Origin: Escherichia coli
GTDB lineage: Bacteria; Pseudomonadota; Gammaproteobacteria; Enterobacterales; Enterobacteriaceae
Assembly (NCBI GenBank): GCA_026712415.1
Contig: GCA_026712415.1_4696.1
Length of the DNA: 40,620 nucleotides
Strand: one strand, 5' to 3'
In this document: positions 1-40,620 of the stretch, one piece after another
Layout: every line of letters begins with the position of its first letter
Numbering within the stretch: the first letter of the stretch is position 1
The notes under the pieces: generated by a model
Told to the model about the DNA's origin: nothing
What the model saw: the letters and a program-made list of their open reading frames with translations, nothing else
Database searches by the model: none
Translations under genes and position numbers: made by a program

Positions 1-104
1 AGACGTGCACTGATGGTGAGCGCAAAGAGTTCACCTATTATAAGAAAGATGTAGCGGGTCGCATTGAGATTGCACGTAAGGTTGCAGACAATACGACTCA
101 CTAA
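1..104 (+). CDS. 3' fragment of the 185-aa membrane/coiled-coil protein (duplicate of 40478-40581 from contig wrap-around)
   Basis: Positions 1-143 are identical to 40478-40620; same reading frame and TAA stop (102-104) as ORF 40024-40581. Confidence 0.6.
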   Translation, partial: TCTDGERKEFTYYKKDVAGRIEIARKVADNTTH

Positions 105-111
105 TGGGAGA
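89..111 (+). promoter_or_regulatory. T7-type phage RNAP promoter (phi1.1B-like), overlaps stop codon of upstream ORF
   Basis: CAATACGACTCACTAATGGGAGA, 21/23 match to the T7 consensus, +1 G at 106. Confidence 0.8.
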
Positions 112-122
112 CACTGAAAGTT

Positions 123-160
123 AAACTCAAGGTCATCACATTTGGTGGCCTTCATGATTA
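123..160 (+). promoter_or_regulatory. RNase III processing site (T7 R1.1-like hairpin)
   Basis: AAACTCAAGGTCA...TGGCCTTCATGATT motif, same architecture as T7 R sites. Confidence 0.6.
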
Positions 161-193
161 ACTGTCATTAACTACACAGAAGGAAATAACATT

Positions 194-343
194 ATGCGTA
201 CCAACTTTGAACCAACCACTAAGCGCAACAACGTAAGCAATGAACACGGTGCTGAATGGCAGGAACGTAAAGACCGCATGAAGAAACGCCACAAGACACA
301 ACGTGGCAACGCTGAGAAACGTAACTGGAAGGAGGCACTCTAA
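194..343 (+). CDS. gp1.1-like small basic protein (49 aa)
   Basis: ATG 194 after GGAAAT; basic 49-aa product MRTNFEPTTKRNN... at the position of T7 gene 1.1; stop overlaps next start (TAATG). Confidence 0.55.
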   Translation: MRTNFEPTTKRNNVSNEHGAEWQERKDRMKKRHKTQRGNAEKRNWKEAL

Positions 344-615
344 TGGGTCGCTTATACAGTGGTAACTTAATAGCATATAAAGACGCTATCGAACGACTTA
401 AAGAAGACCACGATGCAAATGTGGTCGTTGAGACTTATCGCTATGAGGACTTCGCACAGCGTCGGATGGTAGCCGGAGAGACACTTCGAGTGACCTTGCG
501 GAATGGCTTAATGCTGACCGCTAAGTGTTTCGAACAGTCAGACGAAGACGTTCGCTGTAATGCACAGACTGAATGGCTCCGTAAGGTTCACAGTGACCTG
601 AAGCACTGGAAGTAA
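343..615 (+). CDS. gp1.2 (host dGTPase inhibitor family)
   Basis: N-terminus MGRLYSGNL matches recalled T7 gp1.2; correct position and size (90 aa). Confidence 0.8.
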   Translation: MGRLYSGNLIAYKDAIERLKEDHDANVVVETYRYEDFAQRRMVAGETLRVTLRNGLMLTAKCFEQSDEDVRCNAQTEWLRKVHSDLKHWK

Positions 616-635
616 TACGACTCACTATTGCGAAA
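613..635 (+). promoter_or_regulatory. T7-type promoter (phi1.3-like), variant initiation region GCGAAA
   Basis: TAATACGACTCACTATTGCGAAA; overlaps gp1.2 stop codon. Confidence 0.65.
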
Positions 636-639
636 GAGT

Positions 640-680
640 TAAACTAAAGGTCATCTTAATGGTGGCCTTTGTGATTAACT
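640..680 (+). promoter_or_regulatory. RNase III processing site (R1.3-like)
   Basis: AAACTAAAGGTCATC...GGTGGCCTTTGTGATTAAC hairpin motif. Confidence 0.6.
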
Positions 681-716
681 TTTGTTTACTTAATAACCAA
701 CAATAGGAGTTCCATC

Positions 717-1748
717 ATGGAAATCACATTCAAGACTAACCCTTTTAAAGCTGTATCCTACGTTGAGTCTGCCATTAAGAAAGCACTCGACAAAGCTGGC
801 TACCTGATTGCTGACACTAAGCATGATGGTGTACGTGGTAACATCGTGGTTGACAATACGGCTGACTGCCTGTGGCTATCCCGCGTCTCCAAGACCATAC
901 CCGCGCTTGAGCACCTTAATGGGTTCGACCAACGCTGGGCTAATGTTCTCAAAGATGACCGCTGGATTTTCCCTGATGGCTTCATGCTGGATGGTGAACT
1001 GATGGTCAAAGGCGTAGACTTCAACACAGGGTCTGGACTACTGAGAACCAAGTGGCTCAAGAAGACAAACTGTGGATTTGATATTGGTGGAGTAGAGCCT
1101 CTCAAGGGGAGTAAAGTAGACTTCTGCTTAGACCCTAAGAAACTTAAGGTTGTCCTGTATGCTGCTATGCCGTATCACGATATGGTAGAAGGCAAAGAGT
1201 ACGGCGTTATGTCCCTCCTGATGCAAGAGCATGTGCGTTCCCTCATTCCGGTTCTTAGTGAACACTTCCCGGAAATCACTTGGGAACTATCTGAGGCCAA
1301 AGAAGTCTACGACATGGTAGAACTTCAGGAACTCTACGAGAAAGCCCGTGCCGATGGTCATGAAGGTCTGGTCGTCAAAGACCCGCTGGAAGTCTACAAG
1401 CGTGGCAAGAAGTCTGGCTGGTGGAAGATGAAGCCTGAGAATGAAGCTGATGGTGTCATCGTTGGACTCAATTGGGGTACTCCGGGTCTGGCTAATGAAG
1501 GTAAAGTGATTGGCTTCGAGGTTCTCTTGGAGTCCGGTCGTGTAGTCTCTGCCAACAACATTAGCCAAGCGTTGATGGATGAGTTCACTGCTGCCGTCAA
1601 ACATGCTGAGTCTGTGGGTATGGGTATGCCGTACACTGGCTTCGCCTGTCAGGTTGCCTACATGGAGGAAACTCCAGACGGCTCTCTGCGTCACCCATCG
1701 TTCGTTATGTTCCGTGGAACTGAGGATAACCCAAAGGAGAAAATGTAA
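717..1748 (+). CDS. ATP-dependent DNA ligase (gene 1.3)
   Basis: 343 aa; KTNPFKAVSYVESAIKKAL, adenylation lysine motif KHDGVRG, and C-terminal DGSLRHPSFVMFRGTEDNPKEKM match recalled T7 ligase. Confidence 0.95.
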   Translation: MEITFKTNPFKAVSYVESAIKKALDKAGYLIADTKHDGVRGNIVVDNTADCLWLSRVSKTIPALEHLNGFDQRWANVLKDDRWIFPDGFMLDGELMVKGVDFNTGSGLLRTKWLKKTNCGFDIGGVEPLKGSKVDFCLDPKKLKVVLYAAMPYHDMVEGKEYGVMSLLMQEHVRSLIPVLSEHFPEITWELSEAKEVYDMVELQELYEKARADGHEGLVVKDPLEVYKRGKKSGWWKMKPENEADGVIVGLNWGTPGLANEGKVIGFEVLLESGRVVSANNISQALMDEFTAAVKHAESVGMGMPYTGFACQVAYMEETPDGSLRHPSFVMFRGTEDNPKEKM

Positions 1749-1930
1749 TGCTTATCTTTGACGAGAACGGTTGGAGAGTGTATCAACACCCACACCTGAT
1801 GATATTCCACATATCAAAGTGGATGGAAGGAGATGACCGGAGAAGCTACGGGAGAACTTGGGACTACTTTACTGTCCATGAGTGCCATAGTATTAAGGAA
1901 GTCAAAGAGTACCTACGAAACAATATGTAA
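1748..1930 (+). CDS. hypothetical protein (gene 1.4 position)
   Basis: 60-aa ORF with start overlapping ligase stop (ATGTAATG); followed by a hairpin plus T-run. Confidence 0.4.
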   Translation: MLIFDENGWRVYQHPHLMIFHISKWMEGDDRRSYGRTWDYFTVHECHSIKEVKEYLRNNM

Positions 1931-1938
1931 AGACAAAT

Positions 1939-1967
1939 GGTCAGTCCTTAACGGGGCTGGCCTTTTT
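1939..1967 (+). terminator. candidate hairpin/T-run terminator (TE-like)
   Basis: GGTCAG...CTGGCC stem (one G-U pair) followed by TTTTT, immediately downstream of the 1.4 ORF. Confidence 0.3.
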
Positions 1968-1973
1968 GCGTTT

Positions 1974-1996
1974 CTATACGACTCACTATGGAGGAA
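1974..1996 (+). promoter_or_regulatory. weak T7-type promoter variant (phi1.5-like)
   Basis: CTATACGACTCACTATGGAGGAA; core CGACTCACTAT conserved, flanks divergent. Confidence 0.5.
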
Positions 1997-2003
1997 CTAC
2001 CTC

Positions 2004-2084
2004 ATGCTATTTCTAATTGCTGCTGCTATCTTTGCCACGTTTGCCTTCGTTATCATTGACGACAACTGCTGGCCGGATTGCTAA
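2004..2084 (+). CDS. small hydrophobic peptide (26 aa, gene 1.5 position)
   Basis: GGAGG RBS 8 nt upstream of ATG 2004; product MLFLIAAAIFATFAFVIIDDNCWPDC. The longer 1833-2084 ORF spans a hairpin and a promoter and is probably not real. Confidence 0.4.
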   Translation: MLFLIAAAIFATFAFVIIDDNCWPDC

Positions 2085-2105
2085 TACGACTCACCTATGG
2101 AGGAC
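2083..2105 (+). promoter_or_regulatory. T7-type promoter variant (phi1.6-like)
   Basis: TAATACGACTCACCTATGGAGGA; upstream half perfect, initiation region divergent. Confidence 0.55.
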
Positions 2106-2111
2106 ACAACT

Positions 2112-2375
2112 ATGTTAAGACTTCACTTCAACAAATCTAATGGCATCTTCTCTGCGCGTGGCGCTGACCGCTCTACTGTTCTGGCCTCTGAGAAACACGC
2201 AGTCATCCCTAAAGTGCTTGGCTCGACCATTGAGTTAGCACCTCGTGTTCACGCTGTAATCACCACTGGCTTATATAAAGAAGCGACCACTGGCTCCCGG
2301 CCTTTCATTCCGGTTCTCGTCACCCGTTTTCCTAAAGTCCGTCTGGTAATTGCACGTATCAAGGAGGTGTTCTAA
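2112..2375 (+). CDS. gp1.6-like hypothetical protein
   Basis: ATG 2112 with GGAGGA RBS; alternative in-frame ATG at 2097 lies inside the promoter/RBS; 87 aa. Confidence 0.6.
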   Translation: MLRLHFNKSNGIFSARGADRSTVLASEKHAVIPKVLGSTIELAPRVHAVITTGLYKEATTGSRPFIPVLVTRFPKVRLVIARIKEVF

Positions 2376-2686
2376 TGGTCTGCATGGCATGTTTAGAGAA
2401 TGATGACCGCTACCCTCACACCTGTGAACCTGTAGCTAAACCACAAGATATAGAGGGTGTTCGCAAGCCGAGCCACTATATGTTGTTTGATGACATTGAG
2501 GCTATCGAGGTGATTGCCCGTTCGATGACCCGTGAACAGTTCAAAGGGTACTGCTTAGGGAATATCCTTAAGTACCGCCTCCGTGCTGGTAAGAAATCCG
2601 AACTGGCATTCTTAGAGAAGGACATGGCGAAAGCTGGGTTCTACGGTGAACTGTACGAGAAACATAAAGGTAAATGCCATGCTTAA
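2375..2686 (+). CDS. gp1.7-like protein, short form (C-terminal DUF3310-type domain only)
   Basis: 103 aa; CLENDDRYPHTC and KPSHYMLFDDIEAIEVIARSMT...GNILKYRLRAGKKSELAFLEKD match recalled N- and C-terminal segments of T7 gp1.7; the middle ~90 aa are absent. Confidence 0.7.
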   Translation: MVCMACLENDDRYPHTCEPVAKPQDIEGVRKPSHYMLFDDIEAIEVIARSMTREQFKGYCLGNILKYRLRAGKKSELAFLEKDMAKAGFYGELYEKHKGKCHA

Positions 2687-2777
2687 ACCTAGCGAATGGT
2701 GTGAGCGTATGTTTGAAAAGACAGGCAACACCGACTACCTTGAATTATATAATCACTGGAAGGAGAGAGGACAATGA
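2679..2777 (+). CDS. gp1.8-like small protein (32 aa)
   Basis: Short ORF translationally coupled to gp1.7 and gp2 (stop overlaps gp2 start). Confidence 0.35.
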
Positions 2778-2965
2778 GCACTCTGAATAAAGGGTCACTG
2801 GTAAACGGTGACAAGAAGTTCTTCGCTACGGTAGAAGGCCAAGGCCAATCGTTCGAAGTACCTGTGTTCGCTACGTCTCTTGAAGAGGCCAATGAGTTAG
2901 CTGAGTGGCAATACGTCCCTGCTGGCTTCGCTGTAACACGCATCCGTCCAGACCGTAAGGTTTAA
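2774..2965 (+). CDS. gp2, inhibitor of host RNA polymerase
   Basis: 63 aa; ...[33 protein letters not shown] matches recalled T7 Gp2. Confidence 0.9.
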
Positions 2966-2985
2966 TAGGACTCACTAATGGGAGA
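2963..2985 (+). promoter_or_regulatory. T7-type promoter (phi2.5-like)
   Basis: TAATAGGACTCACTAATGGGAGA. Confidence 0.75.
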
Positions 2986-3032
2986 CACAGCGTTTCCCAC
3001 TTTTAACTTTCAGAAACTAAAGGAGAATCATT

Positions 3033-3731
3033 ATGGCATTCGCAAAACGTAAAGTATTCACTTCCGCTCGTGGTGTTGCTGAACCTTACTGCTATCTGGC
3101 AAAGCCGGACTTCGGTAGTGGTGACTTCAAGAACGAACGTGGTGTCTACAAAGTATCACTGACTGTATCCAACGACGACCCTCGCTGTCAGAAGATGATT
3201 GACGAGATTGTCGAAGCCCATGAGACGGACTACGCTGCTCGACTCGAAGAGTACGAAGCGAACCCGCCGAAGGTTGTCAAGGGTAAGAAACCGCTGAAGC
3301 CATATGTTGGCGACATGCCTTTCATGGATAACGAAGATGGAACCACTACGTTCAACTTCAAGTGCTACGGCTCGTTCACTGACAAGAAGACTGGTGAGAA
3401 CAAACCAATCGACTTGGCTATCGTGGACTCCAAAGGTAAGCGCATTCGTGGTGAGCGTCCAGCTATCTCTGGTGGCTCTGAACTGAAGATTAAATACACT
3501 CTGTTCCCTTATGGCTGGTCTGCTGTGGCAGGTGCTTCCGTTAAGCTGCAACTGGATTCCGTGATGCTGATTAAGCTGGTTGAGTTCGGTGGTGGTGATG
3601 ACGATTGGGGTGATGAAATCGAAGAAGACGGCTACGAAGCTGATGAAGCACAGACCCGCAAGCCTCAAAACGACTCTGGCTGGAATGAAGAACCAGAAGA
3701 GGACGATGAAGACGAAGACGGTGACTTCTAA
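3033..3731 (+). CDS. single-stranded DNA-binding protein (gene 2.5)
   Basis: 232 aa (same as T7 gp2.5); acidic C-terminal tail ending ...DEDEDGDF. Confidence 0.95.
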   Translation: MAFAKRKVFTSARGVAEPYCYLAKPDFGSGDFKNERGVYKVSLTVSNDDPRCQKMIDEIVEAHETDYAARLEEYEANPPKVVKGKKPLKPYVGDMPFMDNEDGTTTFNFKCYGSFTDKKTGENKPIDLAIVDSKGKRIRGERPAISGGSELKIKYTLFPYGWSAVAGASVKLQLDSVMLIKLVEFGGGDDDWGDEIEEDGYEADEAQTRKPQNDSGWNEEPEEDDEDEDGDF

Positions 3732-4177
3732 TGGCTAAGGGTTATGCAGGTCGAGGCACTCGTGTGGGTGCCTTTCGCTCTGGCTTGGAGGATAAGGTAA
3801 GTAAGCAACTCGAAGGGAAGAACATTAAGTTCGACTACGAGCGCTGGCGTGTACCATATGTTGTTCCTGCAAGCAACCATACCTATTGCCCGGACTTCCT
3901 GTTACCTAATGGCATCTTTGTGGAAACCAAAGGTCTGTGGGATAGTGACGACCGCAAGAAACACTTACTGATTCGTGAACAGTATCCTGAACTTGATGTG
4001 CGCATCGTGTTCTCTTCAAGCCGCTCCAAGCTGTACAAAGGGTCTCCGACCAGCTACGGTGAGTGGTGCGAGAAGCATGGCATTCTGTTTGCTGATAAAT
4101 TAATTCCAGTTGATTGGCTGAAAGAGCCTTCTAAGGATGTTCCATTCGATAAATTTAAAGAGGTGAAGAAGAAATGA
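3731..4177 (+). CDS. endonuclease I, Holliday-junction resolvase (gene 3)
   Basis: 148 aa at gene 3 position; start overlaps gp2.5 stop. Confidence 0.9.
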   Translation: MAKGYAGRGTRVGAFRSGLEDKVSKQLEGKNIKFDYERWRVPYVVPASNHTYCPDFLLPNGIFVETKGLWDSDDRKKHLLIREQYPELDVRIVFSSSRSKLYKGSPTSYGEWCEKHGILFADKLIPVDWLKEPSKDVPFDKFKEVKKK

Positions 4178-4629
4178 GTAAGGTACAATTCAAACCACGC
4201 GCTGTGACAGAAGCAATCTTTGTCCACTGTAGCGCAACCAAGGCGTCCATGAATGTTGGACTGCGTGAAATCCGTCAGTGGCATAAAGAACAGGGCTGGC
4301 TTGATGTAGGCTACCACTTCATTATTCGCCGTGATGGTACAATCGAAGAAGGCCGTCCGGTCGATGTCGTTGGGTCTCACGTTAAGGACTGGAACAGTAA
4401 GTCTGTCGGTGTGTGCCTCGTTGGTGGTATCGACGATAAGGGCAAACACGAAGCTAACTTTACGCCAGCACAGATGCACTCTCTTAAAGAGAAACTAGCA
4501 GACCTGCTGGACATGTATCCAGATGCTGAAGTGAAAGCTCACCATGACGTTGCGCCTAAAGCGTGTCCGTCTTTCAACTTGAGTCGCTGGCTTAAGACTG
4601 GCGAATTAGTAACTAGTGATTGGGGTTAA
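4174..4629 (+). CDS. lysozyme / N-acetylmuramoyl-L-alanine amidase (gene 3.5)
   Basis: 151 aa; AIFVHCSATK...REIRQWHKEQGWLDVGYHFII...HHDVAPKACPSF matches recalled T7 lysozyme. Confidence 0.95.
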   Translation: MSKVQFKPRAVTEAIFVHCSATKASMNVGLREIRQWHKEQGWLDVGYHFIIRRDGTIEEGRPVDVVGSHVKDWNSKSVGVCLVGGIDDKGKHEANFTPAQMHSLKEKLADLLDMYPDAEVKAHHDVAPKACPSFNLSRWLKTGELVTSDWG

Positions 4630-4633
4630 TACT

Positions 4634-4726
4634 ATGATGATTATTCACGAGATGGGCCTGTATGATTTGATTTATCGCCTCGCATTCATGCTGGCAATGG
4701 TCTACATTCTGACCCGCAAGGATTAA
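4634..4726 (+). CDS. small hydrophobic ORF (30 aa)
   Basis: MMIIHEMGLYDLIYRLAFMLAMVYILTRKD; weak evidence, position of gene 3.8. Confidence 0.3.
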   Translation: MMIIHEMGLYDLIYRLAFMLAMVYILTRKD

Positions 4727-4745
4727 TAGAACTCACTATGGGAGG
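4724..4745 (+). promoter_or_regulatory. T7-type promoter variant (phi3.8/4-like)
   Basis: TAATAGAACTCACTATGGGAGG (one base shorter than the consensus spacing). Confidence 0.6.
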
Positions 4746-4796
4746 ACCGAAAGGTTTCTCCCTTTGTTCGCTAAAATTGTATAAGGAGTAACCACT

Positions 4797-6748
<1,952 letters not shown>

Positions 6749-6750
6749 AT

Positions 6751-6773
6751 CAATACAACTCACTAATGGGACA
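6751..6773 (+). promoter_or_regulatory. T7-type promoter (phi4.3-like)
   Basis: CAATACAACTCACTAATGGGACA. Confidence 0.7.
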
Positions 6774-6816
6774 GACACTCTGTTCCCACTTATCAATCCA
6801 CTTAAGGAGAATCACA

Positions 6817-7029
6817 ATGTTTAAATTCATCAACACTCTTGGTAAGCTGGTAGTTAAAATGTACTTCCGTGAAGCTAAACGTCTGAACGACAAGGCACGT
6901 AAGGATGCAGAACAGGCTCAACGCTTGGCTAAACAGGCGCGTCTGCTGTCTGAAGATGCAAGCGCTGGCGTTACGTCTGCTGCTAATATTGCAGCGAAAG
7001 CAACCGACCTGAACAAGTTCTTCCTGTAA
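6817..7029 (+). CDS. gp4.3-like protein
   Basis: AAGGAGA RBS; MFKFINTLGKLVVKMYFREAKRLNDKARKDAEQ... matches recalled T7 gp4.3 (70 aa). Confidence 0.8.
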   Translation: MFKFINTLGKLVVKMYFREAKRLNDKARKDAEQAQRLAKQARLLSEDASAGVTSAANIAAKATDLNKFFL

Positions 7030-7208
7030 TGGTTACGATAACCCTTGTGCTCACTCTGATAACTGTGAGCGGACAAACAATAAGTCAAGTCCCTATCACG
7101 GCACCAAAGGCTGAGGCATACGAGATATGCGAACAGCAAGGGCGCTCATGGTCTAAGGACTTGATGAAGAACGGCAGGGTTTTCACTGCCAACTACAACT
7201 GTATCTAA
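7029..7208 (+). CDS. hypothetical small protein with N-terminal signal-peptide-like segment (59 aa)
   Basis: Start overlaps gp4.3 stop (TAATG); MVTITLVLTLITVSG hydrophobic N-terminus, two Cys in the ~40-aa remainder. Confidence 0.4.
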   Translation: MVTITLVLTLITVSGQTISQVPITAPKAEAYEICEQQGRSWSKDLMKNGRVFTANYNCI

Positions 7209-7223
7209 TAGGAGTAATATAAC

Positions 7224-7526
7224 ATGGCTATTAAATTCCCCGGTAACACTATCCGTCTGTCTGACACCATCGACCAGTATGCTCGTCGAGTGCACATCAA
7301 CGTTCGCAATGGCAAGGTAACTCTGGTCTACCGTTGGAAAGACCACAAGTCCACCAAGGCTCACACACAGCGTGTGACTCTGGATGACACACAGGCAGGT
7401 CGTCTGCTGGCTTCCGTTGCTGTAGCTGCTTCCGTTGCTGTAGGTGAAGACAATGTTCGTCAGGCTCTGCTGGGTAAGACCGTGGAGTCTGAGGGAAACA
7501 TGCTTGCTGACAAGTGTGAAGAGTAA
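7224..7526 (+). CDS. hypothetical protein (gene 4.5 position)
   Basis: AGGAG RBS; 100-aa ORF. Confidence 0.6.
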   Translation: MAIKFPGNTIRLSDTIDQYARRVHINVRNGKVTLVYRWKDHKSTKAHTQRVTLDDTQAGRLLASVAVAASVAVGEDNVRQALLGKTVESEGNMLADKCEE

Positions 7527-7529
7527 GAG

Positions 7530-7570
7530 TTAAACTAAAGGTCATCTCCGGGTGGCCTTCGTGATTAACT
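7530..7570 (+). promoter_or_regulatory. RNase III processing site (R4.7-like)
   Basis: AAACTAAAGGTCATC...GGTGGCCTTCGTGATTAAC. Confidence 0.6.
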
Positions 7571-7582
7571 TTTGTATGAAAT

Positions 7583-7605
7583 CTATTCAACTCACTAATG
7601 GGAGA
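7583..7605 (+). promoter_or_regulatory. T7-type promoter (phi4.7-like)
   Basis: CTATTCAACTCACTAATGGGAGA; divergent upstream half. Confidence 0.6.
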
Positions 7606-7613
7606 ACAACACT

Positions 7614-8015
7614 ATGCGTAATCGTAATGTAATCGAAGCTGAAATCGCTAAACTGGAAGCTGAACTGGCAGACATCAAGGAATACGAATGTGCTCGTGAC
7701 TCCGCTGTCCACATCCTGAAGAACTTAGGGTGGACTCGTGTTCGCGGTAAGTGGGTGCAACCAGTGAATCGTCCTGACCTGAAGGTATTCGATAAGGACA
7801 CCATGACCCACATTAAGGCTGGTGACTTCTGCACATCAACTGAGACATCCTCTCTATGGTTCGTGCGCACTGTCGCTGGCAACATCTGCTGGTGCTCACG
7901 AGTGTCCCGCATTGCTCCTAATGGAACCTTAGTGACCAGCAACAACGTTGGAATCAAAGCTGAGAACCTGAAGGTAATCAACGTGAAAGACTATATGGGA
8001 TACACCCATCGTTAA
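7614..8015 (+). CDS. hypothetical protein (gene 4.7 position)
   Basis: 133-aa ORF immediately upstream of the DNA polymerase gene. Confidence 0.6.
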   Translation: MRNRNVIEAEIAKLEAELADIKEYECARDSAVHILKNLGWTRVRGKWVQPVNRPDLKVFDKDTMTHIKAGDFCTSTETSSLWFVRTVAGNICWCSRVSRIAPNGTLVTSNNVGIKAENLKVINVKDYMGYTHR

Positions 8016-8034
8016 ACTTTAAGGAGTAAACACA

Positions 8035-10149
8035 ATGTTACTATCCGACATCGAAACAAACGGGTTGCTGCACAACGTTAGTCAATTTCACTGTGCGGTG
8101 ACTTACGACTACACAACCGACCAGTACATCCGTTATCGGCCTGATGACTTTGGGGCATACATTGATGCACTCGAAGCTGAGGTTGCTCGCGGTGGTCTCA
8201 TTGTGTTTCACAACGGGCATAAGTATGACGTTCCGGTTATCGAGAAGCTGGCAAAGCTGATTCTTAATCGTGACGTTAAGTTCCCGAAAGAGAACGTCTT
8301 GGACACCTTAGTGATGTCCCGACTGATTTACTCTAACATCAAAGACACCGATGCTGGTCTGCTCCGTGCTGGCAAGCTACCGGGACAACGCTTTGGGTCT
8401 CACGCTCTGGAAGCATGGGGCTACCGCTTGGGTGAAATGAAGGGTGAGTACAAGGACGACTTTAAGAAGTCACTGGAAGAGTCTGGTGAAGAATACGTTG
8501 ATGGGATGGAGTGGCTGTTCTTCAATGAAGACATGATGGAATATAACGTTCAAGACGTTGTAGTCACCAAGGCACTCTTTGAGAAACTGTGTAGTAACAC
8601 TTTCTATTTCCCTAACGAGACACCCGCTGGAAGCACAGAAGCAGACCGTTTCTGGAATGGTAGCATTGAGGCTGTCAAACTGGAACATGATGCTGCATGG
8701 TTGTTAGCTAAGATGGAACGTAATGGTTTCCCGATTGACATTAAGTCTCTTGAGAACCTGTACGCAGAACTCGCTGGTAGACGTGGTGAGCTACTCGTAG
8801 AGTTAACCAATACGTTTGGCTCATGGTACTCCGCTAAGGGCGGTACTGAAGCATTCAGGCATCCTCGTACCGGAAAGCCGCTCACCAAGTATCCTCGTGT
8901 GAAGTATCCGAAACAGGGTGGCATCTTTAAGAAGCCGAAGAACAAGAAGCAACGTGAAGGTCTGGAACCTTGTGAACTGGACACTCGTGATTATGTAGAG
9001 GGCGCTCCGTATACTCCTGTAGAGCACGTTGTATTTAACCCTGCAAGTCGTGAACACATCACCCGTGTGCTTACCAAGGCTGGTTGGGTTCCCGTTGAGT
9101 TCACCCCAAGTGGTGCACCAAAGGTAGATGATGAGGTCTTAGAGCACGTTAAGGTAGACGACCCGGATGCACAGCGTTGCATTGAGTTGATTAAAGAATA
9201 CCTTATGATTCAGAAGCGTATCGGTCAGGTTGCTGAAGGTGATAACGGCTGGCTCCGAATGATTGGAGAAGATGGTCGTATTCACGGAAGCGTTAACCCT
9301 AACGGTGCGGTAACTGGACGTGCAACCCATAGCTTCCCTAACGTGGCACAGGTGCCTTCAATCCGTGCTGCATATGGTGAACCTTGCCGTGCTGCTTTCG
9401 GTGCCGAGCATAACCTGAAAGACGGTAAGCCAGACCCTTGGATTCAAGTGGGTGTGGATGCGTCCGGCCTTGAGCTACGTTGCTTAGGTCACTTCATGTA
9501 TCGTTATGATGAGGGTGAGTACGTTGAGACTATCCTCACTGGTGACATCCATACGAAGAACCAATTGGCTGCGGGTCTACCAACTCGTGACAACGCTAAG
9601 ACGTTTATCTATGGGTTCCTCTATGGTGCTGGTGCTGCGAAGATTGGACAGATTGTTGGTGGTACTGCCGAAGATGGTAAGCGACTCATCAAGAACTTCC
9701 TTGACCAAACTCCTGCTATCGCTGCGTTACGTGAAGCAATCACAGGGACACTCGTCAAGGACTCCAAGTGGGTTGGCGGTGAACAGAAAGTAACTTGGAA
9801 GCGCCGTTGGGTTCGTGGCTTGGATGGTCGTAAAGTCCACGTCCGTAGTCCTCATGCTGCGTTGAACACCTTGTTGCAGTCCGCTGGTGCTCTTATTTGT
9901 AAACTGTGGATTGTTGAGACTGAACGTCTGTTACTGGAAGCTGGCCTTAAGCATGGCTGGGATGGTGACTTTGCGTACATGGCTTGGGTCCACGATGAGA
10001 TTCAGGTAGCTGCCCGTACTCAAGAGATTGCCGATAAGATTGTCGAGTTGGCACAGCAAGCAATGCGTAATGTGGGAGACCACTTTAACTTTAGATGTCA
10101 GTTAGATACCGAAGGTAAGACTGGCGCAAACTGGAAAGATTGTCACTAA
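8035..10149 (+). CDS. DNA polymerase (gene 5)
   Basis: 704 aa (same as T7 gp5); 3'-5' exonuclease DIETNGL and polymerase motifs (YGFLYGAG, HDE). Confidence 0.97.
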   Translation: MLLSDIETNGLLHNVSQFHCAVTYDYTTDQYIRYRPDDFGAYIDALEAEVARGGLIVFHNGHKYDVPVIEKLAKLILNRDVKFPKENVLDTLVMSRLIYSNIKDTDAGLLRAGKLPGQRFGSHALEAWGYRLGEMKGEYKDDFKKSLEESGEEYVDGMEWLFFNEDMMEYNVQDVVVTKALFEKLCSNTFYFPNETPAGSTEADRFWNGSIEAVKLEHDAAWLLAKMERNGFPIDIKSLENLYAELAGRRGELLVELTNTFGSWYSAKGGTEAFRHPRTGKPLTKYPRVKYPKQGGIFKKPKNKKQREGLEPCELDTRDYVEGAPYTPVEHVVFNPASREHITRVLTKAGWVPVEFTPSGAPKVDDEVLEHVKVDDPDAQRCIELIKEYLMIQKRIGQVAEGDNGWLRMIGEDGRIHGSVNPNGAVTGRATHSFPNVAQVPSIRAAYGEPCRAAFGAEHNLKDGKPDPWIQVGVDASGLELRCLGHFMYRYDEGEYVETILTGDIHTKNQLAAGLPTRDNAKTFIYGFLYGAGAAKIGQIVGGTAEDGKRLIKNFLDQTPAIAALREAITGTLVKDSKWVGGEQKVTWKRRWVRGLDGRKVHVRSPHAALNTLLQSAGALICKLWIVETERLLLEAGLKHGWDGDFAYMAWVHDEIQVAARTQEIADKIVELAQQAMRNVGDHFNFRCQLDTEGKTGANWKDCH

Positions 10150-10166
10150 TACAGGAGAAACATATC

Positions 10167-10460
10167 ATGGCTATTACTAAACGTTTTAAAGTATCATTCG
10201 AAATGACCGTTAAGGTTGACTCTGAGACCGAAGTTATGATTCAGGAACGCATCTTGGATTTGGCTCGTAGCGTTCGTGATGGTGAGGAAGTTAGCGCACA
10301 GGACAAAGAGTTGCTCGTTCAGGCTCTGACTTATGGTGCCGATGGTGTTGTTGCCTTTGCTGTTAAGCAGGGCATTCGTAATGAAATCCGTGAGATGGGC
10401 ATTGAGCACCACGGTGAGGGCATTAAGTTTGCACCTGCAACTATCCGTGAGGTGAAGTAA
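10167..10460 (+). CDS. gp5.5-like protein (H-NS-binding family)
   Basis: AGGAGA RBS then ATG 10167; MAITKRFKVSFEMTVK... ending ATIREVK matches recalled T7 gp5.5. Confidence 0.8.
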   Translation: MAITKRFKVSFEMTVKVDSETEVMIQERILDLARSVRDGEEVSAQDKELLVQALTYGADGVVAFAVKQGIRNEIREMGIEHHGEGIKFAPATIREVK

Positions 10461-10669
10461 TGGGTGATTATCTACGTGTACTGGCGGCTATCAAAAGCTG
10501 CCCTAAGACCTTTCAGTCGAACTATGTGCGCAACAATGCGTCACTGGTGGCTGAGGCTGCGAGTCGTGGCCATATCTCTTGCCTATCAGTCGATGGGCGT
10601 AATGCTGGCGCTTGGGAAGTAACAGGCGCTGGTGTCCGATTCCTGAAGAAGATGGGAGGTTGCGTATGA
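10460..10669 (+). CDS. gp5.7-like protein
   Basis: 69 aa; AIKSCPKTFQSNYVRNNASLVAEAASRGHISCL matches recalled T7 gp5.7. Confidence 0.85.
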   Translation: MGDYLRVLAAIKSCPKTFQSNYVRNNASLVAEAASRGHISCLSVDGRNAGAWEVTGAGVRFLKKMGGCV

Positions 10670-10848
10670 GTATATCTAAAAGCGACACTGTAACGATGCC
10701 TCGTGAAGCATGGAATGATGTTAACGCATATATTGAGTTCCTTGAGGGTCGCCTAGCGAAGCTGAATGCTCTTGAGGCCCACGGTGTAGACAATTGGTGT
10801 GGCTACGATGATGCTGTAGCTGAACTCTTTACGGAGGATGACCTATGA
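10666..10848 (+). CDS. gp5.9-like protein (RecBCD inhibitor family)
   Basis: GGGAGG RBS then ATG 10666; acidic 60-aa product at the gene 5.9 position. Confidence 0.6.
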   Translation: MSISKSDTVTMPREAWNDVNAYIEFLEGRLAKLNALEAHGVDNWCGYDDAVAELFTEDDL

Positions 10849-11759
10849 GCGCATTAACTCTGAAGGAGTTCTATGAGTTACGCCAAGGGAAATCAGATAA
10901 GGGTGTTCTCGTAATGGATGGTGACTGGTTGGTATTCCAAGCGATGGCAGCAAGTGAAGTCGAGACCGATTGGGGCGATGATTGCTGGACCTTAGAGTGT
11001 GACCACGGGAAAGCGTGGAACATTCTGGTTGACTCTATCAAGTCCTATGCGAGCCGTAAGAAGGCTTGGCGTGATGCACCTATCGTACTGGCCTTCACTG
11101 ACGCTGTGAACTGGCGCAAGGAACTGGTGGACCCAACCTATAAGGAGAACCGTAAGGCATCCCGTAAGCCTGTAGGCTACCGTGCGTTCGTCGAGCGTGT
11201 TCAAGCCTTTGAGGACTGGACGTCTATCCTTGAGCCTCGCTTAGAGGGTGATGACGTAATGGGAATCATTGGGTCTGGTGCTAAACACTTTGGTTTCAAG
11301 AAGGCTGTACTGGTCTCCTGTGATAAGGACTTTAAGACCATCCCTGATTGTGACTTCTTGTGGTGTACCACTGGTAACATCTTGACTCAAGACCAGACGA
11401 CTGCCGACTACTGGCACATCTATCAGACCATCAAAGGTGACTTGACAGATGGCTATGGTGGCATTCCGGGCTGGGGAGAGACTACCGCTGAGTGGCTGGA
11501 GAACCCGTATGCCTTTGAACAGGTTGAGAAAACTTTCAAGTCTGGTGCTCGTAAGGGACAGACAGTTCTCGAATGGAAAAAGGTTGACATGGGTGAGCGA
11601 ACCCTATGGGAAGCTATTGTGACACTTGGTGCAAAAGCTGGGATGACCGAAGAGGAAATCATTAAGCAAGGCCAGATGGCTCGCATCCTGCGTTTCGAAG
11701 AGTACAACTTTATCGACAAGGAGATTTACCTATGGTCGCCGGAACAGTTGCGTTCGTAG
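10845..11759 (+). CDS. 5'-3' exonuclease (gene 6)
   Basis: 304 aa at the gene 6 position; start overlaps gp5.9 stop. Confidence 0.9.
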   Translation: MSALTLKEFYELRQGKSDKGVLVMDGDWLVFQAMAASEVETDWGDDCWTLECDHGKAWNILVDSIKSYASRKKAWRDAPIVLAFTDAVNWRKELVDPTYKENRKASRKPVGYRAFVERVQAFEDWTSILEPRLEGDDVMGIIGSGAKHFGFKKAVLVSCDKDFKTIPDCDFLWCTTGNILTQDQTTADYWHIYQTIKGDLTDGYGGIPGWGETTAEWLENPYAFEQVEKTFKSGARKGQTVLEWKKVDMGERTLWEAIVTLGAKAGMTEEEIIKQGQMARILRFEEYNFIDKEIYLWSPEQLRS

Positions 11760-11846
11760 TGTTCGCAATCGTAGCCTTCTCTATGGTGTGGGCTGCATTT
11801 ATAGCTAAGAGTGTGTAACTCTAGGCATTCTTCTCGATAGTGAAAT

Positions 11847-11869
11847 CAATACGACTCACTATTGAGAGG
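11847..11869 (+). promoter_or_regulatory. T7-type promoter (phi6.5-like)
   Basis: CAATACGACTCACTATTGAGAGG. Confidence 0.7.
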
Positions 11870-11920
11870 GGTGCCTATATGATACCTACTTTAAGTTTAA
11901 CTTTAAGGAGAACATTAATT

Positions 11921-12166
11921 ATGTTAACCCCTATCAAGAAGTATATGGAGAACCCACAAGATATTCCTAATGTTCCTCGGAGTGTTATGGAGTACCTACA
12001 GGTTCAGTACAATGCTGGATATGCTATTCAGTCAGGACTAATCAACCGATTAAAACAGGCTGGATGGTCTGAAAGCTACATCGCTGGGTTCCTCGCGGGT
12101 CTCAACTATGCGTCTCAAACTCTGGACGACATGGAGGCAATCCGTAAGGAACAGGCTGAGTCCTAA
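11921..12166 (+). CDS. gp6.5-like protein
   Basis: AAGGAG RBS then ATG 11921; 81 aa (ORF-track start 11840 lies upstream of the promoter and is rejected). Confidence 0.65.
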   Translation: MLTPIKKYMENPQDIPNVPRSVMEYLQVQYNAGYAIQSGLINRLKQAGWSESYIAGFLAGLNYASQTLDDMEAIRKEQAES

Positions 12167-12181
12167 TCGTATGGAGGTCTT

Positions 12182-12457
12182 ATGTGCTTTTCACCAAAGA
12201 TTAAGACACCTAAAGTAAAGACTGAATCCATCCGAGCTATCGACCCTGCTCCACTGACTGAGGAACCGAAAGGTATTCTCTTTGGTGGCGAAGAGGACAA
12301 TGATAGCGGAACCTCTTCTGAGGTGCCAACGGGTGGCAAGAAGTCCCTGAAGGTGAAACTGGATGACTCCGTTGAGAAGTCCAAGAAGGCAGACTCCGAT
12401 GCTGCCAAGAAGAAGTCTAAATCTGGTATCCGTACCAGTATCTTTAAGAAGAAATAA
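12182..12457 (+). CDS. gp6.7-like virion protein
   Basis: MCFSPKIKTPK... N-terminus matches recalled T7 gp6.7; GGAGG RBS. Confidence 0.8.
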   Translation: MCFSPKIKTPKVKTESIRAIDPAPLTEEPKGILFGGEEDNDSGTSSEVPTGGKKSLKVKLDDSVEKSKKADSDAAKKKSKSGIRTSIFKKK

Positions 12458-12471
12458 ATAGGAGGTCTATC

Positions 12472-12840
12472 ATGGGTTGGGGTAAAAAGATTCGCAAATC
12501 AGTTAAGAAGGCTATCAAGAAAGTAACCAAGCCTATCGAGAAGGTAGTCAAGGAAACTGGTAAGGCAGTCGAGAAGGTCGGGAAGGAAGCTGGTAAGGTC
12601 GTTGGTGGCGTTGCTGGTGCACTTGCTGGTGGTGGTAAGCCTGATGTACAGGTGGTTGAGACACCCGCTGCTGCCGTTCAAGCTGCACCTCCTGCTGCAC
12701 AAATTATCGAGCCACCGAGTAAAGACGATGTAGACTCCGATGATGATGCACAGACTGAATCCGGTAAGAAGAAAGCCCGTGCTGGCGGTAAGAAATCACT
12801 GAGTGTCGCTCGTAGTTCTGGCGGTGGTCTTAATATCTAA
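12472..12840 (+). CDS. gp7.3-like tail/adsorption protein
   Basis: Lys-rich N-terminus and C-terminal ...KKARAGGKKSLSVARSSGGGLNI match recalled T7 gp7.3. Confidence 0.8.
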   Translation: MGWGKKIRKSVKKAIKKVTKPIEKVVKETGKAVEKVGKEAGKVVGGVAGALAGGGKPDVQVVETPAAAVQAAPPAAQIIEPPSKDDVDSDDDAQTESGKKKARAGGKKSLSVARSSGGGLNI

Positions 12841-12854
12841 CAAGGAGGCGCTAA

Positions 12855-14462
12855 ATGGCAAGCTCACAGAAACGTGAAGGCTTCGCTGAGAATGGTGCCA
12901 AGGCGGTGTATGACGCATTGAAGAACGACCGGAACTCCTATGAGACCCGTGCGGAAAACTGTGCGAAGTACACCATCCCTTCGTTGTTCCCTAAAGACTC
13001 CGACAACGCCTCTACTGACTACACCACTCCGTGGCAAGCAGTTGGCGCTCGTGGCTTGAACAACTTGGCCTCTAAGCTCATGCTCGCTCTGTTCCCTATG
13101 CAGACGTGGATGAAGCTGACCATCTCTGAGTTCGAAGCGAAACAATTGGTTGCACAGCCAGCCGAACTAGCGAAGGTCGAAGAAGGTCTCTCAATGGTCG
13201 AGCGAATCTTGATGAACTACATCGAGTCCAACTCGTACCGTGTGACACTCTTTGAGACCCTCAAGCAGTTGGTCGTTGCAGGTAACGCTCTGCTCTACAT
13301 TCCTGAACCTGAAGGTACTTACAATCCCATGAAGCTATACCGCCTGTCTTCTTATGTTGTCCAACGAGACGCATTCGGCACGGTGCTACAGATTGTAACC
13401 TTAGATAAGACTGCCTATGCAGCACTTCCAGAAGACGTTCGAAACTCTATGGACTCCGGTCAGGAACATAAAGGCGACGAAATGATTGATGTGTACACTC
13501 ACATTTATCTTGCCGAAGAATCTGGTGAGTACCTCAAGTACGAAGAGATTGATGGTGTTGAAGTCGATGGTACAGATGCTTCTTATCCGGTGGACGCTTG
13601 TCCTTATATCCCGGTTCGCATGGTACGCATTGATGGAGAATCATATGGTCGTTCTTACTGTGAGGAATACTTAGGTGACTTACGGTCCCTTGAGAACCTC
13701 CAAGAAGCTATCGTTAAGATGTCAATGATTAGTGCTAAAGTTATTGGCTTGGTTAACCCGGCTGGTATCACACAGGTTCGTCGTTTGACCAAAGCACAGA
13801 CTGGTGACTTCGTGTCTGGTCGTCCAGAAGACATCTCGTTCCTTCAGCTTGAAAAGGCCGCAGACTTCTCTGTAGCGAAAGCTGTGAGTGAACAGATTGA
13901 GGGCCGACTGTCCTATGCCTTTATGTTGAACTCCGCTGTGCAACGCACTGGTGAGCGTGTGACTGCCGAAGAGATTCGATATGTTGCATCTGAACTCGAA
14001 GATACCCTTGGTGGTGTCTATTCGATTCTCTCACAGGAACTTCAGTTGCCAATGGTTCGTGTCCTGCTGAAGCAACTTCAAGCGACCAATCAGATTCCTG
14101 AGCTACCGAAAGAGGCCGTTGAGCCTACTATCAGTACCGGGATGGAAGCACTGGGTCGTGGTCAAGACCTCGATAAGCTGGAACGTTGTATTGCTGCTTG
14201 GTCTGCTCTTGCTCCTATGCAGAATGACCCGGACATCAACATTGCGACCATTAAGTTGCGCATTGCGAACGCTATCGGCATCGACACTTCCGGTATCCTT
14301 AAGACACCTGAAGAGAAACAACAGGAGATGGCTGAGGCTGCACAGGGTACGGCTATGGAGAACGCTGCTGCGTCTGCTGGTGCTGGTGCTGGTGCACTTG
14401 CCACTGCAAGCCCTGAGAACATGCAAGCGGCTGCTGAACAGGCTGGAATGGTTCCAAATTAA
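12855..14462 (+). CDS. head-to-tail connector / portal protein (gene 8)
   Basis: 535 aa; long conserved blocks (PWQAVGARGLNNLASKLMLALFPMQTWM, GESYGRSYCEEYLGDLRSLENLQEAIVKMSMIS) match recalled T7 gp8. Confidence 0.97.
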   Translation: MASSQKREGFAENGAKAVYDALKNDRNSYETRAENCAKYTIPSLFPKDSDNASTDYTTPWQAVGARGLNNLASKLMLALFPMQTWMKLTISEFEAKQLVAQPAELAKVEEGLSMVERILMNYIESNSYRVTLFETLKQLVVAGNALLYIPEPEGTYNPMKLYRLSSYVVQRDAFGTVLQIVTLDKTAYAALPEDVRNSMDSGQEHKGDEMIDVYTHIYLAEESGEYLKYEEIDGVEVDGTDASYPVDACPYIPVRMVRIDGESYGRSYCEEYLGDLRSLENLQEAIVKMSMISAKVIGLVNPAGITQVRRLTKAQTGDFVSGRPEDISFLQLEKAADFSVAKAVSEQIEGRLSYAFMLNSAVQRTGERVTAEEIRYVASELEDTLGGVYSILSQELQLPMVRVLLKQLQATNQIPELPKEAVEPTISTGMEALGRGQDLDKLERCIAAWSALAPMQNDPDINIATIKLRIANAIGIDTSGILKTPEEKQQEMAEAAQGTAMENAAASAGAGAGALATASPENMQAAAEQAGMVPN

Positions 14463-14482
14463 TACGACTCACTAATGGGAGA
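14460..14482 (+). promoter_or_regulatory. T7-type promoter (phi9-like), overlaps portal stop
   Basis: TAATACGACTCACTAATGGGAGA; transcript begins with a GGGAG...CTCCC hairpin. Confidence 0.85.
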
Positions 14483-14538
14483 GACAATACGTCCTCCCTT
14501 TGAGTTCAACTTTATGAAATCTAAAGGAGATAACAATT

Positions 14539-15450
14539 ATGGCTGGTGAATCTAACGCTGACGTATACGCATCTTTTGGTGTGAACTCTGCGGTTGTAGG
14601 TGGGTCTACTCCTACTGACCACGAACAGGCTATGCTTGAACTCGACGTTGCTGCCCGTGATGGTGATGACGCAATCGAGTTAGTTGGCAATGATGACCCT
14701 TATGGTAATCCAGACCCGTTTGGTGAAGAAGACGAGAATCGTACTGAGATTCGTATCTCCACTGATGGTGAACCTGAAGAGACCGAAGAGGGCGAGATTG
14801 ATTACTCCGAAGGCAACGAAGAAGGTTCCGAAGAGTTTGAACCTGTGGGTGACGTTCCAGACGAACTGAATGAAGCCTCAAGTCAACTCGAAGAGCATGA
14901 AGCTGGCTTCGAAGAGATGGTCAATCAGGCTGCTGAACGTGGTCTGTCCGAAGAAACTATCGTCCGTATCCAACAGGAATATGGTGAAGATGGTCTGTCC
15001 GAAGAGTCCTATGAAGAACTGGCTAAGGCTGGCTACTCTAAGTCCTTCGTTGACTCCTACATCCGTGGTCAGGAAGCACTGGTAGAACAGTATGTTCAGT
15101 CCGTTATGGAGTACGCTGGCGGTGAAGCACAGTTCCAAGCAATCTACAATCACCTCGAAGTGTCCAACCCGGATGCTGCCGAGTCTCTGATTAGTGCCTT
15201 GGAGAATCGTGACCTCGCAACAGTTAAGGCTATCGTTAATCTCGCTGGTGCAAGCCGTGCGAAGACTTTCGGTAAACCTGCTGCCCGTAGTATCTCTAAA
15301 CGTGCCGTCCCTGCTGCACCTGTACGAGCCAAACAGTCTGGCTTTGAGTCACAGGCTGAGATGATTGCTGCAATGTCTGACCCTCGCTACCGTTCGGACT
15401 CTAAGTTCCGTGCTGAAGTTGAGCGTAAGATGATGTACAGTAACTTCTAA
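14539..15450 (+). CDS. capsid assembly scaffolding protein (gene 9)
   Basis: 303 aa, highly acidic; SYIRGQEALVEQYVQSVMEYAGG and ...DPRYRSDSKFRAEVERKMMYSNF match recalled T7 gp9. Confidence 0.93.
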   Translation: MAGESNADVYASFGVNSAVVGGSTPTDHEQAMLELDVAARDGDDAIELVGNDDPYGNPDPFGEEDENRTEIRISTDGEPEETEEGEIDYSEGNEEGSEEFEPVGDVPDELNEASSQLEEHEAGFEEMVNQAAERGLSEETIVRIQQEYGEDGLSEESYEELAKAGYSKSFVDSYIRGQEALVEQYVQSVMEYAGGEAQFQAIYNHLEVSNPDAAESLISALENRDLATVKAIVNLAGASRAKTFGKPAARSISKRAVPAAPVRAKQSGFESQAEMIAAMSDPRYRSDSKFRAEVERKMMYSNF

Positions 15451-15453
15451 AAT

Positions 15454-15476
15454 TAATACGACTCACTATTGGGAGA
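15454..15476 (+). promoter_or_regulatory. T7-type promoter (phi10-like), best consensus copy
   Basis: TAATACGACTCACTATTGGGAGA, 22/23 match to the T7 consensus. Confidence 0.9.
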
Positions 15477-15644
15477 GAGATGGAATCCCACGATTGGAGG
15501 TCACACAGACCATTAAGTTGCTGTGACATCTGGCTTCCGGGCTTGTCGTGGGAATGCTCCCTTTGAGTGATACACAATGAGAACCAACTCGTTTCAAGTA
15601 GTACCTCACACATTAAACTTTAAATCAACAGAAGGAGATTCAAC

Positions 15645-16688
15645 ATGGCTAGCATGAATGGTGGACAACAGATGGGTAAAGACCAAGGTAAAGGTATGAG
15701 CGCTGGTGATAAACTGGCTCTGTTCCTGAAGGTCTTCGGTGGTGAAGTTCTGACTGCATTTACCCGTACCTCCGTAACTATGAACAAACACCTTGTTCGC
15801 TCTATCCAGTCCGGTAAGTCCGCGCAGTTCCCTGTGCTGGGTCGTACCAAAGCTGCTTACCTGCAACCGGGTGAGAACCTCGATGACAAACGTAAAGACA
15901 TGAAGCACACTGAGCGTACCATTAACATTGATGGTCTGCTGACTGCTGACGTTCTGATTTACGACATCGAAGACGCAATGAACCACTATGACGTGCGCTC
16001 CGAGTATACCGCACAGTTGGGTGAATCTCTTGCGATGGCTGCTGATGGCGCGGTTCTGGCTGAAATGGCTAAACTGTGTAACCTGCCGTCTGCGTCTAAC
16101 GAGAACATCGCTGGTCTCGGTAAGGCTCATGTACTGGAAGTTGGCAAGCAGTCTGAGCTTCGGGGAGACCAAGTTAAGCTGGGTCAGGCTATTATCGCAC
16201 AGTTAACTCTGGCTCGTGCCAAGCTGACTGGCAACTATGTTCCGTCTGCTGACCGTGTGTTCTACACCACTCCAGACAACTACTCTGCTATTCTGGCTGC
16301 TCTGATGCCTAACGCTGCAAACTATCAGGCTCTGATTGACCCGTCTACTGGCTCTATCCGCAACGTTATGGGCTTCGAAGTTATTGAGGTTCCGCATCTG
16401 ACTGCTGGTGGTGCTGGCGAAGACCGTCCAGAAGAGGGTGCAAATCCGACTGGTCAGAAACATGCGTTCCCTGAGACTTCCTCTGGTGACACCCGTGTTG
16501 CTCTGGACAACGTTGTCGGTCTGTTCAATCACCGCTCTGCCGTTGGTACTGTTAAGCTGAAAGATATGGCACTGGAACGTGCTCGTCGAGCTAACTTCCA
16601 AGCAGACCAGATTATCGCTAAGTATGCTATGGGTCACGGTGGTCTGCGCCCTGAAGCATGTGGTGCGCTGGTTTTCAACAAGGCTTAA
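15645..16688 (+). CDS. major capsid protein 10A
   Basis: 347 aa; N-terminus MASMNGGQQMG (T7-tag-like) and extensive identity to recalled T7 gp10A. Confidence 0.97.
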   Translation: MASMNGGQQMGKDQGKGMSAGDKLALFLKVFGGEVLTAFTRTSVTMNKHLVRSIQSGKSAQFPVLGRTKAAYLQPGENLDDKRKDMKHTERTINIDGLLTADVLIYDIEDAMNHYDVRSEYTAQLGESLAMAADGAVLAEMAKLCNLPSASNENIAGLGKAHVLEVGKQSELRGDQVKLGQAIIAQLTLARAKLTGNYVPSADRVFYTTPDNYSAILAALMPNAANYQALIDPSTGSIRNVMGFEVIEVPHLTAGGAGEDRPEEGANPTGQKHAFPETSSGDTRVALDNVVGLFNHRSAVGTVKLKDMALERARRANFQADQIIAKYAMGHGGLRPEACGALVFNKA

Positions 16689-16822
16689 CTTCTCGCAAAC
16701 TCGTAGGGGACACTGAGTCCCTTACTGAAGTTGAGCAAGAGCTAACGCCACAACAGAAAGCTGCCCGTACCCGTGCGGCAAACAAGGCTCGAAAGGAAGC
16801 TGAGTTAGCTGCTACTGAATGA
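15645..16822 (+). CDS. minor capsid protein 10B by programmed -1 frameshift at GGTTTTC (16670-16676)
   Basis: T7-like slippery heptamer; the -1 frame is open for 48 codons from 16676 to TGA at 16820-16822. Confidence 0.6.
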
Positions 16823-16832
16823 TAACTATATG

Positions 16833-16876
16833 AAACCCCTTGGGTGCCTTCGCGGGTGCTTGAGGGGTTTTTTTCG
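16833..16876 (+). terminator. T-phi-like terminator for phage RNAP
   Basis: AACCCCTTGGG...CTTGAGGGGTTTTTTT hairpin plus U-run, as in T7 T-phi, downstream of the capsid gene. Confidence 0.85.
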
Positions 16877-16897
16877 CTACAACAGGAGGATACCAAC

Positions 16898-17488
16898 ATG
16901 CGTTCCTATGAAACAACCCTAGAGACAGGCGAAGAGTTGGCTGCGGTCAATGACATCTTGGCCTCTATCGGTGAACCGCCAGTCTCCACTTTGGAGGGTG
17001 ACTCTAACGCCGATGTTGCCAACGCCCGTCGAGTTCTCAATAAGATTAACCGACAGATTCAGTCTAAGGGCTGGACGTTCAACATTGAGGAAGGTCAGCA
17101 GTTGCTGCCTGATGTGTTCAACGGATTGATTCCCTATATGTCTGACTACCTGTCCGTACTGTCTGAAGGAGGCGCGACCGCTTACGTTAACCGTGGTGGT
17201 TACGTCTATGACCGGACTACAGGAACCGATGTGTTCCAGAACCCTATCACTGTGACCATCATTAAACTGAGAGAGTTCTACGAGATGCCTGAATGCTTCC
17301 GCTTCTGGATTGTAACTAAAGCTGCCCGTCAGTTTAACAACAGGTTCTTCGGTGCACCTGAGATTGACGCTGTGTTGGCTGAAGAAGAACAGGAAGCGAA
17401 GATGCAGTGTCACGAGTACGAACTTGACTTCGGTAACTTCAACATGCTTGATGGTGATGCCTTCACTGGTGGTCTGCTGTCTCGTTAA
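16898..17488 (+). CDS. tail tubular protein A (gene 11)
   Basis: [35 protein letters not shown]... matches recalled T7 gp11; AGGAGGA RBS (ORF-track start 16844 lies in the terminator and is rejected). Confidence 0.95.
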
Positions 17489-17715
17489 TAACTTAAGGAG
17501 GTCTCTAATGGCTCTTATTTCACAATCCGTCAAGAACCTGAATGGCGGTATCAGTCAACAGCCGAACATCTTAAGGTTCCCCGAACAGGGTTCCGAACAG
17601 ATTAACGGTTGGTCTTCGGAGACTGAGGGTCTTCAGAAGCGTCCACCTTTTGTCTTCACTAAGACCATTGGAGACCAGAATGCCCTTGGTACAAAACCGC
17701 TCATCCATTTAATCA
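17401..17715 (+). repeat. tandem direct repeat, copy 1 (315 bp; gp11 3' end, RBS, first 208 nt of gp12)
   Basis: 313/315 identical to 17716-18030; differences at 17543 (T vs G) and 17572 (T vs C). Confidence 0.95.
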
Positions 17716-18030
17716 GATGCAGTGTCACGAGTACGAACTTGACTTCGGTAACTTCAACATGCTTGATGGTGATGCCTTCACTGGTGGTCTGCTGTCTCGT
17801 TAATAACTTAAGGAGGTCTCTAATGGCTCTTATTTCACAATCCGTCAAGAACCTGAAGGGCGGTATCAGTCAACAGCCGAACATCTCAAGGTTCCCCGAA
17901 CAGGGTTCCGAACAGATTAACGGTTGGTCTTCGGAGACTGAGGGTCTTCAGAAGCGTCCACCTTTTGTCTTCACTAAGACCATTGGAGACCAGAATGCCC
18001 TTGGTACAAAACCGCTCATCCATTTAATCA
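17716..18030 (+). repeat. tandem direct repeat, copy 2
   Basis: See copy 1; this copy continues into the full gp12 coding sequence. Confidence 0.95.
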
Positions 18031-20201
18031 ACCGAGATAGCGTAGAACAGTATTACGTTGTGTTCACAGGACAGGCAGTCCGAGTGTTCGACCTCAATGG
18101 CAAAGAGTACACAGTGAAAGGTGACTTGAGCTACGTGAAGGTAGGAAACCCTCGTGACGACCTGCGAATGGTAACGGTGGCTGACTACACGTTTATCGTT
18201 AACCGAAACATGGTTGTGCGTGCCGATAAGACACCGCTCTATACTCTGAAAGAGAACGGAGACTGTTTGATTAACGTTCGTGGTGGACAGTATGGGAGAA
18301 CACTTGCATTCACAATAAACAACGTTCGCATTGAGTACAAGATTGCACAAGGTGACAAGCCTGAACATGTACAAGAGACCGATGCACAATGGCTCGTTAA
18401 GAAACTTGCAGGTCTTGCTCGTGCTCACGGCTCCTTCAAGGACTGGAGGTTCGACGAAGGGTCTGGCTTCATACACATAATCGCTCCGGGTAACAGTCAG
18501 ATTAACCAGTTGTCCACCGAGGATGGCTATGCTAACCAGTTGATGAACGCTGTAATGCACACAAGCCAGTCATTCAGTAAGTTGCCAATCGAGGCTCCTA
18601 ATGGGTACACTGTGAAGATTGTTGGTGGCACCTCTAAGACTTCCGACATGTTCTATGTCCAGTATGACAACGTTAAGAAAGTCTGGAAGGAAGTCGCCGG
18701 ATGGGGAGTTGAGAAGGGTCTCAATGGTGACACCATGCCACATGCTTTGGTACGCCAACCAGACGGCTCATTCACTATGCAATCCCTTCCGTGGTCACAG
18801 CGTACCTGTGGCGACATGGACACTAACCCTACTCCGTCTATTGTTGACCAGTCGATTAACGATGTGTTCTTCTTTCGTAACCGCTTAGGGTTCCTCGCTG
18901 GTGAGAACATTGTAATGTCCCGTACATCAAAGTATTTCTCACTGTTCCCTGCGTCCGTGGCTAACCTGTCCGACGATGACCCAATTGACGTGGCTGTGTC
19001 CCATAACCGAATCTCTATCCTGAAGTACGCTGTACCGTTCTCCGAAGAGTTGCTCCTATGGTCAGACCAAGCACAGTTCGTGTTGTCTGCTCAAGGTATC
19101 CTCTCACCGAAGTCAGTAGAGTTGAACCTCACGACAGAGTTCGATGTGTCAGACCGAGCGAGACCTTTTGGCGTTGGGCGTGGTGTGTACTTTGCGTCAC
19201 CTCGTGCTTCCTATACGTCACTTAACCGTTACTATGCGGTACAGGATGTTAGCTCCGTGAAGTCTGCTGAGGATATGAGTGCTCACGTTCCAAGTTACAT
19301 TCCGAACGGTGTGTTCTCCATTCGTGGCTCCGGTACTGAGAACTTTATCTCCGTGCTCTCTGCGAACGCTCCGAGTAAAATCTTCCTGTACAAATTCCTG
19401 TACCTCAACGAAGAGATTGCTCAACAGTCGTGGTCACATTGGGAACTTGGAAGTAACGTAACGGTTCTGGCTTGTGACTCTATCGGCTCAACGATGTACC
19501 TTGTGTTGCGCAACCAGTCCCACACTTGGATGTGCCGAGCACACTTTACGAAGAACTCCATTGACTTCAACGATGAACCATATCGGCTGTACATCGACAA
19601 CAAGATAAAGTATGTGATTCCTAAAGGTGCCTACAACGATGACACTTACACTACCACTGTGAAGCCTGTAGACATCTATGGGATGCAATATTGGACTGGT
19701 AGGTTCTACATTGTGGCCTCTGATGGTCTGGTCTCGTGGTTCGACCCTCCGCGTGGTGGTTGGCCTAATGGTGTCCCTGTGTTGTCAATGAGTGGGAACC
19801 GTGAGGATGAGACAATCTACGTTGGCTTGGCTATCAACTTCCGTTATGTGTTCTCTAAGTTCCTCATCAAGAAGACTGCTGATGATGGCTCGACAGCTAC
19901 CGAGGATATTGGGCGCTTGCAGTTACGCCGAGCGTGGGTGAACTATGAGGACTCTGGTGCATTCACTGTAGAAGTGGAGAACACCTCTCGACTGTTCAGC
20001 TATGACATGGCGGGTGCTCGCTTGGGTTCCAATGCGTTACGCTCTGGTGGGCTTAATGTTGGTACTGGTCAGTTCCGCTTCCCGGTCGCTGGCAACGCAC
20101 AGTTGAATGAAGTACGTATTATCTCTGACCATACTACGCCACTGAACGTTATTGGTTGTGGCTGGGAGGGTAACTACCTGCGTCGTTCTTCTGGTATCTA
20201 A
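17823..20201 (+). CDS. tail tubular protein B (gene 12); alternative in-frame start at 17508 would add a 105-aa N-terminal extension
   Basis: 792 aa from ATG 17823 (T7 gp12 recalled as 794 aa); MALISQSVKNLKGGISQQP and ...GCGWEGNYLRRSSGI match T7 gp12. An identical RBS/start at 17508 is created by the duplication. Confidence 0.9.
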   Translation: MALISQSVKNLKGGISQQPNISRFPEQGSEQINGWSSETEGLQKRPPFVFTKTIGDQNALGTKPLIHLINRDSVEQYYVVFTGQAVRVFDLNGKEYTVKGDLSYVKVGNPRDDLRMVTVADYTFIVNRNMVVRADKTPLYTLKENGDCLINVRGGQYGRTLAFTINNVRIEYKIAQGDKPEHVQETDAQWLVKKLAGLARAHGSFKDWRFDEGSGFIHIIAPGNSQINQLSTEDGYANQLMNAVMHTSQSFSKLPIEAPNGYTVKIVGGTSKTSDMFYVQYDNVKKVWKEVAGWGVEKGLNGDTMPHALVRQPDGSFTMQSLPWSQRTCGDMDTNPTPSIVDQSINDVFFFRNRLGFLAGENIVMSRTSKYFSLFPASVANLSDDDPIDVAVSHNRISILKYAVPFSEELLLWSDQAQFVLSAQGILSPKSVELNLTTEFDVSDRARPFGVGRGVYFASPRASYTSLNRYYAVQDVSSVKSAEDMSAHVPSYIPNGVFSIRGSGTENFISVLSANAPSKIFLYKFLYLNEEIAQQSWSHWELGSNVTVLACDSIGSTMYLVLRNQSHTWMCRAHFTKNSIDFNDEPYRLYIDNKIKYVIPKGAYNDDTYTTTVKPVDIYGMQYWTGRFYIVASDGLVSWFDPPRGGWPNGVPVLSMSGNREDETIYVGLAINFRYVFSKFLIKKTADDGSTATEDIGRLQLRRAWVNYEDSGAFTVEVENTSRLFSYDMAGARLGSNALRSGGLNVGTGQFRFPVAGNAQLNEVRIISDHTTPLNVIGCGWEGNYLRRSSGI

Positions 20202-20228
20202 ATGAAACACCCCGACTCAATTAGTGAA

Positions 20229-20251
20229 CAATACGACTCACTATTGGGGAG
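20229..20251 (+). promoter_or_regulatory. T7-type promoter (phi13-like)
   Basis: CAATACGACTCACTATTGGGGAG. Confidence 0.8.
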
Positions 20252-20277
20252 GGGTTTATACTTAAAGGAGAAACTCT

Positions 20278-20691
20278 ATGTTAATAATCAGACCTACTAA
20301 AGAATCAGACTTTGCTAGGTTCACTCCGTCACCTGAAGACATCGCTGAGGCACATGCCTACGGGATTGAACCATCATTTCCACCAGCTAACGAGTGTGTC
20401 ACTATGTCACTTCATGGTATGCCAGTAGCTATAGGCGGTAACTGTGGGGACCAAGTGTGGTTCGTAACGTCCGCTCGTGTGTGGAAACTAAGTATGAAGA
20501 CCCGAAGAGAGTTCCGAAAGCTCATTCTGGAGTATCGAGATACCATGCTCAAACAGTATCCGATTATCTGGAACTACGTTTGGGTCGGCAACAAGTCCCA
20601 CATTAGGTTCTTGAAGTCTATCGGTGCGGTGTTCCATAATGAGTTTACTGGTGACAGTAATCAATTCCAACTATTCACAATAGGAGGTTAA
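20278..20691 (+). CDS. internal virion protein gp13
   Basis: 137 aa at the gene 13 position (T7 138 aa). Confidence 0.85.
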   Translation: MLIIRPTKESDFARFTPSPEDIAEAHAYGIEPSFPPANECVTMSLHGMPVAIGGNCGDQVWFVTSARVWKLSMKTRREFRKLILEYRDTMLKQYPIIWNYVWVGNKSHIRFLKSIGAVFHNEFTGDSNQFQLFTIGG

Positions 20692-20693
20692 CT

Positions 20694-21299
20694 ATGTGCT
20701 GGATGGCTGCAATCCCTATCGCTATGCAAGGCGCTTCCATGATTATGGGAGGTATGCAGGGTGAACAGGCAAAGGCCGCACAGATTGACCAAGGTCGTCG
20801 CCAAAGTTGGCAGATGGTAAAGGAGATGAATTATAACGATGCTAATCTCAAGTTAGAATCGCGTGACCTCATTGACTCCACTGTACAGGAGATGACCCAA
20901 GCGAATATGAACCGTGTGAGAAACATGGGGACTATCCGAGCGGCAATCGGTGAAGGGATGCTTGAAGGTAACTCTATGGACCGCGTACAACGCGTTACCG
21001 AGGGTGACTTCCTTCGAGAGTCTCAAGGTCTCACTGAGAACTACCAACGTGACTATAGTGTCATCTTAGGGAAGCGTTTAGCTAACCACGAGAACACAGT
21101 GAGTCAGATTAAAGAAATCAACAACTCTGAGCCACGGCTTAAAGGCAAGCTGGAACAAATTATCGACCCATTAGGCTTAGGCTTAACGAAGCTGGTTGAT
21201 GTTGCAACTGCTGGTAGTCCTCTAACCAATAAGTTAGGTAAGAAGGCTGCTGCTAAGGTCAAGGCTTCAGATGCCAAGTCAACAGGCCAAGGTAAATAA
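20694..21299 (+). CDS. internal virion protein A (gene 14)
   Basis: MCWMAAIPIA...IRAAIGEGMLEGNSMDRVQRVTEG matches recalled T7 gp14. Confidence 0.9.
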   Translation: MCWMAAIPIAMQGASMIMGGMQGEQAKAAQIDQGRRQSWQMVKEMNYNDANLKLESRDLIDSTVQEMTQANMNRVRNMGTIRAAIGEGMLEGNSMDRVQRVTEGDFLRESQGLTENYQRDYSVILGKRLANHENTVSQIKEINNSEPRLKGKLEQIIDPLGLGLTKLVDVATAGSPLTNKLGKKAAAKVKASDAKSTGQGK

Positions 21300-21313
21300 A
21301 GGAGGTACAGTTT

Positions 21314-23593
21314 ATGAGTAAGTTAGCTCAAGCATTGGGTAGCATGAATGCTCCGACTACCAGTCGTCTGCGTGGCACTGGTCGTATGGAAGTTAAGGCC
21401 GCAGCAGTCTATGAAGACCCTAAGTATGCCAAGAAGTCCGCACTGATTGGGACTGTGGGTAAACTTGCTGAGATGGGTGCGGATGCCTATATGAAGTATG
21501 ACCAGCACCAGAAGGACAAGGCAGACGAACGCTCAAACGAGATTATTCGTAAGCTGACTCCTGAACAACGCCGAGAGGCCATTAAGAATGGAACCCTGTT
21601 ATATCAGGACGACCCATACGCAATGGAAGCACTTAAGGTGAAGACTGGTCGTAACGCTGCGTATCTCGTTGATGACGAGGTAGCACAGAAGGTTAAGAAC
21701 GGTGAGTTCCGAACCCGTCAAGAGATGGAAGAGTTTCGTCATAGTCGCCTACAGGAATCCGCTAAGAATTATGCTGAACAGTTTGGTATCGACGAGACCG
21801 ATGAGCACTACCAGAAGGGATTCAACTCTGACATCACCGAGCGTAACATTGCTCTCTATGGCGCTCATGATAACTTCCTGAGTGACCAAGCTAAGAAGGG
21901 TGCTGTCATCAACAGTCGCGTAGAGTTGAACTCCGTGTTGAACGACCCGGAAACCCTGCGCTCTCCGCATGCTGGTGAGTTCTTTGAGAACTACTTCAGT
22001 GCCGGATTGACTACAGGAAGTATCCCTAGTGATGACCAAGCGTTCACAATGATTAGCCAAGGTCTCTCTGACGTGGTTAACCGTGAGGGCGGTGGTCAGT
22101 TCCTGCAACAGATTGAGAACCGAAAGGTAAAACTGCATGGCAAGGAGACTACCTTCAAGGAACTGATGGGTGCCGAACAGTGGAACAATCTGATGGTTAA
22201 GGCTCAACATAATGAGTTCCAGTTGAATGCTAAGAAGACCGAGGCGTTCCAACTTAATGTGAACTCTGCGTTGAACCAAGAGAACGTGAACACTGGCTGG
22301 GAACAGTTGCAATCCATAAAAGCTGAACTGGACACACTGCAACCGGGCGAAGAGATGACACCTGAACGTCAGGCGTTAATCAATGCACAGACGCAGATGC
22401 AGGACAGGATGAAGCTGGAGACCGCTGAGTTAGCCAAGCAGATGGACAAGCAACAGAAGTCGATGAACAAGATGAACGTCATTGACGCACAGTTCCAGAA
22501 GCGGCTCAATGGTCAGTATGTGTCTACTGCGTATGGCGATATGCCTACCAACGAGAACACTGGTGAGTTCACCCATAGTGACATGGTTAACTATGCGAAC
22601 AAGAAGCTGGCTGACATTGACGCTATGGACATCCCTGATGCACAGAAGGACCGCATGAAGTTGGACTACCTCAAGGCTGACTCCGAGAAGGGCGCTTTCC
22701 GTACTGCGGTTGGTGAACTGATTGGTGACGCTGAGAAGGAATGGACGTCCGCTGTGATTAACGGGAAGATGCCAGAAGATGGTGGTGTGGCTCTTAATGC
22801 CCTGCGACGTGTTCGTAATGCTGACCCTGAGTTATTCGCTGCACTCTATCCTGATAAAGCCGAGATGTTCCTCACTATGGACATGATGGACAACCAAGGG
22901 ATTGACCCGCAGATTCTCTTAGATGCGGATAAGGCTCGTAAGTCTCTTACCAAAGAGATGCAGTACGAGGATGACAAGGCGTGGACTTCCCTGAAGAACA
23001 ACTCCGAGTCTCCTGAACTGTCCCGTATGCCAGCTACATTGGATGCAGGTGCTCGTAAGATTTATGACTCCGTTAAGTACCGCACAGGTAATGCTGATTC
23101 GGCAATGCAACAGGTCGATAAGTATCTCAAAGAGAACACAACGACTCTCACTGCTGATGACGTTGATGGTGATACCATTGGTGTCTTGACGAGAAACTCT
23201 TTGCGTGTGACTGATGACCCGGACTCTTGGAAACAAGGTAAGGACATTATCGACACAGCCGCTAAGAAACTCGCTGAGACTAACCCTTGGGTTACTAACA
23301 AGCAACTCATTGTGTTCGAGCGTGGTGACTCTATCTACCTGATGGACACGACCGGACAGGTAAACATTCGGTATGACAAGCAGTTGCTCTCTAAGATGTA
23401 TCAAGAGAACCAAGCGAAGCTGGATGAGGAAGCCCGTAATAAGGCACTCAAAGATGCCAACAAGCGAACCCTACATACACGAGCTATGAACCGCAAGCGT
23501 GAACGTGAAGCTAAGAAGCCTAAGCGCTCTGGCAGCATGTACGATAGCGTGAGTGGCAAAGGTATTCTGGATACGCTGACTGGTAAAGACTAA
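21314..23593 (+). CDS. internal virion protein B (gene 15)
   Basis: 759 aa; DERSNEIIRKLTPEQRREA...YQDDPYAMEALKVKTGRNAAYLVDDEV matches recalled T7 gp15. Confidence 0.93.
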   Translation: MSKLAQALGSMNAPTTSRLRGTGRMEVKAAAVYEDPKYAKKSALIGTVGKLAEMGADAYMKYDQHQKDKADERSNEIIRKLTPEQRREAIKNGTLLYQDDPYAMEALKVKTGRNAAYLVDDEVAQKVKNGEFRTRQEMEEFRHSRLQESAKNYAEQFGIDETDEHYQKGFNSDITERNIALYGAHDNFLSDQAKKGAVINSRVELNSVLNDPETLRSPHAGEFFENYFSAGLTTGSIPSDDQAFTMISQGLSDVVNREGGGQFLQQIENRKVKLHGKETTFKELMGAEQWNNLMVKAQHNEFQLNAKKTEAFQLNVNSALNQENVNTGWEQLQSIKAELDTLQPGEEMTPERQALINAQTQMQDRMKLETAELAKQMDKQQKSMNKMNVIDAQFQKRLNGQYVSTAYGDMPTNENTGEFTHSDMVNYANKKLADIDAMDIPDAQKDRMKLDYLKADSEKGAFRTAVGELIGDAEKEWTSAVINGKMPEDGGVALNALRRVRNADPELFAALYPDKAEMFLTMDMMDNQGIDPQILLDADKARKSLTKEMQYEDDKAWTSLKNNSESPELSRMPATLDAGARKIYDSVKYRTGNADSAMQQVDKYLKENTTTLTADDVDGDTIGVLTRNSLRVTDDPDSWKQGKDIIDTAAKKLAETNPWVTNKQLIVFERGDSIYLMDTTGQVNIRYDKQLLSKMYQENQAKLDEEARNKALKDANKRTLHTRAMNRKREREAKKPKRSGSMYDSVSGKGILDTLTGKD

Positions 23594-23616
23594 CAGACCA
23601 CGATAGGAGGTTCCAA

Positions 23617-26600
23617 GTGGATAAGTATAACCCGAACGAATCGCATGAATATGATGCGTTATTTCAACAAGCTGCTGACACACATGGAGTCTCCTATGGC
23701 CTTCTTCGGAAGGTCGGTTGGGTAGAGTCCCGCTTTAAACCTACGGCTCAATCACCAACAGGGCCACGAGGTGTCATGCAGTTCACTAAGGCAACTGGTC
23801 AGGCTTATGGTCTCCAGAACGATGAGGACTTCGCTGACCCGGCTAAGTCCATTGATGCTGGTGCTCGTTACCTTGCAGACCTCGTTAAGAAATACAATGG
23901 GGATGAACTTAAAGCTGCCCTAGCGTACAACCAAGGTGAAGGGAGCAACGGTAAGCCACAACTGGAAGCCTACGATTCTGGTAACTTTGCTGGCATCGGT
24001 GATGAAGGTCGTAACTATCTGCGTTCACTTCTGGATGTCGCTAAGTCACCTAAGAGTGGGGACATCGAGTCATTCGGTGGTATCACCCCAAAGGGTAAAG
24101 GGATTCCGTTTGATGCTGCGATGAGTGGTATCGGGAAGAAAGGAAAGGTAACAACTGAACTCCCTGAGTCTCACGAAATGTCCTTTCAAGGTAAAGAACA
24201 GGCCGCTCCCAATCAGCCGTTCGGAAAAGATTATTGGGAAGCCAAAGGTACAACTCTTGACGAAGCAAACGAGCGTTCAACCTTCTTCGGATTCGGTAGT
24301 GCTGCTGAAGCAGAACTCTCAAACTCAACCTTGGGTGTTGCCTTCCGTGCTGGTAAGCGTGACAATGGTTTTGATGTGCTCACTGATGTACTTCAACCGA
24401 CACGGTTTAACAGCCACATTTGGTCGCCTGAAGAACTCGATAAGATTCGCAAAGAAGTGAAGAACCCTGCGTACATGAACGTTGTGCTTGGTGGTTCCGC
24501 TGAGAACCTTGACGAGCTAATCAAGATGGCTAATGAGAACTTCGAGTTGGACTCTAAGGCTGCTGATGCGGGTCTAGGTGCCAAGCTGTCTGCTGGTCTT
24601 ATTGGTGCTGGTGTTGACCCGTTGACCTACGTTCCTATCGCTGGGACTGCGGCTAAAGGGTTCAAGCTGGTTAACAAGGCGTTGATTGTAGGTGCTCAAG
24701 CTGGTGCACTTAACGTTGCCTCTGAAGGTCTGCGTACATCGGTTGCTGGTGGTGATGCACATTATGCTGAAGCTGCCCTTGCTGGGATGTTACTGGCTGG
24801 TGGACTGACTTCTGTGGCAGATGGCGTTGCTGCGGGTCTCCGTAAGTCTGGTGCTGAACAGATTGAGAACCCCTTTGCTGCTGCACAGATGCGCTTTGAG
24901 ACTCGTGAGACTGCACGTAACACTGGTGGTTATGACGCAAGCCGTATGCCTCCTAGTGAAGACCGAGTGTTCTCACAGCACAACGGCGTTGAGTATGCAC
25001 CACTGGAAACTGAACCGGGTGCTGTAGTGTTGCGTGATGGTTCCATTATCAGTGACACAAACTTGGCTAACCCGATGACAGCCAAAGAGTTCGAAGAAGT
25101 AGACCCTGAACGTGCTGCGTGGGGCTTGCCTATGCGTGGATTGAGTGAAATCGGCTTGAGGACTTTACGTTCTGAACATGCTGAAATCCGTGGTCTCGCT
25201 AAGGACTTAGTGCGTTCACCTACAGGTATGGAGTCAGGCTCACATGGTAAGTTTGGTTCCACTACATCGGACATCATAGAGCGACTGCGCAGTCTCAATC
25301 ATCGAACCTACAATAACCTATATGGTGCAATGAAGGAAGCGATGGCTGACCCTGAGTGGTCTGTTGGTATGTTCAAGAGTGGTGCTCAAGGTGCCCGTCA
25401 ACAAATCTATCGTCGTACTAGTGAGGCTATCGAGAGACCTGAACTTCAGGCCAACTTGACCAAGGCAGAACGTAAGGTGATGGACATCGTGAAGGAACAC
25501 TATGACCTCAAGCGTGAGATGATGGAGAACCCGTCGATGTTCGGTAACAAGGCCACCTCTATCTTCCCTAACAGTCGTCACAAAGGGACTTACGTTCCTC
25601 ATGTGTACTCACGGGAAGCCAAGCAGTTGTACTCACAGGCTCTTGGGGGCACTGATGGTTTACAGGAAGCAGTTGCTGCAAGCCTGATGGCATCATATCA
25701 TGCACGCCCTGAAGTTAAGGCCCGTATTGATGAGATGCTGGCAGAGCAGTTACGGGTATCCAAACCAGCGGGTAAGACTGCGGGTACTACACCCAATAAG
25801 CCCTCTTCTGTCAACACAGCAAGTTACCAGATGAAACTGGACGATACAGCTACACAGGCAAGTGATAAGGTATTGGAACTAAAAGACGTCATGACCAACG
25901 CTGAGAAGCGAGTTGCGGACCGTGAAAGGAAACTCCAGAACTCCAAGGACAGACTGGCTTCGCATGAGGCTAAACTGAAGGAGTTGGAAGAAAAACTAGC
26001 TGCTAAACCTAATAGCAAAACCATTCCTGTTAAGATTGAGAGCCGGAAGCAGATGATTGAGACCCAGAAGTCTCGCATCCGTATTAACACAGAGCGTCTC
26101 GACTACATGAAAGGACAGGCTGCTAAGGTCCAAGACAGAATCACCAAAGCAACCGCCGAAGCTGAGGAAGCCGCCTCTGCTGCCAAAGGGCAGAAGACTA
26201 CTGGTGGCGGTGAAGACACTATCGTTGGTGAAGCCACATCGGGTAATGCACCTCAATCAGTACAAGAGGTGACTATGGATATGGTCGAGAAGTACGCTAT
26301 GGACAAGGCTTACGGTATTACGAAGACCGATGAGTTCAACTCTTCAAGTGTCATTGACGATAACATTGAGGGTCTCGTTGGGATTGAGAACAACTCATTC
26401 CTTGAAGCCCGTAACCTGTTTGATTCTGACGTGCCAATCACTCTACCGAACGGGCAACAGTTCTCTGTGAATGACCTCCGTGACTTCGATATGAAGCATG
26501 TGATGCCAGCATATGACCGCCGTGTTGATGGTGATATTGCTATCATGGGAGGCACAGGTAAGACTACTGCTGAACTCAAGGACGCTATTATGGCTCTTGA

Positions 26601-28062
26601 TAAGAAGTCTGAAGGTAAAGGTACAATGAAAGGTGAAGTGGAAGCACTTAAGGATGTCGTTAAGATTGTCACTGGTCGTGCTCGACGCAATCAGGATACT
26701 GTAGGTGACACTATGGTCCGTGCTCTGTCCGATATGTCCTTCTTCACGAAGAACGCATATATGGGCTTGCAGAACCTAACCGAAATCTCCGGTATGTTGC
26801 AGAAGGGTAATATCCGTGCGATGCTTCATGGCATTCCGGTACTGCGTGACTTAGCGTTCCGCAACAAGCCAGTCTCTGGTAGTGAACTCAAAGAACTCCA
26901 CTCTATGGTGTTCGGTAAAGAGTTTGATGACTTAGTCCGACCTACTCGTCAAGACATCATTCAGCGACTCCGTGAGTCCACTGATACACCTGATGTTGCC
27001 GCAAAGGTTGTTGGTTCTATCAAGCACACAACTCAAGAACTGGCGGCTCGCTCACCTCTCACCAAGTTCCTCAATGGTACGTCAAACTACCTTCTGGACA
27101 TGGCCCGACAGGGTGTGATGGGTGATGTGGTAACTCATGCTATCACTGGAAAGGGTGCCAACAAGTGGATTAAAGGTGACATGTTGAAGTCTGCGAGTAT
27201 CTCTAAGGAACAGTGGGAAGGCATTCAGGCTCTCATCCGTGAGAACGTTACCCGTGGGGAAGATGGTAAGTTTACCTTCAAGGATAAGAAGGCTCTGGCT
27301 AATGACCCTCGTGCTATGGACTTGTGGCGTTTGGCTGACAAGGTTGCTGATGAAACGATGCTTCGACCTCATAAGGTTTCCTTACAGGATTCCCATGCGT
27401 TTGGTGCCACCGCTAAGTTAGTCCTTCAGTTTAAGTCGTTTGTCATCAAGTCGATGAACTCTAAGTTTATCCGCTCCGGTCACGAAGCCTTTAAGAACCA
27501 GCGTGCTATGGACATGGCGCTGACCTATGCAATCTCTGGTGGTATCGCTGGCTCCTACTATGTGGCACAGGCCCACTTGAAGGCTGCTGGTCTTCCTAAA
27601 GAGCAACAGAAGGATTACTTGAAGAAAGCTCTCGACCCGAAGATGATTGCCTACGCTGCGGCCTCCCGAAGTTCACACTTAGGGTCGCCTCTGAGTATCG
27701 CTAACTTCGCTATGGGTGCTGCTGGTTACGACCAAGGTCTTATGGTTCGCTCTACGATTCTACCGAAAGGTGATGACAAGCGTGAGCGCAACAAGGCGGT
27801 GACTTCTCGTGACATGGGTGATTCCATTATGGGCGCTATTGGTGAACAGGTTCCTGCTCTTGGCTTCGCTGGTGCTGCTCTAGCTACTGGTCGAAATGCT
27901 TATGGTGTCCTTACGGCTCCTAACAAACCGACCGAGCGTGAGATGATGACTGGCTTAATGAATGCTCACCGAGAGATGATTCCTAACGATCCAATCTCTC
28001 AACAGATGCTCATTAAGTTCTATGAGGCCAACGGTGTTCACATTAAGGCTGACAAGAAGTAA
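23617..28062 (+). CDS. internal virion protein D with N-terminal lytic transglycosylase domain (gene 16); GTG start
   Basis: 1481 aa; SLT-like N-terminus (VMQFTKATGQAYGL) and colinear identity to recalled T7 gp16, except a ~170-aa coiled-coil segment with no T7 counterpart. Confidence 0.93.
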   Translation: MDKYNPNESHEYDALFQQAADTHGVSYGLLRKVGWVESRFKPTAQSPTGPRGVMQFTKATGQAYGLQNDEDFADPAKSIDAGARYLADLVKKYNGDELKAALAYNQGEGSNGKPQLEAYDSGNFAGIGDEGRNYLRSLLDVAKSPKSGDIESFGGITPKGKGIPFDAAMSGIGKKGKVTTELPESHEMSFQGKEQAAPNQPFGKDYWEAKGTTLDEANERSTFFGFGSAAEAELSNSTLGVAFRAGKRDNGFDVLTDVLQPTRFNSHIWSPEELDKIRKEVKNPAYMNVVLGGSAENLDELIKMANENFELDSKAADAGLGAKLSAGLIGAGVDPLTYVPIAGTAAKGFKLVNKALIVGAQAGALNVASEGLRTSVAGGDAHYAEAALAGMLLAGGLTSVADGVAAGLRKSGAEQIENPFAAAQMRFETRETARNTGGYDASRMPPSEDRVFSQHNGVEYAPLETEPGAVVLRDGSIISDTNLANPMTAKEFEEVDPERAAWGLPMRGLSEIGLRTLRSEHAEIRGLAKDLVRSPTGMESGSHGKFGSTTSDIIERLRSLNHRTYNNLYGAMKEAMADPEWSVGMFKSGAQGARQQIYRRTSEAIERPELQANLTKAERKVMDIVKEHYDLKREMMENPSMFGNKATSIFPNSRHKGTYVPHVYSREAKQLYSQALGGTDGLQEAVAASLMASYHARPEVKARIDEMLAEQLRVSKPAGKTAGTTPNKPSSVNTASYQMKLDDTATQASDKVLELKDVMTNAEKRVADRERKLQNSKDRLASHEAKLKELEEKLAAKPNSKTIPVKIESRKQMIETQKSRIRINTERLDYMKGQAAKVQDRITKATAEAEEAASAAKGQKTTGGGEDTIVGEATSGNAPQSVQEVTMDMVEKYAMDKAYGITKTDEFNSSSVIDDNIEGLVGIENNSFLEARNLFDSDVPITLPNGQQFSVNDLRDFDMKHVMPAYDRRVDGDIAIMGGTGKTTAELKDAIMALDKKSEGKGTMKGEVEALKDVVKIVTGRARRNQDTVGDTMVRALSDMSFFTKNAYMGLQNLTEISGMLQKGNIRAMLHGIPVLRDLAFRNKPVSGSELKELHSMVFGKEFDDLVRPTRQDIIQRLRESTDTPDVAAKVVGSIKHTTQELAARSPLTKFLNGTSNYLLDMARQGVMGDVVTHAITGKGANKWIKGDMLKSASISKEQWEGIQALIRENVTRGEDGKFTFKDKKALANDPRAMDLWRLADKVADETMLRPHKVSLQDSHAFGATAKLVLQFKSFVIKSMNSKFIRSGHEAFKNQRAMDMALTYAISGGIAGSYYVAQAHLKAAGLPKEQQKDYLKKALDPKMIAYAAASRSSHLGSPLSIANFAMGAAGYDQGLMVRSTILPKGDDKRERNKAVTSRDMGDSIMGAIGEQVPALGFAGAALATGRNAYGVLTAPNKPTEREMMTGLMNAHREMIPNDPISQQMLIKFYEANGVHIKADKK

Positions 28063-28063
28063 A

Positions 28064-28086
28064 CAATACGACTCACTATTGGGAAG
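28064..28086 (+). promoter_or_regulatory. T7-type promoter (phi17-like)
   Basis: CAATACGACTCACTATTGGGAAG; transcript 5' hairpin GGGAAG...CTTCCC. Confidence 0.8.
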
Positions 28087-28134
28087 GCTCTCACAGCTTC
28101 CCTCCTATTATATCTAACCGAAAGGAGGCTACAG

Positions 28135-30060
28135 ATGGCTAACAAAATTTCCACTGTACGTACTTACCCGCTGAACGGTGCCGTGAACTTCACGATTACC
28201 TTTGAGTATTTAGCACGTAAGTTCGTCCAAGTGACACTCATCGGGAAAGACCGTAAAGAGTTGGTTCTCAATCAGGACTATCGCTTTACCACTAAGACCC
28301 AAATCACAACCTCCCGTGCGTGGACTGCTGCCGATGGTTATCAGATGATTGAGATTCGTCGATTCACTTCTGCAACCGACCGTCTGGTTGACTTTGCTGA
28401 TGGCTCAATCCTTCGTGCGTATGACCTTAACATCTCACAGATTCAGACGCTGCACGTAGCTGAAGAGGCACGAGACCTAACTGCGGATACCATTGGTGTC
28501 AACAATGATGGTCACTTGGATGCCCGTGGTCGTAAGATTGTGAACCTAGCGTTCGCTACCAGTGACTACGATGCTGTCCCTCTGAAGCAAGTAAAAGAGC
28601 GCGAGTCGTCTGCTTGGAACGCTGTTAACAAGGCCAATGAACACGCTAACCGCTCTAACACTGAGGCTAACCGATCGCGAGATGAAGCTGACCGTGCAAA
28701 ACGTGAAGCTGACCGCTCAACCCAACAGGCAGGTGTCTCTACGGCACAGGCGGTTGAGTCCAAGAAGCAAGCTGACCGTTCCAACTCTGAGGCTAACCGA
28801 GCTAAAGGTTATGCTGATAGTATGACCGCAAGTGTAGCTGAGGCCAAGAAGCAAGCTGACCGTTCTAACTCTGAGGCCAATCGTGCCCGTGATGAGGCCA
28901 ATCGTGCTGCCGGAGAAGTGACTAAGGCTGCTGCTGAGGTTGCCAAAGCCGCTGCACACGTTGCTACCGCTGATGGACATGCTGACAGAGCCAACACTGA
29001 GGCAAACCGCTCCAAGAGTGAAGCTGACCGTGCAAAGACCGAGGCTGACAAGTTAGGGAATATGAATAACTTAGCGGGAACCATTAAAGCGGTTAATGGT
29101 GAGAACGTTGTTTTTAAGAATGATGTTGTAGCACCCGGACAGATTACTGGTGAAAAGGAAGTAAGGGCTGGCGCAGGTCAATCGTTTAGCGTGTTAACAA
29201 GGAACTCGTTGCAGCTTGTGAACCAGAACTTCGCTGATAGAAATATGAGGTTCTTCGTATGGGGGAATGACCAAGGACGTGCAAACGTATTTGAGTTAGG
29301 TGGTAGCGGTAATGGGTACTATATGTATATCCAGAAGGCTAACCTTAACGACACATTTTGCCAGATGCGAGTGAATGGACATATGGAGGCTGCTGGTGGG
29401 CTTACGGTTGGACAATCAGGTGACTTCACTGGAATCTTACAGACTCGCTCACAGAACCTGCTGATGATTAACTCTGCTCGTCGACATATTCAAATGAAAA
29501 CCAGCGATAACTACACCGATGGTTATCTTTACAAAGACCCCGGCGCTGGGGCGTGGAGGCTTAACTTTGGTCAGGCAGCTAACAGGGAGTATACGTTTGA
29601 TTCAAATGGTACATTAACATCCAACTCAGGCTGGTACATTCCACCAGATGGTAACTTATACATCACGAAGTATGATTCTTACATCGACGGTTGGGTCAAC
29701 AAACGCCTTGGAGAACATGCCTACAATAAAAGCGAAGTAAACAACCTAGTCAATGGACGGTTAACTCAAGCGCAAGCTGATGGTCGATACGTCAATAAGA
29801 ATGCTGGGTGGGCTGAGGTCTGGAAAGGCTCTGCTGGTGGTGGTGTCTCGGTAGGTCTCTCACAGGATGTTCGTTGGAGAACCATCTGGATTCAGACCAA
29901 TGGTCGCTGGAACGCCGTTCCTATTGGTGACAATGCGGCTTACTTCATCTCGTCTGATGGTGGTTGGTTGAAGTTCACAATCTCCAACAACGGCAGAACT
30001 TTCCGTAACGACCAAGCCTACCGTTCAGTCCCTACGCGAATCTTAGTTCAAAACCAATAA
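28135..30060 (+). CDS. tail fiber protein (gene 17)
   Basis: 641 aa; N-terminal tail-attachment domain (FEYLARKFVQVTLIG...DGSILRAYDLN) and C-terminal tip (VWKGSAGGGVSV...YFISSDGGWL) match recalled T7 gp17; central region carries ADRSNSEANRA-type repeats. Confidence 0.93.
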   Translation: MANKISTVRTYPLNGAVNFTITFEYLARKFVQVTLIGKDRKELVLNQDYRFTTKTQITTSRAWTAADGYQMIEIRRFTSATDRLVDFADGSILRAYDLNISQIQTLHVAEEARDLTADTIGVNNDGHLDARGRKIVNLAFATSDYDAVPLKQVKERESSAWNAVNKANEHANRSNTEANRSRDEADRAKREADRSTQQAGVSTAQAVESKKQADRSNSEANRAKGYADSMTASVAEAKKQADRSNSEANRARDEANRAAGEVTKAAAEVAKAAAHVATADGHADRANTEANRSKSEADRAKTEADKLGNMNNLAGTIKAVNGENVVFKNDVVAPGQITGEKEVRAGAGQSFSVLTRNSLQLVNQNFADRNMRFFVWGNDQGRANVFELGGSGNGYYMYIQKANLNDTFCQMRVNGHMEAAGGLTVGQSGDFTGILQTRSQNLLMINSARRHIQMKTSDNYTDGYLYKDPGAGAWRLNFGQAANREYTFDSNGTLTSNSGWYIPPDGNLYITKYDSYIDGWVNKRLGEHAYNKSEVNNLVNGRLTQAQADGRYVNKNAGWAEVWKGSAGGGVSVGLSQDVRWRTIWIQTNGRWNAVPIGDNAAYFISSDGGWLKFTISNNGRTFRNDQAYRSVPTRILVQNQ

Positions 30061-30106
30061 GGACAACATATAGACCACGGATGGTCTCAACAATAAGGAG
30101 GACACA

Positions 30107-30313
30107 ATGTTGTCTTTAGATTTTAACAACGAGGTAGTGAAGGCTGCACCGATTGTAGGGACAGGCGTAGCCGATGGTGCTGCCCGTCTGTTCTTCGGCC
30201 TGTCACTCAACGAGTGGTTCTATGTAGCCGCAATTGCCTACACAGTGGCTCAAATTGGTGCCAAGGTAGTCGATGTGATTATCAAATGGAAGAAGGAGGG
30301 CAAAGATGTCTAA
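30107..30313 (+). CDS. holin, class II (gene 17.5)
   Basis: MLSLDFNNEVVKAAPIVGTGVAD...NEWFYVAAIAYTV matches recalled T7 gp17.5. Confidence 0.93.
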   Translation: MLSLDFNNEVVKAAPIVGTGVADGAARLFFGLSLNEWFYVAAIAYTVAQIGAKVVDVIIKWKKEGKDV

Positions 30314-30575
30314 CGATAAATCATTAATCCAATTCCTTGAGATGCTGGATACTGAGATGGCTCAACGTATGCTGAAAGACCTTCAGGATGACGATAAGCG
30401 CACACCTCAACTGTACAACGCAATCGGGAAACTGTTAGAGCGCCACAAGTTCCAAGTCTCCAAGTTACAGCCAGACCGTAACATCCTTGGTGGACTGGCA
30501 GATGGACTCGAAGAGTACCAGAACATGGTAGGTGCCGATGGTCTCACTGAAGATGAGAAGTACACGCTGAACTGA
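30306..30575 (+). CDS. terminase small subunit (gene 18)
   Basis: 89 aa; FLEMLDTEMAQRML...RTPQLYNAIGKLLERHKFQ matches recalled T7 gp18. Confidence 0.93.
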   Translation: MSNDKSLIQFLEMLDTEMAQRMLKDLQDDDKRTPQLYNAIGKLLERHKFQVSKLQPDRNILGGLADGLEEYQNMVGADGLTEDEKYTLN

Positions 30576-30579
30576 TGGA

Positions 30580-30620
30580 ATAACTCAAGGCCACTACATC
30601 TAGTGGTCTTTATGATATTT
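30580..30620 (+). promoter_or_regulatory. RNase III processing site (R18.5-like)
   Basis: TAACTCAAGGCCACTACATCTAGTGGTCTTTATGAT hairpin motif. Confidence 0.55.
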
Positions 30621-30673
30621 CAACACAACTCACGGTGACGCTACGTGAAATCTGAAAATACGGGAGGGTAGTT

Positions 30674-31117
30674 ATGCTCAAGAATTTAAAGAGCTACGCC
30701 ATAATCGCTGCGTTTGCCTTGGGTATTACCCTTGCGTATAACCACGGATATGACAAAGCTAACACTAAATGGGAACAGGAGGTGCACAATGAGTACGTTA
30801 AGAAAGTTAAGGCGACTGAGGATAAACAGATTGCTATCAATGAAGTCTCACGACAATACCAAGAAGACCTTGCGGCGCTGGAAGGCAGCACTGATAGGGT
30901 CATTAATGATTTGCGTAACGATGGTAAGCGCTTGCGCGTCAAACTATCAGCCACCTCACGAGAACTCCAAGCTAACGGTGGATGCCTCGTTGATGGTCGA
31001 GCCGAACTTGACGAAGAGTTTAGTAAGCGTCTTATCGGAGTAACTCAAAGAGGGGATGCGTGGATTAAGGCGCTCCAAAATACAATAACTGAAATGCAAT
31101 CTAAGAAGGAGAAATAA
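30674..31117 (+). CDS. i-spanin (Rz-like, gene 18.5)
   Basis: N-terminal TM segment, then KWEQEVHNEYVKKV...YQEDLAALEGSTDRVINDLRNDGKRLRV matching recalled T7 gp18.5. Confidence 0.9.
   Translation: MLKNLKSYAIIAAFALGITLAYNHGYDKANTKWEQEVHNEYVKKVKATEDKQIAINEVSRQYQEDLAALEGSTDRVINDLRNDGKRLRVKLSATSRELQANGGCLVDGRAELDEEFSKRLIGVTQRGDAWIKALQNTITEMQSKKEK
30789..31043 (+). CDS. o-spanin (Rz1-like, gene 18.7) embedded in +1 frame of gene 18.5
   Basis: MSTLRKLRRLR...WKAALIGSLMICVTMVSACAS...SLMVEPNLT matches recalled T7 gp18.7, with a lipobox-like Cys. Confidence 0.75.
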   Translation: MSTLRKLRRLRINRLLSMKSHDNTKKTLRRWKAALIGSLMICVTMVSACASNYQPPHENSKLTVDASLMVEPNLTKSLVSVLSE

Positions 31118-31118
31118 T

Positions 31119-31676
31119 ATGGCTACTACAAACTCAAGAACCCGCACACTATGGACCATCAATGGTCGCTCGCCAGACAGTCGTGATGTGTATGACCTCA
31201 ACAATATTGGTATTCGTGTTGGGCGTATCGACATCCCAGCTTCGGAGATGGTTAAGGTAGAGGGGTACTCTAAGGTTGAATACGTTGTTCAACTTAGCGA
31301 TGGCACCACTGAGCAACATGCTACGTTCGAGACCCTTATGTCCACTTGGGGTGGCTCCGTCGAGTCTAAACCGGGTAGCGGGTTCATGACGGTGTTCCTG
31401 AATGAGCAAAGCGCTGAGCGACTCGGTATGGTTCGAATCGACGTATACAAAGAGTGGACTGGTGCTGACCCTGAACCTGAAGGTGGTATGGCTTCCTTAG
31501 TTGGTGCAACGCTTTCTGCGTCTGATAGTGAATTTGGTACACAGTTCGTGGACAGCGAAGGGAAGAGCGCTTCCGTTATGTTCCAACCTAGTAACATCGA
31601 CGGGGCTGTATCTAAGACCGACACTATCAAGGCTCTAGAGAAGCGCATTGCTGCCTTAGAGAAACCTGCCAAGTAA
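31119..31676 (+). CDS. hypothetical accessory protein (185 aa) between spanin and terminase genes
   Basis: Strong RBS AAGGAGAAATAATATG; no recognisable motif; T7, as recalled, has no gene here. Confidence 0.7.
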   Translation: MATTNSRTRTLWTINGRSPDSRDVYDLNNIGIRVGRIDIPASEMVKVEGYSKVEYVVQLSDGTTEQHATFETLMSTWGGSVESKPGSGFMTVFLNEQSAERLGMVRIDVYKEWTGADPEPEGGMASLVGATLSASDSEFGTQFVDSEGKSASVMFQPSNIDGAVSKTDTIKALEKRIAALEKPAK

Positions 31677-31691
31677 CAATAGGAGGCCACA

Positions 31692-33449
31692 ATGTCTACT
31701 CAAGCAAACAAGAATGCGCTCATCGTGGCGCAACTTAAGGGTGACTTCGTGGCCTTCCTGTTCGTCTTATGGAAGGCTCTGAACTTACCTAAACCAACCA
31801 AGTGTCAGATTGATATGGCACGTACACTCGCTAACGGCGACCACAAGAAGTTTATCCTTCAGGCGTTCCGTGGTATCGGCAAGTCCTTTATCACCTGTGC
31901 GTTCGTCGTGTGGGTCTTATGGCGAGACCCTCAACTTAAGGTTCTCATCGTGTCTGCCTCTAAGGAACGTGCTGATGCTAACTCCATCTTCATCAAGAAC
32001 ATCATCGACCTCCTTCCGTTCCTCTCTGAGTTGAAACCTCGACCGGGACAGCGTGACTCCGTGATTAGCTTCGATGTTGGCTTGGCTAAACCCGACCACT
32101 CACCCTCTGTGAAGTCTGTAGGTATCACTGGTCAGTTAACTGGTAGCCGTGCTGACATCATTATCGCAGATGACGTTGAGGTTCCCGGTAATAGCTCTAC
32201 GAGTTCTGCTCGTGAGAAGCTCTGGACGTTGGTAACTGAGTTCGCTGCATTACTTAAGCCGCTGCCTACCTCTCGTGTTATCTACCTTGGCACACCTCAA
32301 ACTGAGATGACGCTCTACAAGGAACTTGAGGATAACAAAGGGTACAGCACAGTAATCTGGCCAGCACAGTATCCACGTAATGACGCTGAGGCTCTCTATT
32401 ATGGCGACCGACTGGCTCCTATGCTCAAGCAAGAGTATGATGAAGGCTATGAGTTACTTCGCGGTCAACCTACTGACCCTGTTCGATTCGATATGGATGA
32501 CCTCCGTGAACGTGAACTCGAATATGGTAAAGCTGGCTACACACTTCAGTTCATGCTTAACCCGAACCTTAGTGATGCCGAGAAGTACCCGCTACGACTC
32601 CGTGATGCTATCGTGTGCGCTGTGGACCCTGAACGTGCCCCATTGTCTTACCAGTGGTTGCCGAACCGTCAGAACCGCAATGAGGAACTCCCTAACGTTG
32701 GTCTGAAGGGTGACGACATCCATGCGTTCCATACGTGCTCTTCTCGTACCGCTGAGTATCAGTCTAAGATTCTGGTCATTGACCCAAGTGGTCGTGGTAA
32801 GGATGAGACCGGGTACGCAGTCCTCTACTCACTTAATGGTTATATCTACTTGATGGAAGTCGGTGGGTTCCGTGGTGGTTACGATGATGCTACCCTAGAG
32901 AAGCTCGCTAAGAAGGCCAAGCAGTGGAAGGTACAGACAGTAGTCCACGAGTCCAACTTCGGTGACGGTATGTTCGGTAAGATTTTCTCTCCGATTCTCC
33001 TGAAGCACCATAAGTGTGCCTTAGAGGAAATCCGTGCTAAGGGCATGAAGGAGATGCGAATCTGCGATACTATCGAACCGTTGATGGGTGCCCACAAGCT
33101 GGTCATTCGTGATGAGGTTATCCGTGAGGACTACCAGACTGCTCGTGACCTTGATGGGAAACATGATGTCCGCTACAGTGCGTTCTATCAGATGACCCGT
33201 ATGACCCGTGAGCGAGGCGCTGTGGCACACGATGACCGCATTGATGCTATCGCATTGGGTATCGAGTTCCTTCGTGAAGGGATGCTTGTGGACAGCCGTG
33301 TAGGTGAAGAAGAGATGACCCTTGAGTTCCTTGAACACCACATGGAGAAACAGACCATTGGTGGTGATGCTATCCATAGCTACGATGTTGGTGGCGTGGA
33401 CATCTACTATGAGGATGATGGAGACTCTAGCTGCTTCATTGAGTGGTAA
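31692..33449 (+). CDS. terminase large subunit (gene 19)
   Basis: 585 aa (T7 586); Walker A-like GIGKSF and conserved ATPase/nuclease blocks. Confidence 0.95.
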
Positions 33450-33536
33450 TAGATAAGTATGCGGGAAAGGTGCATAGGTAAGCACTTAGTACCGCTACGT
33501 TACCGTTAAGTAACTTACTGATATACATGAAGAAAT

Positions 33537-33559
33537 TAATACGACTCACTATTGGGAAG
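33537..33559 (+). promoter_or_regulatory. T7-type promoter (phiOR-like)
   Basis: TAATACGACTCACTATTGGGAAG. Confidence 0.8.
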
Positions 33560-33715
33560 GGCACCCTAAGACAACTTAAAGACACTTAAAGACTGCATAT
33601 GCAAAGTGCATACTTAGTGACTAACTCTTAGAGACCTTACAGTGAGGGATGATGGTAATAGTAATTACATCCCTACTATCAGTGTAACCATCAAGTATAA
33701 CAAGGAGGACGCTCT

Positions 33716-33871
33716 ATGCGCTTACTATCCGTGCTCAAGACACTGGCAACGCATCGAGTGACCTACAAATTTCTCGTTGTACTTGCTGCTTCCATTGGCC
33801 TCGCATCTAGTGCTGAACACATCGGTGAACTGGAGACTCTGCTTTGTTCTCTACTCACTTGTGTTTCTTAG
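33716..33871 (+). CDS. gp19.5-like small protein
   Basis: AAGGAGG RBS; ...THRVTYKFLVVLAASIG...LLCSLLTC matches recalled T7 gp19.5. Confidence 0.7.
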   Translation: MRLLSVLKTLATHRVTYKFLVVLAASIGLASSAEHIGELETLLCSLLTCVS

Positions 33872-33962
33872 ACTACTCATTGGCGCTTAGTGCGCTCTTA
33901 GTGATTATGGTCGATATTCATCTTCCCTATAATCACTGTAAGAAGTCAACTCTAAGAGTAAC

Positions 33963-34405
33963 CCTTATGTACCCTCTATGGTCTACAGGGTCTCTTAGGG
34001 TCTCTCACGTAGTCTCACCTTATGATATAGCCTCTGTGGTTAACCTTATGAGACTTGATGTACCCCTTTAAGAATCCTACAGAAAAATCTGAGTGAGTAT
34101 CTCATAGTTCATAAACACCGAGTCCCCCCCCCTATGGCCTCCTTCAGTCCACCCAAAGAGCCTTCCTCTATGGTAACTCATGGTTTACCTGAAGTCAATC
34201 CTTTTGTGAGACATTGGGTTAACTCTAGGTGTAACCACTAGATATGGTGCTTAGTGATACCTTATGACCACTATATGTAGTCCTCTCTGTGTCCCTATCT
34301 GTAAGTGACCCTAGAGTTATCACCTTATGTCACCTCCTTATGTCTATCCTTATGGCTGCCTATCCTTATGTTAACCTTCAGTCAGTGCCTTATGTTTATC
34401 AGTGA
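33963..34405 (+). repeat. dispersed CCTTATG heptamer repeats (9 copies) flanking the predicted genome terminus, analogous to the T7 CCTAAAG end repeats
   Basis: Copies at 33963, 34018, 34044, 34260, 34334, 34347, 34359, 34375, 34399; five are clustered at 12-24 bp spacing. Confidence 0.7.
34100..34330 (+). other. predicted physical left end of the packaged genome and collapsed direct terminal repeat (extent approximate)
   Basis: TCTCATAGTTCA...CCCCCCCCC at 34100 resembles the recalled T3/T7 left terminus (TCTCA...); lies between gene 19.5 and the early promoters. Confidence 0.4.
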
Positions 34406-34534
34406 CCAATAGGCTTCGTCACAAAGGGAAATCACTATCTCACTCTGTTTAGCAGTCCCTGAGTGATGAGAGGGACAAGTAGAATCGACTGAGTGCCTAT
34501 AGTGCCTTAAAGGTGGCTGATAGTCAATAGCCTT

Positions 34535-34557
34535 TAATGCGACTCACTATTGAGGAA
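34535..34557 (+). promoter_or_regulatory. T7-type promoter (phiOL-like)
   Basis: TAATGCGACTCACTATTGAGGAA. Confidence 0.65.
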
Positions 34558-34590
34558 TAGCTAATACTGGTCATCCTCTCTTTATGTCCA

Positions 34591-34620
34591 CTATAAGAGA
34601 CTATAAGAGACTATAAGACC
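34591..34620 (+). repeat. 3 x 10-bp tandem repeat (CTATAAGAGA)
   Basis: ctataagaga ctataagaga ctataagacc immediately downstream of phiOL. Confidence 0.85.
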
Positions 34621-34658
34621 ACTTAAAGAGAGACTTTGAGATTCTTTAAGATTGAGGG

Positions 34659-34690
34659 TTGACATTGATAATAGCTTATGAGACTATAGC
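34659..34690 (+). promoter_or_regulatory. host sigma70 early promoter (A1-like)
   Basis: -35 TTGACA, 17-bp spacer, -10 region GACTAT/TATAGC; layout like T7 A1. Confidence 0.65.
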
Positions 34691-34793
34691 AACCGTTGAG
34701 AGACACAGCGCTACCAACCACTAGACAAGACCTAGAGTTATCTGGTGAGGCGGGAATGTCTCAAGTAGTCATCAACCAGACACACGAAAGTGG

Positions 34794-34822
34794 TTGACTC
34801 AACGAAAGCAATAACGTAGTAT
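34794..34822 (+). promoter_or_regulatory. host sigma70 early promoter (A2-like)
   Basis: -35 TTGACT, 17-bp spacer, -10 TAGTAT. Confidence 0.7.
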
Positions 34823-34888
34823 AGCAGTCGTCAACAACTGGTCGCCCTCTGAAACAACATGAGGTGTCACGGTGAGAAACAAAAGTAG

Positions 34889-34918
34889 TTGACAAGTAGC
34901 AACAACAAGATGTAAGAT
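34889..34918 (+). promoter_or_regulatory. host sigma70 early promoter (A3-like)
   Basis: -35 TTGACA, 18-bp spacer, -10 TAAGAT (same hexamers as T7 A2). Confidence 0.7.
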
Positions 34919-35034
34919 GTACGACATAACGTTCTTGTGAAGTCCTACACTGAAAGGGACTCGGTGCTAACAAACCTGCACTTAAAGCTCTTTAACAATT
35001 TGGTGACAATAGCACTCTTGAGATGGCGGCACTA

Positions 35035-35082
35035 GCGATTAACTCAAGGTGACTCGAAAGAGAAGCCTTTATGATAATCACT
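35035..35082 (+). promoter_or_regulatory. RNase III processing site (R0.3-like)
   Basis: TTAACTCAAGGTGACTCGAAAGAGAAGCCTTTATGATAATCAC. Confidence 0.6.
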
Positions 35083-35106
35083 GTAACCAACATCGAGGCA
35101 ATCATC

Positions 35107-35565
35107 ATGATTCACACTAAAGAGCAAGCTAATGTTTTCTATGTACTGGTAAGCGCATTCCGTTCTAACCTCGACGATGAGGTCAACATGAGTCGCCACC
35201 GCCACATGGTTAACAACCTGCGCAACGCACCGGGTCTTTATGGTAGCGTTGAGTCTACCGATTTAACTGGCTGTTACCGCGAAGCCATCTCAAGTGCACC
35301 AACTGAAGAGAAAACAATCCGTGTACGTTGTAAAGACAAGGCACAGGTTCTCAATGTCGCACGTCTGGCATGTAATGAGTGGGAACAAGATTGCGTGCTG
35401 GTCTATAAATCACAGACTCACACGGCTGGCTTAGTGTACGCTAAAGGCATCGACGGGTACAAAGCTGAACGTCTACATGGTAGCTTCCAAGAAGTCCCAC
35501 GCACCGAGGCACTGAAAGGCTGCTTCACTATTGATGAGTTCGGTCGCCGCTGGCAAGTACAGTAA
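35107..35565 (+). CDS. S-adenosylmethionine lyase ('SAMase', T3 gene 0.3 type anti-restriction protein)
   Basis: 152 aa from ATG 35107; near-identical over most of its length to recalled T3 SAMase (NVFYVLVSAFRSNL...GSVESTDLTGCYREAISSAPTEEKT...CFTIDEFGRRWQVQ). ORF-track start 35071 lies inside the RNase III hairpin. Confidence 0.9.
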   Translation: MIHTKEQANVFYVLVSAFRSNLDDEVNMSRHRHMVNNLRNAPGLYGSVESTDLTGCYREAISSAPTEEKTIRVRCKDKAQVLNVARLACNEWEQDCVLVYKSQTHTAGLVYAKGIDGYKAERLHGSFQEVPRTEALKGCFTIDEFGRRWQVQ

Positions 35566-35567
35566 GT

Positions 35568-35615
35568 GATAAACTCAAGGTCGCTCAATATGAGTGGCCT
35601 TTCATGATTATCATT
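35568..35615 (+). promoter_or_regulatory. RNase III processing site
   Basis: GATAAACTCAAGGTCGCTCAATATGAGTGGCCTTTCATGATTATC. Confidence 0.6.
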
Positions 35616-35638
35616 TAACATGCAATAGGACTAACACC

Positions 35639-35839
35639 ATGAGTAAACTTCTGGCAACATCTAAAATCAAAGGTCAATGCACTGTAACACTGCGAGAGTA
35701 TGATCACGGGGCAATGGGTAGCACCTACGTTGTACGATACGGTAAACAAGTCACGCATTGGGTGAACGAGGTTTTGGCGCAGGAAGAATACCAAGCCTGC
35801 GTGATACACCAAGCAACATGTGCAGGCTGGAATGACTGA
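35639..35839 (+). CDS. hypothetical early protein (66 aa)
   Basis: First ATG downstream of the RNase III hairpin; Cys/His-containing small protein. Confidence 0.5.
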   Translation: MSKLLATSKIKGQCTVTLREYDHGAMGSTYVVRYGKQVTHWVNEVLAQEEYQACVIHQATCAGWND

Positions 35840-35883
35840 TGGCGCGATTTGCACGCACTGGACAATAGCCTTTTAGTCTAACC

Positions 35884-35930
35884 AGTGATAAACTCAAGGT
35901 CGCTCCTAGCGAGTGGCCTTTATGATTATC
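35884..35930 (+). promoter_or_regulatory. RNase III processing site (R0.5-like)
   Basis: GATAAACTCAAGGTCGCTCCTAGCGAGTGGCCTTTATGATTATCAC, near-identical to recalled T7 R0.5. Confidence 0.7.
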
Positions 35931-35960
35931 ACTTTTGAAACAACGCACGGGATTAATATC

Positions 35961-36098
35961 ATGCTGAAACATTACGTTATGCCTATCCATACCAAGAACG
36001 GCGCTACAGTTTGCACACCTGATGGCTTCGCAATGAAACAGCGAATCGAACGCCTTAAGCGTGAACTGCGCACCAACCGCAAGCTCAACAACATCTAA
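35961..36098 (+). CDS. gp0.6-like small protein
   Basis: MLKHYVMPIHTKNGATVCTPDGFAMKQRIERLKRELRTNRK matches recalled T7 gp0.6. Confidence 0.75.
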   Translation: MLKHYVMPIHTKNGATVCTPDGFAMKQRIERLKRELRTNRKLNNI

Positions 36099-36123
36099 AT
36101 CTAACTAAATAGGACACAATCTA

Positions 36124-37209
36124 ATGAACTACACCGACATTCAGGCACGTCTGGAAATCATCAAGTCTCTTCCGATTAGTGACTTGGACAAGCGCCAGCC
36201 TCTTCTGGTTGCACTGGCTGCTGACATCGTGAACGGTGAAACATGCGATGGTAACGATACAAACGGGTCGCAGTGTCTTGAGTATCAGGACTGGTGGAAC
36301 ACCTTGGGCGCTCTCATGCGTGATGCAGGTTTTCGTATGTTGGGTAATGGTCATTTTAGTGCGGCCTACTCGCACGAAATGTTACCGGGTCGAGTCATCA
36401 AGGTTGGCTTTAAGAAAGAGGATTCAGGCGCAGCATACACTGCATTCTGTAGGATGCACCAAGGCCGAGCGGGTATCCCTAACATCTATCACGTAGCACG
36501 TCATGCAGGTTGCTATACGGTCGTACTGGACCGCTTACATAGCTGTGACGACGATAATTATGACCATGAGGTATACGCTGACCTCGCACGTTACTTTGTG
36601 GAGTCGGATTGCCATGACGCAAGCGACTTTGCACCGGGTGACTACGAGTTCATCGAGACTTGCAAAATGATTCGTGAGTTCTTCAAAGGGATTGCATCTT
36701 TCGACATGCACAGCGGGAACATTATGTTCGACGATAACGATGTTCCGTACATCACTGACCCAGTCAGCTTCTCACATGACCGTGAACGTGAGGACGGTTT
36801 CCCTCTGGACCCTGAAGCACTGCTGGCCGAGGTCGAGGCTGTAGCGCAAGAACGCATGATTGAACGATGTCGCAACCGCAAGGCCAAGCGTGACCCTAAC
36901 GGCTCCTTTCAGGTTAACCGCAAGGCCGCAATGAAACGCCGCAAGCGTAACCGTAAGTTACACGTCAAAGGTATGGCACAGTTTGTTAAAGGTCGCATCG
37001 AACGCAGGGCCATTGATAGGAACGAACGCCGCGCTGAGATGCTCATGGGGTCTGCATGGAATAACTTCTGGTTCCGCAATGGTCCCTCAGCGGCACGCAA
37101 GGTTGAACAAGTGAACGGCCTCAAGTGGCAACTAGGGGACCGCCTAGCAATCCAAGCGGGTCTCCCTCTGAACATTGACAAGTTACTTGACGCACAACTG
37201 CAAGGCTGA
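36124..37209 (+). CDS. serine/threonine protein kinase and host-transcription shutoff protein (gene 0.7)
   Basis: 361 aa; DWWNTLGALMRDAGFRMLGNGHFSAAY...VIKVGFKKEDSGAAYTAFCRM...FDMHSGNIMF...VPYITDPVSFS match recalled T7 gp0.7. Confidence 0.93.
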   Translation: MNYTDIQARLEIIKSLPISDLDKRQPLLVALAADIVNGETCDGNDTNGSQCLEYQDWWNTLGALMRDAGFRMLGNGHFSAAYSHEMLPGRVIKVGFKKEDSGAAYTAFCRMHQGRAGIPNIYHVARHAGCYTVVLDRLHSCDDDNYDHEVYADLARYFVESDCHDASDFAPGDYEFIETCKMIREFFKGIASFDMHSGNIMFDDNDVPYITDPVSFSHDREREDGFPLDPEALLAEVEAVAQERMIERCRNRKAKRDPNGSFQVNRKAAMKRRKRNRKLHVKGMAQFVKGRIERRAIDRNERRAEMLMGSAWNNFWFRNGPSAARKVEQVNGLKWQLGDRLAIQAGLPLNIDKLLDAQLQG

Positions 37210-37211
37210 TA

Positions 37212-37255
37212 AGGTGTATCTTCAAGGTCGGCACTGACTGCTGGCCTTTATAGAT
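37212..37255 (+). promoter_or_regulatory. RNase III processing site (R1-like)
   Basis: Hairpin GGTCGGCACTGACTGCTGGCC between the kinase and RNAP genes. Confidence 0.5.
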
Positions 37256-37282
37256 AAACTTTCTTAACAACGTGAGGCAACA

Positions 37283-39934
37283 ATGACTAACGTAATCAAC
37301 GCACCAAAGAACGACTTCTCTGACATCGCTAACGCAATCATGCCATACAACATTCTGGCTGACCATTACGGCGCACAGCTTGCAGCTACGCAGTTACAGC
37401 TTGAGCACGAAGCGCACACCGAAGGCGAGAAGCGTTTTCTTAAGGCAATGGAACGTCAAATCAAAGCGGGTGAGTTCGGTGATAACGCAGTGGCTAAACC
37501 GCTCCTGTCATCTCTCGCACCGAAGTTTATCGAGGCGTGGAACGATTGGTTCACTGAAGTGGAAGCGAAGCGTGGCAAGCGTCCAGTAGCCTACAATCTG
37601 GTACAGAAGGTTGCACCTGAAGCTGCTGCATTTATCACACTGAAGGTCACACTCGCTTGCTTGACGAAAGAAGAGTTCACCAACCTGCAATCGGTCGCCA
37701 CTAAGATTGGTCGCAGTATTGAGGATGAACTGCGTTTTGGTCGCATCCGTGACGAAGAAGCGAAGCACTTTAAGAACCACGTACAGGAGGCACTGAACAA
37801 GCGCGTTGGTATCGTCTACAAGAAAGCATTCATGCAAGCTGTAGAAGGCAAGATGCTTGATGCTGGTCAACTGCAAACCAAGTGGACCACATGGACACCT
37901 GAAGAATCAATTCACGTTGGTGTGCGCATGTTGGAACTGCTCATTGGGTCTACTGGTCTCGTTGAGTTACACCGCCCGTTCGCTGGGAACATCGAGAAGG
38001 ATGGCGAGTACATCCAACTGACCGAACAATACGTTGACCTGTTATCTAAACGTGCTGGTGCACTGGCTGCAATCGCTCCAATGTATCAGCCTTGCGTGGT
38101 CCCACCTAAGCCTTGGACTTCTCCGGTCGGTGGTGGCTATTGGGCTGCTGGTCGCAAGCCTCTCTCTCTGGTTCGCACTGGTAGCAAGAAGGGACTTGAG
38201 CGTTACAACGATGTGTACATGCCTGAAGTTTACAAGGCCGTGAACATCGCACAGAATACTCCTTGGAAGATTAACAAGAAGGTTCTGGCAGTGGTCAACG
38301 AGATTGTGAACTGGAAGCATTGCCCGGTTGAAGATGTACCCGCTCTGGAACGTGGAGAACTCCCGGTCAAACCTGATGACATCGACACGAACGAAGCGGC
38401 TCTGAAAGCGTGGAAGAAAGCGGCCTCCGCAATCTACCGCAAAGAGAAGGCACGAGTGTCACGCCGCATGAGCATGGAGTTCATGTTAGGTCAGGCCAAT
38501 AAGTTCGCACAGTTCAAAGCTATCTGGTTCCCAATGAACATGGACTGGCGCGGTCGTGTGTATGCTGTGCCGATGTTTAACCCGCAAGGCAACGACATGA
38601 CCAAAGGCTTGCTGACGTTGGCTAAAGGTAAACCAATCGGTGTCGATGGGTACTACTGGCTGAAGATTCACGGTGCTAACACTGCTGGCGTGGACAAGGT
38701 GGACTTTGCAGAACGCATCAAGTTCATTGATGACAACCATGAGAACATCATGAGCGTTGCGGCTGACCCGATTGCTAACACTTGGTGGGCCGAGCAAGAT
38801 TCTCCGTTCTGCTTCCTCGCGTTCTGCTTCGAGTATACAGGTGTGCAACACCACGGGATGAACTACAACTGCTCTCTTCCGCTGGCGTTCGATGGTAGCT
38901 GCTCCGGTATTCAGCACTTCTCCGCGATGCTCCGTGATGAGATTGGTGGTCGTGCGGTTAACCTGCTGCCAAGCAAAGAGGTACAAGACATCTACCGCAT
39001 CGTAGCGGAACGTGTCAACGAGATTCTGAAGCAAGATGTAATAAATGGCACCGACAACGAAGTCGAAACCGTGACCAATAAGGACACAGGGGAAATCACT
39101 GAGAAGCTCAAGCTGGGCACGAAGGAACTGGCTGGTCAATGGTTAGCATACGGTGTTACTCGTAAGGAGACTAAGCGTTCCGTTATGACCTTGGCGTATG
39201 GTTCCAAAGAGTATGGCTTCCGTGACCAAGTGCTAGAGGATACAATTCAGCCAGCTATCGACGATGGCAAGGGCTTGATGTTCACTCAACCGAACCAAGC
39301 GGCTGGCTACATGGCTAAACTGATTTGGAACGCGGTAACGGTGACAGTGGTCGCTGCGGTTGAAGCAATGAACTGGCTGAAGTCTGCTGCTAAACTGCTG
39401 GCTGCTGAAGTCAAGGACAAGAAGACAAAAGAGGTTCTGCGCAAACGCTGTGCGGTACATTGGGTTACTCCTGATGGCTTCCCGGTCTGGCAGGAATACA
39501 AGAAGCCAGTACAGACACGCTTGAACCTGATGTTCTTAGGCCAGATTCGTCTACAGCCTACCGTGAACACCAACAAGGATAGCGGAATTGATGCTCGTAA
39601 GCAGGAGTCAGGCATCGCACCTAACTTTGTCCACTCAATGGATGGTAGCCACCTGCGCATGACTGTGGTCCGCTCCAATGAGGTCTACGGTGTGGAATCG
39701 TTCGCACTGATTCACGACTCCTTTGGTACTATCCCTGCTGATGCTGGCAACCTGTTTAAAGCAGTGCGTGAAACGATGGTCAACACTTACGAAGAGAACG
39801 ATGTACTTGCAGACTTCTATGAGCAATTTGCTGACCAGTTGCACGAATCACAGCTTGACAAGATGCCTGAGATGCCAGCTAAAGGTTCTCTGGACCTGCA
39901 AGAAATCCTTAAGTCAGACTTTGCGTTTGCCTAA
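37283..39934 (+). CDS. single-subunit DNA-directed RNA polymerase (gene 1)
   Basis: 883 aa (same as T7 RNAP); catalytic and specificity-loop regions conserved; loop reads ...QPTVNTNKDSGIDARKQESGIAPNF with the T7-type Asn at the base-reading position. Confidence 0.98.
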   Translation: MTNVINAPKNDFSDIANAIMPYNILADHYGAQLAATQLQLEHEAHTEGEKRFLKAMERQIKAGEFGDNAVAKPLLSSLAPKFIEAWNDWFTEVEAKRGKRPVAYNLVQKVAPEAAAFITLKVTLACLTKEEFTNLQSVATKIGRSIEDELRFGRIRDEEAKHFKNHVQEALNKRVGIVYKKAFMQAVEGKMLDAGQLQTKWTTWTPEESIHVGVRMLELLIGSTGLVELHRPFAGNIEKDGEYIQLTEQYVDLLSKRAGALAAIAPMYQPCVVPPKPWTSPVGGGYWAAGRKPLSLVRTGSKKGLERYNDVYMPEVYKAVNIAQNTPWKINKKVLAVVNEIVNWKHCPVEDVPALERGELPVKPDDIDTNEAALKAWKKAASAIYRKEKARVSRRMSMEFMLGQANKFAQFKAIWFPMNMDWRGRVYAVPMFNPQGNDMTKGLLTLAKGKPIGVDGYYWLKIHGANTAGVDKVDFAERIKFIDDNHENIMSVAADPIANTWWAEQDSPFCFLAFCFEYTGVQHHGMNYNCSLPLAFDGSCSGIQHFSAMLRDEIGGRAVNLLPSKEVQDIYRIVAERVNEILKQDVINGTDNEVETVTNKDTGEITEKLKLGTKELAGQWLAYGVTRKETKRSVMTLAYGSKEYGFRDQVLEDTIQPAIDDGKGLMFTQPNQAAGYMAKLIWNAVTVTVVAAVEAMNWLKSAAKLLAAEVKDKKTKEVLRKRCAVHWVTPDGFPVWQEYKKPVQTRLNLMFLGQIRLQPTVNTNKDSGIDARKQESGIAPNFVHSMDGSHLRMTVVRSNEVYGVESFALIHDSFGTIPADAGNLFKAVRETMVNTYEENDVLADFYEQFADQLHESQLDKMPEMPAKGSLDLQEILKSDFAFA

Positions 39935-39941
39935 CGGAATC

Positions 39942-39964
39942 TAATACGACTCACTATTGGGAGC
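39942..39964 (+). promoter_or_regulatory. T7-type promoter (phi1.1A-like) with transcript 5' UUCG hairpin
   Basis: TAATACGACTCACTATTGGGAGC; +1 G at 39959 begins the hairpin GGGAGCC-UUCG-GGCUUCC (39959-39976). Confidence 0.85.
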
Positions 39965-40023
39965 CTTCGGGCTTCCTAAACTTTAAGATACTTTAAGTTC
40001 TAACTTTAAGAGGAAACACAATC

Positions 40024-40581
40024 ATGTTTACTTTAATCACTTCAGTAGGCGCTCTCGTATCAACCATTCTTGCAGCAACATACTATAATCGTTCAAAGGT
40101 ATTTCTCACTAAGCTAATCAAAGAAGAGAAGAACTCTCATGCACTCAAAGAGAGACTTGAAGATGGTTGGCGAGAGAAGCAGGAACTAGCTGGTCGAATC
40201 CGTACCTTAGAGTTCGAACAACAATATGACATGTCGAACCAACGAGAACTCATCGAGCGTCTACGCGCTGAGGCAGTGGAGTACCGCAAGGAACTTAAAG
40301 AGGCAAAGAGTACCATCCGTGAGTACACTCACAGTGACATCACGTCTATCAAGTTTACTGCTCACATACCGGATGCTGGCTGGAAGCGCACTGAGTTCAA
40401 GCTGGGTCTTGGCTCATGTGGTAAGCAAGTCACTTGCCTACATTGGGTTGAACAAGCCGACCGCTATCTGCTGACAAAGACGTGCACTGATGGTGAGCGC
40501 AAAGAGTTCACCTATTATAAGAAAGATGTAGCGGGTCGCATTGAGATTGCACGTAAGGTTGCAGACAATACGACTCACTAA
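40024..40581 (+). CDS. hypothetical membrane-anchored coiled-coil protein (185 aa)
   Basis: GAGGAAA RBS; N-terminal TM helix, heptad-rich central segment, Cys-containing C-terminal domain; stop codon lies inside promoter 40566-40588. Confidence 0.7.
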   Translation: MFTLITSVGALVSTILAATYYNRSKVFLTKLIKEEKNSHALKERLEDGWREKQELAGRIRTLEFEQQYDMSNQRELIERLRAEAVEYRKELKEAKSTIREYTHSDITSIKFTAHIPDAGWKRTEFKLGLGSCGKQVTCLHWVEQADRYLLTKTCTDGERKEFTYYKKDVAGRIEIARKVADNTTH

Positions 40582-40620
40582 TGGGAGACACTGAAAGTTA
40601 AACTCAAGGTCATCACATTT
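40478..40620 (+). repeat. contig wrap-around overlap (identical to 1-143)
   Basis: Exact 143-bp identity with the window start; the gene order is continuous across it. Confidence 0.9.
40566..40588 (+). promoter_or_regulatory. T7-type promoter (same element as 89-111 through contig wrap-around)
   Basis: CAATACGACTCACTAATGGGAGA. Confidence 0.8.

Follow-up and report, generated by a model that had tools for sequence, protein, structure and literature searches.

A Berlinvirus promoter set with T at position -1, encoded alongside a T7-type RNA polymerase

The 40,620-nt stretch of DNA analysed here (the window) is a complete, circularly permuted genome of a Berlinvirus, a T7-relative phage group. 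It carries a 23-bp promoter with the consensus TAATACGACTCACTA(A/T)TGGGAGA. These sites are very probably the class II and class III promoters of the phage, plus phiOL and phiOR, read by the phage's own T7-type RNA polymerase. T at -1 is an already known genus trait: this is the standard Berlinvirus promoter and is not peculiar to the window.

Genome assignment

High whole-genome identity to accepted members (~96% to Enterobacter phage PZJ0206 and ~94% to BA14) and a gene order as in BA14 place the window in Berlinvirus. A 24.9-kb query from the window matches PZJ0206 over 100% of its length at 96.4% identity, and 285P and BA14 at about 94-95%. Across the rest of the genome, the part that matches in a single place is 96.1% identical to PZJ0206. 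Positions 1-143 are identical to 40478-40620, an assembly overlap of 143 nt. An Rfam scan of the whole window returned no family above threshold.

The initial annotation described the proteins as T3-like. This holds for a few accessory genes that are T3-only or closer to T3 (the 0.3 SAM hydrolase at 87%, 1.05, 1.1, 1.2 and 5.5), of which 0.3, 1.05 and 1.1 are held in common with T3, but it does not hold for the core proteins, which are equally far from T7 and T3. Other genes are T7-only or T7-closer (4.7, a 0.6-like ORF, 5.9, 1.7 and 13). A recombinant T3 genome with T7 promoters was rejected on the equidistance of the core proteins and the match of the whole genome to Berlinvirus. To judge from sequence comparison, this is a lineage separate from both T3 and T7, and not a T3 body carrying T7 promoters.

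The promoter set and its relatives

A position weight matrix (PWM) was built from the promoter sites and both strands were scanned, with promoters called at 21 bits or more. The scan found 17 plus-strand sites, namely those in Table 1 and one at 40566. Because the latter merely repeats site 89 through the 143-nt end overlap, there are 16 unique promoters within 89-39964, all on the plus strand, the number first claimed. The highest minus-strand score was 8.6 bits (36191-36169), which we judged to be chance. Allowing up to 3 mismatches, a consensus search gave 11 plus-strand matches, and none in 100 shuffles; the core ACTCACTAWTG, for which up to 1 mismatch was allowed, occurs 16 times versus 1.9 expected. 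As is characteristic of the T7 group (Studiervirinae), copies of the ~23-bp element recur on the transcribed strand ahead of middle and late genes, and each of the 16 precedes a T7-homologous gene or gene block.

Table 1. Promoters and RNA polymerase segments in the window
Feature	Sequence	Position	Strand	Evidence and context
phi1.1	CAATACGACTCACTAATGGGAGA (-17 to +6)	89..111	+	PWM 37.9 bits; orthologue annotated in BA14 at 6270-6292; repeated at 40566-40588 in the overlap
phi1.3	TAATACGACTCACTATTGCGAAA	613..635	+	consensus and PWM; upstream of ligase gene; RNase III-type hairpin in leader
phi1.5	CTATACGACTCACTATGGAGGAA	1974..1996	+	30.2 bits; spacing one base shorter, in-register -1 is G; form shared by BA14 and PP74
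phi1.6	TAATACGACTCACCTATGGAGGA	2082..2104	+	21.4 bits; CTAT replaces TAWT; identical to annotated BA14 phi1.6
phi2.5	TAATAGGACTCACTAATGGGAGA	2963..2985	+	consensus and PWM; 5' stem of leader from +1
phi3.8	TAATAGAACTCACTATGGGAGGA	4724..4746	+	26.8 bits; spacing one base shorter
phi4.3	CAATACAACTCACTAATGGGACA	6751..6773	+	consensus and PWM
phi4.7	CTATTCAACTCACTAATGGGAGA	7583..7605	+	core motif and PWM
phi6.5	CAATACGACTCACTATTGAGAGG	11847..11869	+	consensus and PWM
phi9	TAATACGACTCACTAATGGGAGA	14460..14482	+	consensus and PWM
phi10	TAATACGACTCACTATTGGGAGA	15454..15476	+	39.0 bits (top score); upstream of capsid gene
phi13	CAATACGACTCACTATTGGGGAG	20229..20251	+	core motif and PWM
phi17	CAATACGACTCACTATTGGGAAG	28064..28086	+	consensus and PWM
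phiOR	TAATACGACTCACTATTGGGAAG	33537..33559	+	consensus and PWM; near right genome end
phiOL	TAATGCGACTCACTATTGAGGAA	34535..34557	+	core motif and PWM; near left genome end
phi1.05	TAATACGACTCACTATTGGGAGC	39942..39964	+	consensus and PWM; directly 3' of gene 1
Gene 1, single-subunit RNA polymerase, 883 aa		37283..39934	+	identity 99% to BA14, 76% to T7, 75% to T3
AT-rich recognition loop codons	EAKRGKRPV	37562..37588	+	T7 residues 93-101 are KAKRGKRPT
Intercalating hairpin region codons	HRPFAGNIEKDGEYIQ	37970..38017	+	polymerase alignment
Specificity-loop codons, residues 739-770		39497..39592	+	N748 at 39524-39526; R746, R756, Q758 T7-type

Could the copies be chance repeats or an assembly artefact rather than promoters? 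One of the 17 (40566) is indeed an artefactual duplicate. However, the shuffles, the two-strand PWM scan and the annotation of the orthologous BA14 sites refute this reading, the sites lie strictly on the plus strand and are intergenic or at gene ends, and the orthologues in fPS-54-ocr are annotated too. We therefore regard it as extremely improbable.

Read in the T7 register, the -1 base is T at 14 of the 16 sites and G at two, and the probability of at least 14 T by base composition is 2e-7. T (10 sites) or A (6 sites) occupies -2, and +1 is always G (16/16). Positions -4 to -1 read TAWT in 13 cases, TATG in two and CTAT in one; this is the A/T-rich melting segment typical of Studiervirinae, with a purine, usually G, as the start. 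GACT stands at -11 to -8 in 12 of the 15 tabulated sites. The description of -1 T as fixed is correct for the base before the first G (16/16), but in strict register it applies to 14. At phi1.5 and phi3.8, which read CACTATGG, T still precedes the first G; CACTA and the G run stand one base closer together there, which means a different start or a different -1 base. phi1.6 reads CACCTATGG. The promoters with degenerate initiation regions, first ascribed to early genes, actually belong, as in T7, to class II (middle-gene) or are origin or replication-end promoters.

Hairpins at the 5' end, said to begin many transcripts, are real in about 8-9 of the 16 leaders, where they correspond to stem-loops and RNase III sites known from T7/T3. 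GGGA...UCCC 5' stems in several leaders are common to T7 and the window, and RNase III-type hairpins just after phi1.1 and phi1.3 are common to T3 and the window.

The promoter form carries little weight as a discovery, having been annotated in 2008, drawn as logos, listed in a review and used in vitro. Orthologous sites with the same sequences are annotated as phage promoters in the BA14 record (GenBank EU734171, 2008), and logos for Berlin and Kvp1 appear in the Kvp1 paper (PMC2579914). A review gives the Kvp1 promoter as AATACGACTCACTATT (PMC11617373). The RNA polymerase of the Berlinvirus PP74 was active on TAATACGACTCACTATTGGGAA in cell-free and in vitro transcription assays (PMC11475235); the supplement to that paper does not name the non-cognate promoters tested. 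The same form occurs in PP74, PZJ0206 and the Helsettvirus fPS-54-ocr. ACTCACTAWTG is found 13 times in BA14, 14 in PZJ0206, 13 in PP74 and 8 in 25 kb of fPS-54-ocr, versus none in T7 and T3. Conversely, ACTCACTAWAG, with the T7-type -1 A, occurs 14 times in T7 and is absent from the window, BA14, PZJ0206, PP74 and the 25 kb of fPS-54-ocr.

Berlinvirus members (BA14, 285P, PZJ0206, PP74, Kvp1 and Berlin) share the 23-bp consensus of the window, the full set of promoters at the same gene positions (all those named in Table 1) and the phi1.5, phi1.6 and phi3.8 variants. The differences are single bases, mostly at +2 to +6 and -17 to -11, although PP74 has an additional site before gene 11 that the window does not have. 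Orthologous promoters of the window, BA14 and PP74 were compared in 16 sets, PP74 being represented in 15. Within these sets the bases at -10 to -3, -1 and +1 are invariant, that at -2 switches between A and T in two sets, and those at +2 to +6 vary. Although it belongs to a different genus, fPS-54-ocr has promoters that read ACTCACTATTG in 8/8 cases in the 25 kb examined, with only T, and no A, at -2.

The consensus of the T7 class II/III promoters (TAATACGACTCACTATAGGGAGA) is identical to that of the window from -17 to -3 and from +1 to +6, and both have T or A at -2. The -1 base differs, being T at 14/16 window sites and A at 16/17 T7 sites. T3 promoters (AATTAACCCTCACTAAAGGGAGA) share the CTCACTA core and GGGAGA start with the window, but differ from it at -12 to -10 (CCC, against CGA in the window) and at -1 (A or C, against T). 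With up to 3 mismatches, no T3-type promoter (ACCCTCACTAAAGGGAGA) was found in the window, which bears out the observation that none of the sites resembles one. Together with Asn rather than Asp at polymerase residue 748, this sets the genome apart from Teetrevirus (T3-like).

The RNA polymerase and its predicted reading of the promoters

As expected of Studiervirinae, the genome encodes a cognate RNA polymerase, 76% identical to that of T7 over its full length. Its specificity residues match the -11 to -8 bases, following the T7 pairing of N748, R756 and Q758 with GACT. The roles and base contacts of these residues are described in PMC5937735 and PMC11880802. The T7-type Asn noticed initially is borne out by alignment, which gives N748 (Asp in T3) with R746, R756 and Q758, all as in T7, and no T3-type loop; these residues fit the CGACT element of the promoters. 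The peptide quoted for the Asn was the wrong one: TVNTNKDSGIDARKQ covers residues 760-774, and the discriminating Asn precedes it by 14 residues, within QTRLNLMFLGQIRLQ. The fPS-54-ocr polymerase is 83% identical to that of the window and has the same specificity residues.

The polymerase encoded at 37283-39934 would read all of these promoters. Their upstream element from -17 to -5 (TAATACGACTCAC) equals the T7 consensus and would be bound by the conserved AT-rich recognition loop and by the specificity loop with R746, N748, R756 and Q758. The A/T-only segment TA(A/T)T at -4 to -1 would then melt, and RNA synthesis probably initiates with GTP, the first G of GGGAGA being +1. Since +1 was assigned from the T7 register, the exact start nucleotide is a predicted one. 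The -1 T is the form of the melting and initiation segment fixed in the Berlinvirus and Helsettvirus lineage; T7 has A at this position and T3 has A or C.

Outside the specificity residues, the polymerase has diverged. The intercalating hairpin differs from that of T7, and carries clade-specific differences from T7, T3 and K11 (Q232P, G238E, Q239K and T243Y). Further clade-specific substitutions are F755I, H772R and Q786M. In all, 69 alignment columns, spread over the whole polymerase, hold residues that are common to the clade with -1 T and absent from T7, T3 and K11.

Possible reasons for T at -1

So, why T? Among papers on T7 that might bear on substitutions at -1, PMC6395800 randomised only -12 to -7, PMC11880802 concerns the binding region, and the accessible portions of PMC5937735 do not address -1 effects. 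The -1 T could be a true specificity determinant, the Berlinvirus and Helsettvirus polymerases having co-evolved, for example via the intercalating hairpin, to need it. Promoters of the T7 type with -1 A would then be poor templates for these polymerases, and vice versa, and transcription would be insulated despite an identical binding element. All of the four genomes keep the -1 T with no exceptions, whereas the adjacent -2 base alternates between A and T among orthologues, and the clade-specific residues include four in the hairpin that opens the promoter, with F755I, H772R and Q786M elsewhere. On the other hand, the 69 clade-specific residues are too many to be assigned from the alignment, which ties none of them to -1 T, and in T3 both A and C are found at -1, pointing to flexibility of the position in relatives. 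T7 polymerase itself naturally uses phi2.5, the one T7 promoter with -1 T, whose start is A, which suggests by analogy that the position can be tolerant. On balance, we consider a specificity role unlikely.

The narrower proposal, that -1 T co-evolved with the diverged intercalating hairpin of the Berlinvirus and Helsettvirus polymerases, so that these and T7 polymerase tell apart promoters with an identical binding element, seems to us slightly less probable again. If true, it would be a natural orthogonality between polymerases encoded outside the specificity loop. Should the -1 base help to discriminate T7 from Berlinvirus polymerases, synthetic biology would gain a means of orthogonality that lies outside the recognition bases at -12 to -8.

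Alternatively, -1 T may be a neutral founder variant, inherited with the promoters, with no functional preference over A and retained only since the promoters within a genome all follow a single polymerase. With ~14 independent copies per genome and 6-20% divergence, neutrality would predict some -1 A; there is none, yet -2 flips. This leaves neutral inheritance a possible, if somewhat doubtful, explanation, with which two observations are in keeping: the -1 base stays A/T, so that melting is preserved, and it differs among T7-like groups without any other change in architecture.

Phage promoters in the window and its relatives

Searched with the promoter consensus of the initial annotation (TAATACGACTCACTAWTGGGAGA, ≤3 mismatches), the window gave 11 matches, all on the + strand, and 100 dinucleotide-preserving shuffles gave none. 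The core ACTCACTAWTG, allowing 1 mismatch, was matched 16 times in the window against 1.9 expected. A weight matrix made from the promoter sites themselves and scanned over both strands recovered 17 + strand sites (21-39 bits), one of which (TAATACGACTCACCTATGGAGGA) was found by this approach only, and the top minus-strand score was 8.6 bits. Because the two ends of the window are identical, the sites at 89 and 40566 represent one stretch of DNA. Counting the pair as one leaves 16 unique promoters, all between 89 and 39964, exactly the count originally proposed.

In T7 register, the -1 base is T in 14 of the 16 promoters and G in two (binomial P for ≥14 T = 2e-7), the -2 base is T in ten and A in six, and the +1 base is always G. 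The two exceptions (CACTATGG) are shorter by 1 base, so the first G is still preceded by T in 16/16. The fixed -1 T thus holds at every site when counted from the first G, and at all but two in register. No window site carries the T7-type A at -1, and no T3-type promoter occurs with ≤3 mismatches, as had been noted.

The BA14 record (EU734171) annotates phiOL, 1.05, 1.1, 1.3, 1.5, 1.6, 2.5, 3.8, 4.3, 4.7, 6.5, 9, 10, 13, 17 and OR, with the CACTA(A/T)TGGGAGA form seen in the window. Its short phi1.5 and phi3.8 variants and its CACCTATGG phi1.6 are identical in kind to those of the window, and PP74, classified in Berlinvirus, has the same promoter set. ACTCACTAWTG (T at -1) occurs 13 times in BA14, 14 in PZJ0206, 13 in PP74 and 8 in the 25 kb examined of Helsettvirus fPS-54-ocr, each with 0 occurrences of ACTCACTAWAG (A at -1); the respective counts are 0 and 14 in T7, and 0 and 2 in T3. 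In IMG/VR, 54 stretches match ATACGACTCACTAWTGGGA exactly, nearly all on ~38-41 kb contigs and two on short metagenome contigs. The Kvp1 paper presents promoter logos and names phage Berlin as having the promoters nearest to those of Kvp1 (PMC2579914), and a 2024 review gives the Kvp1 promoter as AATACGACTCACTATT (PMC11617373). Among 26 enzymes tested, that of PP74 had the highest activity, with TAATACGACTCACTATTGGGAA as its promoter (PMC11475235). The feature is the standard Berlinvirus/Helsettvirus promoter, already known from previous annotation and use.

In PP74, a further promoter-like site precedes gene 11 (22382-22404, TCGTGTGACTCACTAATGGGAGG) and recalls T3 phi11; the weight matrix found no window counterpart between 15454 and 20229.

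A Berlinvirus genome, circularly permuted

Comparison of the RNA polymerase gene and a 24.9-kb stretch with Berlinvirus phages gave nucleotide identities of 96.4-96.8% to Enterobacter phage PZJ0206, ~95-97% to 285P and ~94-95% to BA14, whose gene order the window matches gene for gene. The window is circularly permuted and starts within the gene 1.05/phi1.1 region. The location of its identical 143-nt ends in that region excludes them as natural termini. A single match to the BA14 terminal repeat elsewhere in the window marks the natural genome ends and makes the 143-nt repeat an assembly overlap. The true terminal repeat is collapsed in this assembly.

Coordinates of features in the window
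Feature	Position
Identical 143-nt ends	1-143, 40478-40620
Promoter recovered by weight matrix only	2082-2104
Promoters shorter by 1 base	1974, 4724
Gene 1	37283-39934
Match to BA14 terminal repeat	~34100-34296
315-nt tandem duplication	17400-17714, 17715-18029
Gene 16 (internal virion protein D)	23617-28062
Gene 17 (tail fibre)	28135-30060
Direct repeats within gene 17	28631-29049
185-aa ORF	31119-31676
Family D8 repeats	35024-35090, 35555-35620, 35874-35940
D8-like hairpins in phi1.1 and phi1.3 leaders	115-167, 634-683

The proteins had been described as T3-like. When every + strand ORF was compared with T7, T3 and BA14 by tblastn, core proteins proved equally distant from T7 and T3: DNA polymerase (74% identity to both), portal (80% T7, 83% T3), capsid (78%, 79%), terminase (80%, 80%) and the 883-aa RNA polymerase (76%, 75%, and 99% to BA14 gp1). 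The description fits a few T3-only or T3-closer genes, namely the 0.3 SAM hydrolase (87%), 1.05, 1.1, 1.2 and 5.5; 4.7, a 0.6-like ORF, 5.9, 1.7 and 13 are T7-only or T7-closer. A T3 backbone was rejected, given this equidistance and the Berlinvirus lineage of the genome.

The tandem duplication (313/315 identical) runs from the gene 11 3' end through the intergenic ribosome-binding site into gene 12, of which it includes the first ~69 codons. BA14 has one copy of the unit. The gene 12 frame is open across both copies (916-949 aa ORF vs 795 aa in PZJ0206), and the duplication could be real or an assembly artefact. Among the large genes, gene 17 has diverged most (74% aa identity to BA14, 38-39% to T7/T3). 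Its direct repeats are spaced by multiples of 21 nt (126, 84, 126, 21), and the gene is likely to be a host-range module whose shaft is repetitive. Gene 16 encodes 1481 aa in the window and PZJ0206 vs 1315 aa in BA14, and no single tblastn alignment with BA14, T7 or T3 covers more than 46% of the ORF, suggesting that a segment has been inserted or rearranged. The 185-aa ORF between genes 18.5 and 19 corresponds to nothing in T7 or T3; BA14 has an ORF with 94% identity to it, annotated 'unknown product'.

RNA polymerase and the T at -1

By alignment, the specificity loop (YKKPVQTRLNLMFLGQIRLQPTVNTNKDSGIDARKQ) contains R746, N748, R756 and Q758 (T7 numbering), which two papers describe as contacting promoter positions -11 to -8 (PMC5937735, PMC11880802). 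T3 polymerase, in contrast, has Asp at 748. The presence of these residues makes the proposed match of a T7-type Asn to CGACT correct, but N748 lies upstream of the peptide quoted for it, which comprises residues 760-774. Conservation is also seen in the AT-rich recognition loop (EAKRGKRPV vs KAKRGKRPT in T7). The intercalating hairpin carries Q232P, G238E, Q239K and T243Y relative to T7, T3 and K11, changes common to all four polymerases of the Berlinvirus and Helsettvirus clade with T at -1. A further 65 clade-specific columns lie elsewhere in the polymerase, and the alignment linked the -1 base to none of the clade-specific columns. Most likely, the polymerase binds -17 to -5 via its conserved loops, would then melt the A/T-only segment TA(A/T)T, and would initiate with GTP at the first G.

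The window, BA14 and PP74 were compared in 16 orthologous promoter sets (PP74 in 15). Positions -10 to -3, -1 and +1 never differ; in two sets, -2 is A in some genomes and T in others, and +2 to +6 are variable. This sequence comparison points to constraint on the -1 T in this lineage. The polymerase may prefer T at -1; stringency is argued for by a statement in the PP74 paper that altering one nucleotide of a non-cognate promoter, unnamed in the available text and supplement, abolished output. Alternatively, the T may be a frozen variant that is tolerated, as argued by T at -1 in T7 phi2.5 and A or C in T3. The initial observation is confirmed, and its interpretation is partly supported.

Initiation regions and leader hairpins

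GGGAGA is intact at phi1.1, 2.5, 4.7, 9 and 10, nearly intact (GGGAAG, GGGAGC or GGGGAG) at phi13, 17, OR and 1.05, and degenerate at phi1.3, 1.5, 1.6, 3.8, 4.3, 6.5 and OL, a pattern shared with the class II promoters and phiOL of T7. Folding of +1 to +36 predicts stable stems from +1 for phi1.05, 2.5, 3.8, 4.3, 9 and 17 (z -1.9 to -4.1) and a weaker one for phiOL (z = -1.7), like the GGGAGA...UCCC stems of T7 phi3.8, phi10 and phi17. The phi1.1 and phi1.3 leaders form bipartite hairpins instead, resembling the sites for RNase III that the T3 annotation places immediately downstream of the same promoters. The suggestion that many transcripts begin with a hairpin therefore holds for ~8-9 of the 16 leaders; such hairpins are a known T7-group trait.

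A repeat family, D8 (AGTGATAAACTCAAGGTCGCTC...GAGTGGCCTTT), folds as bipartite hairpins (z = -2.2 to -5.8), and the leaders of phi1.1 and phi1.3 contain similar ones. No Rfam family matches the D8 hairpins, which resemble the early-region RNase III processing sites of T7 and T3.

Follow-up and report, generated by a model that had tools for sequence, protein, structure and literature searches.

The 315-nt tandem duplication across the junction of genes 11 and 12 is almost certainly not a biological feature of this phage. Instead, it is very likely that two co-existing gp12 variants were laid out consecutively by the assembler, or in other words that this is a "heterotype" false duplication. 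Our evidence is the geometry of the repeat, the single copy in sibling contigs and related phages, the ancestral alleles in the siblings, and the false duplications in the siblings' own scaffolds. The initial annotation had left open whether the duplication was real or a mis-assembly; these lines of evidence strongly favor mis-assembly. The sequenced material was probably a mixed phage population with two competing alleles near the N terminus of gp12, K12N and L22S.

The phage and the ends of the window

The window (the whole stretch of DNA that we analyzed, 40,620 nt) is the sequence of a T7-like phage in the genus Berlinvirus. The closest match to it is Enterobacter phage vB_SEqdws-315 (97%), and the next are PhiV-1 and FE44. 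The first and last 143 nt of the window are identical (Table 1), and we considered whether this overlap might be the biological terminal repeat. In T7-like phages, the terminal repeat lies at the physical ends of the genome, upstream of gene 0.3, and the ends of the window do not. Also, the physical ends of FE44 map to other positions in the window, so we rejected this idea. The true terminal repeat, which is 193 bp in FE44, is collapsed to one copy in the window. Because the window ends between genes 1.05 and 1.1, away from the positions of the FE44 ends, the window must be a circularly permuted path through an assembly graph. As the overlap is not biological, 143 nt is the assembler's overlap length. 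The sibling contigs (described below) read straight through this region as a single copy. Without the redundant end, the circle measures 40,477 nt, and removal of the false duplication brings it to 40,162 nt. The actual genome is expected to contain one copy of the 315-nt unit, in a circle of about 40,162 nt if the true terminal repeat is counted once.

The window also contains nine sites that resemble promoters for the phage RNA polymerase, with the core AATACGACTCACTAATGGGAGA, at 90, 614, 2083, 2964, 6752, 14461, 15455, 39943, and 40567. Two of these, at 90-129 and 40567-40606, are a single site that appears twice owing to the end overlap. A 33-nt tandem repeat (1.9 copies) lies at 12536-12598, just upstream of the portal gene, and a 10-nt repeat, ACTATAAGAG (2.9 copies), lies at 34590-34618, about 0.5 kb inside the physical left end. 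Within the tail-fiber gene, there are diverged repeats with 21/42-nt phasing (28631-29049), which probably reflect coiled-coil periodicity.

Table 1. Coordinates of the features discussed in the text (window positions unless a sibling contig is named)
Feature	Position	Strand	Details
Terminal assembly overlap	1..143	+	exact match to 40478-40620; between genes 1.05 and 1.1
Gene 11, tail tubular protein A / adaptor	16898..17488	+	PF17212
Copy 1 of 315-nt unit	17400..17714	+	gene 11 tail, RBS, gp12 codons 1-69
Left exact 143-mer	17400..17542	+	same as 17715-17857; stops directly before SNP 1
897-aa ORF created by the duplication	17508..20201	+	105-aa extension plus gp12; probably not a real product
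Right exact 143-mer	17573..17715	+	same as 17888-18030; begins directly after SNP 2
Novel junction	17700..17730	+	...CATTTAATC, then A, then GATGCAGTG...
Copy 2 of 315-nt unit	17715..18029	+	runs on into the remainder of gp12
Gene 12, nozzle / tail tubular protein B, 792 aa	17823..20201	+	PF25675
Sites differing between window and siblings, gp12	18628, 18915, 19729, 19906
Sites differing between window and siblings, gp15	23100, 23310
Site differing between window and siblings, gp16	26075
Sites differing between window and siblings, RNA polymerase	38535-38837
gp17 variable tip	29831-30020		codons 566-629; codon 629 has five alleles (Y/D/N/S/F)
True terminal repeat equivalent	34100..34296	+	FE44 left end = 34100, right end = 34296
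Variable site	40477..40477	+	A here, C in siblings L009 and L010; g1.05 K152Q
Mis-assembled sibling records JAJCTR010000043, JAJCTS010000045, JAJCTP010000053	L005:1545-2013; L009 N at 340, 1243, 5105, 6041, 9774; L011 N at 480, 885

The repeat and its reading frame

Tandem Repeats Finder reported a repeat at 17400-18030 with a period of 315, 2.0 copies, 99% matches, and a score of 1248. When we compared the bases one by one at an offset of 315, there were only two mismatches: T at 17543 versus G at 17858, and T at 17572 versus C at 17887. The two adjoining copies are identical at 313 of 315 nt, as the initial annotation had described them and in the same place, and the presence of the repeat in the window sequence is confirmed, far beyond chance. 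One base beyond the 315-nt unit is also common to both copies (A at 17715 and 18030). Each unit contains 89 nt from the 3' end of gene 11 (with its stop codon, TAA, at 17486-17488 in copy 1), a 19-nt spacer that holds a ribosome-binding site, TAAGGAGGT, and 207 nt of gene 12. Both differences do change codons as previously claimed, namely N/K at codon 12 and L/S at codon 22. Copy 1 has the derived Asn12 (T at 17543) with the ancestral Leu22, and copy 2 has the ancestral Lys12 (G at 17858) with the derived Ser22 (C at 17887). The junction between the copies (...CATTTAATC followed directly by AGATGCAGTG...; spanning string ...CATTTAATCAGATGCAGTG...) is seamless: one nucleotide is shared and there is no N. 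The entire window contains zero non-ACGT characters.

Gene 11 is intact, and its protein is 100% identical to gp11 from the four sibling contigs. Gene 12 encodes an ordinary full-length ortholog of the nozzle protein of T7 (gp12; PDB 6R21 and 7EY7; PF25675, as recorded on the sibling genes). In a phmmer comparison, residues 1-792 aligned to residues 1-794 of T7 gp12 (PDB 6R21) with E = 0. With one copy of the unit removed, gp12 from the window is unusual compared to T7 gp12 only in its two N-terminal substitutions.

Translation from the first ATG (17508) runs without a break into gp12, and this yields the 105-aa in-frame extension that had been proposed. The second gp12 start is the ATG at 17823, also as proposed, and the ribosome-binding sites of the two starts are identical. 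The extension had been divided into 70 duplicated residues and a 35-aa linker, which is off by one: we computed 69 residues of gp12 and a 36-aa linker encoded by the gene 11 tail in a different reading frame. The longest open reading frame in the window starts even farther upstream, from a GTG at 17352, and would encode 949 aa. The linker contains no stop codon because related phages, too, naturally have an open frame across the gene 11 tail. For example, one homolog (P0001) has a 19-residue N-terminal extension, which is merely the result of an upstream ATG being called as the start in this frame. In relatives too, the stretch of this frame that precedes the gp12 ATG and covers the 3' end of gene 11 (17760-17822) is open, so gene callers can over-extend gp12 even without a duplication. 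Since we judge the duplication to be a mis-assembly, the biology implied by the initial annotation, with a gp12 that carries a 105-aa N-terminal extension, is probably not real, and the 897-aa protein is unlikely to be an actual product.

The boundaries of the repeat match the assembler's overlap

The repeat consists of 143 identical nucleotides, a SNP, 28 identical nucleotides, another SNP, and another 143 identical nucleotides. The last base of the right-hand 143-mer (A at 17715) doubles as the first base of copy 2. Apart from these two flanks, no 143-mer occurs more than once in the circle, and there are no repeated 144-mers. Thus, both boundaries of the repeat match an assembly parameter, as each flank is as long as the contig's own terminal overlap. 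Furthermore, the base directly before the terminal overlap (40477, which is exactly 143 nt from the end of the window) is a variable site in this lineage. The end of the contig, the start of the duplication, and the end of the duplication are each exactly 143 nt from a variable base. This is the signature of an unresolved graph bubble with two alleles that were placed in series.

If a real duplication had been followed by two random substitutions, the chance that both differences would lie at these positions is about 2e-5, or about 2e-4 if we allow for a shift of 1 nt in either direction. The chance that 40477 would be variable is about 8e-4. We also considered a selection bias, in which only those duplications that can be resolved would be assembled. 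However, such a bias would be compatible with all flanks up to 143 nt, and does not account for the extreme corner that is seen.

Siblings and relatives contain a single copy

An exact look-up of the gp11 protein identified four siblings of the window, which are NCBI contigs from one accession series (JAJCTS, JAJCTR, JAJCTP, and JAJCTT). At about 99.9% identity to the window, all four contain one copy of the unit, with G and T at the two sites, which corresponds to Lys12 and Leu22. The junction between the copies was not found in any of these four contigs. Lys12 and Leu22 are also present in the three closest phages and are conserved in T7. Exact look-ups of other proteins from the window (extended gp12, normal gp12, the 949-aa ORF, gp15, and gp17) gave no match, and ecoli_genomes and plasmids contained no closer sequence.

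Comparison with related genomes had been suggested as a check on the duplication, and it gave a single copy not only in the four siblings but in all of the listed relatives. Specifically, all 30 of the records listed, out of 120 from related phages, contain a single copy: our 1701-nt query maps to about 1390 nt in them. The junction sequence had 0 matches in three sequence collections (viral_contigs, metagenome_contigs, and genome_contigs), and none of the proteins among the database hits had the extension or the linker. So, unlike a genuine tandem duplication, this one has a junction that was not recovered from independent data and breakpoints that are tied to the assembler's k.

Sibling scaffolds contain false duplications

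We counted at least 8 tandem false duplications in the sibling scaffolds. They are 205-373 nt long, each lies at a join marked by a single N, and three of the public records (JAJCTR010000043, JAJCTS010000045, and JAJCTP010000053) are mis-assembled. The false duplication in L005 splits the capsid gene, and the one at N9774 of L009 splits the RNA polymerase gene. At three other joins (N340 of L009 and N480 and N885 of L011), versions of the gp17 tip are placed in series, and they differ exactly at the polymorphic sites. Five of the false duplications are perfect, without allelic differences. In one sibling scaffold, the ends overlap by 159 nt across a SNP in gp12.

These joins resemble the one in the window in that they are from the same phage lineage and are tandem false duplications that split genes, some of them at polymorphic sites in tail genes. 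However, the sibling joins always carry one N, and their lengths do not fit a fixed k, whereas the join in the window has no N and has an exact 143/143 geometry. When we looked for fixed-k geometry at the sibling breakpoints, we found no consistent pattern; there was one 142-nt coincidence, which is within chance. We also considered a pipeline that merges any overlap between a suffix and a prefix and otherwise inserts an N. We rejected this because sibling joins with overlaps of 1-4 nt still carry an N.

How two alleles could have been placed in series

The explanation that we prefer is as follows. The sequenced phage stock would have been mixed, with at least two alleles of gp12, K12N (G to T) and L22S (T to C). 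These substitutions are 29 nt apart and would be on different molecules. In an assembly graph with 143-nt overlaps, this pair of variants would form a bubble whose branches are each 143 + 30 + 143 = 316 nt. The assembler or a scaffolder might then have kept both branches in series instead of picking one, so that the left flank leads into allele A, then allele B, and then the right flank. If the two branches share one base, this would give the 315-nt period. The in-frame 105-aa extension would be an accident, arising because 315 is a multiple of 3 and because the gene 11 tail naturally lacks stop codons in this frame. We infer two elements of this account, namely the absence of reads across the junction and the identity of the joining program.

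The placement of both alleles adjacent to each other in one sequence is a documented artifact (Ko et al. 2022, Genome Biol 23:205, PMC9516828), and the window closely resembles the heterotype false duplications of the Vertebrate Genomes Project terminology. Two alleles are retained side by side, the copies differ only at the allelic sites, the boundaries are set by the assembly, independent assemblies have a single copy, and a spurious gene structure results. However, the source in this case would be a mixed population of haploid phages rather than a diploid, and the scale is just 315 nt, as set by the 143-nt overlap of the assembler's graph. Also, gaps are listed as a typical hallmark of false duplications (Ko et al. 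2022, PMC9516828), but in the window, the copies adjoin without a gap or an N.

Some other observations do not fit easily with an artifact. Besides being seamless where each comparable sibling join carries one N, even where short overlaps exist, the junction contains k-mers that a pure k-mer graph could not invent, and a blunt join of the two branches would yield a period of 316 nt, not 315 nt. More weakly, the period is a multiple of 3, a full ribosome-binding site and ATG are retained, and the construct would be viable. We considered whether the base at 17715 might be an N that was filled in or substituted, which would imply k = 143 in a node-centric graph with branches of 314 nt. This would agree with the 315-nt period, but it predicts a terminal overlap of 142 nt instead of the observed 143 nt. 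Overall, the seamlessness of the junction is the sole point in favor of a real junction, and it is outweighed by the three-fold coincidence at 143 nt.

Alternative explanations

A genuine 315-bp in-frame tandem duplication could have formed in this lineage by illegitimate recombination at 1 nt of microhomology, possibly between a K12N genome and an L22S genome. Besides the seamless, N-free junction, a real duplication would fit with a period that is divisible by 3 and a frame that is open, with identical ribosome-binding sites at both starts, and with the intact gene 11, and normal gp12 could still be made. The tail genes of this lineage are also under strong selection. However, for both boundaries to lie exactly 143 nt from the differences, which is also the length of the terminal overlap, would be a coincidence with a probability of about 1e-4 or less. 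Because neither copy is ancestral, a real duplication would need two extra nonsynonymous hits within 630 nt. As described above, the duplication was not found in the 4 siblings, in any of the listed relatives, or in the three sequence collections. Recombination is active in T7, so a 315-bp direct repeat is expected to be unstable and readily lost, which is another argument against a real duplication. Finally, three strands of the platform jelly-roll, which docks on two subunits of gp11, come from the N-terminal 45 residues of gp12 (Cuervo et al. 2019, PMC6702177). The 105-aa extension would add a second copy of the platform strands along with a hydrophobic, Cys-rich linker, so it would probably be harmful to assembly, although normal gp12 could start at the second ATG. 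Given all of this, we consider a real duplication to be very improbable. The same is true of its consequence, which would be two isoforms of the nozzle: ordinary gp12, and a version in which the platform strands are present twice. Each N terminus would have a different adaptive substitution.

Alternatively, contigs with overlapping ends might have been placed in series regardless of any alleles, and the two mismatches might be errors in base calling or in the consensus. As five of the false duplications in the siblings are perfect, assemblies from this lineage do also join overlaps without polymorphism. However, the mismatches in the window are exactly 143 nt from each end, as for a bubble, rather than at error-prone ends, and random errors would lack such symmetry. 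Both mismatches are also nonsynonymous changes of conserved residues, and the gene they affect is evolving in this lineage. This makes an artifact that is independent of alleles even less probable than a real duplication.

The probable gp12 alleles and the evolving lineage

Both copies in the window are non-ancestral, each with a single derived allele. This is the pattern expected from two competing alleles, and not the simplest outcome of a duplication. Leu22 hardly varies across 25 homologs of gp12, and Lys12 is shared by close relatives and T7. Neither Asn12 nor Ser22 was found among these 25 homologs. Both substitutions are within the 45-residue N-terminal segment that gives strands to the platform domain of gp12, which contacts gp11. 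Much likelier than a real duplication is that K12N and L22S are genuine alleles in competition within an evolving population, located at the surface where gp12 docks on gp11, and the two alleles are possibly adaptive.

Nearly every difference that separates the window from its siblings is nonsynonymous. These changes are concentrated in genes for tail and ejection proteins and the polymerase (gp12, gp15, gp16, RNA polymerase, and the multi-allelic tip of gp17; Table 1). It is what an evolving, polymorphic lineage would show, and it looks like phage-host co-evolution or an experimental-evolution series.

If taken at face value, the record for the window would give a mis-annotated "tail tubular protein B" of 897 or 949 aa and a false claim of a duplicated gene segment. 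The record should be corrected to have a single copy, with the two variant sites reported. More broadly, comparing the lengths of repeat flanks to the contig's own terminal overlap is a diagnostic for alleles that were placed in series in viral assemblies. The probable K12N and L22S alleles in the platform segment may interest those who are running this apparently co-evolving phage lineage.

Follow-up and report, generated by a model that had tools for sequence, protein, structure and literature searches.

The window analysed here is a stretch of 40,620 nucleotides of DNA from Escherichia coli (assembly GCA_026712415.1, contig GCA_026712415.1_4696.1), in which positions 23617..28062 of the plus strand encode gene 16, that is internal virion protein D, the ejectosome component gp16 (1481 aa with a GTG start in the open reading frame list; all features of gp16 given below are on the same strand). 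The gene is bordered by gp15 (21314-23593) on one side, this upstream gene product matching Pfam PF26212 (Phage_T7_Gp15) in a relative, and by a tail fibre gene (28135-30060) on the other; a search of gene 17 for DNA tandem repeats gave none. Over its full length, gene 16 shares 94.6% nucleotide identity with that of Enterobacter phage PZJ0206, and while the exact protein is absent from the records, a one-residue variant is present in an E. coli assembly. An N-terminal lytic transglycosylase (SLT) domain occupies aa 15-120 (23659..23976; Pfam PF01464, E=1.2e-25, 89.8 bits against a cut-off of 21.3), and the catalytic Glu lies at aa 37 (E37), the position that it has in T7 gp16 (bioRxiv 10.1101/2021.01.04.424714), so that the protein carries the N-terminal transglycosylase and catalytic Glu of a T7-type gp16. 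Apart from one segment, it is colinear with T7 gp16 over the full length.

This segment, aa 709-886 (178 aa, nt 25741-26274), lies in a MAFFT alignment between RPEVKARIDEML and MDMVEKYAMDKAYG, in a slot that holds 12 residues in T7 (KELHGVKEVTPE) and a comparably short loop in the insert-free Berlinvirus Kvp1. As both of these proteins have only short loops there, the net gain is approximately 166 aa, and the total lengths are 1481 aa in the window, 1318 aa in T7 (NC_001604, 30595-34551) and 1315 aa in Kvp1. The sequence-only reading, which had placed an insertion at the same nucleotides between the conserved ...KARIDEML and MDMVEKYAMDKAYG and had given 1318 aa for the T7 protein, was right on both counts. 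It had also stated that the segment has no T7 counterpart, and indeed the sequences of the T7 gp16 structures (7eyb, 7k5c and 6yt5; phmmer against PDB sequences) match aa 1-710, which pair with T7 residues 1-715, then stop and restart at aa 888, with aa 888-1477 pairing with the T7 remainder. The segment is thus a true insertion relative to T7/T3-type proteins and gp16, judged by its sequence, would be an ejected core protein, as that reading had it. The insert is rich in Lys, Glu and Gln, again as described earlier (K 12.4% against 7.1%, E 9.6 against 6.5 and Q 6.2 against 3.4 in the rest of gp16), and contains no F, W or C residues.

Predicted anatomy of the insert

The insert is modelled by AlphaFold2 as an antiparallel two-helix hairpin, about 9 nm in length, which hangs on two disordered tethers of approximately 25 residues each. 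The N-terminal tether (aa 709-733, 25741..25815, AEQLRVSKPAGKTAGTTPNKPSSVN) and the C-terminal tether (aa 862-886, 26200..26274, TGGGEDTIVGEATSGNAPQSVQEVT) are both hypervariable, and the model has pLDDT below 50 at aa 716-731 and 861-888. Between them, helix 1 (aa 734-796, 25816..26004) and helix 2 (aa 803-861, 26023..26199) are both predicted with pLDDT >90, and the only non-helical stretch separating them is a six-residue tip turn, PNSKTI in the context KPNSKTIP (aa 797-802, 26005..26022). Each of these confidently predicted helices carries a hydrophobic stripe of seven heptads, V752-M759-V766-L773-L780-L787-L794 in helix 1 and I807-I814-I821-L828-A835-I842-A849 in helix 2, as expected of a coiled coil, with this single seam being flanked by charged faces. 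The earlier description of the segment as a coiled-coil insertion with heptad character consequently holds for its alpha-helical nature and periodicity, but not for its extent, as the heptads are limited to about 122 of the 178 residues and the model gives a hairpin between disordered linkers rather than one long coiled coil. The module is mildly basic (net +6, with helix 2 contributing +5), and residue 820 in helix 2 is R in the window and H in all relatives.

Searches with the insert pointed to no family beyond gp16. Across 1.84 billion representatives, an exhaustive HMMER search recovered no module outside gp16, its only addition being an unrelated repetitive coiled-coil protein (P0002), and a scan of IMG/VR returned only four known isolates. 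A word-indexed protein search queried with just the insert gave nothing but a gp16 fragment (P0001), a result that is uninformative because the same search missed known carriers. Against Pfam, PHROG and NCBIfam, the insert scored no better than coiled-coil noise below the thresholds, and Foldseek against PDB and BFVD gave only generic coiled-coil hairpins. The hairpin model retrieved only antiparallel helical hairpins (AhlC, YscO, colicin E9/E3, p85 iSH2, SMC and HlyD) with TM values, themselves based on the model, of up to 0.55, and no match at E<1e-3. Membership in the SMC, Rad50, RecN or FliJ families was rejected, as scores of 12.6-20.5 bits against cut-offs of 50-1087 represent generic coiled-coil similarity. 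A secondary-channel hairpin of the GreA/GreB/DksA type was likewise dismissed, given a tip (AAKPNSKTIPVK) without an acidic residue, the lack of a globular domain and the lack of a Pfam match. An intein or homing-endonuclease insertion does not fit a segment that has no Cys and a single His, starts with AEQL, ends with EVT followed by MDM, and has no Hint, LAGLIDADG or HNH matches. Origin by internal duplication was also discarded, since tblastn of the module against the masked window gave nothing below E=2.6. A scan of the insert detected no sigma-70-like promoter or terminator, and none of the 15 phage promoters falls within it. Minus-strand open reading frames overlap the insert; the codon-level selection falls on the plus frame. 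No paper mentioning this insertion came up in the literature searched, and the proteins of other carriers have been deposited as plain internal virion protein or transglycosylase.

Lateral transfer, selection and alleles of the site

The segment is a mobile cassette and has been transferred laterally from one phage genus to another. Codon-level alignments delimit an acquired patch of DNA from codon 707 to approximately codon 901 (25735..26319), which comprises the cassette together with junction codons of the Teseptimavirus type. Both breakpoints are sharp. At the left one (codons 706/707) the sequence is Kvp1-like up to GAT GAG (aa 705-706) and of the JacobBurckhardt/T7 type from ATG CTG, and at the right breakpoint (around codon 901) it is of the JacobBurckhardt/T7 type through GAC AAG GCT TAC GGT ATT and returns to Berlinvirus from ACG AAG ACC. 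The boundaries proposed from the sequence alone thus fell within two codons of the left junction, but the acquired patch extends further to the right, to about nt 26319. The nucleotide identity of the cassette core is 95.5% to Teseptimavirus JacobBurckhardt, 89.9% to Klebsiella phi1_146025 and 80.2% to Kosakonia Kc166A, against 56-70% in the flanks (59-69% for the flanking gp16 of JacobBurckhardt). In the comparison with JacobBurckhardt, dS is 0.075 in the core against 1.7-2.3 in the flanks, and divergence at fourfold sites is 0.08 against approximately 0.6. The insert in the window is not bordered by direct repeats; around the module of phage A7 there is an imperfect repeat of 37 nt.

The cassette is under strong purifying selection, with dN/dS of 0.08-0.14 at dS of 0.3-1.1, compared to 0.11-0.28 in flanking gp16. 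Across nine diverse cassette homologues, the proportion of invariant columns is highest towards the tip of the hairpin (85% at the tip of helix 1, aa 757-796, 83% in the turn and 75% at the tip of helix 2, aa 803-830), lower in the base of helix 1 (57%), the base of helix 2 (32%) and the gp16 flanks (32-41%), and close to nil in the N-terminal (4%) and C-terminal (0%) linkers. The heptad positions that are exposed match those of the core in conservation, and at the tip of helix 1 the 85% applies to all heptad positions. Recent spread, and not selection, could account for some of this high conservation, although the comparisons with Kc166A, at dS of about 1, argue against this.

The module was present in 20 of 50,697 phage records, in which the gp16 region occurs in 1282, and an enlarged site of this kind was seen in only two of 60 evenly sampled records. 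Carriers belong to at least three named genera, and nowhere was the cassette found outside gp16. They include Enterobacter phage PZJ0206, the E. coli phages P483, Carena, JacobBurckhardt (Bas65), NC-A, ST31, ZH4, CY1 and ElsieAttenhofer (Bas105), as well as Klebsiella phi1_146025, Kosakonia Kc166A, Yersinia vB_Yep_9 and Shigella A7. The survey of gp16 lengths that had been suggested as a check shows 1315 aa to be the commonest among Berlinvirus-type clusters (105 cases), followed by 1490 aa (eight) and 1503 aa (two), with 1640, 1481, 1430, 1347 and 1324 aa found once each. Around 98% of related phages are without the cassette, including close Berlinvirus relatives with gp16 more than 90% identical. 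That the cassette is mobile and common to several genera had been missed by the sequence-only reading, as had the scars and the second cassette described below and the proximity of the site to residues that act as a DNA-entry 'clamp'.

The same loop also accommodates a GNAT acetyltransferase cassette, found in 14 records and always in gp16. Two of these cassettes match Pfam Acetyltransf_1 (24.0 and 25.2 bits, threshold 20.7), the acetyl-CoA motif of the family (R/Q-x-x-G-x-G/A) is present as RRKGIA, and a low-confidence AlphaFold2 model has acetyltransferases as its top Foldseek matches. The window gp16 is without it, whereas Shigella phage A7 has both cassettes in tandem. If the coiled-coil hairpin cassette is denoted A and the GNAT cassette B, and given that two unrelated linker types occur at both cassette ends, the allele series comprises linker1+A+linker1, linker2+A+linker2, linker1+A+linker2, A+B, B alone and two module-less scars, the latter implying that the cassette can be lost. 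A gp16 bearing the insert is a component of the virion, as the 1644-aa protein of phage A7 was detected in purified particles with 111 unique peptides and 72.9% coverage (PMC8427288).

Position in the ejectosome and possible roles

In the published composite model of the T7 ejectosome, the C-terminal part of the protein, gp16-C (T7 411-1118), is placed in the cytoplasmic hub, a placement that comes from this model and not from a solved structure of the ejected state, and the periplasmic tunnel is built from gp15 and gp16 residues 1-228 (PMC8954989); gp16 assembles as a tetramer in the core and, once ejected, as a hexamer (PMC11784390; PMC8954989). The insert ends 14, 31 and 38 residues upstream of G900, I917 and E924, respectively (26314..26388), which by alignment are the equivalents of T7 G737, I754 and E761, the clamp residues whose substitution in T7 leads to transcription-independent entry of the whole genome (PMC8954989; PMC6042481). 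These residues are themselves unchanged in the window gp16.

Based on these observations, we favour, with a probability of about one half, the explanation that the insert is an accessory, laterally transferred in-frame cassette that provides a tethered, injected binding element in a permissive inter-helix loop of the gp16 C-terminal domain. The loop lies in a part of gp16 believed to reach the cytoplasm, and since gp16 travels in the virion and leaves it before the DNA does, a hairpin held there on two tethers would be delivered to the DNA-entry site. Its conserved tip would then dock a macromolecule at that site, either a host protein or the entering DNA, and the loop would be a 'cargo slot' holding accessory functions that the phage injects and that are of use on certain hosts only. 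In this explanation, the channel wall does not include the hairpin. The suggestion from the sequence alone that the insert could alter host interactions is plausible and is favoured by the surface conservation at the hairpin tip, but an altered channel length is not supported, as the hairpin, located in gp16-C on two disordered linkers, brings the chain back to where it started. A more far-reaching version, which we put forward only tentatively, is that the loop at T7 712-725 is a dedicated cargo slot injecting interchangeable effector domains (hairpin, GNAT or both) into the cytoplasm ahead of the genome, with cassettes traded by recombination, and that the hairpin in the window is an anti-defence or host-takeover effector docking a specific host factor at the entry site.

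The closeness of the insert to the clamp equivalents suits equally well a role in entry kinetics, in which the hairpin would act in cis on the clamp region and change the extent or rate of DNA entry before transcription, for example by tightening or releasing the arrest at approximately 850 bp and so adapting entry to particular hosts or restriction systems. The basic charge of the module would also be compatible with contact to DNA. However, the disordered tethers on each side uncouple the hairpin mechanically from the gp16 body, the clamp residues are not altered, and the occurrence of an unrelated GNAT domain in the same loop of other phages, together with the tolerated tandem A+B, argues that the site is merely permissive and not coupled to the clamp, and we regard such a modulator as rather unlikely. 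Coiled coils often oligomerise, and the structural analogues FliJ and YscO act as hairpin plugs in hexameric rings, so one may also envisage that the hairpins of the four gp16 copies in the virion, or of the six once ejected, bundle and thereby make the core stack, the hub or the channel longer or more stable. This structural role appears improbable, as a hairpin inserted into a loop cannot lengthen the path of the chain, the tunnel is formed by other regions, and most related phages do without the cassette while the scar alleles indicate that its loss is possible; moreover, with one hydrophobic seam per helix and charge on the other faces, the hairpin offers no evident face through which larger bundles could form.

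The rarity, patchiness, lateral transfer and losability of the cassette, to which homology assigns no function, would further be in line with a functionless passenger, an insertion, whether selfish or neutral, that a permissive loop tolerates and recombination spreads. Such a passenger is hard to reconcile with dN/dS values as low as or below those of the essential flanking gp16, with tip residues that are 75-85% invariant next to freely varying linkers, and with the lack of nuclease, intein or transposase features, Cys, or an embedded promoter or terminator, and we consider it very improbable.

Of the T7 DNA-delivery machine, gp16 is the component understood least, including the way in which its C-terminal domain clamps the DNA and then ratchets it into the cell. 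A natural insertion site that tolerates two unrelated cassettes marks a probable surface loop for tagging gp16 or loading injected cargo, and attempts to engineer internal capsid proteins for cargo injection are already under way (bioRxiv 10.1101/2024.05.06.592667). The isogenic natural variants at the site further offer a means to probe the control of genome entry. The site also raises the possibility that effectors of an accessory kind are delivered by podophages as in-frame ejectosome modules, where host-range and anti-defence determinants could then newly be sought, and even if the cassette were inert, the map of a permissive site would still be useful.

Comparison with known systems

The closest known system is T7 gp16 itself (internal virion protein D; 7EYB, 7K5C, 6YT5; PHROG 342), which has in common with the window protein the SLT domain with E37, the flanking genes 15 and 17 and the conserved clamp residues G737/I754/E761, and differs in having only the 12-residue loop KELHGVKEVTPE where the window has 178 residues with the tethered coiled-coil hairpin. 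The gp16 proteins of the listed carriers have the same cassette at the same site, with the segment being 68-99% identical, and differ in their linker types, in the extra GNAT cassette of A7 and in having H where the window has R820. The GNAT alleles (E. coli pO103, Pectobacterium PP74, Klebsiella P7246 and others) resemble the window in using the same loop for a segment of approximately 165-190 aa that is equally rare and scattered, and share their C-terminal linker with the coiled-coil alleles of the P483 type, but their fold (Acetyltransf_1) is unrelated to a helical hairpin.

Hairpins that bind through their tips, such as the receptor-binding domain of colicin E3/E9, HlyD/AcrA-type adaptors, FliJ/YscO and GreA/DksA, resemble the window hairpin as modelled in being antiparallel, two-helical and of similar length (Foldseek TM 0.3-0.55, with a weak FliJ profile match), and in the window hairpin conservation is concentrated at the tip. 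The likeness to this class does not extend to any significant sequence or fold-specific match, and GreA/DksA have an acidic tip, unlike the basic one of the window hairpin (AAKPNSKTIPVK). T4 Alt and internal proteins, P1 DarA/DarB, the N4 virion RNA polymerase and 80alpha gp44 leave the capsid together with the DNA or before it and act at the entry site or close to it. These injected accessory virion proteins are analogous only in how they would work, as they are separate proteins or whole-protein functions, whereas the candidate function in the window resides in an in-frame cassette within an ejectosome protein.

The gp16 insertion and its predicted fold

The window holds a T7-like phage genome of Berlinvirus type that is complete and circularly permuted; the permutation relative to the T7 map follows from the position of the RNA polymerase gene (37283-39934). 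The nearest record is that of Enterobacter phage PZJ0206, with 94.6% nucleotide identity in gene 16. A scan allowing up to 3 mismatches to the consensus ATACGACTCACTATWGGGA (chance expectation 0.01) returned 15 T7-type promoters, every one on the + strand; one phage promoter lies 4 nt past the gene 16 stop (28066). The gene 16 ORF (23617-28062) encodes a gp16 of 1481 aa, compared with 1318 aa in the T7 record and 1315 aa in canonical Berlinvirus proteins (the insert-free Kvp1 and roughly a hundred clusters at 90% identity), so that both lengths used in the sequence-only reading were correct. A multiple alignment places the entire difference at one site, an insert at nt 25741-26274 (aa 709-886) flanked by RPEVKARIDEML and MDMVEKYAMDKAYG, just where that reading had located it. 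T7 has 12 residues there and Kvp1 a similarly short loop, and across canonical phages the loops at this position are short (12-25 residues) and hypervariable.

AlphaFold2 models the insert as a linker rich in Pro/Gly/Thr/Lys (aa 709-733), helix 1 (aa 734-796), a turn of six residues (aa 797-802; PNSKTI, within KPNSKTIP), helix 2 (aa 803-861) and a second linker rich in Gly/Thr/Ser (aa 862-886), with pLDDT above 90 at 110 of the helical residues and below 50 in both linkers. Each helix carries a hydrophobic stripe of seven heptads (V752 to L794 and I807 to A849) as well as a weaker second stripe, and the faces outside the stripes are charged. The predicted structure is an antiparallel two-helix hairpin with about 60 residues per arm, about 9 nm long, suspended by a pair of flexible tethers, each of about 25 residues. 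The coiled-coil character initially proposed for the segment is borne out by the heptad stripes of the helices, but the segment also includes linkers and a turn and is not a single coiled coil. The short modelled flanks (aa 698-713 and 886-899) are helical as well, which places the cassette in an inter-helix loop.

Lateral acquisition and alternative cassettes

By tblastn, the insert segment was found in 20 of 50,697 phage records, each time within gene 16; the gp16 region itself is present in 1282 records, and 60 evenly spaced gp16 records comprised 57 with a short loop and 2 with the hairpin module. The carriers, which include Berlinvirus, Teseptimavirus, Kayfunavirus and Klebsiella phages, are public and annotated merely as internal virion protein or transglycosylase. 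No relative of the module was detectable outside gp16 among 1.84 billion representative proteins; when the 178-aa insert was the query, a word-indexed protein search missed every full-length carrier (proteins P0003-P0013), all of which the full-length query retrieved, and negatives of such searches are unreliable for short, low-complexity-like queries.

The core (aa 733-858) shares 91%, 90% and 82% amino acid identity with the Teseptimavirus JacobBurckhardt, Klebsiella phage phi1_146025 and Kosakonia phage Kc166A, respectively, with just 40-73% across the remaining gp16 of these phages. Against JacobBurckhardt, nucleotide identity is 95.5% in the core and 59-69% in the flanks, fourfold-degenerate divergence 0.08 and about 0.6, and dS 0.075 and 1.7-2.3. 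These comparisons identify the insert as a mobile cassette. In codon alignments, the window matches Berlinvirus through codon 706 and again after about codon 901, and is of Teseptimavirus type from codon 707 (ATG CTG) to GAC AAG GCT TAC GGT ATT (about codon 901). These crossovers, and the Teseptimavirus form of the junction residues (DEML and EVTMDMVEKYAM), make it most likely that homologous recombination in conserved flanks brought in the patch (about nt 25735-26319) from a donor resembling Teseptimavirus.

In 14 phage records, the same loop holds another cassette, about 165 aa long; these records include pO103 (2425-3030 of its record, L003) and PP74 and are scattered over phages of six host genera (Klebsiella, Shigella, Pectobacterium, Enterobacter, Yersinia and E. 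coli phages). Taken alone, it scores 24.0 and 25.2 bits against Pfam Acetyltransf_1 (GNAT; gathering score 20.7), it contains an RRKGIA acetyl-CoA motif, and a low-confidence AF2 model matches almost exclusively acetyltransferases, all of which indicates a GNAT acetyltransferase-like domain. Shigella phage A7 carries both cassettes in tandem in a 1644-aa gp16, a protein recovered from purified virions by mass spectrometry, where 111 unique peptides covered 72.9% of it (PMC8427288). The hairpin cassette of A7 is flanked by an imperfect direct repeat of 37 nt (76% identity; 2479-2515 and 2902-2938 of its record, L002), which encodes A-(D/E)-x-ENFLR with the linker motif ENFLR and is a plausible substrate for gain or loss of the cassette by recombination; the window has no equivalent repeat.

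Berlinvirus-type proteins from genomes and metagenomes form an allele series, in which the hairpin lies between two type 1 linkers (the window), two type 2 linkers (P483 type, 1490 aa, 8 clusters) or one of each, type 1 first (Carena), is joined to the GNAT cassette (1640 aa), is replaced by GNAT alone (1503 aa), or is absent from two module-less scars retaining only linker remnants (P0015, 1347 aa; P0050, 1324 aa), which point to deletions that removed the hairpin in the first and the GNAT cassette in the second. Scar junctions join linker type 1 straight to linker type 2 (TTPNK to QPSERQKF) and YLREIHADEFEK to VEPKVDEE. Together with the short hypervariable canonical loops, this series implies that modules are gained, shuffled and lost, and thus accessory, and the comparisons mark the gp16 loop as a hotspot with alternative cassettes. 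Our literature search found no paper on the insertion, on the GNAT cassette as its alternative or on the loop as a hotspot; an ejection-protein review treats mosaic domain swapping in general terms and does not mention the gp16 insertion site.

Codon 820 (26074-26076) is Arg (CGT) in the window and His in 12 of 12 other cassette-bearing phages. His820 is also the sole difference in a 1481-aa protein of E. coli GCA_026712295.1 (contig JAJCTR010000043.1), where the gene downstream of gp16 is quite different and encodes 329 aa, which indicates that the fibre region is mosaic. The window's tail fibre gene 17 (28135-30060, 641 aa) has a degenerate protein-level repeat at residues ~170-310, with abundant EANRS/EADRA/KQADRS motifs, which is probably a coiled coil; at the DNA level the gene showed no tandem repeat.

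Conservation and possible role of the hairpin

In comparisons with the Klebsiella and Kosakonia phages, where dS is 0.3-1.1, the core has a dN/dS of 0.08-0.14, equal to or lower than the 0.11-0.28 of the essential flanking gp16, which indicates selection on the cassette as a protein. Across nine diverse sequences, invariant columns make up 85% of helix 1 near the tip, 83% of the turn and 75% of helix 2 near the tip, 57% and 32% of the bases of helices 1 and 2, 4% and 0% of the linkers, and 32-41% of adjoining gp16; within helix 1, conservation at exposed heptad positions equals that at core positions. This pattern predicts a tethered rod with a binding surface at its distal end, and its graded, tip-centred form is unlike that of a mere spacer or junk.

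The published composite model of T7 has gp16 residues 1-228 decorating and taping the gp15 tunnel in the periplasm, treats 243-410 and 1119-1290 as putative membrane segments, and assigns 411-1118 to a DNA-binding cytoplasmic hub (PMC8954989; bioRxiv 10.1101/2021.01.04.424714). The insert replaces T7 residues ~713-724 and hence falls within the hub. Beyond its C-terminal end, at distances of 14, 31 and 38 residues, are G900, I917 and E924, which align with T7 G737, I754 and E761, where substitutions allow whole-genome entry without transcription (PMC8954989; PMC6042481). The main rival explanation, that the hairpin acts in cis on this neighbouring clamp and tunes entry kinetics, seems to us rather unlikely, as both the long floppy tethers and the accommodation of an unrelated enzyme domain at the same site count against tight coupling. 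We consider a structural role, including the altered channel length first suggested, still less probable: a hairpin inserted in a loop cannot lengthen the chain path, its helices offer no additional hydrophobic faces for bundling, the region lies outside the tunnel, and about 98% of relatives have no module. That the cassette is a functionless passenger is very improbable given the dN/dS of its core and the conservation of its tip.

We favour, with a probability of about 0.5, the view that the hairpin is a binding module, tethered and injected, and belongs to a set of two or more cargo cassettes that would be carried by T7-like phages in the gp16 loop; its conserved tip may dock either a host factor or the incoming DNA at the site of entry. 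Foldseek gave no match to the insert model at E<1e-3, and a BFVD comparison likewise returned generic hairpins. The likeness to known systems is one of generic fold, the model matching only antiparallel helical hairpins such as those of AhlC, YscO, the colicin E9/E3 receptor-binding hairpin, p85 iSH2, SMC arms and HlyD.

Follow-up and report, generated by a model that had tools for sequence, protein, structure and literature searches.

A recombinant T3-type SAM lyase allele in gene 0.3 of a 285P-like Berlinvirus

Gene 0.3 and its setting in the early region

The window (the whole 40,620-nt stretch of DNA analyzed here) carries, at 35107..35565 on the + strand, an open reading frame of 459 nt that runs from ATG to TAA and encodes 152 amino acids (152 codons plus stop). 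A Shine-Dalgarno motif, GAGG, is located at 35095-35098 (+), 8 nt 5' of the ATG, and T3 has GAGG at the same spot. An upstream ATG at 35071, which would give a 164-aa product, was rejected as the start, since it lies inside the R0.3 hairpin, is without a good Shine-Dalgarno motif and is used by no relative; it is also disfavored by the T3 N-terminus (M1-N9), which is the structurally seen MetK-binding tail. The context of the internal Met28 start of T3 gene 0.3 is likewise kept, and the corresponding putative start is listed in Table 1 together with the surrounding features.

The product matched the Pfam family PF23780 (S-AdoMet_lyase) with 145.8 bits (E=9e-43) over profile positions 1-132 of 133, the curated cut-off being 28 bits, and a phmmer search against all PDB chains returned the T3 SAM lyase (7OCK/8BB1) as the sole real match (E=3.4e-91). 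Both proteins are 152 aa long and collinear, aligning without gaps from 1-152 on 1-152, with 138/152 identical residues (90.8%) and 14 substitutions; among these are F3->H, in the tail that binds MetK, and, at residues 132-137, RTEA-K in place of the T3 KGAP-Q. The first-pass annotation had given the product as nearly identical over most of its length to the T3 SAMase; the Pfam, PDB and residue-identity results confirm this similarity, and the full-length alignment supports the SAMase homology. As judged from these comparisons, the predicted function as a SAM lyase is secure. At the DNA level, the gene is only 82% identical to T3 gene 0.3, and the genome around it is ~70% identical to that of T3 and carries T7-type, not T3-type, promoters.

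The T3 SAMase family has been characterized as lyases that produce 5'-methylthioadenosine (MTA) and homoserine lactone, with T3 E68 as the counterpart of the key Glu69 in Svi3-3 (Guo et al., PMC7877911). The T3 SAM lyase also binds and inhibits MetK, the E68Q/Q94A protein is catalytically dead, and full anti-BREX action needs both activities (Andriianov et al., bioRxiv 10.1101/2023.02.27.530186); the same dual mechanism is given for type I restriction in a review (PMC12707154). The catalytic or substrate-positioning residues E68, Q94 and D95 (T3 numbering), whose mutants are inactive, are all identical here (3/3). Of the MetK contacts in T3, namely M1, I2, F3, T4, K5, A8, N9, Q103, T104 and T106, with H105 in a supporting role (bioRxiv 10.1101/2023.02.27.530186), every one except F3 is kept (10/11, H105 included), and the strictly conserved T4, Q103, T104 and H105 are all among the retained residues. 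The histidine at position 3 is also found in all Berlinvirus alleles of the 285P type (class I, defined below).

The enzyme activity and the anti-restriction phenotype are thus attributed to the gene 0.3 product by analogy with T3, and the course of events would be as follows. The early transcript would be cut by RNase III at the hairpins flanking gene 0.3, and the 152-aa SAM lyase would be among the first proteins made. By homology to the T3 SAMase, it would cleave SAM to 5'-methylthioadenosine and homoserine lactone, and through its N-terminal tail and beta4-beta5 loop it would bind the host SAM synthetase MetK, blocking SAM resynthesis. The cell would then be deprived of the cofactor for type I (and type III) restriction enzymes and for BREX.

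The first 143 nt of the window (1-143) are the same as the last 143 nt (40478-40620), indicating that the window is a circularized, permuted assembly with a unit of 40,477 bp. The ends of Kvp1 and FE44 have been sequenced and determined experimentally, and when the window is aligned to them, its physical left end falls near 34101; the direct terminal repeat (~194 nt by comparison with Kvp1) is collapsed to a single copy in the assembly. With the left end at that position, gene 0.3 starts ~1007 nt into the genome (T3, 901; T7, 925; Kvp1, 1004), and the description of it as the first early gene holds for this inferred end. In T3 as well, gene 0.3 comes first after A1-A3 and R0.3.

Upstream of gene 0.3, counted from the left end, there are exactly three TTGACW hexamers (34659, 34794 and 34889), each followed after 17-18 nt by a plausible -10 hexamer. 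They precede the start codon by 448, 313 and 218 nt, as compared with 463, 336 and 211 nt in T7 and 458, 329 and 218 nt in T3. In 285P, the three sites recur almost without change, and some bases are substituted in Kvp1, FE44, BSP161, PZJ0206 and P151; the A1-like hexamer is the TTGACT variant in Kvp1, FE44, BSP161 and PZJ0206. The sites are conserved in most of the Berlinvirus relatives compared; the number of such hexamers is only two in Berlin and four in 285P. A generic sigma70 scan returned seven sites, not above the 5.3 +/- 2.5 in shuffles, and reported only two of the three promoters, the A1-like site being under its threshold; the distance of this site to gene 0.3 is that of the T7 and T3 A1. 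Since the scan is not significant alone, the case for the promoters rests on positional conservation across relatives. The proposal of three strong sigma70 promoters is therefore borne out with respect to three conserved sites at T7/T3-like distances, and their strength is presumed. Three TTGACW promoter-like sites are also found in Kvp1 (548, 683 and 778), at distances to gene 0.3 matching those in the window, T7 and T3; only one host-type promoter was reported in the Kvp1 paper (PMC2579914).

A scan of the whole window against Rfam at gathering thresholds returned no family, and the RNase III hairpins listed in Table 1 are thus without any curated Rfam model.

Table 1 Features of the early region around gene 0.3
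Feature	Position	Strand	Basis or remark
phiOL-like phage-RNAP promoter (TTAATGCGACTCACTATTGAGGA)	34534..34556	+	just 5' of the host promoters as in T7/T3; equivalent site in relatives
A1-like sigma70 promoter (TTGACA, 17 nt spacer, GACTAT)	34659..34687	+	conserved in 285P and P151
A2-like sigma70 promoter (TTGACT, 17 nt spacer, TAGTAT)	34794..34822	+	generic scan and conservation
A3-like sigma70 promoter (TTGACA, 18 nt spacer, TAAGAT)	34889..34918	+	10/12 consensus matches; scan and conservation
R0.3-type RNase III hairpin of the gene 0.3 leader (stem-loop with a bulge)	35033..35083	+	-14.5 kcal/mol, z=-2.8; aligns with T3/T7 sites
Gene 0.3, 5' 354 nt	35107..35460	+	285P/Kvp1/FE44-type allele, 99% nt identity
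Gene 0.3, crossover interval (gene nt 355-383)	35461..35489	+	breakpoint analysis; most conserved part of the gene
Gene 0.3, 3' 76 nt	35490..35565	+	PZJ0206-type allele, 100% nt identity; 59% to 285P
Putative internal start in the same frame (T3 '0.3B', Met28)	35188..35565	+	conserved GAGG 5'; predicted from context alignment and T3 annotation
R0.5-type RNase III hairpin after gene 0.3	35563..35617	+	-22.7 kcal/mol, z=-5.2; aligns with annotated T7/T3 sites
66-aa early ORF (phrog_6500), function not assigned	35639..35839	+	PZJ0206/P151/P694/WW2-type cassette
Third RNase III-type hairpin	35884..35933	+	-22.1 kcal/mol, z=-5.6; nearly identical to T7 R0.5
T7 gene 0.6A-like ORF, 45 aa	35961..36098	+	79% aa identity to T7 gp0.6A
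Gene 0.7, serine/threonine kinase	36124..37209	+	phrog_2828, E=2e-178
Gene 1, RNA polymerase, 883 aa	37283..39934	+	T7-type specificity residues, Berlinvirus lineage

Genome relationships and promoter specificity

The phage promoters comprise 15 distinct + strand sites with the consensus YAATACGACTCACTAWTGGGAG, which agrees with that of T7 at positions -17 to -5 and differs at -2 and -1. Eight sites are within three mismatches of the T7 consensus (seven distinct, one being the copy in the duplicated end), and no site in the window comes that close to the T3 consensus. In the RNA polymerase, N748, R746, R756, Q758, R96 and K98 are as in T7, and the discriminating residues N748, R96 and K98 are D, K and R in T3. 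The T7-type promoter specificity noted earlier is thus corroborated by both the promoters and the enzyme. The polymerase itself is 76.2% identical to that of T7 and 75.3% to that of T3, as compared with 82.2% between T7 and T3, and 97-99% identical to the enzymes of 285P (99.2%), Berlin and P151. As these closely related polymerases all carry the T7-type residues, the T7-like specificity is a trait of the Berlinvirus lineage; it is possibly the ancestral state, and since it occurs throughout a lineage lying outside the T7-T3 pair, the T3 specificity may be a derived one.

The genome is 94.2% identical to 285P over 95% of its length, 90% to P151 over 88% and 86.7% to Berlin over 87%, as compared with 70.3% to T7 (72% aligned) and 70.8% to T3 (71% aligned). 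The products of identity and aligned fraction are 89.9 for 285P, 79.5 for P151, 75.6 for Berlin, 50.6 for T7 and 50.3 for T3, and the ICTV guideline for a genus is ~70% genome-wide nucleotide similarity. The genome belongs to the genus Berlinvirus (Studiervirinae), to which the similarity, the Berlin-type promoters and the RNA polymerase all fit. Since the value for the closest genome compared is below 95, the phage is probably a separate species.

The combination of a T3-type SAM lyase with T7-type promoter specificity had been taken to indicate a mosaic between T3-like and T7-like lineages, that is, a hybrid with the SAMase early region from a T3-like lineage and the RNA polymerase and promoters from a T7-like one. 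The SAMase is indeed the protein with the highest amino acid identity to T3 in the genome (91%; next 85% and 83%) and the lowest dN, the promoters and polymerase specificity residues are of the T7 type, and a T7-like 0.6A ORF lies in the window. The whole-genome comparison argues against such a hybrid, however: the identity profile in 500-nt bins is flat, at ~67-74% to T7 and to T3 alike, and there are no near-identical blocks, the maximum over at least 200 bp being 78.9% for T3 and 78.8% for T7, so that none exceeds 79%. The genome is equidistant from the two phages, and its RNA polymerase is an outgroup to the T7-T3 pair. Moreover, the synonymous difference between the SAM lyase gene and T3 (pS 0.55-0.57, with 0.57 in the direct comparison) is that of the backbone genes, which range over ~0.5-0.9 genome-wide. 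The SAM lyase gene is therefore not a recent T3 graft, and a recent transfer from T3 was likewise rejected in a per-gene test, in which its pS was no outlier among the backbone genes.

The same SAM lyase gene occupies the same locus in five other Berlinviruses (Kvp1, 285P, FE44, BSP161 and PZJ0206), and the whole configuration is common to several Berlinvirus species; a T3-like gp0.3 together with Berlin-type promoters was described for Kvp1 in 2008 (Lingohr et al., PMC2579914). In the BASEL study, the tested Studiervirinae outside Teseptimavirus had a SAM hydrolase at the gp0.3 locus, like T3 (PMC8594841). We thus consider a T3-T7 hybrid origin extremely unlikely, and the mosaic between the two lineages is not supported; the SAM lyase and the T7-type promoter specificity are genus-wide Berlinvirus traits, not a T3 graft on a T7 backbone. 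Because the synonymous divergence is ordinary, the high conservation of the SAM lyase points to constraint rather than recent import, and the 91% amino acid identity fits strong purifying selection, although an old inter-genus exchange would look alike.

Taken together, we assign 35107..35565 as gene 0.3 of a Berlinvirus, a 285P-like phage of the T7 group, encoding the genus's own T3-type SAM lyase, with a probability of about 0.9.

An intragenic recombinant of two Berlinvirus allele classes

In an ungapped comparison over 459 nt with 285P, Kvp1 and FE44, gene 0.3 showed 0-3 mismatches per 51 nt up to nt 357 and 14-22 mismatches per 51 nt thereafter, and the mismatch profile against PZJ0206 was the opposite. 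At the sites that differ between 285P and PZJ0206, 71/73 were of the 285P type up to nt 354, and 31/31 were of the PZJ0206 type from nt 384, with the best breakpoint after gene nt 354 (Fisher P=1.9e-24). Gene 0.3 is thus an intragenic recombinant of two Berlinvirus allele classes, which we term class I (285P, Kvp1, FE44 and BSP161) and class II (PZJ0206, P151, P694 and A7), and the real mosaicism of this phage is within the genus Berlinvirus.

The relatives of the two halves differ accordingly in their surroundings. The genes of 285P, Kvp1 and FE44 are 99% identical to the present one over nt 1-354 and share the same three host promoters, R0.3 leader and backbone, but they differ in the last 76 nt; in these phages and BSP161, gene 0.3 is directly followed by a T3-like 0.6 gene, and no RNase III site lies between them. 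The Enterobacter phage PZJ0206, on the other hand, has identical last 76 nt and only 79% identity over the first 354 nt, and its early region is ordered as here: SAM lyase, RNase III site, 66-aa ORF, RNase III site, 0.6A and 0.7. PZJ0206-like DNA runs on downstream to at least 38065, and with the crossover at gene nt 355-383 the phage also acquired the downstream cassettes of the PZJ0206 type.

The C-terminal 25 residues belong to an allele class other than that of the body, which may affect folding or partner binding, and the chimeric allele might in principle be functionally impaired, either decaying or left with only one of the two activities. In a collection of ~15 billion sequences, the neighboring 66-aa and 45-aa proteins are present and this exact protein is not, and the source alleles of body and tail differ at 11 of these 25 residues. 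The ORF is, however, intact and of full length, with all tested functional residues kept, and dN is zero against 285P for codons 1-120 and zero against PZJ0206 for codons 121-152, so that the two halves copy alleles found intact in the phage isolates 285P and PZJ0206, respectively. In addition, the PZJ0206-type tail is nearer to the T3 tail than the 285P-type tail is (82% versus 71% nt). An impaired allele therefore appears very improbable.

Over nt 1-354, class I and class II share only 76-80% identity, a distance like that which separates each of them from T3. This raises the alternative that SAM lyase alleles entered the Berlinviruses repeatedly, from other genera of the Studiervirinae, in which case the history of the gene would differ from that of the backbone, though no transfer would be recent. 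Such an exchange would account for two allele classes in phages with ~90% identical backbones, with a pS between the classes (0.54) about as large as that from T3 (0.57-0.58), for the variable cassette content of close relatives and for the top protein matches (94%), which come from phages other than Berlinviruses, those of Klebsiella among them. No donor from another genus was found, however, the synonymous sites are so near to saturation that direction and timing cannot be read from them, and a long-standing allele polymorphism kept by within-genus recombination explains the same data. We regard repeated old exchange between genera as the less likely origin of the two classes, though one that deserves consideration, and retain the recombinant between two Berlinvirus alleles as our description of gene 0.3.

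Anti-restriction cassettes, hairpin repeats and annotation

The SAM lyase had been described as standing in place of Ocr. T7 Ocr occupies the same genomic slot and serves the same purpose, neutralizing type I restriction and BREX at the onset of infection, but it is an unrelated protein that acts by DNA mimicry rather than by depletion of the cofactor by a SAM lyase. In tblastn searches over the whole window, T7 Ocr gave nothing better than E=5.1 and P151 Ocr gave no match up to E=10; homologues of 0.4, 0.5, T3 0.6 and T3 0.65 were also searched for in the window, and none was found. The description is thus accurate insofar as the window holds no Ocr homologue, but it is too strict as a rule, since both genes lie side by side in P151, P694 and A7. 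In the genomes compared, the locus contains the SAM lyase only (the window, PZJ0206, 285P, Kvp1, FE44 and BSP161), the SAM lyase followed by Ocr-0.4 (P151 and P694), Ocr followed by the SAM lyase (A7), Ocr only (WW2) or neither (Berlin), and the Berlinvirus Ocr copies are 92-97% identical to T7 Ocr at the amino acid level. As one genus holds either, both or neither, SAMase versus Ocr is unfit as a marker of T3-like or T7-like ancestry. In P151 (PP083182.1), an intact 152-aa SAM lyase ORF lies unannotated at 27822-28280, directly 5' of the annotated Ocr-like gene.

The 66-aa ORF downstream of gene 0.3 is bracketed by two RNase III-type hairpins. Phage P483 encodes an identical protein, and many Berlinvirus-like contigs have close copies. 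The ORF travels as its own cassette, being present in PZJ0206, P151, P694 and WW2 and absent from 285P, Kvp1 and FE44.

Hairpins of this kind were found at every cassette boundary examined in A7, WW2, P151, P694 and PZJ0206. The left flank of the R0.5 hairpin in the window corresponds to the hairpin at the SAM lyase-Ocr junction of P151, and its right flank to the hairpin after 0.4 in P151, indicating that the window and P151 differ by an Ocr-0.4 cassette between two direct hairpin copies. The hybrid R0.5 site is the expected remnant of a repeat-mediated deletion or insertion of this cassette. We therefore put forward, at somewhat less than even odds, that the repeated ~50-nt RNase III hairpins double as recombination joints through which the anti-defense cassettes of Berlinviruses are shuffled; these cassettes would comprise the SAM lyase, Ocr-0.4, the 66-aa ORF and 0.6A, and the same would perhaps apply to all Studiervirinae. 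A literature search returned no paper proposing RNase III hairpin repeats as recombination joints.

In sum, a known gene is found here as a new allele, in a phage that probably represents a new species of an established genus. As an anti-restriction and anti-BREX factor, gene 0.3 is well understood, and the result matters little beyond correct annotation, although the presence of the SAM lyase helps to predict plating on hosts with type I restriction-modification or BREX. RefSeq and PHROG (phrog_2226) label the SAM lyase family as 'SAM-dependent methyltransferase', a wrong name that will lead automatic annotation astray. Ocr is also mislabeled, as 'protein kinase' or 'receptor binding protein kinase', in P694, IME390, PHB19/20 and some T7 records.

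Several differences from the relatives were observed elsewhere in the genome. Gp16 (internal virion protein D; 23617..28062) has 1481 aa, as compared with 1315 aa in 285P and P151, with an in-frame segment of ~567 nt (25735-26301) in place of the 69 nt of the relatives; the extra segment is K/E/A-rich and coiled-coil-looking, and it gave no Pfam match. The gp17 tail fiber (28135-30060) is only 80% identical to that of 285P at the amino acid level, and its distal part, especially 29001-29500, has almost no nucleotide match in T7, T3 and P151 and only a weak one in 285P and Berlin, so that its receptor specificity or host may be a different one. A gp5.5-like ORF (10167-10460) is only 54% identical to its 285P counterpart, and a 60-aa gp5.9-like (RecBCD inhibitor) ORF (10666-10848) is present here with no match in 285P; both are further small cassette differences on a backbone that is 94-96% identical.

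Follow-up and report, generated by a model that had tools for sequence, protein, structure and literature searches.

Gene 1.05 of a Berlinvirus-type T7-like phage encodes a predicted membrane-anchored, stalked small β-barrel protein of a family found in many T7-like phages

The locus described here lies at the end of a 40,620-nucleotide contig (the window, by which we mean the whole stretch of DNA that was analysed) and centres on a 185-aa open reading frame (ORF) with an ATG start and a stop codon. The ORF is bracketed by two T7-type promoters and is followed by genes 1.1 and 1.2, then promoter phi1.3 and the ligase gene (Table 1). An earlier note, made from the letters alone, had placed an ORF of this extent here, and the program-made ORF list contains it exactly as described. 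The two bracketing promoters are among eight sites returned by a T7-promoter consensus scan of the window, against 0 expected from 100 shuffles. A Shine-Dalgarno sequence, GAGG, is found at 40010-40013, 10 nt 5' of the ORF start, and the region's GC minimum (0.30) falls at 39970-40029.

Upstream of the ORF, the transcript from phi1.05 would open with a hairpin that is conserved at the equivalent position in the phages Berlin, T3, K11 and BSP161. The leader that follows aligns with the stretch annotated in T3 as the 'primary origin of DNA replication', which also extends into the start of T3 gene 1.05. By this homology of position the leader is probably the primary replication origin, and the origin probably sits upstream of the ORF and overlaps its start rather than having been displaced by it. 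The design of the leader, in which a promoter leads into a G+C hairpin at the transcript 5' end and then into two to five ACTTTAAG repeats, is common to Berlinvirus, T3 and K11; Berlin has five copies of the repeat and the window three.

At its other end the ORF runs into phi1.1. Its last 16 nt overlap the promoter and read (ga)C AAT ACG ACT CAC TAA, or D-N-T-T-H-stop; the (D)NTTH tail and TAA stop are the translation of AATACGACTCACTAA, which bears out the idea that the downstream promoter itself encodes the final codons. The same overlap between phi1.1 and the 1.05 stop is annotated in BA14, Kvp1, T3 and K11, and an -NTTH tail is common to homologs whose phi1.1 is a T7-type promoter. One family member, P0022, has a TATAGGGAGAC promoter in place of TAATGGGAGA, and its ORF continues without a stop as NTTHYRETHSLS (NTTHYRET). 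Because this replacement removes the stop, the TAAT promoter variant doubles as a stop codon. Further downstream, the phi1.1 leader hairpin is similar in sequence to what lies between phi1.1A and phi1.1B in T7, and T3 annotates R1.1 here.

Table 1. Features of the gene 1.05 locus, in the order in which they are read across the contig ends
Feature	Coordinates	Strand	Evidence and remarks
phi1.05 promoter	39942..39964	+	TAATACGACTCACTATTGGGAGC, +1 at 39959; consensus scan; same position annotated phi1.05 in BA14, Kvp1, T3, K11
5' transcript hairpin GGGAGCC-UUCG-GGCUUCC, start of phi1.05 transcript	39959..39976	+	RNA fold: 7 bp + UUCG loop
AT-rich leader with Shine-Dalgarno sequence	39977..40023	+	Three ACTTTAAG repeats: 39980-39987, 39990-39997, 40003-40010
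Gene 1.05, full ORF, 'gp1.05 fusion protein' type	40024..40581	+	ORF list, PF25755, orthologs, dN/dS
aa 1-21, N-terminal membrane anchor, predicted N-out/C-in	40024..40086	+	Hydropathy, Hessa sum, flanking charges
aa 22-103, charged helical stalk (coiled coil or single-helix spacer)	40087..40332	+	AlphaFold2, heptads, composition
aa 106-177, gp1.05 domain, predicted six-strand small β-barrel	40339..40554	+	PF25755, AlphaFold2 strands, invariant residues
aa 178-185 and stop, disordered tail	40555..40581	+	pLDDT <50 at residues 182-185
phi1.1 promoter	40566..40588	+	CAATACGACTCACTAATGGGAGA; consensus scan; copy at window 89-111 from assembly overlap
RNase III-type (R1.1-like) hairpin, phi1.1 leader	115..167	+	RNA fold, 10-bp core stem
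Gene 1.1	194-343	+	ORF list; after R1.1-like hairpin
Gene 1.2	343-615	+	ORF list; then promoter phi1.3 and ligase gene

The window begins and ends with the same sequence, positions 1-143 being an exact 143-bp duplicate of 40478-40620. These identical ends indicate a circularised, circularly permuted assembly of a normally linear T7-like genome, in which the 1.05 locus continues at the window start. The window is a lytic-phage contig within an 'Escherichia coli' WGS assembly (locus_tag LI081_22345) and is mislabelled as bacterial.

The phage is T7-like and of Berlinvirus type, and the ORF is the 'fusion' form of its gene 1.05. Pfam PF25755 (Phage_T3_1_05) matches aa 106-176 at E 1.4e-27; the score of 95.9 bits exceeds the curated gathering score of 27, and the match covers profile positions 2-72 of 73. 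T3 gene 1.05 matches aa 106-174 by tblastn at 45.7% identity. A 721-bp region is 95-98% identical in the Berlinvirus-type phages vB_Eco_D226, CarlSpitteler, 285P, BA14 and Kvp1, and annotated gp1.05 orthologs are 92-99% identical to the ORF product, with 96-99% protein identity for BA14, 285P and Kvp1 and 98.9% for CarlSpitteler (Bas68 of the BASEL collection). BA14 labels its ortholog gene 1.05, a 'fusion protein with gene 1.05', and places it between promoters phi1.05 and phi1.1; the 285P annotation is gp1.05; that of Kvp1 records a similarity to the C-terminus of T3 gene 1.05; and K11 carries a syntenic 'gp1.05 fusion protein' at 35% identity. Gene order likewise matches the annotated BA14, Kvp1, T3 and K11 loci (gene 1 / phi1.05 / 1.05 / phi1.1 / 1.1 / 1.2 / ligase). 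With the profile, the T3 match, these annotations and synteny in agreement, the earlier note's tentative assignment to a T3-group gene 1.05 proves correct. The exact 185-aa sequence is in NCBI as MCY4709370.1 / WP_268100785.1, a hypothetical protein of 'Escherichia coli'.

Gene 1.05 is thus already known: its annotation goes back to the BA14, K11 and Kvp1 genomes, its domain has a Pfam entry, and it is functionally uncharacterised. Homology to a characterised protein, which the note had said would overturn its view, did not emerge; the homologs have names and no characterised function. PHROGs 8103, 6440, 6379 and 9238 also match the ORF, every one of them labelled 'unknown function'. Our literature search found no functional study of 'gene 1.05' or 'gp1.05', terms that occur in genome-annotation tables only, and neither an accessory-gene screen nor a phage JSS1 paper mentions gene 1.05.

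Patterns of substitution argue that the ORF is a real gene under purifying selection. Compared by the Nei-Gojobori method with BA14, 285P, Kvp1, nasanit and PYPS50, its stalk and head have dN/dS values of 0.04-0.13, and the anchor behaves similarly wherever substitutions suffice. Such values point to an ORF that is translated and constrained, which excludes a spurious one.

The protein very probably has a three-part architecture, consisting of an anchor, a charged stalk of ~80 residues and a conserved 70-residue small β-barrel. AlphaFold2, supplied with a 24-sequence alignment, modelled the whole protein at pLDDT 88 as one helix (residues 2-102, pLDDT 87-96), six strands between residues 106 and 177 (106-115, 119-126, 135-143, 147-154, 159-165 and 169-177) and a disordered tail; a head-only model had the same six strands at pLDDT 81. 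The layout proposed from the letters alone, a transmembrane (TM) helix, a heptad-rich segment and a Cys-containing C-terminal domain, is borne out by hydropathy, by heptad shuffles and by this predicted β domain, whose cysteines fall at positions 132, 138 and 154.

Residues 1-19 have a Kyte-Doolittle value of 1.79, and a crude position-independent Hessa dG sum for the anchor is +0.94, more favourable than the values obtained in this way for the window's spanin (5.0) and holin (5.3) segments; within the family the anchor's hydrophobicity is only moderate, in 67th place out of 81. In the stalk, heptad periodicity across aa 25-103 places hydrophobic residues at 68% of a/d positions in one register (shuffle p about 0.002-0.004) and is strongest at aa 72-106. 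The stalk is also 49% E/K/R/D/Q and has a polar core alongside this significant heptad signal. A coiled coil is plausible, and so charged a segment could alternatively be a stiff monomeric single alpha-helix. Pfam matches to HIP1 and UPF0242 were below threshold and were dismissed as coiled-coil noise.

The head is the conserved part of the protein. Its motifs comprise an F-K-L-G-x-G-(P/S)-C-G-K loop, then Q, D-G, K-x-F-x-Y and a G-R-I/V-E strand. Across 61 diverse heads, G128, C132, F162, G171 and R172 are invariant, and all five are kept in the window's protein; F125, L127, G130, G133, V136, L139, Q152, D156, K160 and Y164 are nearly invariant. One close relative, the cluster representative P0001 (185 aa, Logan/ENA), combines G130D with C132R, which removes from its GxGxCGK loop the Cys that is invariant elsewhere; decay of the allele or an error in sequencing may lie behind this.

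The gp1.05 barrel is without a solved or characterised relative in PDB sequence and profile searches and in Foldseek against BFVD. A profile of the 61 diverse heads found no match in PDB (best E 0.67), and Foldseek against BFVD returned uncharacterised T7-like phage proteins only, from Pectobacterium, Salmonella, Klebsiella, Pseudomonas, Ralstonia, Aeromonas and Delftia phages. A PDB sequence search with the whole protein yielded antibody VH chains only (E 0.1-2, aa 137-184). This immunoglobulin VH likeness (40432-40575, best E 0.099) was judged a chance match. It is a sub-significant resemblance to VH framework 2-3, LHWVEQ...TYYKKDVAGRIEIARKVADNT against MHWVRQ..., that fills the whole PDB match list.

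Scanning all 1.84 billion representatives with HMMER recovered 184 clusters at E ≤ 0.001, and we classified the layouts of 175 family sequences, namely 174 database proteins and the window's ORF. A TM segment with a long stalk and head, the 'fusion protein' subtype to which the window's gp1.05 belongs, accounts for 71 of the 175; a TM segment with a short linker and head for 14; a helical extension without a TM segment and with a head for 16; and the head alone, as in T3, for 74. T3 gp1.05 (CAC86265.1) is homologous to the C-terminal 70 residues of the window's protein. Its gene occupies the same locus between phi1.05 and phi1.1, where it directly follows the origin and the RNA polymerase gene, and its stop overlaps phi1.1. 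At 90 aa, however, it consists of the barrel and a 17-residue N-terminal extension, and unlike the window's protein has neither a TM segment nor a stalk. The gp1.05 'fusion proteins' of BA14, 285P and Kvp1 (Berlinvirus) and of K11/KP32 (Przondovirus) are the same gene with the same three-part architecture. Within Berlinvirus the differences between the window's gp1.05 and those of BA14, 285P and Kvp1 are essentially allelic, with a private Q152K in the window's copy, whereas the stalk and anchor of K11 cannot be aligned with the window's and are alike in length and character. The same holds across the family: stalk sequences are essentially unalignable between genera, yet the stalks keep a conserved length (median 84 aa, IQR 73-87, n=68). 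Atypically long members contain no additional Pfam domain.

Predicted topology places the stalk and barrel in the cytoplasm, beneath an anchor oriented N-out/C-in. Two arguments lead to this prediction. First, all 85 TM-bearing members have a bias of K/R towards the C-terminal side of the hydrophobic segment, with a mean of 3.5 in the 15 residues after it and of 0.02 before it, which under the positive-inside rule gives N-out/C-in and a cytoplasmic head; the window's gp1.05 has no K/R ahead of its anchor and has R23, K25, K30 and K33 behind it. Second, half of the family (90 sequences, of which 74 are the bare domain and 16 have a helical extension) is without a TM segment or signal peptide, which implies a head that functions in the cytoplasm. 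The window supplies a topology control in its i-spanin (30674-31117), where the bias is reversed and K3 and K6 precede the TM segment; i-spanins are N-in/C-out in T7 and lambda.

The earlier note had been reminded of superinfection-exclusion or envelope-associated factors, that is, of a periplasmic coiled coil and head that would act in exclusion or on the envelope in the manner of Rz-, Imm- or Sie-like proteins. The N-terminal TM segment, coiled coil and small C-terminal domain are indeed superficially like i-spanins and some exclusion proteins, and the head does contain cysteines. Yet the charge bias runs the other way throughout the family, gp1.05 lacks the N-terminal K/R of signal peptides and type II anchors, 90 family sequences have neither a TM segment nor a signal peptide, and a single invariant Cys allows no conserved disulfide pair. 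The phage also has its own spanin and holin genes elsewhere, and searches against Pfam, PHROGs, PADLOC (0 defence families) and NCBIfam (no match) gave no homology to exclusion, defence or anti-defence families. The comparison with lambda Rz and T7 gp18.5 extends to a small phage protein with an N-terminal TM segment followed by a long coiled-coil-like helix; it fails at the predicted topology, at the early locus in place of a lysis cassette, and at the missing embedded or adjacent o-spanin. We consider an envelope-facing role decidedly unlikely. The window does have an 18.5/18.7 pair of its own: within the i-spanin gene (18.5-like, 147 aa) is an embedded +1-frame ORF, 30714-31043, that ends in a lipobox-like ...MVSAC ASN sequence (18.7-like o-spanin), and a holin-like 68-aa ORF lies at 30107-30313.

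We also considered whether members without a TM segment reach the membrane through a cationic amphipathic helix (T3-like MINIKTFFKNIFKL, MFNFIKNIF...). This idea was rejected as a family-wide feature: the hydrophobic moment is not above shuffles (0.40-0.44 in the T3-like case, p about 0.2), and 50 of the 90 such members have <12 residues before strand 1.

A cytoplasmic, membrane-tethered head would also suit a nucleic-acid tether, in which an Sm/WYL-like barrel binds phage DNA or RNA and the anchor fixes replication or genome entry to the inner membrane; possible ligands would be the adjacent primary origin, the entering genome or early transcripts. The gene follows immediately on the leader that is alignable with the primary origin annotated in T3, and the best fold-class neighbours of the head include the RNA/ssDNA binders Hfq, Sm-like proteins and WYL. 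Scores against Sm/SH3-like small β-barrels (Hfq, Gemin6/7, SspB, WYL) are far below homology level, with no signal in sequence searches. The net charge of the head centres on zero across the family, which mildly disfavours a generic nucleic-acid binder. On balance we regard such a tether as unlikely.

Comparison of related genomes points to gene 1.05 as a dispensable cassette that is carried or missing among related phages. The earlier note had stated that T7 has only promoters in the corresponding interval, and neither T7 nor Yersinia phage Berlin, a member of the same genus as the window's phage, has a coding sequence here; Berlin has 113 bp only between gene 1 and gene 1.1. Aligned with the window, Berlin retains the same promoter, hairpin, ACTTTAAG-repeat leader and ribosome-binding site, joined straight to the gene 1.1 start codon. 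We therefore rejected a promoter-to-promoter deletion in Berlin, as the junction instead links the 1.05 leader and ribosome-binding site to the start codon of gene 1.1. This junction suggests that the 1.05 ORF, phi1.1 and the R1.1 leader behave as a cassette, and the absence of the gene from Berlin and T7 suggests that the cassette is dispensable.

The two parts of the protein appear to differ in history. Relative to 285P and nasanit, dS is 0.04-0.12 in the N-half and 0.53-0.61 in the C-half; relative to PYPS50 the order is reversed, with 0.73-0.82 in the N-half and 0.23 in the C-half, and relative to BSP161 the N-half is saturated while the C-half stands at 0.28. This discordance argues for separate histories of the anchor/stalk and head modules and for recombination near the domain boundary. 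A tblastn search found the anchor/stalk module in 24 phage records only, all of them at the RNA polymerase-adjacent 1.05 locus, and on that ground we discarded the idea that the module is shared with other heads. The distant members P0125 (after RNA polymerase and before ligase), P0106 (before a gene 1.1 homolog) and P0138 (before endonuclease I) are placed in keeping with the family as a whole, which occurs only in early/DNA-metabolism regions of T7-like phages that infect many different hosts.

The window's gp1.05 has one private feature. Position 152 is K (AAG, 40477-40479), where Q is found in 60/60 diverse heads, 23/23 close homologs and 12/12 cluster mates, and a sister protein from an E. 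coli assembly differs from the window's gp1.05 by K152Q only. The variant base, 40477, directly precedes the 143-bp terminal overlap, at the contig break. Possible explanations of K152 are a polymorphism within the sample, an escape variant and an artefact of assembly.

This substitution at an otherwise invariant position, together with the fact that Berlin and T7 do without the gene and that a promoter dictates its last codons, might suggest a vestigial or non-functional ORF, held open by chance or by constraint on overlapping promoter and origin DNA. Low dN/dS along the whole length speaks against this, as do the conserved motif shared by the 184 representative clusters, the confident fold prediction and an architecture kept despite near-complete turnover of stalk sequence; we judge such an origin highly improbable.

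Our overall explanation, offered tentatively and with a probability of about 0.45, is that gp1.05 is an early host-takeover or counter-defence adaptor whose cytoplasmic head is held below the inner membrane. By analogy with T7 and T3, and given a position ahead of ligase, transcription from phi1.05 plus early read-through by host RNA polymerase would result in early synthesis. The barrel would be a putative binding head for a host (or phage) macromolecule, and the stalk would dimerise or stiffen it and set its distance from the membrane, at ~12 nm for ~84 residues of 0.15 nm each. That stalk length is kept while sequence diverges is what suggests a spacer. So positioned, the head might capture, sequester or block a membrane-proximal target, and the anchor/stalk and head modules would recombine independently. 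The role would then be that of a host-takeover or counter-defence accessory, rather than one in replication, morphogenesis or lysis.

The predicted arrangement recalls bitopic tethers of the ZipA type, which have an N-out/C-in anchor, a long linker and a cytoplasmic globular binding domain. The likeness lies in the predicted topology and in the logic of the layout, which runs from a short N-terminus outside the cytoplasm through a single TM segment and a long spacer to a small cytoplasmic binding head; there is no sequence or fold relationship, and the ZipA linker is disordered whereas the spacer here is a heptad-bearing helix.

A bolder version of the adaptor reading can be put forward, in which the head is a counter-defence or defence-triggering module. 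Its repeated and independent tethering to the inner membrane, through a stalk of conserved length, would reflect a need to reach a membrane-proximal host machine at a fixed depth, and Q152K would be a host-driven escape variant segregating in the E. coli culture from which the contig came. Candidate targets would be the site of DNA entry or an anti-phage sensor or effector embedded in the membrane. We regard this version as quite unlikely.

The sequence feature in itself adds nothing new; its interest lies in function and in the family-wide pattern of a predicted cytoplasmic head, repeated anchoring and conserved stalk length. Hundreds of T7-like phages, with Escherichia, Klebsiella, Salmonella, Yersinia, Pectobacterium and Pseudomonas among their hosts, have the gp1.05 barrel, encoded at the earliest phage-transcribed position by a gene that has been gained or lost between sister phages and whose product has been membrane-anchored many times. 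The adaptor reading offers a testable frame, with a predicted cytoplasmic head, a stalk of fixed length and an apparently dispensable cassette for which phage Berlin is a natural null. If a role in counter-defence or host takeover proves true, gene 1.05 would matter for the prediction of host range in therapeutic Klebsiella and E. coli podophages.
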